From Octopus bimaculoides (Eukaryota), in contig NC_068989.1 in the NCBI RefSeq assembly GCF_001194135.2, positions 76,278,552 through 76,333,440 of the forward strand: a stretch of 54,889 nt of DNA, in the 5' to 3' direction. The translations under genes and the position numbers were made by a program. Position 1 is the first letter of the stretch. Each line of letters opens with the position of its first letter. This document shows positions 1 to 54,889 of the stretch, piece by piece. A model generated the notes under the pieces. The model ran no database searches and was not told where the DNA came from. It saw only the letters and a program-made list of their open reading frames with translations.

Positions 1-257
1 TATATATATATATATATATATATATATGACGCGCTTCTTTCAGTTTCCGTCTACCAAATTCACTCACAAGCCTTGCTCGGCCCGAAATTATAGTAAAAGA
101 AGCCACGAGAAATGGATCACCTCGGAGATGAACGAGAAAAATAAATATCGATATCTCGGTGTTATTTCAACTCATCTGTTCAGAATACTCGATTCGCACT
201 TGAGACGAATTCAAATAGCTAGCTTGAAATATATACAAATAACTTAGAATCTGTTTA

Positions 258-473
258 CGATGGGGCGCTGAAAGTTCCTGACTTTGGATAAAAGGAAATA
301 CAGGAGGATCAGTTAATTAAGATTTTATTCAATATATCCCTCTCTCAGATTTACACACTTATTGCAGCGGCCCCTCAGTTTTTCTAGACCCTCTAAATGA
401 ACTCGGAAGGTTGGGCCTTCGACCACGTCTTTTGTGATACTCTTAAAGTCAGAAACGTTTCGGCACACCCTCG
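258..473. mobile_element. Mariner-type MITE
   Basis: Imperfect TIRs CGATGGGGCGCTGAAAGTTCCTGACTTT / AAAGTCAGAAACGTTTCGGCACACCCTCG, flanked by TA at 256-257 and 474-475. Confidence 0.65.
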
Positions 474-1116
474 TACTGATGCGTAACAACAACGCACAAA
501 ATATAAATTTTCATTTAAAAGCAATTTTATACTATCAACATTATCAATTTCACATACATAATGTCACATACACACAAAACATGCAACATACCTGTCAAAT
601 ATCATTTGGGCATTGAAAGAAAGCAGAATAAGCAACCCTCAGATAGAACGGGAAATTATTTTTAAAGCCAAAACATACAGAGTACGGGGTGTCAAAATGT
701 GAATTATGTATTACTGAGAAATTAAACATTATACAATCAACAGATAACATTCTAAGCATACACAAGCAATATTTTACACTCAAATATTTCAAAGAAGAGC
801 GACTATCTGTGACAGTAACCCCACCAGGATAGCCCCTCTCTTAAACGTTAGATCTGAACACACAAACTCCATACACAGACGAAATATGCCCCAATGACGA
901 ACTACCTCAGCACACAAGTATAAGAACACCATGCCCAGAATAAAAACAAAGTAATGCAAACTAATTGACCATACAAGAATTTGCCCAAAGACAAATGGAA
1001 GGGACACAAACATCCAAAAGTTGCCAACGAAGATTAGGGTACCTTGATTCATTGAATCATTGTTTTATTCACATGAATTCACGAGAATCTCCGCAAACAC
1101 CTTTCTCCAAGTGATC

Positions 1117-1183
1117 GGCTTGAAAAATTGTTAAGACACTATTATACTTTCCTCTTTTTCTTAACATGAAACCAATGGTAGCT
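1117..1183 (+). ncRNA. Decayed type I hammerhead ribozyme relic
   Basis: ggc-TTGAAAA-(at)tgttaaga...tcttaaca(t)-GAAA-ccaatgg-TA-gct. 8-bp helix II, near-palindromic helix III, GUA site; two core substitutions. Confidence 0.45.
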
Positions 1184-4100
1184 TCAATTCACAAATAAAG
1201 AAATTATATCCCTCCATGCGGTGTTGAGCACACATTTTCATCGTTCGACATTTACTCATATATATATATATATATATATANNNNNNNNNNNNNNNNNNNN
1301 NNNNNNNNNNNNNNNNNNNNNNNNNNNNNNNNNNNNNNNNNNNNNNNNNNNNNNNNNNNNNNNNNNNNNNNNNNNNNNNNNNNNNNNNNNNNNNNNNNNN
1401 NNNNNNNNNNNNNNNNNNNNNNNNNNNNNNNNNNNNNNNNNNNNNNNNNNNNNNNNNNNNNNNNNNNNNNNNNNNNNNNNNNNNNNNNNNNNNNNNNNNN
1501 NNNATATAATATATACTTGAGTTTGTGTGATTGCGCATATAAGAATATATTAATCCATGAAATTAATCAATGAAACCTAGTCTAATTTTTATGATAATAG
1601 AATATTATGCCTTTATTTTGATTCAAAAAACTAGGACTTCCATGCGTTATGCAATCTTCAGGTTTATGTAATAGTAGAGGCAGTTGTGTTCCACAATTGA
1701 CAATTCACACACACACACATACGCACATGCATTGTGTTCTGTAGTTCCACTTGAGGATGAGAAGCGCTAGAATATAAATGTTTGCTTCCAGTAATTTTCC
1801 CAATTTAAATTAGGATGTTCATTTGTAGCACAAGCAATCTCAGATTTGAAGTGCGGCGCTCCGCTTTCGGTCTCACTCGAGCCTTGTAGAAAACTAAGTC
1901 TAAATATGTAAGGAGCAGTCTCTAGGGTCCAGTGTTTCCGTATCGGGAGAAGCCAGCAGAAAGCGTTAGTGATTGCGAGACATAACATTTGTTACGACGT
2001 TGATGGTTTTTGGTGCGCGTTGATGATGAATTTAGGTTGTCGAATGAAAGTCTGCAGGCTTAATTCGCCAACAAGTTCGAATCTCTTTTAAGATATGATC
2101 TCCACAGTAGTTTACAATAGATAATTTAGCATATACACACCATGATATGGCAATGCTTTTATGTAAAACATAGAAAAGATAGTCTGCAGTAAGAAATAGC
2201 ACTTTGGTCACGATCATTCTTTTATAGTCTGGTCAAGAAATAACTTTACCAATCAGACACTAAAATGTACTGGATTTAATTGAATCCACTCACTTCTTTT
2301 TAATTGAGAAAGATACTTTATTGGTGTATATTTTGCATCAACGTGGTTTCTTATCCGATTCCACTGTAGGACACCTTGGACATGTGACTGCTATCAAGGC
2401 GTTAAAAACAAAATTCAGTAAGCAGAAAATATGCAGAATCCTTCAAAATGACCGCTTCAATTTTGGGAAGGTAATATTAACCTGTTTCTTTGTTTAACAG
2501 CACTACCTGCCTCTTGCATGTATTTAGCGTAGTACACTCGGTGATTGCAAATATTCAGGTGGGGTTTCTTTTCTGGGGACAACTTTTACATTCTTCCCGC
2601 CAATCATAAAGGTTCTAGGGAATTACATAGGGCGTTCCTAAATGCAATTAGATGCACAGTGCAACTGCATGGAGGATTTTGCAACATACATATATAACAA
2701 TTGAAGAACTTCTGAGCCAATATCTGATACTAATTAATGGCAGGAAGAATAGTACTACATTAGTTGAGTGTTTAAATATTTTGGGAAGAATAGTTTAACA
2801 AAGTAGCTATTTACAATCGACACACTAATTTTTAAAACATTTTTACGTTTGGTAAGATTTAAAATCGTTGTTTCGAATCATTCTTTTCTACTTTTTGTGA
2901 ATATTATTTTGAGAAAAAAAAAAAAAAAACAATGTGAAAACTGATATATGCAATGATAATCTTTTTTTTTTAAGCAGTATGAAATAAATAAATACTAACG
3001 AGAAAGCTGTTTGCTTTTGGACTGTTGTACATTGGTAAGTTTGTAAAAAACGAAAGTGAACACTTTAAGCAATCAGAGTGAACGGTACTTAACCTTTTCC
3101 CCTAGTGATAGCTACCACTTATTTCTTCGTAGTTGACAGTTTTAATTTTAGCTCGTATTCAACCAGTAAAAAATATTTGTGGTTTCAAATCATAGTATCA
3201 TTCTATTTTGGAAGTGTTCATTGATTCACATGGATGGAAAAAAAAACAACTGAATTTCAAGAGTTGATGTACCTTTGTACTAACATACTATCTCCGAAAA
3301 TATTGTCCTCATGTAGTTTATTGTAGATAATTAGTTCTGGCGATTTGATCCCCCTTTAAGCTAACTATTATGGCTAGAAATCATAGGGATATAAACGAAG
3401 GGAAATAAAGTAAGTCAATGAAGAATCGAAATTGTGTCCCAGATTCGGCTGGTGAAGAGTATGCAATTACTATATAACAACTTAACCAGAAGTTTACAAC
3501 CGTTGTACCTCGACACAACTATTAGCCGTGTATAGCCCGCAGATGTAAACATAGATTTGGAGGCGAATCGGAAAATTTTAGGATATTCAGAAAACTGCAT
3601 ACGATATTATTCAGCGTGCCATGATTTGAAAAAACTTTGGGCTGGACGATAAAATGAACACCAGGGAAAATTTGCAGTCTTGGAGAAAAGACATTGTCTT
3701 ACGCCCAGCATTTATTTATCTATTCATTTATCTATTCAATAGCAAAGCTATTGATAATATAAACCATTGCCAATTTACATTTCCGAAACCAACAAATGTG
3801 GATATTCTTTAACAATGCAGTTTTATTATAATACGGTTTATACTAAAGCAGTCCCCACTATTCTTGCATCAAATAAAATAATTTAATTTGATTAGCGAGG
3901 AAGTTTCACCTAGCGAGAGGCCATTTTAGTAAAATTGATAGTACATCTGTTTGGGTTTCGAAACAGGCAAGCAACTTTCTGCGCCTTTTCCATCCAAAGT
4001 TTTCACTCAATATACTATAAGTTATTTATAGCTAAATTCGCTTCAAGACACATCTTAAATAAAGACGTCCTTTCATATTTCTCGTATACTTTAACTTTAG

Positions 4101-4340
4101 TATTCTTAATACAATGTAATTTGATTTTGATTTGTTTAATATTTCTTTCTAATGCAAGAAACTCATAACTATTTTCAAATCATCAATATAAGCAAACAAC
4201 GAGATGTTGTTGCCTTGTTTTAATTTCCATCTAGTTATGATTTATATGCAAATGAAATTTTAAAATAGTAAGGATCATTAATTAGATGTAATTAGATGCA
4301 AATATTTTCAAAAGAGAATGAGCATAGTTGAATACCTCCC

Positions 4341-4597
4341 CCCAGCAATTTCGTGGGAAGGTGTTAGTCGATTGGATCGACCCAAATACTCAACTGGCAC
4401 TTATTTTACCGACCCCGAAAGGATGAAAAGCAAAGTCGATCCCGGCGGAATTTAGTGTCTTGAAAGTTTTGATTCCAAATTTTGGCACGAGTCCAGCAAT
4501 TTCCACCTCGTTGGAATTTAAACTTAGAATGTATAGACAAACGAAAGGCCGATAAGCATTTTGTCTGGCATGCTCACGATTCTGCCAGCTCACAGCC
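4341..4597 (-). mobile_element. tRNA-derived SINE (family B here), internally rearranged
   Basis: The reverse complement has the GAGCTGGCAGAATCG head, the CTTTCATCCTTTCGGGGTCG body and the AAATTGCTGG..GTGCCAAAATTTG tail, but in head-tail-body order. Confidence 0.75.
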
Positions 4598-5145
4598 TTT
4601 AGTGTCTTAGAAATATTGACATGAGTATCAACGAGGAAGGATTTTGCAAAGCTCATGATACATAGTGACACTTAATAGTGGTTATAGCAAATTGTGCGGT
4701 AGTGTAGCATTTGTTGTATAAGGCACAAAGGGTCTAGTATGCAAGAAAAGGAAGCAGTCACATGTCCGTGTTGGTCAGCACGCATAATTTCCTGTGATGG
4801 ATGGGTCCTTTCTTCGATAAATATCTCCGTTCGGAATACCCTGAGTAGGATAAGTTTATTTTTAACTCCTTTATGGATTCCCTAGTATTTACAAGAGAAT
4901 AGCTGAAAATTGATGATTCATCCTTATGTTCAAAATTATAAATAAATTTTTCCCGGTTGAATAAGATATTAAGCATTACATATGCAAGTAACAAAATATA
5001 GAGATTATGCTAGACAACTATTTTGAAATAACAAATGGCTCTCACACTAAACTAGTATTTGCAGATTATTGTCTTAATGATAACATCATTTTTGTTTTCT
5101 TGAATGAGCTGCAAATGTGAATCGTAAAATAATAGCAAATCTAAC

Positions 5146-6254
5146 GTCGCGGCAGCACACTGTGTGATTAATGAATGGCGGCTGCACACTGTGTGATTAA
5201 TGAGTGGCGGCTGTACACCGTGTAATTAATGAGTGGCGGCTGCACATTGTGTAATTAATGAGTGGCGGCTGCACACTGTGTAATTAATGAGTGGCGGCTG
5301 CACACTGTGTAATTAATGAGTGGCGGCTGTACTACACTGTGTAATTAATGAGTGGCGGCTGCACACTGTGTAATTAATGAGTGCNNNNNNNNNNNNNNNN
5401 NNNNNNNNNNNNNNNNNNNNNNNNNNNNNNNNNNNNNNNNNNNNNNNNNNNNNNNNNNNNNNNNNNNNNNNNNNNNNNNNNNNNNNNNNNNNNNNNNNNN
5501 NNNNNNNNNNNNNNNNNNNNNNNNNNNNNNNNNNNNNNNNNNNNNNNNNNNNNNNNNNNNNNNNNNNNNNNNNNNNNNNNNNNNNNNNNNNNNNNNNNNN
5601 NNNNNNNNNNNNNNNNNNNNNNNNNNNNNNNNNNNNNNNNNNNNNNNNNNNNNNNNNNNNNNNNNNNNNNNNNNNNNNNNNNNNNNNNNNNNNNNNNNNN
5701 NNNNNNNNNNNNNNNNNNNNNNNNNNNNNNNNNNNNNNNNNNNNNNNNNNNNNNNNNNNNNNNNNNNNNNNNNNNNNNNNNNNNNNNNNNNNNNNNNNNN
5801 NNNNNNNNNNNNNNNNNNNNNNNNNNNNNNNNNNNNNNNNNNNNNNNNNNNNNNNNNNNNNNNNNNNNNNNNNNNNNNNNNNNNNNNNNNNNNNNNNNNN
5901 NNNNNNNNNNNNNNNNNNNNNNNNNNNNNNNNNNNNNNNNNNNNNNNNNNNNNNNNNNNNNNNNNNNNNNNNNNNNNNNNNNNNNNNNNNNNNNNNNNNN
6001 NNNNNNNNNNNNNNNNNNNNNNNNNNNNNNNNNNNNNNNNNNNNNNNNNNNNNNNNNNNNNNNNNNNNNNNNNNNNNNNNNNNNNNNNNNNNNNNNNNNN
6101 NNNNNNNNNNNNNNNNNNNNNNNNNNNNNNNNCGGCTGTACTACACTGTGTAATTAATGAGTGGCGGCTGCACACTGTGTAATTAATGAGTGGCGGCTGT
6201 ACTACACTGTGTAATTAATGAGTGGCGGCTGCACACTGTGTAATTAATGAGTGC
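5146..6254. repeat. 29-bp minisatellite (31-bp variant) spanning an N gap
   Basis: Unit GTGGCGGCTGCACACTGTGTAATTAATGA repeated on both sides of the gap at 5385-6132. Confidence 0.95.
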
Positions 6255-8956
6255 TTCATGAGATTTCATTGGTAGGTTCATGTTAATTCTTTCTTGGTTG
6301 AATTCTAGTGAATTGGACATCTTATTAAGTTACCATTTCTAAGATAGACTGAATGAAGACATAATCTTCAGTAATGATATTAAAACCGCTAAACACGTTG
6401 TACAATGGATATATGCGCACGTTCATAAATGCAGATATAGACACAACGAAACACACATCCACACATCCACACATCCACACGCATACACACATACATATAT
6501 TATTAATGGATGTTACCAATCAACTTGTAAACTCACAGAAAGTTTTATTGATGTTGGGACTCTAAAGAGTGACATTTAACGATAATATTGATCTGAGGTG
6601 GGGGCGGTGGCCTTAGGTCTCACCTTTAATAGCTCATCCAACCATATATGTTTATATATATATATATATATATATATATNNNNNNNNNNNNNNNNNNNNN
6701 NNNNNNNNNNNNNNNNNNNNNNNNNNNNNNNNNNNNNNNNNNNNNNNNNNNNNNNNNNNNNNNNNNNNNNNNNNNNNNNNNNNNNNNNNNNNNNNNNNNN
6801 NNNNNNNNNNNNNNNNNNNNNNNNNNNNNNNNNNNNNNNNNNNNNNNNNNNNNNNNNNNNNNNNNNNNNNNNNNNNNNNNNNNNNNNNNNNNNNNNNNNN
6901 NNNNNNNNNNNNNNNNNNNNNNNNNNNNNNNNNNNNNNNNNNNNNNNNNNNNNNNNNNNNNNNNNNNNNNNNNNNNNNNNNNNNNNNNNNNNNNNNNNNN
7001 NNNNNNNNNNNNNNNNNNNNNNNNNNNNNNNNNNNNNNNNNNNNNNNNNNNNNNNNNNNNNNNNNNNNNNNNNNNNNNNNNNNNNNNNNNNNNNNNNNNN
7101 NNNNNNNNNNNNNNNNNNNNNNNNNNNNNNNNNNNNNNNNNNNNNNNNTATATATATATATATATATATATGTGCGCGTGCGTGTGTGTGTGTGTGTTCA
7201 AGTACAAATTATACTATATGTAATAATTTTAGAATTAAAATAGCAACGACCAACAAACGGAGAACAATGCAGAGGCACATGGTGTTATGGACATAATGAC
7301 ACAAACACACCTTAACACACTTGCGAATATATTTATAACTAACTAAACACATGTACCCACAGATTCCACTTATATTTCTTAGACATACACACTCAGAAAT
7401 ACACACTATAACAACAAAAAAGTAAAAAAGAGAAAATAAATGAAATGAACAAAGTACAAATATAAAAGAGAAATGAAACACTTAGCAAAAGAATGAAATA
7501 CTTGTAAAAATCACGGATGTCGGGGCGCCCTACTTCCGGCCACGATATTAGCACTAACAAAACCACCAGTATTAACCTGTTCTGCATATCACAGATGCCT
7601 TTGACTACAACAACGTGTCTAAAAAAGCAAAGCGAAATCGTAAATTTAAACGAAGATTAAAACACTGTAATCCTTTTAGACAGAATCAGCTGTATCTATA
7701 TACATTCTTTTCACACAAAGAATACTACAGATGACGCAAAACCAATGTATCAGGCTCTTCACACTTTTTGGATATTTTTACTGTATTTTTCTGAATTCTT
7801 CACATGCTAGTAAGTACTACTAATTAGAAATCAAATATTTTCCTGCGTTGTCTATATCGATTGTTAGAAATTAACGAAAGACATTCGAGTTCACTCTGTG
7901 TTCGTGCGAGTTTAACTTGCAAACGTTTGTTAATGATTTTGAATGGAATCTCACAATGTTTTTGTCTTTTATTATGTTTTATCTTCAGAGCATGTTAGTA
8001 ATGTTTCATATTCTAAGTAATGATGCACTATTAACAGTTACATCCTTGCTCGGCAATGCTTGAGAGTTAATTCTTTAGACTTTATTTCATTCAGCGTATA
8101 TATAATGCTTCTTTGTCGGAAGAAATACACATGCGCGCTCGTATGTACACATGGACTAACGTATATTCAGTTCTCTCACCCGTTCTCTGTCTCTCTCGTT
8201 CTTTCTCTATGTATGTGTGTAATTGTGTGTATGCATGTGAATATATGGCTATACATACATACATACATACATACACATCGATCGAGCGATCCATCCATCC
8301 ATCTATCCATCCATCCATCCATTCATCCCTACATATATATATGTATATATATGCATACATGCTTTGTATATCTATATCTATGAGTGCATATATATATATA
8401 TATATATATATANNNNNNNNNNNNNNNNNNNNNNNNNNNNNNNNNNNNNNNNNNNNNNNNNNNNNNNNNNNNNNNNNNNNNNNNNNNNNNNNNNNNNNNN
8501 NNNNNNNNNNNNNNNNNNNNNNNNNNNNNNNNNNNNNNNNNNNNNNNNNNNNNNNNNNNNNNNNNNNNNNNNNNNNNNNNNNNNNNNNNNNNNNNNNNNN
8601 NNNNNNNNNNNNNNNNNNNNNNNNNNNNNNNNNNNNNNNNNNNNNNNNNNNNNNNNNNNNNNNNNNNNNNNNNNNNNNNNNNNNNNNNNNNNNNNNNNNN
8701 NNNNNNNNNNNNNNNNNNNNNNNNNNNNNNNNNNNNNNNNNNNNNNNNNNNNNNNNNNNNNNNNNNNNNNNNNNNNNNNNNNNNNNNNNNNNNNNNNNNN
8801 NNNNNNNNNNNNNNNNNNNNNNNNNNNNNNNNNNNNNNNNNNNNNNNNNNNNNNNNNNNNNNNNNNNNNNNNNNNNNNNNNNNNNNNNNNNNNNNNNNNN
8901 NNNNNNNNNNNNNNNNNNNNNNNNNNNNNNNNNNNNNNNNNNNNNNNNNNNNNNNN

Positions 8957-8996
<40 letters not shown>

Positions 8997-9139
8997 GTAT
9001 ACGCACGCACTCTCACGCACACACACACACACACTCACACACACTCACACACACACTCACACACACACATATACTAGGATAGATAGACCAGATACCTGTC
9101 CTTGCTCGGAATTAAAGTGGCATAGTTTTTTTCATTGTT

Positions 9140-9445
9140 TTACTTGTTTCAGTCATGTGACTGTTGCAATACTGCTGCACCGCCGTTGATCTAATAACTT
9201 GACCACCGGATTTGTTCTTTGTAAGCCTTGGACTTATTCTATGAGAGTCTTTTGCCGAACTGCTATGTTATTGGAACATAAACACAGTAACATCGGTTGT
9301 CAAGCATTGCTGGGGGTACAAACATACAGAGACATACACACACATACACACATACACACAAATATATACATATATGCGACAGTCGTCTTTCACTTCCCGT
9401 GTACTAAATCCACTCACAAGGGTTTGGTCGGCCCGAGGCTATAAT
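9140..9445. mobile_element. Dispersed SINE-like repeat (family A); other copies near 26-110, 28735-29055, 36400-36620
   Basis: Shared blocks GACTTATTCT, ACATCGGTTGTCAAG, a CA/TA microsatellite, and AAATCCACTCACAAGG..TTGGTCGGCCCGAGGCTATA. Confidence 0.75.
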
Positions 9446-9462
9446 ATGTATATGTATATATA

Positions 9463-9508
<46 letters not shown>

Positions 9509-10149
9509 NNNNNNNNNNNNNNNNNNNNNNNNNNNNNNNNNNNNNNNNNNNNNNNNNNNNNNNNNNNNNNNNNNNNNNNNNNNNNNNNNNNNNNNNNNNN
9601 NNNNNNNNNNNNNNNNNNNNNNNNNNNNNNNNNNNNNNNNNNNNNNNNNNNNNNNNNNNNNNNNNNNNNNNNNNNNNNNNNNNNNNNNNNNNNNNNNNNN
9701 NNNNNNNNNNNNNNNNNNNNNNNNNNNNNNNNNNNNNNNNNNNNNNNNNNNNNNNNNNNNNNNNNNNNNNNNNNNNNNNNNNNNNNNNNNNNNNNNNNNN
9801 NNNNNNNNNNNNNNNNNNNNNNNNNNNNNNNNNNNNNNNNNNNNNNNNNNNNNNNNNNNNNNNNNNNNNNNNNNNNNNNNNNNNNNNNNNNNNNNNNNNN
9901 NNNNNNNNNNNNNNNNNNNNNNNNNNNNNNNNNNNNNNNNNNNNNNNNNNNNNNNNNNNNNNNNNNNNNNNNNNNNNNNNNNNNNNNNNNNNNNNNNNNN
10001 NNNNNNNNNNNNNNNNNNNNNNNNNNNNNNNNNNNNNNNNNNNNNNNNNNNNNNNNNNNNNNNNNNNNNNNNNNNNNNNNNNNNNNNNNNNNNNNNNNNN
10101 NNNNNNNNNNNNNNNNNNNNNNNNNNNNNNNNNNNNNNNNNNNNNNNNN

Positions 10150-10187
<38 letters not shown>

Positions 10188-10229
10188 CATATATACATAT
10201 ATATGTATATATACTTTACTTCGACTTTT

Positions 10230-12260
10230 TGATAAGTTTCGACCCAGGCCATGTTAAGTTAATAGCCCCACCTGGCAAAGTCATTCAAATAGGAATCCGA
10301 TAACATGGCCCATTCGAGGAGAGAGTCGTTTATGGAGATGTATCCGTGTGTAGGAGTTTTATCTGGGATTTTTTTAAAGAAATTTGTTCATAGAATATGA
10401 TTTATGTTGTGGGTTCCAAGTGCAGATTCTAAGTCTTGTGTGTATCTTAAAGGTGATGCCAACATCATTTGAGCAATGCTGATGGAATATTTTCCACATC
10501 ACACAGATGATGCATCGCTCAGAGAGGCATTTCTGAGAAAAAAGCTTGAGCTTTTCTAGTCGACGCCAATTAACAAAGCCTGTCATATCATCTATTTCTT
10601 TTGTAATTGACCTTTGAGGTGCTTCAATTTTCATGATACTTCGTGTGGGGAGACCACAGTGGACAACAATATTCAAGGTGGGTTTCAGGCAAGAGTAGAG
10701 AAGAGAAGGATAATTGTTTGGATGTCTCTAGACTGGAAAGTTCTGAGAATCCAGGAGTACATTCTGCAGGCCATGTCAACTTTGCTGTTTATATGAGAGG
10801 CCCAGATTATGTGGTGGTCCACAATTACTCCCAAGTCTCTGATGTTGGATACCATGAGAGTTTCACCCGAAGGAAGTGAGTGTGGGAGTTTCAGGGTATC
10901 CTCTTTTCCGAAGTGGATTAATTCAAATTTGTCCTAGTTCAGCAATATTTTATTCTTTTCTGCCCATTAAATAATGGCCAATAGAGCTGACTAAAGGCAT
11001 GCCCAGTATTCCACTTCATTGATGACATTTTGGATCTTGGAATCATCTGCAAAGATTTTTTTTGTTACTGTGCTTGATGGTGTCAGTAATGTCATTGATG
11101 GGGATAATGAAAAAAAGTGGGTCCAACACAATGCCTTGGAATACCACTACTGACTTTGACTGGGCTTGATTTTACTCCTTCGACTACAACGTGTTGGTTT
11201 CTGCCTGTCAGGAAACACTTGATCCTTTGTAGTAATTTTCCAGAGACACCAATGTTGGATTGTTTTTTTCAAGAGGATCTTATGATGCACCCTGTTAAAA
11301 GCTTTGCTGAAATCAAGGTAGATGACATACGTATTCTAGCCCTCTTCCAAAGATCTCAAATGTCATCAAGTTGATGCAGGAGTTGCGCTAGGCAGTTCCT
11401 TCCATTACGGAATTCATGTTGGTTGGGGTTCAGCAGTCTGTTGCTTTCAAGGAATTAGGTTATCCGTGATCTCACCACCTTCTCAAATACTTTGATGATA
11501 TGAAAGGTGAACGAGATCGGCCGGTAGTTCAGTGCTAGGGACTTGTCTCCATTTTTAAAACTGGGACAACAGTATTAAAAAAATCAGAATTTTTTCAGGA
11601 ATATAACCAGAGTCCAGTGAGTTCCTCCACAGATTAGCGAGAGGAGAAACAAGTTTGTGTCGACACATTTTCTGGACACAAGCAGGGAACCTATCAGGGC
11701 CTACTGCTGAATTGTGCTTAATTTCGTTTATTGCCGCTAAGACATCTGGGGCGCCAAAAGCCATGTTCGATATAGTGTGTTGAGGATTAACATGATTGAT
11801 ACAGTCCAGACCGACCATATCAGGATTGCTAACAACCAGAGCAGTACTGTTTCTGCAGTATCTCATTCATGGTTTTGACATTATCTTGGAGATTGTCAAC
11901 AGTGGAGACAGTGACGTATTTTTTCGCAAAAGAGAACACTTTGGAGTTCAGTTTGATTTTCTCAACGGTCCATTTCTCTTCAGGTGTTTTTTAGTTATTG
12001 ATGAAGGTCTTCATGAATTGTTGGTGGTTACATTTTTTTGATTCGAGCAGGTTGATAGCTGTCGAATTTATTTGTGGCTGTTGGTAGTATATTAGTTTGT
12101 AAATTTTTTTGTTTGTTCTTTTTATTTTTCTGATAATCGTTTTTCTGTTTTGGAGAATTCTGCACTTAGTTTTCTTCACAGGTCTTGATGGTGTGTGTTT
12201 AGCACATATGTTTGTGACAGTGTCCACGAAGATCTGGCAAAATATTTTGATGCTGGAGGA
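10230..12260 (-). mobile_element. CR1/L2-group LINE, decayed RT region
   Basis: Minus-strand frames give SAVGPDRFPA, YRPISFT..KVFEKVV, NQHEFRNGRNC, VSSGIP..VGPTFF, KIFADDSKI and IRDLGVIVD, with many stops and frameshifts. Confidence 0.88.
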
Positions 12261-12316
12261 GGTGTGTGTATGTGTGAAAGACCAGTCAGCATATGATATA
12301 TCTATCTATCTATCTA

Positions 12317-12385
<69 letters not shown>

Positions 12386-12841
12386 GTGTGGGGGGGGGAG
12401 TATATGTATATATGTATATATTCTATATATTCTTTTATTTTTTATTTTTTATTCATTTGACTGCAGCCATGCTGGAGCACCATATATATGTATATAGGCA
12501 TATNNNNNNNNNNNNNNNNNNNNNNNNNNNNNNNNNNNNNNNNNNNNNNNNNNNNNNNNNNNNNNNNNNNNNNNNNNNNNNNNNNNNNNNNNNNNNNNNN
12601 NNNNNNNNNNNNNNNNNNNNNNNNNNNNNNNNNNNNNNNNNNNNNNNNNNNNNNNNNNNNNNNNNNNNNNNNNNNNNNNNNNNNNNNNNNNNNNNNNNNN
12701 NNNNNNNNNNNNNNNNNNNNNNNNNNNNNNNNNNNNNNNNNNNNNNNNNNNNNNNNNNNNNNNNNNNNNNNNNNNNNNNNNNNNNNNNNNNNNNNNNNNN
12801 NNNNNNNNNNNNNNNNNNNNNNNNNNNNNNNNNNNNNNNNN

Positions 12842-12881
<40 letters not shown>

Positions 12882-13034
12882 CGTGAGAGAGTTAGGGGTT
12901 GGGGGTTCAACCCACTAAGGGATAGTATCTATCCAGTATACTGCTGGGAGGGTACCCAATTGTTGCTACACAAGTGCTATACTAAGTGCAATCAGTCGGA
13001 GCGGGTAAAAGTGGAGGTTTTACCCCAAATTTGT

Positions 13035-13968
13035 GTAACAATTAGAAAATGGACGATAATATGCTGAACCCAACTACTTGCAGACAGTGTATCCCGTTGA
13101 ATTCAATAATTTAATTCATACCAAAAGTGACCAAAAAAAGAAAGAAAAAGAAAGAAAGAACCAAAGCACAAGTGTCTATGGCAGACTATGTTATTTTGCC
13201 AACCTGGTTTACATATAGAAGTACAAAGTACATAAGGAATTAGAGGATGGACAGAAGTTTAATCTTACAGCTGTTTAGGCCTAGTTTTAGCAGGCCCCAT
13301 TCTATCCGAATATTCCTTTCCGGAGTGATTATCGGATGACATTTTGAAATGGGGTTACATGCCCGAACCGCTAGGCCTCTTCAGAGATTCACAAAGGGTT
13401 TCATACAAATGTAGAGCAAGAGGCAAAAACAGAGGTGTGGTAGAGACCAGAGGAAAAACAACAGCAAAAATAAGATAGAAATAAAAATAAAAAATAGAAT
13501 TAAAATCAAAATCAAAATAAAAATAAGGGTACAGCAGGAGAAAAAAAAAATAATAAAGAATACATAAATGAAAAATGAAGGTATAGCATGTGGGACATGG
13601 AAAAATATAAAAAAGATATATGTTAAAAAACCCTTAAAAATACAAGGCACACAAAGAGCCTACAGACATTATAAATAGGTAGCTATAGACACTCCAATGC
13701 ATATNNNNNNNNNNTGGGTTCTTGTGCACAACCTTACTCGGATGTCCCCTTACTCCCATGTGTGCATATACAAGTTTTTATAACAGCTTTCTAGATACGG
13801 CTAATAGCGCTGATGCCACAAACAACGTATGTGGTGGAATGTATGCTTATAAAAACTTGTATATGCACACATGGGAGTAAGGGGACATCCGAGTAAGGTT
13901 GTGCACTCGAACCCACACATATATATATGTGTGGTTCAGCATATTATCGTCCATTTTCCAATTGTTAT
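13035..13968. repeat. Nested fold-back element
   Basis: Outer inverted repeat 13035-13070 / 13933-13968. Inner 69-bp arms 13715-13783 / 13847-13915 with 2 mismatches. Confidence 0.85.
13261..13389 (-). ncRNA. Type I hammerhead ribozyme with long helix II, G12U variant
   Basis: aatct-CTGAAGA-ggcctag...ctaggcc-TAAA-cagctg-TA-agatt. Helix I 5 bp, helix II 7 bp plus extension, palindromic helix III ACAGCUGU. Confidence 0.8.
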
Positions 13969-13999
13969 ATATATATATATATATATTTAAAATCAGATC

Positions 14000-14268
14000 A
14001 ATAATAACAGACAATGGACAATTGTCAACTCATTACAGCTGTTTCTTACACATTTTTAAATAGAAGAATGAAACAAAAGGATATCCCAAGAATACATCAG
14101 GAACGCGTCTGAAGTCTGTATTCATGGGATATCCTTTTATATGTAAAATTATGATTCATCTAGAGATTACAGTTTTTTGTAATCAAGTAATCTTCTCAGT
14201 CTTCTATTTAAAAATGCATAAGAAACAGTTGTAATGAGTTGACAAATTATCCATCGTCTGTTATTATT
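14000..14268. repeat. Fold-back element carrying a degenerate hammerhead (14154-14239, plus strand)
   Basis: Arms 14000-14067 / 14200-14268 and inner arms 14075-14095 / 14118-14138. Motif attcat-CTAGAGA-tta...taa-GAAA-cagttg-TA-atgagt. Confidence 0.75.
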
Positions 14269-14545
14269 CATTTGATTATAATACACCAAGGGCATTTACG
14301 ACTTATCGGACATCCAAGAGTATAGCAGCAACGTACAATTTAACGAAGCGACTGCTTTGAACTAGCCGCTAGGCGCTAAATACTCATAGGCTTAGTTTTC
14401 TCTGTGTACACAAGCGGAATATCCTGTTTGATACTTACCAGTCATTGGCCAGAACCACAGGTTTATCCAACCAAACCTGGTGCAAATCTTCTCAACTACC
14501 TGATTCTATCCGAATCCTTATTTTACTCTCTCTCCAGCTCTCCCT

Positions 14546-14580
<35 letters not shown>

Positions 14581-14943
14581 ATTGTGTTCAAATGTCTAGT
14601 CTTGAAACGTTGTATCACGCTGATTTACTGAGAATTACTATAGGACTGCGTTTATCTATATAATATTCAGTTGCTTAAACAGGAATTCCATCGACTGAGA
14701 ACCAATGGATCTATTAGATAACCACGCATCGTCTAGACAGGCGGAAATCCTCCTGGAAATATGCACACAATTTTGTAAATGATTGAAACAGCAAAGCGAC
14801 GGATAAAATACCTAGCAGCATTCACATACATTTCTTTTTCAGTTCGAATCTTGCTGAAGTTAACTTTACGTTTACGACGGCTAATAAAACAATAAAGATT
14901 CTGTCCAGCAAAATGTATATAGCTTATTACAATCAAGATAACG

Positions 14944-15000
<57 letters not shown>

Positions 15001-15001
15001 A
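14944..15001. repeat. (TAC)n microsatellite
   Basis: Direct reading of the sequence. Confidence 0.95.
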
Positions 15002-15155
15002 GTATCCGATTATGTCTCTTGACCTGTTACAAACCTAGAAAGAGTAGTCAAAATACACGTTGTATATTGTGGTCCTGACTTTCCTACAAATAGAAAAAAT
15101 ACGTAATGGCCACGGCTGGAGTGTTGTTTATAATGACTCTTCTCCAGTAGGACAG

Positions 15156-15549
15156 TTGTTGTTGTTGTTGGCACTCCGTCGCTTACGACGTCGAGGGTCC
15201 CAGTTGATCCGATCAACGGAACAGCCTGCTCGTGAAATTAACGTGCAAGTGGCTGAGCACTCCACAGACACGTGTACCCTTAACGTAGTTGTCGGGGGAT
15301 ATTCAGCGTGACACAGTGTGACAAGGCTGGCCCTTTGAAATACAGGTACAACAGAAACAGGAAGAAAGAGTGAGAGAAAGTTGTGGTGGAAGAGTACAGC
15401 AGGATTCGCCACCGTCCCCTGCCGGAGCCTCGTGGAGTTTTATATGTTTTCGCTCAATAAACACTCACAACGCTCGGTCTGGGAATCGAAACCACGATCC
15501 TATGACCGCGAGTCCGCTACCCTAATCACTGGGCCATTGCGCCTCCACT
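15156..15549 (-). mobile_element. tRNA-Arg-derived SINE (family C) with 11-bp TSD
   Basis: TSD CAGTAGGACAG at 15145-15155 and 15550-15560; tRNA-like head with a CTCGCGG loop; (CAA)n tail. Confidence 0.92.
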
Positions 15550-17077
15550 CAGTAGGACAGACCTAGTCGATAAACAACAACCATTTCTTTATTTTTATGT
15601 GCACGTGTCATATTTGGTAATTAGTAGACTTGCAAAATCGTTAGCGCGTCGAACAAAATGCCGTGCAGTATTTGTTCTGATTCTTTACGTCCTGAGTTTG
15701 AATATTGTCGAGATCAACTTTGACTTTAGTCTTTTTTTGTGGGGGTTCCTTCAAATAAAGTAGTCATATAACGCATTCGATTTAATCAACTACGTTATAT
15801 GACTGTTCAAAATATTAACCTCGTGTGAGACAACTGTTACACACAATGCTTTGCATTTTATATTACTTAACACGCACATGCACACGCACTAAGAACCACA
15901 CACGCGCACACAGACACAAGCATACACACACATGCACACACAAACATACACACACATGTACACGTGTGCTGTCCCTCTTCTCCGTTCGCGTAAATTATCG
16001 TACAAGTGTACACAGGAGTACATCGATTAGTGCTGTAACCGAATCGCTCCTCAAGAATTACTTGTACCATAAAGCTGCTGGTATCATAAGCGTTATAGTA
16101 TAAGGTAGTATAATTTGCGATGAAAGGGATACATTTATAGTTAAATTTAGACGACTGTAAGGTCCTTGTACGGCCATGGCAATTGTTTTCATCTATAATA
16201 TACACACATATATATATATATANNNNNNNNNNNNNNNNNNNNNNNNNNNNNNNNNNNNNNNNNNNNNNNNNNNNNNNNNNNNNNNNNNNNNNNNNNNNNN
16301 NNNNNNNNNNNNNNNNNNNNNNNNNNNNNNNNNNNNNNNNNNNNNNNNNNNNNNNNNNNNNNNNNNNNNNNNNNNNNNNNNNNNNNNNNNNNNNNNNNNN
16401 NNNNNNNNNNNNNNNNNNNNNNNNNNNNNNNNNNNNNNNNNNNNNNNNNNNNNNNNNNNNNNNNNNNNNNNNNNNNNNNNNNNNNNNNNNNNNNNNNNNN
16501 NNNNNNNNNNNNNNNNNNNNNNNNNNNNNNNNNNNNNNNNNNNNNNNNNNNNNNNNNNNNNNNNNNNNNNNNNNNNNNNNNNNNNNNNNNNNNNNNNNNN
16601 NNNNNNNNNNNNNNNNNNNNNNNNNNNNNNNNNNNNNNNNNNNNNNNNNNNNNNNNNNNNNNNNNNNNNNNNNNNNNNNNNNNNNNNNNNNNNNNNNNNN
16701 NNNNNNNNNNNNNNNNNNNNNNNNNNNNNNNNNNNNNNNNNNNNNNNNNNNNNNNNNNNNNNNNNNNNNNNNNNNNNNNNNNNNNNNNNNNNNNNNNNNN
16801 NNNNNNNNNNNNNNNNNNNNNNNNNNNNNNNNNNNNNNNNNNNNNNNNNNNNNNNNNNNNNNNNNNNNNNNNNNNNNNNNNNNNNNNNNNNNNNNNNNNN
16901 NNNNNNNNNNNNNNNNNNNNNNNNNNNNNNNNNNNNNNNNNNNNNNNNNNNNNNNNNNNNNNNNNNNNNNNNNNNNNNNNNNNNNNNNNNNNNNNNNNNN
17001 NNNNNNNNNNNNATATATATAGGTGAGAGAGTTGGTATGTGAAAGCACGTGGTTGGATATATAAAAGATAAAAAGGA

Positions 17078-17261
17078 GTGAAAAAAACTTCAGAAGGCTC
17101 GTGTTATATGGTTAAAGAATATATTTAAATCGTTATGTTAGAAAAATGTTATAAAATTTTGCGTAAAGTAACATTGTTACGCAAAATTTTATACCATTTT
17201 TCTAACATTGATTTAAATACATTCTTTAAACATATAACACAAGCGTTCTGTTGTTTTTCAC
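17078..17261. repeat. Fold-back element, about 85-bp arms, 10-nt loop
   Basis: 17078-17166 is an imperfect reverse complement of 17177-17261. Confidence 0.85.
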
Positions 17262-17743
17262 GCTATTTTGTCTTTTATATGTTTTTGTAGATATAAAAAT
17301 TTTACATTAAACAAAGTTACTTAATGCATATGTATTTATTAAGTTTTAGAAGGAAAAGGTTGATAGCGACATCAAAGTTTTGGCTTTCTTACTGTTATAA
17401 AACTGTGATTTACGTTGATAGTGTTGGGGTTTATATAATGTTTGGCAGTGTGTATTTTCATAGGTGAAGCAGTGTGAAAGATTATTGCGTGAATGTTTGT
17501 ACATAAATACAATTGGTCACACAACATAGGTTAGAGTGAAGTTAAATATCATGTTGGTGTTATTAGCTTTCTATGAAGAAAATTTTAAACCGAGAAGGTA
17601 CATTTATACACATATAGATATACATACACAAATATGCATACACAAACTCAGATTTAACAATATATATATTAGATAATAAAACGAATGCTTTATACCTGGT
17701 AGCTTTCTGGTAAAGCATGATCACGATATATATATATGAAAGC

Positions 17744-17911
17744 AAAATAAGACAAGGTAGAAAATACTTAAATCATTTTATCATGAAGAACATTTTAGCA
17801 CCGGTTTCAGTCTTTGCGACTTTTTCAACTTCAAAAGGCAATGACTGAAACCGGTGCTAAAATGTTGTTCGTGATAATATTATTTTAGCATTTTCTACCT
17901 TGTTTTATTTT
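17744..17911. repeat. Fold-back element, about 69-bp arms
   Basis: Arms 17744-17812 / 17843-17911; innermost AACATTTTAGCACCGGTTTCAGTC / GACTGAAACCGGTGCTAAAATGTT. Confidence 0.85.
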
Positions 17912-18589
17912 CCTTATACATATCAACTCGTAGTTCCTTTCCAACCTTCTATGACGGAAATATTGCAAAAACATAACAAACAGAAAATTCGTAGCTTATC
18001 AGTCAACTAGAGACTAGCGAAGGACAGATAGAAAGTCAGAACGAAGGAAGAAGTAGAAGTATTAGGGAGGGAAAGTGAGAAAAAGAGAATGGGAGAGAGC
18101 AAGGGAAAGGCAAAGAATGAGAAAGACACAGAAATAAATGTCGCACAAAAATATATTCAATGAATATTTTACCAATGAATAAAAAATCAGGAGTGTGTAG
18201 CATTACATAAACATATTTCCAAAATTTAACGTAAACACAACCAACGTAAATATTCCATAAGCATAGAAAAACAGAAAAGGTGTAGCTCATTCTGTCACGA
18301 CCTGAATATGACACGAGTTTACATATTTACTTCCACGCCTCACTGAACCTTAAGCAATAAATATTCCTACGTCATACCGAAATGGTTCATTTAACATAAC
18401 ATTCTATCAATTCACACCTTATAAACACATTTACGTCCTATCCTCTTCTACTCCCTTACTTCCTATAGACTACCTATAGACTACCTATACAGCATCTAAT
18501 TACCATTCCCTTTACTTCACTTATCAGAAATCAGCCTTCTAAGGAAATATACCCGCCACCCAACAAAAAAATGAAGTCAATCACAGTTT

Positions 18590-21500
18590 CATGAAAATCA
18601 TCGTCAGCCGCATATCATAGCCATCAGCGAGACCAGACTCCACAGCCCGCGGGCCCTCCAGCACATGTTCGGCGGACATTTCGACATTTATTTTTCTCCG
18701 TGTCTGCCAAGAATGGGCGAAGGAGGTACCGCGGTGATTCTTCGGAAAAGTCTGGACTCAAAGTAAGAACAATTTTCCTAGACCCGGTGGGTAGGCTGGT
18801 CGTCTTGGATGTCGATGGCAAGAATGGGTGTGCTTTTTGACTGAAAACAGTTTATGCACCGTCCTTAACAAACCGGCCAGATTTCTTTCGACGTCTAGAG
18901 GTTTTCCTGGGAACGTCTCGACCTTTACTTTTAGTAGGGGATTGGAATGCTACCCTGGACACGCATCTAGGTTACGTGGGAAGAAACAATAATAGGAGGG
19001 GATGCAAAAGCCTCAAAGACCTGCTCAGACGTTTCCAACTGTCTGACAAGTACCGACTGGACCACCCGAATGTGCCAATGTAGACATGGAGCAACCGCAT
19101 CGGGTCGTCCAGATCGTATTTAGAAAGAGTATTCTGTAGGACAGTGGATAAGGATAGTGTAGGTTGTCCACATTTCCACATAGTCAGCTACACAGACCAC
19201 AAATTTGTGACTTGTACATTTGACTTAGATAAGACACACAGGCAGGGTCCCAGTTTCTGGAAGCTCAACGCGTCGTTCACGGCACGCCAGGCTTACAGGG
19301 ACCAGGCTAGCACATTAATTAAAAGAGCATTGACGGGTGCCATCATCAACAACAGATGGTGGCATGCTCTAAAGAAAGCAATTAAAGCAGAATCGGTTAG
19401 GTACAGTAAGGCCCTAGCATTAGACCGAAATAGAATAGAGGGAGACCTAGTTAAGAAGTTAGAAGAGGCACTTAGTACTGGCATCGCGTCCAACGTACTG
19501 GCGGTGAGGCTGGCCCTCGACCAACACTTCCACGACCAACACTTCCNNNNNNNNNNCAACACTTCCACGACCAACACTTCCACGCCCAACACTTCCACGC
19601 CCAACACTTCCACGCCCAACACTTCCACGCCCAACATGAAGGCTGTGTTGTCAGAGCTAGGATGCGTGCTCTGAGGAACGAAGGAGTTGGAGCCGCCCGA
19701 GAAGCTCGAGTAGCAGAGGCGCAACGAGGCAACAGAGCCACCATTAGGTCACTTACAGATGAACAGGGACGCGAAGTACTGTAACCGAATCGCTCCTCAA
19801 GAATTACTTGTACCATAAAGCTGCTGGTATCATAAGCGTTATAGGATAAGGTAGTATAATTTGCGATGAAAGGGATACAGCCTGAAATGATGTGTGAGGT
19901 CTTTCAACAACACTTCGCCCGACTGTTCAGGACAACTGGTGAGTCAGAATGCAGGGTGGGCTTTAGTACCACCCTGCCTGGCCTGCCAGAACTCTCAGCA
20001 AGAGAGGCGGAGTGTCGTGAGAGACCTATCACAGCAGCGGACGTACGGGACGCGATGACAGGCTGCGCGGGAGACAAGTCACCAGGCTTGGATGGTCTGC
20101 TCTACGAACTTTATTGTCATATGCCAGGCTTGTTTGGAGGCGTCTTGACAGCTGTCTACTGCAACTGGCAGCAAAACGAGAGTATCCCCGTCTTTGTAAA
20201 GCGAGGAGCGGTGGCACTGCTAAATAAAGATAGAAATAAGGGGAATGTCATAGATAACTTCAGGCCCATCACTTTGCTCAACGCATATTTTAAAAATTTT
20301 GGCCAAGGTGTTAGCCGAGAGGTTGACACTTGTCATCAAGAAACTAGTCGAAAGAAACGTGCGCCGTGCCGGGTAGGAATATCCATGGCAACCTCCATCT
20401 GATGCGCTACATCATAAACAGGGTAGTTAAGGAACCTCGTATGGGTGGGGCGCTGATCAATTTGGATCAATCCAAAACTTTCGATAGGGTAGACCATCGC
20501 TACCTGGAGGCTGTCCTTAGAGCGGCTGGTTTTGGTCCCATCTTCCGCGGTTGGATCGATGCCTCACACAGAGGCATCCGCTCGGTAGTTCGCGTAAATG
20601 GCCATCTATGCAGACCATTTAATATCATGTGTTCGGTTCGTCAAGATGCCCCTCTCGTCACTTCTGTTTGTATTGACTCTTGAGCCACTACTGCGGAAGC
20701 TGGCGAAGCTGAGCGACACCCCACGAGAGCTGGGATACAGGAGGAGCCTGTCTGCATACGCAGACGACATCACCGTCATAGTGTCGAGCCACATGCACAT
20801 TGGCCTGGTCGTCGAGACACTAAAAGAATACGAAGCGATAAATAACGGGGGCAAAAATTAACCGGGAAAAGTCAGTGAGCTTGCGCGTCGGCACCTGGAG
20901 AAGTAAGCCCATGCCGTCCAACAGTATCTCCATAGTGGGACGCTGGACCGATGGACCGGTTAAATTGCTCGGAGTCTCGTTCGGTCCGGACCTCCAAATG
21001 GAGAAGAACTGGGACAAAATAACGACTAGGGTGGCCACTCTCACCCAACAATGGGCCGAGAAGAAGCTATCACTAAAAGGTCGGGCGAAGATGGCGAAAG
21101 CGTACATCGCATCCGTCATCGAGTACCGTCTGACCATCGTGCCTTGTCCCGACCCTACTATCACCAAACTGGAACGCATACTCTTCCGCTTGTTGTGGAA
21201 GGGTAGCGTTCCGATGGTTAGGCGATCCATTTGTTGTCAACACCCAATAAATGGAGGCCTGGGCATGCCGTGGTTGATGATGCACAGGCATGCGCTGAGA
21301 CTGCGACATCTCCGGCGCTTCATAGACGACGGTGAACAGGTGTGGTTGCTTTTGTGCGGTGCGCTTTCAGGCAGCTCGTCTCCTTGGCCGAACTGCAGTC
21401 GTGGATCAAACAGAGACCGAGGCTAGGCGAATGGCACCGCGAGTGTCGCGTTGCTCTCAAGCAAATCTGCCGTCCGGGACCAAACTTGTGCAACTTAATT

Positions 21501-22400
21501 ACAACAAAGGCATTCTATCGTGGATTAGTGGAGGGGAGGTGCGATGTGGTTCTCGGGCAGAATCTGGGCCTCGACGAGGAACATCTGACGGGCCTGTTCA
21601 GGACAACTTTCGGGCCGGGACCTATGGACAATCACCAAAGATACCTGGCATGGCAGTGCTATCGAGAAGCATTACCTGTTCGGGATAAGCTCGATAGGCA
21701 CGGTTCGAGACACACCGGACCGACTTGCCCGAGATACAGTCAGAGTGACGAAACCGTTCTGCACGCACTCGTGCAGCGTCCAACCATTTCGGACCTGTGG
21801 GCTTATACTGAACGACTGCTGTCACGTGTGGGACGAGTCCGCCTGTCGACCGAGTCTATCGTGAAAATTGCTCCGCCACCATCCCTCAACCGTGAAGGCA
21901 AAGCAGTCTTCATCGTACTGGTGGCCATGGTGAAAGAATGTGTGTGGTGGACTCGAGCGAAAGGATTAGAGACGAAAACCTACCTCTCTGGCCAATCGCT
22001 CGTCAACTTTTTCAAGTATCACTTGAAAAGGAAGGTGAGATGGAGAGGCAGGTTTTGTCTCGTGAAAGTTTCATTAAAAGGTAGGTGAATGTAGCAAAGA
22101 TGGTGCGTACGAGTGACGAAACTACTTTGAGCATGATCCTGTAAATCGAAGAGAGAGAGAGAGAGANNNNNNNNNNNNNNNNNNNNNNNNNNNNNNNNNN
22201 NNNNNCTCTCATGTGCTTATTCTCTCCCTGACTGAGGTTACCGTGGTCTTTTCCGTAGGCTTTTCTTTCCACGGATAAACCTAATCTTGCTTTAAAAAAA
22301 TTTTTAATTCTTCTTTGATACACGATCCCTTTTGATCGTCATTTTTTCCCTATCCCTTTTAATCGAAATTTTACCTTTTTTCTCTTTTTCCCCCTTTTTC
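18590..22400 (+). mobile_element. Tx1/L1-clade LINE, ORF2 (APE endonuclease, RT, C-terminal Zn motif), disrupted, no ORF1 visible
   Basis: IAISETRL, VYAP, VGDWNA, TDH..FWKLN, KSPGLDGL, FRPITLLN, DQSKTFDRVDH, YADDIT, CPRYSQSDETVLHAL. Confidence 0.92.
19521..19636. repeat. 15-bp minisatellite inside Tx1 ORF2
   Basis: Unit CCAACACTTCCACGC or CCAACACTTCCACGA, interrupted by a 10-N gap. Confidence 0.92.
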
Positions 22401-22419
22401 TTTTTCATTTTCGAAAAGA

Positions 22420-24520
22420 AAAAAAGCTCTACATTTGTATTTATCCCCTCTGTGTTCAGCACTGTGTGGCCAATAAGGAAATATGTGCTGCTTCTTTTAG
22501 TTTTCGTATTTCGTATTTTCCAGTGGTGCTCTCTGTCTATTATTTTAACTTCAACCCACAGGAGGAGGTGGTCTCCTGTTTTTTCATATATGATCAGCCA
22601 TACCCTATTTATCTCCTCGTGTCACAACTATGCGATGTTCCTCTACCTTTATTTTGAGGGGGCGACATGTTTCGCCTTTGTATAACCCACCACAGCTGCA
22701 TGGGATGGAGTACATGCAGTCTTTGGTCATATTCTCTTCTATTGGTGGTTTTACTCGAAAGAGATATTTGCGAAGTGTTGTATTACTCTTGAATACTGTC
22801 CTAATGTCATATGGGCCACATATATTTTGTATCTTTTCGGAGAGGTCTTTCACATAGGATAGACAGACTGTGGACAGTCTATTGGTTTCATCCTTACTTT
22901 TCTTCATGATTGGAGTGGATAGTATGTTTTTGAAATAGTTGTTGCTTAATAGATTGTTACTGAGCTTGATCATTTCTTCGTGGTGGGTATCACGATCGCT
23001 ACTTATATTCTTTGCACGATGTTTTAAGCACTGAGCAATCCCTCTCTTTACACTGTATAGATGGTGGGAATTGAACTTTATCTATCGTCCAATGAAGGTT
23101 GGCTTGCGATATACGGATGTCCTGAATCCATACTTGGTGCGTGTCATTAATACGTCCAGGAATGTCAGCTGATTGTCTTTTTCCTTTTCCATTGTGAACT
23201 GTATGGATGGTTTTATTGAGTTCACATGATCTAACTGCACTTGGGCATCTTCCTGATGGGACCAGAGTATAAAGGTGTCATCAACATATCGCAGCCATGG
23301 AGTTGGTTTTAGTGGTGTTGATCCTAAAGCCAAATTCCGAAAGCATTGCATGTATATATTGGCTATATTGGCTATTATCAGTGATAATGGCGAATCCATA
23401 GCTAAACCCCTTTCTTGTCGATATATATCAGTGTCCATACTGAAGTAGGTAGTTTCTACACAGAAGGTCAACATTTCCATCAAGTTTTTTTATTGGTATA
23501 CTAGTGCGTTCTTTTAGATGGGTGCCTGTCACTAGTTTTTCTTGAATCACCGATAGTGCTTCACTAGTTGGGACTTTGGTGAACAGACTTATCACATCTA
23601 GAGTCACCATCTGGTTGGATTCAATGGGGGTATCCTTGATCAATTCTGTGAAGTGGATGGAATTCTTCACGTACGATGTTGATTTTCCTGCTAATGGACT
23701 GATTATATCCACAAGGAAACGGCTCAATGGATGACACACTGAATCTCTCCAGCTCACTGTAGGTCTTAATGGAATACCATCCTTGTGAATCTTAGGGGGA
23801 CCGTACATGTGTGGTAGTTTACTGTAGTGTTGAGTCAGTTGTCTGTACTTCATTGGTGTAAAGTGATCCTTGTTCTTGATCAAGATCTGTGACAACTTCC
23901 TCTCTGTTTTCAGAGTAGAGTCTTTCTTTACTTTGCTGTAGCTACCATCACTTATAAGACTTGCCAATTTTTCAGAGTAGTCAGAATTGTTCATCACCAC
24001 TGTAGCATTTCCCTTGTCTGCTGGAAGTATTATGATGGAATTGTCACTCTGTAGTGAACTTTTGGTTTGGGAAGTTTCGGTTTTTCTAGTACCTGTCTCA
24101 CTTTCCACCTTAGTTCATCTCCCTGACCTTTTCGTATCTTTATGGCTATCTCTTCATTAGGGGCTATTATGTTCAAGTATGGAATGCGCTTGATGGTTGT
24201 CGCAAAGTTGAGACCTTTGTTTAGTACTTCTTCAGAGCTTTTTAGATGTCGGCTCCTTACATTAATTACTGCTTTCACAGGTGGGTGACGGACTTCAGTC
24301 TTCATTCTGTGTCCTTTGAGATTCATAAACTTCTTAATCTGGTGTGTCTTCACCATTTCAAATTCTTTCATGAACGACTTTTCTAGATCTTGTTGGATTC
24401 TCTTTCTATCCTTATCTCTGGTTATTTTTCTAAGTAATGAAGATAACCTCTTTTTGATTTCGTTATTTAGTTGATGTTTTTTCGAACGGTTGTAATGGAT
24501 CCTCTCACATTTATACCATT
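22420..24520 (-). mobile_element. Penelope-like element (RT + GIY-YIG endonuclease), near-complete ORF with stops and frameshifts
   Basis: VLNKGLNF, ILPADKGNATVVM, KIHKDGIPLRP, LDVISLFTKVP, GLAMDSPLS, WLRYVDDTF, FLDV...VYRKPT, MYSIPCSCGGLYKGET, ADHI...KIIDREHHWKIR. Confidence 0.93.
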
Positions 24521-24857
24521 AATCGGTGCACTTGCTTTGTAAATAAACACCCAAGTTACAATCTAGATAAAATAGGGTTTTCAGAAAAAGAAATCAACCA
24601 TGTGACTCGCACATTACAAATACAGTCTATAAGTCGAACAGTGAAAGTGTGGAAAAATTTCCTCAAGTATAAAATGTGACATTAGTATCTACTTTCCAAA
24701 GATGGAGATTTGTATCATTGTAAGGATCAAGCTCCTTCTACAGAGGAAGAATTGAAATAATTAAAACAGAACGCGCGCGCACAAACACACGCACACATAC
24801 ACATACATATACAGCTACACACACACATATATACATAACACAAACACATGCGTACAA

Positions 24858-24895
<38 letters not shown>

Positions 24896-24905
24896 NNNNN
24901 NNNNN

Positions 24906-24943
<38 letters not shown>

Positions 24944-25012
24944 CATTTCAGTATGATATTTTGTAATTTTGCATATATTTATAATTTATTCTATTTCATT
25001 TTATTTCTACAG

Positions 25013-25463
25013 TTCGTCATGGACGTAATTTAATATGGGCTGGTCGACCTTTAAATCACGACCGAGCTTCCATAGTTGGTATTGAAGGTGACCCAGATAA
25101 ATGGGTCCTTGACAAGAAAATGACTGTTAGGCAGATAAGTTCTCCGTCGCGTATGTGGCACTTCCGGAGTTTGGCATACTCTTATTCGACGAAGTACTTA
25201 TACTGGAGTGAATCAGGACTAAAACGAATACAAGGTCTCGTTCTCGATGGATATAAGAAAGAGACAGATAACATCTTTACTGGAACATCTGCTGAAGTTG
25301 ACGGCTTAGCTGTTGACTGGATTTCGGGCAATCTCTATTGGACTGACGCTATATATAACTGGATTATGATGGTGCCGCTGCGGCCGAACCAAAAACGATT
25401 CAAGATTATAACTAAAGTAGGACTTGATAAGCCCCATGGGATTGCTGTATTACCGCAAAAAGG
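25013..25463 (+). CDS. LRP-like (YWTD beta-propeller/EGF) gene, first visible exon A (propeller 1, N-terminal blades)
   Basis: Acceptor ttatttctacAG at 25011-12, donor GTgagt at 25464. Translates RHGRNLIWAG...KYLYWSESG...VDGLAVDWISGNLYWTDAIYNWI...GLDKPHGIAVLPQKG, with YWSE and YWTD motifs. Phase 1 to 2. Confidence 0.93.
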
Positions 25464-26599
25464 GTGAGTATATTTCAATTATTTCTGATTTAGGATCATC
25501 GGATTATAAATTCACTAGATACTGCATTCAATATATGAAAAGTTCATATAATCATACACACATATATGAATGAGAATGCATGCATATGTATGTAAAAGTA
25601 TAATGATATGTGAAGAAATTTATATACAGGATTCGTCCAAAGGAAAATTCTCACTGGTGATGGACGGATCATTAATTTTGTATATAGTCTACTTCTCCCG
25701 TTTGTTTAACCTCACGTATATTTAAGATGCAGATGAATTTAAAAGAAGTGCACATTTGAAAGTGTTCCCATGCCTTGAATGTCTGGCATGGTCTGACTCG
25801 AAGAATGAAACTTTGATTGTTGAGCTCACGTTGACATGGGTGGGCATTAGGGTGTGAGCCCCAAACAAGAAAAACTCAAAATATTGTGGGATGGATAAAG
25901 ATGGCGGTTTACTGCGCTTCGAGTAGAGGTGACGTATTATGACTTAGTAGCTAGATTCGCTGTGCCCCACCTCGCTGCCATCAAACATAAGTTATTCCTA
26001 GATTGAAGTAGGAATTCTCAAAAAGGACATGTCATAAACTAGAGAGTAACGAACAAATTATTAGTAAGCAAATAATAAATAAATAAATAACTGTTGCATG
26101 GTTGGAGAGGTTCCAGTTGTGTCCGATTTGGTGTCGTAGTTATATATAATAGAAGTTTCTATGCCCTTTCGTACTGCTGGAGCAACCCATACTTTCAGTC
26201 GGTGCTGAAATCGTTATGATGTATGGTTGACAGCTGATGAAGGAAGTATCCTGCAGTGCCAACTGTATATAATACATGAGTGTGTGTCTGTGTGTGTATG
26301 TGTTTGTGTGTGTAACTGCGTATGTGTGTGCGTGTGCATAAACGATGGATAGTGTGATCTGAGGCACATTACATCAAGAAACATGACAGTGTGGTCATGC
26401 CTGGAACACCTTGAAACAAACCTGCTCATTAAGGCTGACACAAGACTAAACAGCAACAAGTACCACAATTAACCCCCCCACCACTACCACCAGCGTCAGC
26501 ACCACAAATACTACCACTATCACAACAACAACAACAGCACCAACAACATTAGTACAGTATACTATTAATAAACACTCTGGTGTTCAGATCCATAAGGCG

Positions 26600-26870
26600 C
26601 ACCTTGGGCAGTGTCTTCTACTATAGCTTCGGACCGACAGACGCTTGCTAAGTAAATTTCTTGTAAGGAAACCGTGTGGAAACTCACGCACGCGCACGCG
26701 CACACACGCGCACACACACACACACAAAGGACAGACTTCCGCACAATTTCCGTCTATCAATTTCACTCTGAAACATACGTCAACCGGAACTATAATGAAA
26801 AAGACTCTTGCCCTAATTGCATGTTGTGGGACTGAACCCAAAACCACATGGTTACCACACACCCAAAAGA
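26600..26870. mobile_element. Fold-back SINE-related element with central (CA)n
   Basis: Left arm CACCTTGGGCAGTGTCTTCTACTATAGC...GAAACCGTGTGGAA; the right arm TTCCGCACAATTTCC...ACTATAATGAAAAAGACTCTTGCCC is its diverged reverse complement. Confidence 0.65.
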
Positions 26871-27641
26871 TGTTTTGTCTGCTTGCCATGCTGAAAAAGC
26901 ACTGCAAACAAATGAAGAAGGAAAAGCAATTCTCTCGTCAGAGAGAAAAAAAAGAGAAGAAAACATTTTGATATTGTAGTTTCTACTGATTTAAATTTCT
27001 TTCAATACTCTATTTCATAAAAAGTGAGATAAATCGCAGTATATGCACTTTTAGTGCAGGACGCATCTCATATACAGGTCTCTGACAGAAGAATTTCATA
27101 CTAAATATGCCAGCATTTGGTGTAAGCGGATGCCTGTTGCGGATGAGGCGTGCAAATCACCGAAATTACGTGATACAACAGTTCTACCACTGTTGCAAGA
27201 CATTTCTAATCTGCTACAGATACCCCTGCTTATGCTCTAGGCGTCTAAACGAAAGACTTCTCAATGTGAACATTAGAGTCTTACGGTGCTCATGTGATAA
27301 CTCCACGTAAAGTTGATTATAAAGGTTATTATTCGGTAATGATACTGCCTGCATCACAATTATCTATAAACCTAGAGAGCCTTATAGATAATATAAATAG
27401 CTGGCAAAAAGAAAAGCCTCGATTAACTGAGATTACCAGGTTATTAATAAATTAAACTCCTTGTATGACAGATTATAAATCTAAAGAACTTGAAAATCAA
27501 GGGAGAAATCTCTAATACCAAGGAATTTTAATTTGAAAATTAAATACAATGCAGATAAAGAAGATCTTTATCAGAAATAGTACATTTCTAAATTTCTCAG
27601 AGAAATTTATGCAGTAGTAATACGTTGAAGAAGTGATACTA

Positions 27642-27891
27642 TTGTTTAGACCCAGGAAGCTGCACCGCTAAACATATAATAATTCACTAGAATTATCATA
27701 CGTTTACAAGAGCTTGACAGGCATCTTCGACTAGCAAATCATGCTACTCCAGAGTGATGACTAGCAAAGACTCATGTCTCTGGATGCAGGCTTAGCTGGG
27801 TGGAGGTGCTTGTCGCTCCCTTGTAAACATAAGGACACAGAAAATGTGTCAAGGCCGACAGGAAGCGGTGCAGCTTCCTAGGTCTAAACAA
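27642..27891. mobile_element. MITE-like element with 28-bp TIRs
   Basis: TTGTTTAGACCCAGGAAGCTGCACCGCT (27642-27669) / AGCGGTGCAGCTTCCTAGGTCTAAACAA (27864-27891), 1 mismatch; no clear TSD. Confidence 0.75.
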
Positions 27892-28928
27892 CAGTAGTAT
27901 TATTCCCTTCATGGGACTGTCACATTAATTTAACAGCATATAACTACTTCAAAGAAGATCTTGTTTTTAAAACCAACCAGTGAAAGCAACACACGGTTCC
28001 ATCTTTTTAGATCCCAGGAAAATATATTCTTGGGAATAGTTGGGCAGCTTGCAAAACACAGAAATGTGCATATCATATATAGAACAGAGAGAGAGAATGT
28101 ATGTGTGTGTTGACGCTGATTAAGACGAACATCAGCAACATAGCTGAGAGAAAACATTTCAGGAAAGCGTTCTGCACGTTAGAAACATATAGGATAGGAT
28201 CCCATGTATGTAATACAGTGTGTAGAACAACAAAAATTAGATGTAGAAATTACATGTTCTGTCTCCACCAGTTTAGGATCTTTTGTTATAGACATTATTA
28301 GTTTTATTCTAATGAAGAGTCTTATCCTAAAGAAATTTTAGCGGATCTCTAATGGCGACTTTTCCATTGCAATTCGTCAGTTTTCGTATCTTTCTAATTA
28401 AAGTCATTGTACTTTCTGACTATATTTGTTAATTTAACTGTATACTGGTACACTGTTCTACATATTGTTATTAAGTTCAATCAAACTTGATTGACCAGGC
28501 AAGACCCACGATCAATGGCATTTCAAAAGTGACCTTGTGTCTTTTTAAAGATGTAACCGTGACTACGCTATATATATATATGTCCACACCCTTCATCTGT
28601 CGTACACGATACTTGTTGTAAATGCTGCAGACAGCAGTGTTTCTTCCACTGCCAGAAAACAGATTTTACTCTCCCCTAAATATATACATAACACTATTTT
28701 GCTCTCTGTACGAAAAGATGATTAGCATGTTTTTTTTTTGTTCCAGTAATTTGACTGCGGTCACGCTGGAGCACCGTTTTTGGTCGAAGAAATCGACCTT
28801 AGGACTTATTCTTTGTAAGCCTAGTACTTATTCTATCGGGCTCTAATGCCGAACCGCTAAGTTACGGGTCGTAAACACACCAACATCGGTTGTGAAGTGA
28901 TGATGTTGGGAGGAAAAACAGACAGACA

Positions 28929-28975
<47 letters not shown>

Positions 28976-29060
28976 TTATACGACGGGCTTCTTTCAGTTT
29001 CCGTCTGCCAAATCCACTCACAAGGCTTTGGTTGGCCCGAGGCTATAGTAGAACACAGAT

Positions 29061-31098
29061 ACAGGGGAAACAGTCAAATCATTGATGGAGATGCTACTAA
29101 TCTAGTTTATAATTTTCCGCTTTCCACAACCACAACATTTATCCTGAGGAAACTCCAACCCTACATCCTTTGAGAATGTTGTAACTAAGTCAAGACTCTT
29201 TTTCATCTCATGCATATTCTTTGCATGAAGTTTTAAGTCATCCACAAAGAAACAGTTTGTAAATTTGATATTTTTGTTTCCTTGTGAACCAGTGAGATAT
29301 CCTTCAAACTTCCTTAACACGAATGACAAGGGTTTACAGAAAATATAAATAGCATCAGAGAGGCTGTCTCCTTGGAATATGTCTTTGCGATATTGTATTC
29401 TATCGGTGATAATACAGTCACTCGTTGTGTTTAATTTCAAGATGGTGGCCCACAATGAAGCCAGGTCAGCTATAGCTTTGATTATTCTCACTGGAACTTT
29501 AGCAAGCTGAAGGGCTTCTAGCATCCATGAGTGGGGAACAGAGTCAAAGGCTTTCTTGAAGTCTAGCCACATTGAAACTAGGTTCCTCCTATGCTTTCGC
29601 ACTGTTTTGTTGATTAACAATTGCTCAGCACTTCCCCAGACTCCCTTCTTCCCAGCTGCTTGTTCTGCTGTGATAATGTGATTGGTTTCACAATGGTCCT
29701 GGAGGAAGGGGTTTAAACATCTTCTACATTAAGTTCTGGCATGCAACTGGCGGTAGGTTTTTTCCCATGTGGGTCGTTCTGCATTTGGAGATCAATTTTA
29801 TCTCTGCCAGAGCTAACTAGTGTGGTATGCTACTGTTCCCAATGAAAGCTTGCTAGTACAGATTGATAAGGTATGGTCGGTAGAATGTTAGCTTCTTGTA
29901 CCAATATCCAACAACCAAGTCTCTTCCATCTGCTTTTCCGTCCTGGAGTTTCTAGATCACAATTGCAAGAGTTTCACAATCAATGTTGTATGTCTTGAAT
30001 GTAACACGGGAGCTATAACTTTTTCGGATTTCTTCCAGCCACAGAGCGTCTTGGTTCGATTCCTTCTCTTTACTCCAGATTTTCCTTCAGAAGGAATCTA
30101 AGTCTTCTCGTGAAGGAGCTTCCATGATGTTTATTGCTCCTCCTCTCATGTCTCTGTATACTGCTGCCTGGTTGCGGTTAATTTTTTTTGTTTATTGTTC
30201 TTCGCTTGATTATTTTCTTTTGATGTCGGAGTTTTTCACTGACAGCTTTTAGCTTCTGCTTGAGGATAATCAATTTGCAAGTGAGTGTCCTCTTTTTGCT
30301 GTCTCCAAGCATCAGTTCTATCTCCTTCTATACTTTCTGTTGGTGGGTCGTATAGTGATTTGCTTGTTTGCATGCAATAAGCATCATTACTGATTGATGG
30401 TCTTCCGTAAACCAGTTATCTTTTTCTCGGTCTTCAGAACCCATGATGGTACTTTCTTTGTTATTCCGGTTTTGTTTACTTTTTGAATATCATTCATGTA
30501 CTGTTTTACAGTAGTAGCCTGAGCATATTTTTGTTGGGACTCCGTCGCTTACGGCGTCGAGGGTTCCAGTTGATCCGATCAACGGAACAGCCTACTCGTG
30601 ACATTAACGTGCAAGTGGCTGAGCACTCCACAGACACGTGTACCCTTAACATAGTTCTCGGGGATATTCAGTGTGACAGTGTGACAAGGCTGACCCTTTG
30701 AATTACAGGCACAACAGACACAGGAAGTAAGAGTGAGAGAAAGTTGTGGTGAAAGAGTACAGCAGGGTTCACCACCATCCCCTGCCGGAGCCTCGTGGAG
30801 CTTTAATTGTTTTCGCTCAATAAACACTCACAGCGCCCGGTCTGGGAATCGAAACTGCGATTCTATGACCGCGAGTCCGCTGCCCTAACCACTGGGCCAT
30901 TGTGCCTCCAGCCTGAGCATATAGACAGGTGTTAATCTTCCAGAATGTGGGTTCATCACACTGTTGTAAATACTCATCACTAATTTCGTTAACAGCTTTT
31001 AATACCGTATCTGGTGGTGTTTTACTTACTTTGGGAGATAATACTCTCTCCTCGTAAGAGTCCTTCAAAGTCAAAGTTACAGTTACTAATTTTCTTTC
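29061..31098 (-). mobile_element. R4/Dong-like non-LTR retrotransposon fragment, split by a SINE
   Basis: WLDFKKAFDSVPHSW, IFQGDSLS, FFVDDLKLHAKN and the N-terminal VPSWVLK. The frame INTCLYAQA-TTVKQ is restored when the SINE at 30529-30909 is removed. Confidence 0.82.
30529..30909 (-). mobile_element. Family C SINE with 12-13 bp TSD
   Basis: TSD AGCCTGAGCATAT at 30516-30528 and 30910-30922. Confidence 0.93.
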
Positions 31099-31325
31099 TA
31101 TGTATGTATGGATGTATGTATGTATGTATGTATGCACGTACGGATATAACATCGGAAGTGTTTATCGTAAGACAAGTATTTCAGAAACGTTCGATTCCTC
31201 TTAAGTGTATCACTCATTAAGAAATTGTGTACATAAGAACATTCTATGTTAAGCTGTCTACCTAGTTTTAAAGACCACTCTGTTGCTATGTAATCTTACG
31301 TCGTTAATATTAGTGTAGACTCTTG

Positions 31326-31510
31326 GGCGGCGAGCTGGTAGAATCGTTAGCGAGAGTCTTCCGACGCATTACGTTTAAGGCGGCGAGTTCGCAGGTCAAC
31401 TTTGCTTTTCATCCTTTCGGAATCGTTCAGCACTGAGATGGATGTAATCAACTTATCCCCGCCCCCACCCGAAATTGCTGGCCTGATGCAAAAATTTGAA
31501 ACCGATATTA
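31326..31510 (+). mobile_element. Family B SINE
   Basis: GGCGGCGAGCTGG head, CTTTTCATCCTTTCGG body, AAATTGCTGGCC..CAAAAATTTGAAACC tail. Confidence 0.75.
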
Positions 31511-32849
31511 TTGTAGAATCCAAGTCGGTCCATTGATGAGCTACTGGAATTGGTATGAACGTCTCATAAAATGCCTCGTCGTATTTTATTTAGGTCACCT
31601 TCGGTTCTGAGTCCCAATCCCCGTAGGGTCGACGTTTTTCTCCATTTTCCCCCTAAATAACTGGCTTGTCTTCTACGACAGAAATCTATATCATATACAA
31701 ATCATTAGATTGTCGGATAATACCTTTTGTTACTTTAGCCTAATGTTACACTTTACCAAGCAAATCTATAAAGAAATGCGTTTCAACCTTGACCACTCAA
31801 TTTTTTGTATGTATATCACGGTTTATAGCATCCACTGTTTAAGTAGTCTTTTAGGGGAAATTTGGCTGATATTTCTTGCAGGCCGAACGTTTAGCTCTAG
31901 CACTTAACGCTCTGTGTATACCGTGTCAATGTTAACCTCTTTCATTCCAGTGCCGATAAAATAAAGTACCTTTCATATACTGAGGTCAATGTAGATGACT
32001 ATATCCACTCATAAAATATATAACCTGGTGCCAGTGTTACAAAGAAAGCGTTATTAATTTCAATGCTTAGTAATATTATTATATACTGTATTTTTCATCT
32101 CATGTGTCTTGGCAAAACTATATCTGTCGCATTTGTTTAGTTGGTTAAATGTTATACTCAACACTAAGGTAGGGCTGTGGCCCGTCATTCCAGACGTTCT
32201 CTTCTGTTTCTTTCTTTAGGCAGGGCCACCAACCATCGGCAGCCTACCAAACCTGTCACCACTTCACTATGTTTTTATTAGTTGAGTTGACTACAGCAAC
32301 GTCAAATGAAAAGATTTGCTCAAGAAGTCAACGCATCGCCCAATCAAAGAATCGAATCGACAATCTTCTGATCATGAATCCAACAGACTCAACCACTAAA
32401 TCACGCGCTTCGTTTGCTTTCCCGCAACTGCAATATTTATGTTTGGCAATTGTTATCTCGTGCTTATAATCAAATGATTTTCTCCTCTAAAGATTCTTTC
32501 CGTTCTATATAATAGATATAGGGTATTTTGTTTTGTAGGTCATCTATATTGGAACTTAACAAGACAGTATTACCTTCTAATGTTTACTCAACTTATTTTC
32601 ATCGTTTGCGCTTCATTTACTTCTTTGCCTGTAAGGTTAAATGAGCTAGAGACTAGACTACAGCATTCCTTGACTGATTCTTCAATGTAAGATTCTAATG
32701 TTCCTCCGCCATTCAGTTTTTAATATAGAGCTGCTTGAAGGCGGCGAGCTGGCAGAAACGTGAGCACGCCGGGCGAAATGCTTCGCGGTAATATTAGTGT
32801 TTGGGTGTCAATCTGAGGACTGTGCAATCTGAGGACATGTACTGAGAGT

Positions 32850-33082
32850 GATAAAAATCAAACATCCAGTCAACTTCAAGGTGTTTTGAGTGATCACAAG
32901 TGATGGCGACGTTATGCCACCATTCATCTTCTCACACGGCCTCAAACTCAACACGGAGGCCTACATCAAGTGACTAGAGGAGGTAGTGCTGTCCTCAGTC
33001 AAGAGGTTGGCTGCTGAAAGTGCCTATGTTTGGCAACAGGACTCTGCACCATGCCAAACAAGCAGGAGAACCCAGTCATGTA
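32850..33082 (+). mobile_element. Tc1/mariner (maT/rosa-like) transposase fragment
   Basis: KHPVNFKVF*VITSDGDVMPPFIFSHGLKLNTEAYIK*LEEVVL...YVWQQDSAPCQTSRRTQS, which includes the second catalytic Asp region QQDSAP. Confidence 0.82.
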
Positions 33083-33120
33083 GGTGTTGTCTAAACACCC
33101 TAGTCGCATTTATATGTATG

Positions 33121-33164
<44 letters not shown>

Positions 33165-33476
33165 AATGTGTTACATATATATATATGTTGTCGGAATGAC
33201 GATGATGGGTCATATTTTTACTTTCCGTCTTAATTTTGTGATCCTTCCTGTAAGTGGTTGGATATGCCGTCTTTTGAACCTGTTATTCCTTGGAAATGCA
33301 CACACACACACGCGGTGAGGGAATGTATGCACCTATATAGTATATGTGTGTATATGTATATGTATAGTATATGTATCTGTTTATTTATGCATGTATACAT
33401 ATGAATGTAAAAACGTATCATTTTAGTGAAGACATAGAGAAGATCGTTTAATCTTTCTTTTACGATCGCTACGTAA

Positions 33477-33854
33477 TTACTTCCGCCAAGGAAGAAGGTT
33501 ATGTTTTCATCGGCGTTTGTTTGTCCGTCTCTGTGCAAAATAGCTGAAAAAGTTTTGAACAGTATTTGATGAAACTTGCAGGAAATGGTGGTCATGGCAC
33601 TAGGAACAGATGATAAAATTTTGGTAGTGATCCGAGAATTTTTATAGATTCCTGAATGATTTTTCATTTGTTATATTTACTTTACATAAAGTATTACAAT
33701 GTTACGTTCTTTGATTATCTCCCTTGAAAACACGTTCATCGTTTCTACGTAACTTATGGTGGCGTTGCTGTTTCCAAAGTTTATTTTCGTTTCTCTATTA
33801 GTAATTTTACTCGCGTATCTATCTTAAAATGAGCTGCTTGGCGGAGGTCTGCGG
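33477..33854 (+). mobile_element. Helentron-associated (HINE-like) non-autonomous element
   Basis: 5' subterminal TCCGCCAAG (33482-90), TGTT/TGTC repeat, 3' CTTGGCGGA (33837-45). Confidence 0.55.
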
Positions 33855-34060
33855 AGGATGACAGTACAAGCCTTGACTATTGGGATTGATTCAAAAAGCT
33901 TAGGCTTTGCTCCCTCTACAGCCGCTGAGAGCTCCGTATCATCTGTATGATATGGAAAATATTCCATCAACATTGCCCATCTTTAAAATTCGTCCGAGGC
34001 TTGGATTTCTCTTTTTAAAAGGGCTTTTTAAAAATCATATGGCTGTGTTATTTTTTTTTT

Positions 34061-34184
34061 TTACTCTCGCCAAGGAAGTTATGTTTTTGCCGGTTTGGGA
34101 AATTGGGCAATTTTCAACATGCGTGTATATGGGTGAAAAACGAGCTGTTTGGCGGAGGTCTGCGCTCTCCGAGTGCTTTTCTAG
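34061..34184 (+). mobile_element. Short HINE-like element
   Basis: CTCGCCAA ... TTGGCGGAG, 3' stem-loop GCGCTC-TCC-GAGTGC, ending TTTTCTAG before TTTT. Confidence 0.6.
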
Positions 34185-34955
34185 TTTTGACATTGAAATG
34201 TTATATAGTGAATAGTAGATTGCGACGCAGTTGTTGATACATACGTATCGCTTTGTATTAATGACCACGTCGATTCTAATACTCATATATATGCAGAAAA
34301 GTATTTGTTTCGTTGATGTTCAGCCTTGATGTCATATCAGATATTTTGTTTAAATTTCCTGCAACTCATCCTCGTGCTGTAAAGCTATATACCCATATCA
34401 CTACATCTCTTGTTTAAACATTATCTGCTCAAAAGACAGCTGACGGTCCTGTTTTCAACTTGATAAATGACGGAATACCCCGGGTAACTGTAGTTACAAG
34501 ATTAGTACTTTTTAATTTTAAGATTAAGCTTATCACTACTTAGATATTTTTGTTAATGCTTTAGTTCAATGGTTCTTCTTAGGTCCTTTTCTCTTGCATT
34601 CCCCAAAGACAGTTTCTATCTGGGTATAATATATTTAACGCGCGATTCGTTAGTTTAACCAAGGAATTACTCCTTAGATATATACAACACACTTGAGGAC
34701 TTTAGTGGCGAGCATGATCTCACTGCTGTCTTCATAATATTTATTGTTAACCTCGCTGGTCATTGTCAAGGAGGGTACAACAATGACGAGACATGAGCTG
34801 TCAAGTTTTCTCAAGTTTTTACGTGGTAGCTTGGCATCCTCATGAATCATTTTGCGTGTAAAACTTTGTCTTAATATCAATGACAACTTTATGTTTTGTT
34901 CAATTAAAACTGGTGACAATGTTATGCTTTGTTTAATATATACATAACTAATGAC

Positions 34956-34991
<36 letters not shown>

Positions 34992-35890
34992 TATATATAA
35001 TATATATATATATATGTATATGTGTGTGTGTATGTGTGTGTGTGTATGTGTGTATACGTATATATACATATATGTGTATCTTTGTATGTATGTATGCATG
35101 TATGTATATACATATATACATACGTATACGTATGTATAAATATATATACATATACATAAATATATATATAAATATGTACATGTACACGCACACACCCATG
35201 CACACACATACACACATGCATACACAGATATATATANNNNNNNNNNNNNNNNNNNNNNNNNNNNNNNNNNNNNNNNNNNNNNNNNNNNNNNNNNNNNNNN
35301 NNNNNNNNNNNNNNNNNNNNNNNNNNNNNNNNNNNNNNNNNNNNNNNNNNNNNNNNNNNNNNNNNNNNNNNNNNNNNNNNNNNNNNNNNNNNNNNNNNNN
35401 NNNNNNNNNNNNNNNNNNNNNNNNNNNNNNNNNNNNNNNNNNNNNNNNNNNNNNNNNNNNNNNNNNNNNNNNNNNNNNNNNNNNNNNNNNNNNNNNNNNN
35501 NNNNNNNNNNNNNNNNNNNNNNNNNNNNNNNNNNNNNNNNNNNNNNNNNNNNNNNNNNNNNNNNAATCGTTTCTTCGCTCACGGACTCAATTGTAAAAAG
35601 ATCCAGTAATTGTTGATATCAATAAATTTTCATGTTCCCTAATTCTTGTATTTGATTTAGTCATTGAGCTGCGCCCATACTGGAGCAGTGCTTGGAAGGG
35701 TTTCCGTCTATGAAATCGATCCACAATACTTTTTTTTTTTTTTTCAAACTTTGGAACACATTCAAGCAAACTCTTGTATTCCGAAATCATTATGGTGACA
35801 GAAACAAAGTAACATCTGTTGTCAAGCTGTGAGACACGAACACAAGCGCACACATACACACATGCGCACATACACACATGATGCACACAT

Positions 35891-35930
<40 letters not shown>

Positions 35931-37019
35931 CATAGACCAAGACACTTATTCAAAGTGTCACGTGGTTGAACTGAACCTCAAACCATGCGAATCCGAGGTG
36001 AAGTTCCTAACCACAGTACCAGTCTGACTCCACATTCCTAGAAATATATGCGGTTCAATTTCTATATTATTTAACACATGCTTTAATACACACCCATTAC
36101 TTATATCTTACTATCTTCGGTCGCATTGTTTACAGAGACGCATTCGTATACGAAACGTTGTAACTTACAGTACTGACTCTGAGTTCTATACTAAAATCTA
36201 TAATTTATCACTTAAAAACTAAGCGTAATATATCACATAATAGGATACTAAAGAATGAAGGTAAGTTGTATTTCAAATTCTCAGTTAAATTTTGATTTCT
36301 AGTTAGGAATGTGTCCCATTGGAGCGGCATGGACATAACTGATATTTTAAAAATCAGATCTCACCCACTAAAAGCTCCATTCTTTTTTTTAATATTTTAC
36401 TTATATCAGTCATTTTGATTGTGGCCAAGCTGGAGCACCACCCTAAATGATTTTTTTGTTTTAGTCAAAGAAATCAACCCCAGGACTTATTCTTTCTAAG
36501 CTCGGTACTGTTTTTGCTGAACTGCTAAGTTACGCGGACGTAAACACATCAACATCGGTCGTCAAGTGATGGTGGGAGGACAAACACAGACACAAAGACA
36601 CACACATAAATATATACACATATGTATAGGCCTGTCATCTCTTATGCCACTGCCGTAAGGCTTCACTTCCACACACGCCAGCTTAATTTAATTCGTCCTT
36701 AGTCAAAAGACACCTGTTGTTAATGTCCTGTTATTTGAATTTGTATTTGGGTACCATTTCTCCATTTTTTACCGTCCTCGTTTTCGTATACATTCGCTGC
36801 TTTATTCCTAAGAATCTAGTGCTCTTAGCTTAGATTTTCCTTTGGGTTGGCGAGAATGGAGCAATTTCGAGTATAACCAGCCAAAATTGCAAAGAAAATC
36901 TCGAACTCGACTGATGAAAGAAAACTTCGGATGACCCATCCTTGTTTATTCTTGTTCCTTTATTGTATCATCTAACTGNNNNNNNNNNNNNNNNNNNNNN
37001 NNNNNNNNNNNNNNNNNNN

Positions 37020-37051
<32 letters not shown>

Positions 37052-37262
37052 TAATATAGGATAGCAAATTTTTGAAATTTCACTACCGGTGGTCTAGCAT
37101 TAGACAACATATTCTATATAAAATTAGTGTACATTTAAACACAAAGAGGCGACCCTTAGCAGGCAGCCTTACATGCTAGAAGGAGCAGTCAAATCATCCA
37201 AAACCACATTTAAGAGCAATTTCGAAGGGAATGAAAAATAAAAACTTTTACCTTGTTTTTTT

Positions 37263-37339
37263 ACAGCCATACCTACTAATTTCGAACACTAATTAGCAAA
37301 TAAAATAATTTTCTCGGCGAAGTTCTCATCAGTGGCTAC
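37263..37339 (-). ncRNA. Type I hammerhead ribozyme, intact catalytic core
   Basis: gtagcca-CTGATGA-gaac...gttc-GAAA-ttagtagg-TA-tggctgt. Helix I 7 bp (two GU), helix II 4 bp with G10.1-C11.1, GUA cleavage triplet. Confidence 0.82.
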
Positions 37340-37365
37340 ACCAAAACACTAACATATAATTTAGA

Positions 37366-37540
37366 GACGTGTCTCTTCATTATACATCATAATAACACGT
37401 GTCTCTTCATTATATATTATAATAACACGTGTCTCTTCATTATATATCATAATAACACGTGTCTCTTCATTATATATTATAATAACACGTGTCTCTTCAT
37501 TATATATTATAATAACACGTGTCTCTTCATTATATATTAT
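37366..37540. repeat. 30-bp minisatellite, about 6 copies
   Basis: Unit ACACGTGTCTCTTCATTATATATTATAATA. Confidence 0.95.
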
Positions 37541-37757
37541 GATTTTTCAAATTCACCGCGCAAGCGCGGTTTCAATCGGCAGTAGATGAAAAATGCCATA
37601 TTAGCTTCCGAAATTTCTAAAATCATATTCATAAATTAATACAGGATAGCAAAATTCTAGAATTTTAGCCTTACATGCTAGAAGGAGCAGGTAGGCCACT
37701 AGTACTGAAATTTCTAAAAGTTTGCTATCCTATATTGATTTATGAATATGATTTTAG

Positions 37758-37838
37758 TAGTGGTTAAGAGCGCGGGCTACTAACCCCAAGATTCCGGGTT
37801 CGATTCCAGGCAGTGACCTGAACAACAACAACAACAAC

Positions 37839-37879
<41 letters not shown>

Positions 37880-38085
37880 CAACAACAACATCAAAAAATA
37901 CCTTAGGAATGAGAACCCAGGTTCAAAATTTCCCCAAGACACCTGATGAAGGCTGGAGGATACATCAGCCGAAAACTTGTGTTAACAACAAACAAGATGA
38001 GGACAAATATCCGTCAAATATAAATAATGTAAATAATGTAAATAAGGTACATAGTTCCTCATCTCTTAAATATAGAACTGAACAA
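37758..38085 (+). mobile_element. tRNA-headed element with (AAC/AAT)n and a minimal hammerhead (37938-37983)
   Basis: A-box remnant TAGTGGTTAA, anticodon-like loop CTACTAA, B box GGTTCGATTCC (37797-807); then gacac-CTGATGA-a-ggctg...cagcc-GAAA-ac-TT-gtgtt. Confidence 0.72.
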
Positions 38086-38185
38086 TGTATTTGTTTTAAA
38101 TATCAGTTGTTTGTTTTACATAATTTATTTGCTATTTGTTGATTGGCGATATTGGTTAATACTTTTATTCTTGTTTAAACTAAAG

Positions 38186-38438
38186 GTACTTATTCTGGTG
38201 TGACTGGGGTGTAAATCCTAAAATCGAAGTGTCAGATCTGGTTGGCAACAACCGGCGTCCTATTGTCAGTAATAATATGCGAAGGCCACGTGGATTAGTC
38301 ATTGATGCTAAAGAAAGCATGATCTACTGGGTTGACGATGGCCAAGATACAATTGAATGTATTCAATTCAACGGACGTGCGAGACGAACTCTTGTAGAAG
38401 ATCCTCAGGCTGATTTCTATGGAATAGCTTTGTACAAG
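38186..38438 (+). CDS. LRP-like gene exon B (YWTD blades)
   Basis: AG at 38184-85, GTaagt at 38439. GG|G junction with exon A gives PQKG-YLFWCDWGVNPKIEVSDLVGNNRRPIV...PRGLVIDAKESMIYWVDDGQDTIE...FYGIALYK. Phase 2 to 0. Confidence 0.93.
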
Positions 38439-38622
38439 GTAAGTCTTGAAAACCATGGTTTCCTCTTTATGGTAATAGAATAAGGAAATTATTTCACTTT
38501 TAAGAGATTATATGTATGAAATATATACAAAACAAAACTGAAACAACAATTGCTTGCATAATTACAAGATTTGTGGGGAGAGAGAGAGAGATAGAGAGAG
38601 ATAAATAGATAGATAGATAGAC

Positions 38623-38667
<45 letters not shown>

Positions 38668-38759
38668 GAGAGAGAGAGAGAGATAGATGAGATTGTGGTA
38701 TGTTGATACTACTCCACAATACCTTCGGACCTACTCAGAGCAGTTAATCTTCCCCAAAC

Positions 38760-39175
38760 GACGTGCGTTCTTTAAAAGCATCAAGGTCGATGAACAACAA
38801 AAAGGCTGTGGTAAAATAATTATCTCAAAGAGCAGAGAAATATTTTGATTTTAAAATTTTGAACCCACCAAACAATATACGAGTAGCAGTGCATTATTGA
38901 ATGCCACGTGCGATTGCAAATTTGCTATTGGATTGGGTATACTCAAAATAATACAACCAATGACAAACAACCTCAGCAAATATCTTCAGGTGAAGACTGT
39001 GTATGTTATAAAACAACTAGATGATCAGTTACAGCAACCACAGAAATTTACACTGACTTCTGAAATAAAGGATACTTTGAAAGTGTTCGGAAATGCGCTG
39101 ACAAAGGTGAAATTACTGAAGAAATTATCGAAGGAACACGATTTTCATTCAAGGATGGAAGAGATTATTATGGTT
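38760..39175 (+). mobile_element. hAT-like transposase remnant
   Basis: LLNATCDCKFAIGLGILKIIQPMTNNLSKYLQVKTV resembles the hAT/ZMYM1-type 'N.LS..LQ' segment; judged from memory. Confidence 0.45.
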
Positions 39176-39271
39176 TAATTAGATTGTAGTAAATATAATT
39201 TTAATCATACTGAATAATGTGTTCAACAGTCTGAAGTCTCTGAAGATTTTCTGTCTGATATATTGTAGGTA

Positions 39272-39387
39272 GGGTCCCAGATACGATGCAATAATATTTT
39301 GGTCTTTAAATGTATTGGGTGGAAGATCGATTATTTTCAATTATATAAAATCACTGAACAGATTCATTGCGTAATGGGAATGTTAGG
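39272..39387 (+). repeat. Diverged direct repeat, second copy at 40745-40862
   Basis: Both copies contain ATAC.ATGCAATA.TATT.TGGTCTT.AAAT...AGATCGATTATTTTCA.TTATA.AA.ATCACTGAA.AGATT. Confidence 0.7.
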
Positions 39388-39406
39388 GGAAGGTTTCATC
39401 TTTATC

Positions 39407-39490
39407 ATACGAGGTCTGATCAATAAGTATCAAGAATGTTGCCATAGTAATGAAGCTAAAGCAGGCAGAGTAAAGTCACTTGGCAAAGAT
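39407..39490 (+). mobile_element. Mariner-like terminal fragment
   Basis: TA-CGAGGTCTGATCAATAAGTATC start, similar to mariner TIRs; no partner end found. Confidence 0.4.
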
Positions 39491-40299
39491 TGATTTTGAA
39501 CATTGCTGTAAAATATTCCTCATGTATCAATAATAAAGTAATTCCTCAATTGGAAATAGTATAAAACGGTTATGAGAAATATTTGAACTTCTTGACAGAG
39601 CTGCATAAAATCTGATCTTATACTTCGAATAAGCATTGTTTTATTCGTAGCTACCCATTTACATTGTGAGGAATGATAAGGTTAGACGTGAATTATTTTT
39701 TTAAATAATATAGTGTTTGTTAAGTTATCTTGATTGGCACATTGAGCACGTTAACATACTTCTTAACGCACTGAAACAGTTTAACTTGTCGGCTTTTTTG
39801 TTTATATTTTGAAGGTTAATAAGTATATGTCGCCATGGAATTTACTACGTTCCATTATCTTTGCTTCGGCCATGGTAAGACGCGGGTAAAAATGCCAAAT
39901 GAACATCGTTCAATATAATTTACCACATGTAAACATAAGGTTGATATCTTGTCAAAAAAAAAAAAAAGGGTTATTTCAGCTAAATAATAAGATTCTATAA
40001 TTTAAAGAAATGGAGATTGCGAAGATATATTGTTCATAATTTCCTTCTAAAATTGGAATCCTTAATAAAACAGAAAAAATGGCTACAACTAAAGTTCGGT
40101 ATTTAAACTCGGCCAAAATTTATATTTTCTCTTGAAGATGTTATCGATTTTCAAACACAAATGACTAAAATTCCCGATTTAGGAAAGCAAACTTGATATT
40201 ATGAAAGGATTTACACTTGAATGAACTTATATTAAATATTGTTTTTCAGAAACCGATTTTATAATAGACAAATCTAATGAATTATGGGTTGATTTTCAG

Positions 40300-40450
40300 A
40301 ATATATTATTTGTAACAGAACAGAGCCGTTCCGAAGGTCATTTAAATGTATACAGCAAGCTAAATGGCCAACTTATTATCAGCTACACACTGAGTCATAT
40401 ACCTTATGGGATTATTATGTACGATGAAGCGACGCAGCCTGGCAATTCTG
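40300..40450 (+). CDS. LRP-like gene exon C (last blade of propeller 1)
   Basis: ttttcAG at 40298-99, GTgagt at 40451. NILFVTEQSRSEGHLNVYSKLNGQLIISYTLSHIPYGIIMYDEATQPGNS. Phase 0 to 1. Confidence 0.85.
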
Positions 40451-41564
40451 GTGAGTAGTCTGTCAATTTCTGGCGTTAATTTTACTTGCCGAAAAGATCT
40501 CATATATGAAAATATATTTGTATAACGATCGTGAATAGGTTTTTAAATATCCGCTAAACATCTTTTTTAAAACTGATCCTGTCATCTAGCTGTAGATAAT
40601 ATTATATGATTACAAAGTTCTCTGTATTAAGCAGATAAATAACGCGCTAATTGACAAGTATTTTAACTATGCTAAGTAATGTGTTCAACAGTGAGATAGC
40701 ATAGGTCTGCATATTAATTCATACAAGTTTGAGAAATTGTAGTAGTGTTCCATATACAATGCAATAGTATTCTGGTCTTCAAATCTTTTGAGTAGTAGAT
40801 CGATTATTTTCAGTTATACAAGATCACTGAAAAGATTTATAACGTAATATGAATATTAGAAAAAAGGTTTCAACTTCCTTATATATATCCGCTTGTCATT
40901 ATTGTTTGATTGAAAAGCAATCGTAACAGTTCTAATATGGCAAACGAACCCGGTAACTTTCACGAATGAAGACTATATTCATATGGAGAAGAGACAAATA
41001 TTGTTGAACAATATTTATATCAACCAAATGAAAACATGAGATACTGAAAGAGGACAACAGAGTCCCAATTAATTAAAATTGAAAATGAGCAATATGTTAA
41101 AGGGTAGAATAATTGGATCGTTGACAGACGACACAGTCACAACTCCGACGTGGTATTTAAGAATCTGCATATGTTGACGAAGTTGAACAATTTGGAATTG
41201 TTTTCTTTGATGATATCTATGTTAATTCTGAATATAGATTTGTCAATATTTGTACTGGGTCTTTACGTTCTGTGTTTGTTTCAAAACCCACCGAGGTCAG
41301 CGTTGCTTTCACTCTTTCAGGTTCGATAAAATAACAATAAAGTATTGTGGACGTCTTTATCGTCTGTTTCTTTCCCTCTAAACTTGCGACTTCCTTCTAT
41401 TTTAGAAACAGTTCTCACTATGTTCCTTATAACGTCCGCAGAAAACCAATTTTTAAAAATTTATATGATCCTTCTACACTGTTTTCATCAATATTATCGT
41501 CTTTAATGTATTCATTGTATTATTTCAGTTAATACGTTTAAACAAATATATGTCATTTCTGTAG

Positions 41565-41681
41565 AAATTTGTGACGCTCTCGAATGTGAACATTTCTGTG
41601 TCCACAATCCAATCATGGGTCCTGCCTGCCACTGTAGTGAAGGATACGAGTTAAATATCACTGACCATCGGACATGTAAAG
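41565..41681 (+). CDS. LRP-like gene exon D (EGF-like domain)
   Basis: tttctgtAG at 41563-64, GTgag at 41682. EICDALECEHFCVHNPIMGPACHCSEGYELNITDHRTCK has six Cys in EGF spacing. Phase 1 to 1. Confidence 0.92.
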
Positions 41682-41992
41682 GTGAGAACATTACCCGATC
41701 TGACTCAATTGCATGTTTATAACATAAAATATTCGGAATAAATGAAAAATATTTAAACTCTTTTTACATACATTTTGAAACGATGCGCTCATTGTTTTTT
41801 GACACCGCTCTTAAACATCTGCTGGACATTTGATTAAAGGTTTTCTAGTCGATACCATCTCGCTTGTTCTTTTTGAGACATAAACTATCTATCTGCACTA
41901 TTCGTTGCATTCTTTTCTCTATCTTTTCTTTTAGAGAGATTAAGTTGTCATTTGAGATCGACTGTTATTTATAGAATGTTTAGTGATGATGT

Positions 41993-42374
41993 GTGGAGGC
42001 GCAATGACCCAGTGGTTAGGGCAGCGGCCTCGCGGTCATAGGATCGCGGTTTCGATTCCCAGACCGGGCGTTGTGAGTGTTCATTGAGCGAAAACACTTA
42101 GAGCTCCACGAGGCTCCGGCAGGGGATGGTAGCGAACCCTGCTGTACTCTTTCACCACAACTTTCTCTCAGTCTTACTTCCTGTTTCTGTTGTGCCTGTA
42201 ATTCAAAGGGTCAGCCTTGTCACACTGTCACACTGAATATCCCCGAGAACTACGTTAAGGGTACACGTGTCTGTGGAGTGCTCAGCCACTTGCACGTTAA
42301 TTTCACGAGCAGGCTGTTCCGTTGATCGGATCAACTGGAATCCTCGACGTCGTAAGCGACGGAGTGCCGACAAA
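41993..42374 (+). mobile_element. Family C SINE with 11-bp TSD
   Basis: TSD AGTGATGATGT at 41982-41992 and 42375-42385. Confidence 0.93.
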
Positions 42375-42797
42375 AGTGATGATGTAAAAGGCTCCTTTGT
42401 TAGTTCACATTTTAAAATGCATTACTAATTGCATGGGTTCTGACTTCCGATTTTATTCATTTAAACGTCTACTTTTATGTTTGTGTTTTTTTTTTTTTTT
42501 GTTCAAAGTTTATTCCGCTACATTCATGCAAATTGATTCGACTGAGAAGCCACTGCAATCAACACATCACTGCATCTTGCATAGGAGGTAGATCAACATT
42601 AACTTCTTTCCTGCCATGTGATAGGTTGATTAGTGTTATTTGTTTCGGCTTTCTGCGCAGTGTACTAAAATCCTGCTGATGTCAACTTAGCCATTTCATA
42701 CTCTGGAGAACGATAAAGTAAATACTGCATGCACCTTGACTGACAGGTGGATGTAGTGACCTGGCTAACGGTGGTGAGCCTATTTTGTTATCGCAAA

Positions 42798-43115
42798 GGC
42801 ACGTGGGTTAGTGGTTAGGGTATTCGGCTCTCGATCGCGAGGTTGTGAATTCAATTCCCAGCGGTGTCTTGTGTTCTTGAGCAAGAAACTTTATTTCACG
42901 TTGCTCCAGTCCAGTCAGCTGGCAAAAATGAGTTATACCTGTGTTTCAAAGGGCCAGCCTTGTCACACTCTGTGTCACGCTGAATCTCCCTGAGAACTAT
43001 ATAAAGGGTACACGTGTCTGTGGAGTGCTCAGCGACTTGCTCGTTAATTTCACGAGCAGGCTGTTCCATTGGTGAATCAACTGGGACCCTCGTCGTCGTA
43101 ACTGACGGAGTGCCA
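42798..43115 (+). mobile_element. tRNA-derived SINE with CORE-like middle and the family C 3' tail
   Basis: Different head; middle GTGTTCTTGAGCAAGAAACTTTATTTCAC; tail TCAAAGGGCCAGCCTTGTCACAC...GACGGAGTGCCA shared with family C. Confidence 0.78.
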
Positions 43116-43953
43116 TTCATAATGTTATCGGATTCGTTAATTGTAGTATCTTGATAGCATCAATGAAACGATAGAATAAAAATATGCCTTTGCACTAAAG
43201 TGTGATAAATATAAGAATGGAAAGGAGGTGGCAAAACAGATCCCCCTCCTCTCCTCGCTGGTGGATTATCGACTTGTATTTAAAGCGTACACGAAATAAA
43301 AACGAAAGAAAAATATGAACAGTATATAAAGAAACATGATTTATGAATTTATAACCTTGCTGAATATAGTCTACAGTTATAACATCGCAGGAAGGAATTT
43401 TAGCAGCAGTTTCTATAACGTGAGCGACCGGGTATGAAGTGAAGTGCAAACAAAATGCAGTTGAAAACCTTCGGAAACTCTCAGTAATTCAAGCATATGT
43501 AAGGGAGAAAACTCAGAAGAGACAAGGGAGACTACTTTATCATTCCTTTCCCCCACTCTTTCTTTTGTCCTTGTAATAATTGGTTTTAACATGGGATGGT
43601 TTAGCAGAATCATTTGAATATCGAACAAAATGATTTGTGCTAGAATCTCCCCGCTCTTTATGTTCTTAGTACAAATCCACCTGACGGCAACATTGTATTT
43701 CGTCCTTTCAGATATACAGTTAACCAGTTGTTTGCACTTTGGAAATCTTACAACCTACAATATAAAATTAACATAAAAGAAAACAATGAAATTATTAATA
43801 TTTTTATTGTTTTAACATGTGGCAATTCGTCCGTCGCTAGGTTTTGAGTTCAAATTACGCCGAGGTCGACTTTTCCTTTCATCATTTCGGGTTCGATAAA
43901 ATAAGTACCAGTTGGATGTAATTCACTGACCCCAATTGTTGTTGTTGTTGTTG

Positions 43954-43991
<38 letters not shown>

Positions 43992-43993
<2 letters not shown>

Positions 43994-44429
43994 GGCGGCG
44001 AGCTGGTGGAATCGTTAGCATGCTGGCGAAATGCTTAGTGGTATTTCGCCCGTCGCTACGTTTTGGGTTCAAATCCCTCCGAGGTCAACTTTGCATTTCA
44101 TCCTTTCAGGGTCGATGAAATAAGCACCAGTGAAACACTGGGGTCAATGTAATCGATTTGTACCCTCAAAGAAAGGATTATCATTATTATTATTATTATT
44201 ATTACTATTATTATTAGGCAGCGAGCTAACAGAATCGTTAGCACGCCGGGCGAAATGCTTAGCGGCATTTCGTCTTTCTTTACGTTCTGAGTTCAAATTC
44301 CGCCGTAGTCGACTTTGCCTGTCATCATTTCGGGGTCGATAAATTAAGTACCAATTGCATACTGGGACCGATCTAATCGACTGGCCCACTTCCCCAAAAA
44401 TTTTGCGCCTTGTGCCAAGAGTAGAAAAG

Positions 44430-44430
<1 letters not shown>
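43992..44430 (+). mobile_element. Two head-to-tail family B SINEs separated by (TTA)n
   Basis: Heads at 43992 and 44216, each preceded and followed by (TTA)n. Confidence 0.88.
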
Positions 44431-44480
<50 letters not shown>

Positions 44481-44484
44481 GCAG

Positions 44485-44760
44485 TGGATTCTGAATTCCC
44501 CCAGCCTTACCATGTGTATTCCATGGAGGAAGGAATATGTTCGTTCCCACCGAACCTTGCTGATATCGATCTGGAAAACATGACGTTAAGTAAACAATGC
44601 TTTCTTATGGACAACAAGGGATACCTGGCACTGGGGATGCATGCTCGCCGAGACACCTTATATTTCTCAACCAACAATACAGAAAAGTGGATCAATAGAG
44701 TCCGTATGGAGTATGGTGCTTCGTTTGAATATCTAATCGGTGGTGTGGGCATTGTTAGAG
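44485..44760 (+). CDS. LRP-like gene exon E (start of propeller 2)
   Basis: (TTA)n-gcAG at 44483-84, GTaaat at 44761. VDSEFPQPYHVYSMEEGICSFPPNL...RDTLYFSTNNTEKWINRVRMEYGASFEYLIGGVGIVR. Phase 1 to 1, in frame with both neighbours. Confidence 0.85.
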
Positions 44761-45320
44761 GTAAATATGTTACGCTTTTATTTATTAGGTGAAATAGCAT
44801 TAATCATGCAGTTACAGTCCACGTTGTGGTCAAATTTTTGCTGCTCTTCGCCACTCAGCCACAAACTTTTATTCATTTCTTAGGTACCTACAAACGTAAT
44901 TATGGTATAGGATAGTAACATGTTGTTTCTCAGATGTGAAGGTGTGCATATAAAAATGAACTGAGGTAAAGTGAATTATTTTTAAACGGAAATCACAAGC
45001 GCCGTGAAATGGAATTACAGTGAACTAACCTCAAAATATGGCCCCTTGCATTTACTCACATTACTGCACATTTGCATGTAAGACGAATGTCAGCTTAGAT
45101 GTGAGCGATTCTATTAACTGCGAATCAAAATCATAACCTGTAAATACATACCTTGATACTGTGTGGACTGAGATCACTGTTGACAGGCCCCTGATATTTA
45201 CTTAAATGTTAACACTCGTGGTATGCAAACCATTAGCTCCTATTTTGTGTAGCTTCTGTAATTGTTGAGTATATAAACAGATTGGCTGCTTGTTTCTCTG
45301 AGATTGGTCAAATTTATTAG

Positions 45321-45362
45321 ACACCTCTGATGAGAATCTTAATATTCGAAAATCAATTCAGA
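45321..45362 (+). ncRNA. Minimal hammerhead motif, full core but weak helix I
   Basis: acacct-CTGATGA-gaat-cttaat-attc-GAAA-atcaat-TC-aga. Confidence 0.5.
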
Positions 45363-45462
45363 TTTTTAATCACTTTTGCAACCTACGGAAATTTAGCTAA
45401 ATTATCCCTGTTTATAAATCTTCTGTATAGGTTACACATAAACGATAATAATTACTAGTATT

Positions 45463-45870
45463 AAGGAGGTGGCGAGCTAGAAGAATCGTTAGTACGCTGG
45501 GCAAAATGCTTAGCGGCATTTCGTCCGTCCTTACGTCCAAAATCCGCCATGGGCAACTTTGCCTTTCATTTTTCGAGGTCGATAAATTAAGTTCCAAATG
45601 AGCGCTGCGTTCGATGTAATCGACTTACCCTTTCCCCGAAGTTACTGGCCTTGTGCCAAACTTTGAAACCATTATTAAGAAGGCAGTAGCTGGCAGAATA
45701 GGTAGCATATCAGAGAAAATACTTAGAAATATTCCGTTCGTGTACACATTCTGAGTTAAAATTTGCTTTTCGTGATCGTTGAAATCAGTACCAGTTGAGC
45801 ACTAGCGTCGATATAATCGACTTGCCCCTTCTCACCAAATTTTAGGCCGTGTACCTATAGTAGAAAGGGT
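45463..45870 (+). mobile_element. Two head-to-tail family B SINEs
   Basis: Heads at 45463 and about 45677; (TTA)n/(TTTA)n tail follows. Confidence 0.82.
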
Positions 45871-45896
45871 TATTATTATTATAATTATTATTATTA

Positions 45897-45927
<31 letters not shown>

Positions 45928-45945
45928 TTTTTTTCCATGTAACAG

Positions 45946-46099
45946 GCATTGTTCTTGACTGGATTTCGTCAAACCTCTACTGGACTGACAGTCTACTTCG
46001 AACTATAAATGTGGCACGAGCAGATGGCATGTACCAACAGGTTCTGATTGATTCCGATTTAGAGAATCCTGTTGGAATTGCTGTACACCCTGGTAAAAG
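45946..46099 (+). CDS. LRP-like gene exon F (YWTD blade)
   Basis: aacAG at 45944-45, GTaagt at 46100. GIVLDWISSNLYWTDSLLRTINVARADGMYQQVLIDSDLENPVGIAVHPGK. Phase 1 to 2. Confidence 0.93.
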
Positions 46100-46560
46100 G
46101 TAAGTGAGACATTTCTTGATATTATATAACATTAGCAGAATTAGTAGGTTAGTAAAGTCGGTAGAATAATGGACAAAATGTTTAGTTGTCTTTATCGTTC
46201 CTTTTTTTTTTTTTTTTAACCTTCCGAGTTCAAATTCCACCGAAGTCATCTTCGCGTTTTATCATTTCGACTTTGCCGAAATAAGTGCCAGTTATATGTA
46301 CAGGGAAAAAGCGTCAATATAATCTATTATTATATTTTCCTTCCAAAGTTATATCTGTGCTAGGAATCATTGACGAATCTATAGACATTCGGTCGATTTC
46401 TATTATTTATTTTTGTTCCTCTCGACTTTGTGTACTTTCGTTCAGAATTTAAGTTTGTTTTTTTTATGAAAGCTTTCAAGCCAGCTGTCTGCAATATGGG
46501 GATGTAATATGAGTCTAGTCGAATTAATCAAGAACACCCTTCATTATTAAAGTTGGCATC

Positions 46561-46780
46561 AAGACGTCGAGCTGGCAGAATCTATGGTACGCTGGATGAA
46601 ATACCTAGCAGTATTTCGTCCGTCGCTACATTCTGAGTTCAAATTTCGCTGTGGTCAACTTTGCCTTTCAGCCTTTCGGGGTCAATAAATTAAGTACCAG
46701 TTGAACACTGGGGTCGATGTAATCGACTCATTCCCTCCCCACAAATGGCTGCCCTCGTGGCAAAATTTGAAACCATTATT
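46561..46780 (+). mobile_element. Family B SINE
   Basis: GAGCTGGCAGAATC head, CCTTTCGGGGTCAATAAATTAAGTACCAG body, GCAAAATTTGAAACCATTATT tail. Confidence 0.85.
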
Positions 46781-47488
46781 AAAGTTGGTCTTGTGTTTAA
46801 TTGAATACAATAACGAAAAAAAAAATAGACTACAATAGACTGAGATGTTATCCAAAGAAAGGTTACTCCTTTACACCATAAAGAAAGTTGCTAAGCACCG
46901 AGATTTAAAAATCCTCTGGGCGAGGGTACTTAGAAGACATTACCTCACAGTCCCTTTACTTGATAAAAATGAAAACTATTGTTTAAATGTCATCCAAAGG
47001 GAGATTTATCGTTAATCATCACCTTACCCTTTAAACAAGTTAATAAAAGCCTTATAAAGAGCCTCTAGGAAGGAGTTTATAAAATATTTCGTTACGTTTT
47101 ATTTAAATGGAAGAAACTAATTGTTAAATATTAGATTCTTTTGATGTATCATTTACTTTACATTAGGCCACTATTATCTATGTTGCTGGCTGTTCTGTTG
47201 GAGCAACCTCAGAACGGTGATTGTTGTAATATATTACTCACAGTAGCCATTGTCAGTAGAATCAACACTTTTCTACTGAAATACTGGCTTTCCGCTAACT
47301 ATTCGCAACGTCAACCCACTCAAAATGTAAGCTGTAAAATGAACACCATTCAATGAATGCATCATAGTTTGCGGTTGCTGAATAAGATTAGTGTAATGAC
47401 TTTAAATAAGTCAAAGGAAACAAGTTATTACATTTTAAGTGATTGTCATTATTTAGTTACTTTACATAGTGAGTTTAAATCTAAACGT

Positions 47489-47850
47489 TAGGGCAGCGGA
47501 CTCGCGGTCATAGGATCGCTGTTTCGATTCCCAGACCGGGCGTTGTGAGTGTTTATTGAGCGAAAACACCTAAAGCTCCACGAGGCTCCGGCAGGGAATG
47601 GTGGCGAACCCTGCTGTACTCTTTCACCACAACTTTCTCTCACTCTTACTTCCTGTTTCTGTTGTGCCTGTAATTCAAAGGGTCAGCTTTGTCACACTCT
47701 GTGTCACGCTGAATATCCCCGAGAACTACGTTAAGGGTACGCGTGTCTGTGGAGTGCTCAGCCACTTGCACGTTAATTTCACGAGCAGGCTGTTCCGTTG
47801 ATCAGATCAACTGGAACCCTCGACGTCGTAAGCGACGGAGTGCCAGCAAC
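47489..47850 (+). mobile_element. Family C SINE, 5'-truncated
   Basis: TTAGGGCAGCGGACTCGCGG...GACGGAGTGCCAGCAAC. Confidence 0.9.
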
Positions 47851-48777
47851 ACACACATANNNNNNNNNNNNNNNNNNNNNNNNNNNNNNNNNNNNNNNNN
47901 NNNNNNNNNNNNNNNNNNNNNNNNNNNNNNNNNNNNNNNNNNNNNNNNNNNNNNNNNNNNNNNNNNNNNNNNNNNNNNNNNNNNNNNNNNNNNNNNNNNN
48001 NNNNNNNNNNNNNNNNNNNNNNNNNNNNNNNNNNNNNNNNNNNNNNNNNNNNNNNNNNNNNNNNNNNNNNNNNNNNNNNNNNNNNNNNNNNNNNNNNNNN
48101 NNNNNNNNNNNNNNNNNNNNNNNNNNNNNNNNNNNNNNNNNNNNNNNNNNNNNNNNNNNNNNNNNNNNNNNNNNNNNNNNNNNNNNNNNNNNNNNNNNNN
48201 GTCATTATATTCTGTAGGTTGTTTGAACTTCACACTATAAGTAGACGTTTTTGTCCATATATGGCAACATAAAGAAATTATTCACGCGTATATCTTTTAG
48301 ATCCTAATTAAAGAATGTTGAAGATTTAAAGAAATGTCTTGATGACAGATTTTTATAATTTTGAAAGAAAGAATTTAAAACGTAAGAATTTTGGCTCTGA
48401 GTTTGCTGAGCATGGAAGAAGCAATTCTTCCCAGTAGAGAAACCTGGACGAAATGCCGGCAACAGAATAAATTCCGTTAAAGGTTCAACTGCGAGAAATG
48501 AAGAGGATTACAAATTAACTCCAACACTCAAATGATGATTGAATCGAGAAGAAAGCAGCTTGGATCATTGATCGATTATTAACCTCTTCGATAATGACGA
48601 GAAATAAAAATTGTAAAAATCAAAAATTATGTTTGCATTCACAGAGTAGGAACGCCTATCGCACTCTTGGTTTCGAATATAATAAATTATTTGAAGAAAT
48701 TCTTTTTAGGAAATATAGTTATGCATTACATGTTGAATGTGTCATCAATTTATTTTACATATTGATCTATATTGCAG

Positions 48778-48912
48778 CAAGTTATTTTGGACAGATGCTG
48801 GAAATAGTCCTAAAGTGGAATGGTCATACCTTGATGGTTCTGGGCGGTCATTGATAACAAACCGAGATCTTGGCTCTCCATCTCACATCCACATTGACTT
48901 TATGAAAGACAT
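48778..48912 (+). CDS. LRP-like gene exon G (YWTD blade)
   Basis: ttgcAG at 48776-77, GTaagt at 48913. SKLFWTDAGNSPKVEWSYLDGSGRSLITNRDLGSPSHIHIDFMKD. Phase 2 to 2. Confidence 0.92.
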
Positions 48913-49060
48913 GTAAGTAGACCTAAAACAAATAAACCACCAACAAACTGACCTATCACGGTTGACCGACCCAAACAACTACGGAAGCATACAAAATTCA
49001 TATATCTGTTTTAACAAACATTCAAAATTACAATATTAACTACTTATTTATATTTTCATT

Positions 49061-49140
<80 letters not shown>

Positions 49141-49282
49141 ACACACAGACACACGCGCGCATATATCTATATATAGATACATATATACACACATACATCC
49201 AAAGAATAATTAGATACGTTTTGAAATTTAAAATCCATTCATCTTCTTTCTCTTGACATATTTCTTCTTTTATTGTTTCCAG

Positions 49283-49394
49283 TTTATACTGGGCCGATTC
49301 TGCTTTGGGAAACGTGAAAGAATACAATTTCTCAACAGAAATTATTACAGTCTTGGTTCCAAAGAATAGTGGAATCGAAGGATCGATATACGGC
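49283..49394 (+). CDS. LRP-like gene exon H (3' end lost in N gap)
   Basis: tgtttccAG at 49281-82. ILYWADSALGNVKEYNFSTEIITVLVPKNSGIEGSIYG, then the frame runs into the gap at 49395. Confidence 0.88.
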
Positions 49395-50113
49395 NNNNNN
49401 NNNNNNNNNNNNNNNNNNNNNNNNNNNNNNNNNNNNNNNNNNNNNNNNNNNNNNNNNNNNNNNNNNNNNNNNNNNNNNNNNNNNNNNNNNNNNNNNNNNN
49501 NNNNNNNNNNNNNNNNNNNNNNNNNNNNNNNNNNNNNNNNNNNNNNNNNNNNNNNNNNNNNNNNNNNNNNNNNNNNNNNNNNNNNNNNNNNNNNNNNNNN
49601 NNNNNNNNNNNNNNNNNNNNNNNNNNNNNNNNNNNNNNNNNNNNNNNNNNNNNNNNNNNNNNNNNNNNNNNNNNNNNNNNNNNNNNNNNNNNNNNNNNNN
49701 NNNNNNNNNNNNNNNNNNNNNNNNNNNNNNNNNNNNNNNNNNNNNNNNNNNNNNNNNNNNNNNNNNNNNNNNNNNNNNNNNNNNNNNNNNNNNNNNNNNN
49801 NNNNNNNNNNNNNNNNNNNNNNNNNNNNNNNNNNNNNNNNNNNNNNNNNNNNNNNNNNNNNNNNNNNNNNNNNNNNNNNNNNNNNNNNNNNNNNNNNNNN
49901 NNNNNNNNNNNNNNNNNNNNNNNNNNNNNNNNNNNNNNNNNNNNNNNNNNNNNNNNNNATATATATATATATATATATATGAGTTCAGCAAACATTTAGA
50001 TTCGGGTGAATATGGTACTTAAGTTGAGACACCAGAATTTAGTACGGTATTATCCATAAATTTCAAAGTAAAGTGATTAAAATCAAGATAAACAACAAGG
50101 ATATCCAGAGGTA

Positions 50114-50202
50114 ATGCAGTACGATCGTTTCATGCGACACCATTTAATTGAACAATGTAATCATTGCATCAATTTAAACTGCAGAGCAATTCTCAGCTGC
50201 AT
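50114..50202 (-). ncRNA. Type I hammerhead, one core change
   Basis: atgcag-CTGAGAA-ttgc...gcat-GAAA-cgatcg-TA-ctgcat. Perfect 6-bp helix I, palindromic helix III ACGAUCGU; helix II closing pair is imperfect. Confidence 0.72.
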
Positions 50203-50810
50203 AAAGACATAGAATTTAATTAAATTAGAACAGATGGACTCATTAGTATAATTATACCAAAAATCTCCAAGAAGTTAAGGAGATAAGACAAAGAACATGT
50301 TGCTTCTACTACAACATAGAAATTAATAAATAAAATGTCAAGAAGACTCTGCCTGTGATTGATTTTTTTTTTTTAGTTTTAATTTATAGACTAGTTTATC
50401 AAATTTTGCATATCTAAGGCTTGAGAGAATAAAGGACATTATCAATTAGGGGTAGGCGTGAGAGAGCAGGCAGAAATCATAGTTGGTATAGTCATAAAAT
50501 CATGAGGTTTGGTAAAGGAAAACTTAAAACAAGATGCTGGCTGACAACTAAGGGGGTCTCCTTAGTGGGCGACTCCTAATATAAACTTGTGTTTATTCTT
50601 ATTTCTCCTACATCTGCTCTGTAATTCATAGCTGGTAGCACTACACCTTATAGAAGTTGGAGAACCGATTATAGCAGTGACTCGATCAATTCCTAGCAAT
50701 ATCTAAAGAAGGAATTTTTATATTCCGAAATATTATATCAGGCTATAAATAATTAAATTATAACAGTTATTATAGTCCACTCTGCATTGTTGTGCCATTC
50801 AAGACACGTT

Positions 50811-50849
<39 letters not shown>

Positions 50850-50856
<7 letters not shown>

Positions 50857-51727
50857 TATGCATATATCCATACATATATGTACATACCTACATATATATG
50901 TATATATACATGCATATATGGGTACAGGACATCAAAAACTGTTGAACACAATGAAAAACGAAAACATAAAAACAAAACATAGAAAACGAACTTCTTTGCG
51001 AACAACGGAAAAACCCCCCCAGAGAAACGAGACATGCAACATAAAGAGTATACCCCTTCGTCAGTTGCCCCTGTTTTAACTACTNNNNNNNNNNGCGACT
51101 TCGTTGAAACAGTCCTTCCCGCAAAGCAAATTAAATAAAATTTGGGATTTTTGCGGAGGGTGAATGTGTTACCAAGAACAGGACAGTGAGAACAAGGCAG
51201 TAAAAACAAACGGTGAGGGTTGTTGAGCCAAGCCGAGAGAAAAATTATTATGAACGCTAGGTAGACGAGCCATGAGAGAAGAGACAGGAAAAGGCACGTC
51301 TTTTCTTTAGGAAGGCAGTGGACAGAAAGAGAGATCTCCTTTCGTCAAGTGTCAGCGACGAGAGGGTCAAGGAGGAAGAGTGAGAGAGAGAGGGAACGGT
51401 GAAAGGGAGAGTAGAATAGAGAAAGGGTGGGAGAGAAAGACAAAGAATGAAGAACAAGAGAGGGAGAGAGATAGACAGAGAAGAGATAGTAGAAGAGTGT
51501 GCATCGTAATTATTAAGATAAAACTTACTTGAAGGCAATGCGTGGCGTTCGATCATATAATAATAAAAATAATATATAAATATATGCATATATCCATACA
51601 TATATGTACATACCTACATATATATGTATATATACTTGCATATATGGGTACAGGGCATCAAAAAAGACGTTGAACACAACTAGAAACGAAAACATAAATA
51701 CAAAACATAGAAAACGAACTTCTTTGC
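50850..51727. mobile_element. Element bounded by about 150-bp direct repeats (pseudo-LTR-like)
   Basis: 50850-50999 matches 51576-51727 (ATAAATATATGCATATATCC...GAAAACGAACTTCTTTGC). Confidence 0.7.
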
Positions 51728-51882
51728 CCATTTGAAAATGCATAACTGAGACAACTCTGCTACATAAATGAATGAAGTAAATAGACACAGTGTTTGAAAG
51801 TTAATACGATAGTTAAAGATGGGATGAGTTGAAAGAGATTTAACAATGATTTTTTTATATTGGACTTCTAGACCAAATATTG

Positions 51883-52097
51883 ATTTCAAATTTTGGTACC
51901 AGGCCAGCAATTTCCGGGGAGGGGTAAGTCGATTATATTGACCCCCAGTGCTTTCTACTGATACTTACTTTATCGACTCAAGAAGATGAGAGGCTAAGTC
52001 AAACTTGGTGGAATTTGAACTTGGAACGTAAAAAACAAACGACAAGTCGCTTAACACTTTGCCTGGCATGCTAACGATTTCGCTTGCTCGCCACCTT
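51883..52097 (-). mobile_element. Family B SINE
   Basis: Reverse complement gives the AAGGTGGCGAGC head and the AAATTGCTGGCC..CAAAATTTGAAATC tail. Confidence 0.78.
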
Positions 52098-52225
52098 GTT
52101 CTAAACAAAAGAAAATATTAAGTAACAAGTATAAATGATTGATATATCTTGTGAATACAGGAGCCAATGATTTTTCGTTAAACCTCATGTATAATATGTT
52201 TCTTTATTCCACAACCAGAATTATG

Positions 52226-52284
<59 letters not shown>
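52226..52284. repeat. (CAT)n microsatellite followed by GAC/GAT repeats
   Basis: Direct reading; explains the poly-His and poly-Met pseudo-ORFs. Confidence 0.95.
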
Positions 52285-52718
52285 AGCGACGACGGCGACG
52301 ATGAGAACGAGGAGGAGATGGACGACGACGACGATGATGATGACGATGACGATGATGTTGCAGCAGGCTGAATACCATGGATTACTCAAATGTTATCCAT
52401 GGTTAAATGTAGGTGTGTCCGTGTAGGGGGTATCATTCCCATCCGTGATAGCACAAATTCGAAATAAATACCGCAAAATATTTCGTGTGATACTCCAAAA
52501 GCTTCTCTCAATCAGTTGTTTTAGACACAGCACAATAGCAATGACATAATACGCACTACTGTCCTTTTCTCTGGTGGTTAAATATCGCCCCTGGCGTGAC
52601 TCTCCGTAGTGTATGTGAAAAGTTACAGTATCATCAGTGAATGTGGAAGGCCGTTTTCATTGACATGTATATTCGGCACCTCACTCTTGCCTATCAACAT
52701 ACGAGAGATCGTCGAGAG

Positions 52719-52784
<66 letters not shown>

Positions 52785-52796
52785 NNNNNNNNNNTA

Positions 52797-52830
<34 letters not shown>

Positions 52831-53291
52831 CACATGCATAAATACAGCTGATATAACCTCAATCATAAAGTAAGACTACAGTTCCTGGATGCTTGATCCA
52901 GTAATTCGTACGTATCCTTTAAAATTTTTAAGGAGAGAATACACGTTGCGTCATCCCTCTCCTTATACACTCAGATATATGTAAAGAAAACTGGCCCCTC
53001 CATTGCTTGATATCTTGATAGGTATAATTTTTGTCCTAAGTCAAAGCAATTCATTGTAAATTATTGTTGCTGGTTAGTCTCAAGTCAGCTGTAATCGATT
53101 AGACCAATATCCAAGAACTACTTCCTCCTCTTGCAAACAGTAGGTTGCGATTTAAGGGAGGTATTTGATTACTATTTCTAGCAGGTCGAGGCATAGTGTC
53201 GATGCTCCCTCGCCGGCTTGTATTTGAAGACATTTATCGCAAGTGTGTGAGGTAAATATGAATATATTAACACATGTATCCTTCATTATAG

Positions 53292-53448
53292 GATTACCTT
53301 ATATGGACAGATTACACAACCTCAAGGAACGGTATTCATGTAGCACGGCTCGATAATCTGGATAAAGTTCGCGACATAGTGCATCCTGAGTTTGGTAGAG
53401 CTCGTGACCTCCTGACCTTTGATGCTTCAAACCAGCCAGACTTTGAAA
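53292..53448 (+). CDS. LRP-like gene exon I (last blade of propeller 2)
   Basis: cattatAG at 53290-91, probable donor GTaggt at 53449. DYLIWTDYTTSRNGIHVARLDNLDKVRDIVHPEFGRARDLLTFDASNQPDFE. Phase 0 to 1, as expected before an EGF exon. Confidence 0.85.
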
Positions 53449-53641
53449 GTAGGTAGTATATGTTTGTTCTTGTGGTTCCTATTTGCTATTTAGTAAATGT
53501 CAGGAAAGAGGAATAACCGTGGTGGCGATGAGTTTTCAAAGAACTACTTTGGAATTGGTCTAATTTGAACTTTTAAAGATTTTCCTTTCATAGCCTTTAA
53601 GAAAGGTTTATTTCTTATTTCTAAATTTGTATACACTATGT

Positions 53642-53781
53642 ATACACTAGTGTACTTCGTAAGAATATTTATACACTAGTGTACTTCGTAAGAATATGTA
53701 TACACTAGTGTACTTCGTAAGAATATGTATACACTAGTGTACTTCGTAAGAATATGTATACACTAGTGTACTTCGTAAGAA
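53642..53781. repeat. 29-bp minisatellite, about 5 copies
   Basis: Unit ATACACTAGTGTACTTCGTAAGAATATGT, starts at 53642, 53671, 53700, 53729, 53758. Confidence 0.95.
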
Positions 53782-54889
53782 GACAAGTGGTTTTACTCCA
53801 CTGAAGCAGTTGCTGCACATTAAGGGCAAAATCAAAGGGATACAACAGTTTCAGAGTTTTTCAACTTATACCAGTATGAGCCCTTTCAAGAACATTAGTT
53901 TACTATCACAATCCACCTGATTATAGATAGAAGGAAGCAATGAAGTCGAAAATATATGGTGCTTCTCTTGATGGTCAGATTGACCTAAGTATTGAAAGTG
54001 CCAATGGAAAGATGTATTCTGTACATGCCAGTCAACATGAATGCCTCATTTTACGTCTCCTCTCCATAATGTACGAGTTTCAAGTTCAATTCAAGACCTT
54101 GAAAACTCAATGGCATTGATTATTAACTTCTCTAGAAAAACGTGATTTATACATATGATACAATTTGGCTTCGATGCAGTTCCAACCAGGAAAATTGCAT
54201 CATCAGTAATGAAGCTTTCTGGTGCTTTTCTGACTTCCGTTTACAGGAAAAAACTCCAGCATTAAAAAGATTGCAATCGTTTGGAAAATGACCCATGGGT
54301 TTATTTTGCTCAAGTAAACCCCTCTGGAGAATGATGCCCAGTGGGATGCAACAGTCTGAAGATTTTGTAACTCAAAAGGACAAGGGTTTTAGAGCTCTTT
54401 TCGCTAACCTGTTACAATGTTATGAAACGTCCAAATGTGCCTCCATTTTCGCTCTTTTAAAAATTATTAGTGGAATAGCTACGTCCATAGGTTTTACAGA
54501 TCGTAAGAGACTGGTGAAATCAATACGGTTGTTATAAAATTGGTCCATGTGGACCAACGCAAAGAAAACTTGAGCAAGGAAGAGAATTATGAAGAACTAG
54601 CCATCTTAAAATAGAAGATTGGATAAAAGGCAAGTAGGACACAATATGGGTGATGAGAGACGAAGAAAAGAGTGGATATGAGTGAATGCTGCATTAATTC
54701 AGGCAGCTCCGAGTGGGAGAACCAGCCACTGTGAAGCCGGTTGAAGAGATAAAAGATAACAGGGTGGAAGATGGTGTTAGTAGATTGATAGACTACTATA
54801 CAATCCTCTACATATATGGCCTCTGATTAATCTATGGCTTTTTGAGAAATTTTATGTGCGTATGTTGCTGTGGTATATATATATATATA

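What the first reader, a model, noticed from the sequence alone, without database searches (positions are those of the whole stretch)
1117..50202. Dense population of type I hammerhead ribozymes in and near fold-back elements: a candidate Penelope-driven retrozyme system
Seen: about nine motifs with helix I - CUGANGA - helix II - GAAA - helix III - UH - helix I' topology. Full core at 37263-37339(-), 37938-37983(+) and 45321-45362(+). One core change at 13261-13389(-) and 50114-50202(-). Decayed at 1117-1183(+), 14154-14239(+), 26230-26266(+) and 34436-34491(+). Their helices are unrelated in sequence, so they belong to several families. Three have palindromic or near-palindromic short helix III (ACAGCUGU, ACGAUCGU, ACCAAUGGU). 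Established: Penelope-like elements carry minimal type I hammerheads in their pseudo-LTRs, palindromic helix III allows dimeric folding, and non-LTR retrozymes give circular RNAs. Inference: a diverse non-autonomous hammerhead retroelement population, possibly mobilised by Penelope RT. Within the gene, the copies with the strongest helix I are antisense, while sense copies have minimal helix III or weak helix I, as expected if sense-strand cleavage of the pre-mRNA is selected against.
Basis: partly seen in the sequence, partly recalled or inferred. Interest (0 to 1): 0.85.

Follow-up and report, generated by a model that had tools for sequence, protein, structure and literature searches.

The report
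One decayed Penelope hammerhead, mostly look-alikes
Of nine proposed self-cleaving hammerhead RNA motifs, one is a real but decayed leftover of a known Penelope-type jumping gene, three cannot be settled and five look like chance, so this is ordinary genome debris and not a new ribozyme system.

Summary
The nine strings are at the stated coordinates and none contains N, but they are not a dense hammerhead population. CUGANGA occurs 28 times against 22.3±4.5 in shuffles. Motifs with up to two core defects number 13 against 7–8 expected.

One motif is real by descent. Site 37937–37984(+) is 82% identical to the hammerhead flanking the closest related Penelope-like element (PLE). It scores 42 bits (E≈5e-9) against a covariance model built from 20 PLE hammerheads from other loci. 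It is the "min-HHR" type described in 2014, but its palindromic ACGU, needed for the dimeric helix III, reads AACU. It sits in a ~120-bp solo 3′ PLE fragment.

A degraded PLE lies at 22.4–24.5 kb(−) without hammerheads.

Site 37262–37340(−) is the only full three-helix match (p≈0.01–0.02), but its hammerhead fold is 8.6 kcal/mol above the minimum-energy fold.

Sites 13261–13389(−) and 50114–50202(−) carry inactivating core defects and 60–100-nt helix II spans. The other five look like chance.

No tandem, retrozyme-like arrangement exists. This kind of element is already known.

The parts
37937..37984 (+). Decayed Penelope-type minimal hammerhead (min-HHR). Helix I is GACAC/GUGUU. The core is CUGAUGA, followed by an unpaired A. 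Helix II is GGCUGG/UCAGCC. GAAA follows. Positions 15.1–16.1 read AACU instead of the palindromic ACGU, and H17 is U.
   Evidence: blastn gives 82% identity over 67 nt to both flanks of the PLE in L001. Alignments A1 and A2. Covariance model R1, built without the window: 42.2 bits, E=5e-9 with filters off. The min-HHR descriptor hits it only if one palindrome mismatch is allowed.
37909..38030 (+). Solo 3′-terminal PLE fragment (pseudo-LTR end) that carries the min-HHR. It is bounded upstream by an (AAC)n(AAT)n microsatellite. Homology ends about 50 nt after the cleavage site, where the L001 pLTR repeat also ends.
   Evidence: Alignment A1. Repeat limits within L001. No PLE coding sequence is adjacent. 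Severe 5′ truncation and microsatellite targets are typical of PLEs (PMC8557442).
22433..24506 (-). Degraded canonical EN+ Penelope-like element (RT plus C-terminal GIY-YIG). The reading frame is broken by frameshifts near 24040–24060, 23430–23480 and 22580–22600, and by an in-frame stop near 23082. Both ends run into microsatellites or assembly gaps (24896–24905; 22167–22205). No hammerhead is retained.
   Evidence: Six-frame translation. Relatives up to 68% identical carry RVT_1 and GIY-YIG. tblastn. DNA homology to L001, L003 and L004. No R1 hit in the flanks.
50697..50740 (+). Core is CUAAAGA (G5→A), followed by an unpaired A. Helix II is GGAAU/AUUCC. Then GAAA, AUAU (an ACGU in which both CpG positions have decayed) and U, with helix I AUAU.
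   Evidence: R1 gives 21.7 bits, E=0.0017 with filters off. The calibration is rough and the sequence is AT-rich (GC 0.20). No flank homology was found.
37262..37340 (-). Hammerhead-like string with a full core and three contiguous helices. It is unverified and lies inside a fold-back/MITE-like composite (37040–37757), next to a 30-bp tandem array.
   Evidence: It is the only strict descriptor hit. About 0.01–0.02 such hits are expected per window. MFE is −14.5 kcal/mol and is not the hammerhead fold; the hammerhead-constrained fold is −5.9. No Rfam or R1 hit. Context.
13261..13389 (-). Near-miss motif. CUGAAGA; helix II is 7 bp closing an ~86-nt imperfect hairpin; UAAA (G12→U); palindromic ACAGCUGU; helix I is 5 bp.
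   Evidence: No Rfam hammerhead hit at E≤10 in a 1.1-kb search. No second copy in the window.
50114..50202 (-). Near-miss motif. CUGAGA (N7 missing); helix II is only A-U, U-A; GAAA; palindromic ACGAUCGU; helix I is 6 bp.
   Evidence: No Rfam hit in a 0.8-kb search. No second copy in the window.
14154..14239 (+). Not a hammerhead. The core has two mismatches (CUAGAGA). The 3′ half, GAAACAGUUGUAAUGAGU, is part of one arm of a 300-bp fold-back (13985–14285). The mirror arm lacks any core or helix I.
45321..45362 (+). Not a hammerhead. The core and a 4-bp helix II are present, but helix I is at most 2 bp.
26230..26266 (+). Not a hammerhead. CUGAUGA and a 4-bp hairpin are followed by GCAG instead of GAAA.
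   Evidence: R1 gives 10.8 bits, E=1.4.
34436..34491 (+). Not a hammerhead. It reads CUGACGG (A9→G) and AUAC instead of GAAA.
   Evidence: No hit in any scan.
1117..1183 (+). Not a hammerhead. There is no CUGANGA (it reads CUUGAAAAA) and helix I is at most 3–4 bp.
   Evidence: No hit in any scan.

Best explanation
The window is a repeat-rich, microsatellite-rich stretch of an animal genome. It includes introns of an LRP-like gene on the + strand.

It holds one degraded Penelope-like element at 22.4–24.5 kb(−). About 13.5 kb away, on the other strand, lies a ~120-bp solo 3′ end of another PLE insertion (37909–38030). That fragment carries a minimal hammerhead of the kind found in PLE pseudo-LTRs.

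How the active form is thought to work (from the literature, not shown here): two tandem copies of the motif pair through the palindromic A15.1-C-G-U16.1 to build an intermolecular helix III. This forms a dimeric ribozyme that cuts after H17 and may trim PLE transcripts.

What is shown for the window copy: it keeps the catalytic core, the unpaired base after A9, G10.1–C11.1, a 6-bp helix II and a 5-bp helix I. It has AACU in place of ACGU and has no tandem partner. I infer that it is an inactive relic.

The other eight listed motifs are not a ribozyme population. Five are chance look-alikes. One (37262–37340) is a lone statistical outlier that is not predicted to fold as a hammerhead. Two (13261–13389, 50114–50202) are near-misses with inactivating core defects and very long helix II spans.
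For: Homology:
- Window 37940–38006 matches both flanks of the L001 PLE at 82% identity (E about 1e-12 to 1e-13).
- The same motif lies beside PLE ORFs in L002, L003, L004 and L005.

Architecture:
- The motif matches the published min-HHR features: an unpaired nucleotide between 9 and 10.1, G10.1–C11.1, a long helix II, a short helix I and palindromic 15.2–16.2 (PMC4209133).

Positive controls:
- My min-HHR descriptor finds 26 hits in 85 PLE loci (378 kb); 25 of the 26 have the extra nucleotide.
- Model R1, built from 20 of them, finds 58 hits at E<0.01 in those loci. Most are on the ORF strand, roughly 100–500 nt downstream of the RT-EN match.
- Helices I and II are 89.7% paired against 56.5% in shuffles and 20–39% when the partner is slid.

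The window:
- R1 with filters off gives one strong hit (42.2 bits) and one weak hit (21.7 bits). Everything else has E>1.
- Helix II shows a C-G→U-A double change relative to L001.
- ACGU is the majority at 15.1–16.1 among the 53 aligned hits; the window reads AACU.

Chance tests and other checks:
- Searches give the motif counts against shuffles and decoy cores.
- No type II or type III hammerheads were found.
- No hammerhead-bearing tandem units were found.
- Site 1 energetics are.
Against: - Site 1 is rarer than chance for a single window (p≈0.01–0.02).
- Sites 4 and 5 together exceed a palindromic-helix-III null: 2 against 0.06 expected, with 0 of 270 decoy cores and 1 of 300 shuffles reaching 2. 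That descriptor was tuned after seeing the sites.
- Three −/+ pairs of motifs lie 500–800 bp apart: sites 1 and 2, sites 4 and 7, and site 5 with 50697. PLE hammerheads are known to occur in such pairs (PMC4209133).
- The species' genome could not be searched, so family membership of sites 1, 4 and 5 is untested.
- Both helix II changes in site 2 are CpG transitions, so the 'compensation' could be coincidence.
- R1 E-values are rough.
- Cleavage was not assayed.
Confidence: 0.8

Rival explanations
1. The window holds a diverse population of non-autonomous, hammerhead-bearing retroelements (retrozymes), partly embedded in fold-backs and mobilised by Penelope RT. Selection acts against sense-strand ribozymes in the host gene.
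For: A PLE and one genuine PLE hammerhead relic are present. Site 1 and sites 4/5 are nominally above chance. Motifs occur as −/+ pairs 500–800 bp apart. The link between retrozymes and PLE pLTRs is argued in bioRxiv 10.64898/2026.07.22.740005.
Against: - CUGANGA is not enriched, and the 'decayed' class is at chance level.
- No 170–400-nt tandem unit carries a hammerhead.
- The window's truly repeated short elements (385-bp ×5, ~220-bp ×6) carry none.
- No candidate has a second copy in the window.
- Every candidate other than sites 1 and 2 has inactivating core defects or lacks a helix.
- Helix II spans of 60–100 nt are unlike the 53 PLE hammerheads aligned from other loci, which are all 40–49 nt long in total.
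- Rfam detects a compact canonical hammerhead in L001 at 21.8 bits in a small search, but nothing at sites 1, 4, 5 or 7.
- The only verified motif is in the sense strand.
Confidence: 0.07
2. Sites 13261–13389(−) and 50114–50202(−), and perhaps 37262–37340(−), are single-copy relics of old canonical type I hammerheads with a short palindromic helix III. They would come from extinct PLE or retrozyme families and are now dead through core mutations and insertions in helix II.
For: Both have perfect 8-nt palindromes (ACAGCUGU, ACGAUCGU) and all-Watson-Crick helices I of 5–6 bp with a single core defect. The count is 2 against about 0.06 expected. A perfect compact hammerhead of this style (ACACGUGU) exists in related locus L001 at 99–145(−).
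Against: - The descriptor was defined post hoc. It had to allow an N7 deletion, a 2-bp helix II and a 120-nt span.
- By inspection, restricting helix II to a compact span like the verified ones would exclude both sites, whose helix II regions span about 60 and 100 nt.
- The true core is 1.2–1.6 times commoner than the average decoy.
- There is no homolog and no Rfam hit.
- The 12-mer that site 4 shares with the 13985–14285 fold-back does not extend beyond chance.
Confidence: 0.12
3. Everything, including 37937–37984, is a chance resemblance.
For: Rfam reports no hammerhead anywhere in the window.
Against: Rfam also misses perfect min-HHRs beside PLE ORFs, so its silence is not informative for this class. 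Homology to PLE flanks in five independent loci, and 42 bits against an independent model, exclude chance.
Confidence: 0.01

Closest known systems
Minimal hammerheads (min-HHR) in the pseudo-LTRs of metazoan Penelope-like elements (Cervera & De la Peña 2014, PMC4209133)
   Same: Site 37937–37984 has the CUGANGA/GAAA core, the extra unpaired nucleotide between A9 and G10.1, the G10.1–C11.1 pair, a 6-bp helix II, a 5-bp helix I and no helix III hairpin. It is homologous to the motif flanking related PLE ORFs. It occurs as a dispersed single motif in a truncated PLE fragment, which the paper describes as the commonest situation.
   Different: Positions 15.2–16.2 are A·C (AACU) instead of the palindromic C-G (ACGU), so the intermolecular helix III of the dimer cannot form. 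There is no tandem partner and no adjacent ORF. It is a decayed copy, not a working member.
Canonical EN+ Penelope-like elements (Penelope/Poseidon, Neptune, Nematis; PMC8557442)
   Same: The element at 22433–24506(−) has RT followed by a C-terminal GIY-YIG. It is up to 68% identical to relatives that carry RVT_1 and GIY-YIG. It is embedded in microsatellites and assembly gaps, as is typical for PLE insertions.
   Different: It has at least three frameshifts and an in-frame stop. Neither pLTR nor a hammerhead is recoverable. Its clade was not determined.
Metazoan non-LTR retrozymes (Cervera & de la Peña 2020, PMC7229834)
   Same: They use type I hammerheads with a short palindromic helix III and are thought to derive from PLE pLTRs.
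   Different: Retrozymes are tandem units of about 170–400 nt, each with a hammerhead, and are expressed as circular RNAs. No such tandem unit with a hammerhead exists in the window, and its tandem and dispersed short repeats lack the motif.
Rfam hammerhead clan CL00010 (Hammerhead_1, Hammerhead_3, HH9, HH10, Hammerhead_II)
   Same: Site 37262–37340(−) has all conserved core bases and three helices in type I order.
   Different: It does not reach even E≤10 in a 1-kb search. It has a 34-nt loop 2, a helix III made of one A-U and two U·G pairs, no loop–loop contacts, and a hammerhead fold 8.6 kcal/mol above the MFE.

Membership tests
PLE min-HHR (PMC4209133) — site 37937–37984(+) | Catalytic core C3U4G5A6N7G8A9, G12A13A14, A15.1, U16.1, H17 | tested here: met
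   CUGAUGA … GAAA … U, then U as H17.
PLE min-HHR (PMC4209133) — site 37937–37984(+) | One unpaired nucleotide between A9 and G10.1 | tested here: met
   An A is present. 25 of 26 control hammerheads in PLE loci have this extra nucleotide.
PLE min-HHR (PMC4209133) — site 37937–37984(+) | G10.1–C11.1 and a long helix II (about 6–8 bp); short helix I (4–5 bp) | tested here: met
   Helix II is GGCUGG/UCAGCC, 6 bp including one G·U. Helix I is GACAC/GUGUU, 5 bp.
PLE min-HHR (PMC4209133) — site 37937–37984(+) | Palindromic 15.2–16.2 that allows the dimeric helix III | tested here: not met
   The window reads AACU, whereas ACGU is the majority among the 53 aligned hits. The site is therefore filed as a decayed descendant, not a functional member.
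PLE min-HHR (PMC4209133) — site 37937–37984(+) | Location in a PLE pseudo-LTR | tested here: met
   Met by homology: 82% identity to both flanks of the L001 PLE, and matches to motifs 100–500 nt downstream of the ORFs in L002, L003 and L005. In the window it is a solo fragment with no ORF beside it.
PLE min-HHR (PMC4209133) — site 37937–37984(+) | Self-cleavage as a dimer | not testable with these tools
   This needs in vitro transcription of tandem constructs.
Canonical type I hammerhead (Rfam clan CL00010) — site 37262–37340(−) | Conserved core and three helices in type I order | tested here: met
   Strict descriptor hit with helix I 8 bp, helix II 4 bp and helix III 3 bp.
Canonical type I hammerhead (Rfam clan CL00010) — site 37262–37340(−) | Score against a curated covariance model | tested here: not met
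   No hammerhead family hit at gathering score or at E≤10 in a 1-kb search. A compact control hammerhead scores 21.8 bits.
Canonical type I hammerhead (Rfam clan CL00010) — site 37262–37340(−) | The hammerhead fold is a stable conformation | tested here: not met
   MFE is −14.5 kcal/mol and is not the hammerhead fold. The hammerhead-constrained fold is −5.9 kcal/mol.
Canonical type I hammerhead (Rfam clan CL00010) — site 37262–37340(−) | Conservation or covariation in related copies | not testable with these tools
   There is no second copy in the window or in the 85 loci. The host genome is not searchable here.
Canonical type I hammerhead — sites 13261–13389(−) and 50114–50202(−) | Intact catalytic core (G12; seven-nucleotide C3–A9 strand) | tested here: not met
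   Site 4 has G12→U. Site 5 lacks N7, and its helix II is only 2 bp without G10.1–C11.1.
Metazoan non-LTR retrozyme (PMC7229834) | Tandem repeats of about 170–400 nt, each carrying a type I hammerhead | tested here: not met
   The only tandem array in that size range (43959–44380, period 224) has no hammerhead. No candidate lies in a tandem unit.
Metazoan non-LTR retrozyme (PMC7229834) | Expression as linear and circular RNAs | not testable with these tools
   No transcriptome data are available here.
Canonical EN+ Penelope-like element — 22433–24506(−) | Single ORF with PLE-type RT followed by a C-terminal GIY-YIG endonuclease | tested here: met
   Translation shows RT motifs and …YSIPCSCGGLYKGETCRPLKIKVEEHR. 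730 relatives were found, the best 68% identical; P0064 carries RVT_1 and GIY-YIG. The frame is broken in at least four places.
Canonical EN+ Penelope-like element — 22433–24506(−) | Pseudo-LTRs with hammerheads at the ends | tested here: not met
   No R1 or descriptor hit lies within 1 kb of either end. The expected positions fall in microsatellites and in gaps 22167–22205 and 24896–24905.

The most novel reading that the evidence does not exclude
Sites 37262–37340, 13261–13389 and 50114–50202 would be members of an undescribed class of hammerhead-bearing non-autonomous elements. In this class helix II has been expanded into a 35–100-nt fold-back, so the ribozyme is built into a fold-back/MITE-like element, and the elements are mobilised by the resident Penelope RT. 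A milder variant is that the PLE 3′ fragment at 37909–38030, together with the B-box-like sequence at 37757–37820, forms a tRNA-derived SINE that borrows the PLE tail and hammerhead.
Probability: 0.05. Interest if true: 0.55.

Novelty: already known. Interest (0 to 1): 0.13.

Why it matters
As it stands this is routine repeat annotation. The window holds a dead Penelope-like element and a dead copy of its well-described minimal hammerhead, inside an intron.

Two practical points are worth keeping:
1. Rfam's hammerhead models do not detect Penelope-type minimal hammerheads, not even perfect ones next to PLE ORFs. Scans that rely on Rfam alone will under-call this class. A small dedicated covariance model recovers these motifs cleanly.
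2. Reading CUGANGA…GAAA patterns by eye in AT-rich, hairpin-rich sequence produces many false hammerheads. Scrambled-core controls in the same sequence are a cheap check.

If the three unresolved sites turned out to belong to real families, hammerheads with fold-back-expanded helix II would be a new variant worth pursuing. The evidence here makes that unlikely.

Tried and rejected
- Rfam at gathering score and at E≤10, on the whole window and on three ~1-kb pieces: only microsatellites and fold-backs hit miRNA models. I rejected Rfam silence as proof of absence after it missed perfect min-HHRs in L001–L005.
- Strict type II and type III descriptors: no hits.
- A hammerhead in the flanks of the window's own PLE: none. 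The expected positions lie in gaps or microsatellites.
- Possible homology between site 4 and the 13985–14285 fold-back, through the shared AAACAGCTGTAA: the extended alignment is not above shuffles.
- Second copies of sites 1, 3, 4 and 5 in the window and in related loci: none.
- Organism identification from a YWTD exon: only three unnamed hits.
- Pfam scan of ten further ORFs: nothing useful.
- ARAGORN for the tRNA-like sequence at 37757–37820: no call.
- L001–L005 as assemblies of the same species: rejected, because the window's abundant young repeats are absent from them.

Full report
**1. The observation**

The window is 54,889 bases with 17 runs of N (5,116 N in total). None of the nine listed sites contains N, and the nearest gap is 98–2,498 nt away. 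Thirteen of the 17 gaps are flanked by a (TA)n, (CA)n, (GA)n or (TCTA)n microsatellite on at least one side, so the gaps mark collapsed simple repeats. They affect this finding only by hiding the ends of a transposon copy.

- Site 37262–37340(−) has every conserved base and three contiguous helices: helix I 8 bp, helix II 4 bp around a 34-nt loop, and helix III of A-U, U·G, U·G.
- Site 37938–37983(+) has a full core, one extra A after A9 and no helix III hairpin.
- Site 45321–45362(+) has the core but a helix I of at most 2 bp.
- Site 13261–13389(−) has G12→U.
- Site 50114–50202(−) lacks N7 and has a 2-bp helix II.
- The four 'decayed' sites have two to four or more core defects.

**2. Is it more than chance?**

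Rfam finds no hammerhead family at gathering score. It also finds none at E≤10 on the whole window, and none at E≤10 when only 37100–38100, 13200–14300 or 50000–50790 are searched.

I wrote descriptor scans and compared them with two controls: block-wise dinucleotide shuffles, and scrambled cores of identical composition run on the real sequence.

| Test | Observed | Expected |
|---|---|---|
| CUGANGA occurrences | 28 | 22.3±4.5 |
| Full-core three-helix motifs | 1 | 0.01–0.02 |
| Up to one core mismatch | 2 | 0.5–0.6 |
| Up to two core mismatches | 13 | 7.3–8.4±3 |

So there is no dense population. The 'decayed' class is what AT-rich, hairpin-rich sequence yields by chance.

**3. What is really there: a Penelope-like element and one of its hammerheads**

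Translation of 22.2–24.9 kb(−) gives an RT followed by a GIY-YIG motif (…YSIPCSCGGLYKGETCRPLKIKVEEHR). The frame is broken by frameshifts near 24040–24060, 23430–23480 and 22580–22600, and by a stop near 23082. A protein search returns 730 relatives. The best is 68% identical, and P0064 carries RVT_1 plus GIY-YIG. This is the only PLE coding fragment in the window.

I fetched five loci encoding close relatives. blastn against the window matched the PLE body as expected. The same motif lies beside the ORFs in L002, L003, L004 and L005.

Its form is CUGANGA, one unpaired A or C, a 6-bp helix II, then GAAACGU-Y and a 3–5-bp helix I. This is exactly the 'min-HHR' of metazoan PLE pseudo-LTRs. The published description lists an unpaired nucleotide between 9 and 10.1, a conserved G10.1–C11.1, a long helix II, a short helix I and palindromic 15.2–16.2 serving a dimeric helix III. 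It also reports frequent solo copies and pairs on opposite strands 100–700 bp apart (PMC4209133).

**4. Positive control and an independent model**

A scan of metagenome contigs with a PLE protein alignment gave 80 more loci. A min-HHR descriptor finds 26 motifs in the 85 loci (378 kb), 25 of them with the extra nucleotide. In the window it finds none that is perfect, and only site 2 if one mismatch is allowed in the palindrome.

I built covariance model R1 from 20 of these motifs, with the window excluded.
- R1 finds 58 hits at E<0.01 in the 85 loci. Most are on the ORF strand, roughly 100–500 nt downstream of the RT-EN match.
- On the alignment of 53 hits, helices I and II are 89.7% paired, against 56.5% in shuffles and 20–39% when the partner is slid. 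That alignment is fitted to the model, which favours pairing.
- In the window with filters off, R1 gives 37937–37984(+) at 42.2 bits (E=5e-9), within the range of intact copies.
- Nothing else has E below 1.

R1 E-values are rough because the calibration was shortened.

**5. State of the verified copy**

Relative to L001, helix II shows a C-G→U-A double change that keeps the pair. Both changes are CpG transitions, so this is only weak evidence for selection. The tetranucleotide at 15.1–16.1 is ACGU in the majority of the 53 aligned hits. Decayed copies read AUGU, ACAU or AAGU, and the window reads AACU. Two AACU strands can form only the two outer A-U pairs, so the dimeric helix III is lost.

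Homology to L001 starts next to an (AAC)n(AAT)n microsatellite, at about 37909. It ends about 50 nt after the cleavage site, where the L001 pLTR repeat also ends. The fragment is therefore the extreme 3′ end of a 5′-truncated PLE insertion. That matches the described habits of PLEs: heavy 5′ truncation, partial tandem and inverted copies, short tails, microsatellite targets and assembly trouble (PMC8557442; PMC11167929).

The resident PLE at 22–24 kb has no hammerhead. The expected positions fall in gaps 22167–22205 and 24896–24905 and in microsatellites.

**6. The unresolved sites**

*Site 37262–37340(−).* It is a real outlier for one window (p≈0.01–0.02). Against it:
- Its MFE (−14.5 kcal/mol) is not the hammerhead fold, which costs 8.6 kcal/mol more.
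- Helix III is neither stable nor palindromic, and loop 2 is 34 nt.
- It has no second copy.
- It lies inside a fold-back/MITE-like composite next to a 30-bp tandem array.

A genome of gigabase size would hold hundreds of such matches by chance.

*Sites 13261–13389(−) and 50114–50202(−).* They share perfect 8-nt palindromes and clean helices I. A descriptor requiring a palindromic helix III and at most one core defect gives 2 hits against about 0.06 expected; 0 of 270 decoy cores and 1 of 300 shuffles reach 2. I tuned that descriptor after seeing the sites: it had to allow an N7 deletion, a 2-bp helix II and spans up to 120 nt. The true core is also 1.2–1.6 times commoner than the average decoy.
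- Both sites have inactivating defects.
- Both have helix II spans of 60–100 nt, whereas all 53 aligned PLE hammerheads are 40–49 nt long in total.
- Rfam scores a compact canonical hammerhead in L001 (99–145, −) at 21.8 bits in a small search, but finds nothing at these sites.

I put the chance that at least one of these three sites is a true relic at roughly 0.15–0.2.

*Site 14154–14239(+).* It lies in a 300-bp fold-back (13985–14285). The mirror arm keeps GAAACAGCUGUAAUGAGU but has no core or helix I, so that string is a feature of the repeat arm and not of a ribozyme.

**7. The interpretation**

The Penelope link is right for one motif. The retrozyme idea is not supported.
- No 170–400-nt tandem unit carries a hammerhead (definition from PMC7229834).
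- The window's truly repeated short elements lack the motif. These are a 385-bp family with five copies at 92–95% identity and a ~220-bp family with about six copies.
- No type II or type III motifs exist.

The strand-bias argument cannot be evaluated. YWTD exons at 25120–25467 and about 38290–38410 place the host gene on the + strand, and the single verified motif is in the sense orientation.

**8. Verdict**

This is an ordinary, already described feature: a decayed min-HHR in a solo PLE 3′ fragment, near a degraded PLE. It is surrounded by chance look-alikes and three unresolved near-misses. What is shown here is the homology, the architecture, the model scores and the chance tests. What is inferred is the dimeric cleavage mechanism (from the literature) and the inactivity of this copy (from the broken palindrome and the lack of a tandem partner).

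Noticed in passing
It reads CUAAAGA (G5→A), an unpaired A, helix II GGAAU/AUUCC, then GAAA-UA-U-U. R1 gives 21.7 bits, E=0.0017. The sequence is AT-rich, so the call is uncertain.
   Followed up: partly
L001 99-145 (-), and L001 388-429 (-) / 3338-3379 (+): Related locus L001 holds a perfect compact type I hammerhead with palindromic ACACGUGU, plus two perfect min-HHRs flanking its PLE. Rfam reports the first only as HH9 at 21.8 bits in a 421-nt search, and misses the min-HHRs entirely. Rfam is therefore blind to this class.
   Followed up: yes
window 15162-15551, 30528-30910, 41990-42375 (-), 47487-47851 (-), 42932-43115: A young dispersed repeat of about 385 bp occurs in five copies at 92–95% identity. 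It has no hammerhead motif, and its nature was not determined.
   Followed up: no
window 43819-44469, 45445-45678, 46558-46782, 51876-52097 (-), 4343-4453 (-): A ~220-bp repeat family with (ATT)n and a B-box-like GTTCAAATCCCG, which looks like a SINE. One tandem pair has a period of 224 at 43959–44380. It has no hammerhead motif.
   Followed up: no
window 37040-37757: A composite fold-back region. It includes a 141-bp MITE-like element (arms 37617–37666 and 37708–37757, 90% complementary), a related arm at 37040–37096 next to gap 36979–37019, and a 30-bp tandem array of 5.8 copies at 37367–37540.
   Followed up: partly
window 37757-37820 (+): A sequence with a tRNA B-box-like GGTTCGATTCC lies directly upstream of (AAC)n(AAT)n and the PLE 3′ fragment. 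It could be a SINE head. Neither ARAGORN nor Rfam calls a tRNA.
   Followed up: partly
window 13985-14285 and 13740-13890: A 300-bp fold-back whose two halves are 70% identical in inverted orientation, and a separate long, near-perfect hairpin that hits miRNA models by chance.
   Followed up: partly
window 19144-22088 (+) and 29102-29620 (-): Non-LTR retrotransposon remains: an RT with a zf-RVT domain and a 15-bp tandem array at 19557–19636 beside a 10-N gap, and a separate RT fragment (RVT_1, E=1e-13).
   Followed up: no
window 25120-25467 (+) and about 38290-38410 (+): Two exons encode LDL-receptor class B (YWTD) repeats, so the host gene is an LRP-like gene on the + strand. Protein searches gave only unnamed relatives, and the organism was not identified.
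   Followed up: partly
window 5149-5383 and 6133-6253: A 29-bp tandem array (GCGGCTGCACACTGTGTAATTAATGAGTG) continues on both sides of gap 5385–6132. The gap probably lies inside one long minisatellite.
   Followed up: no
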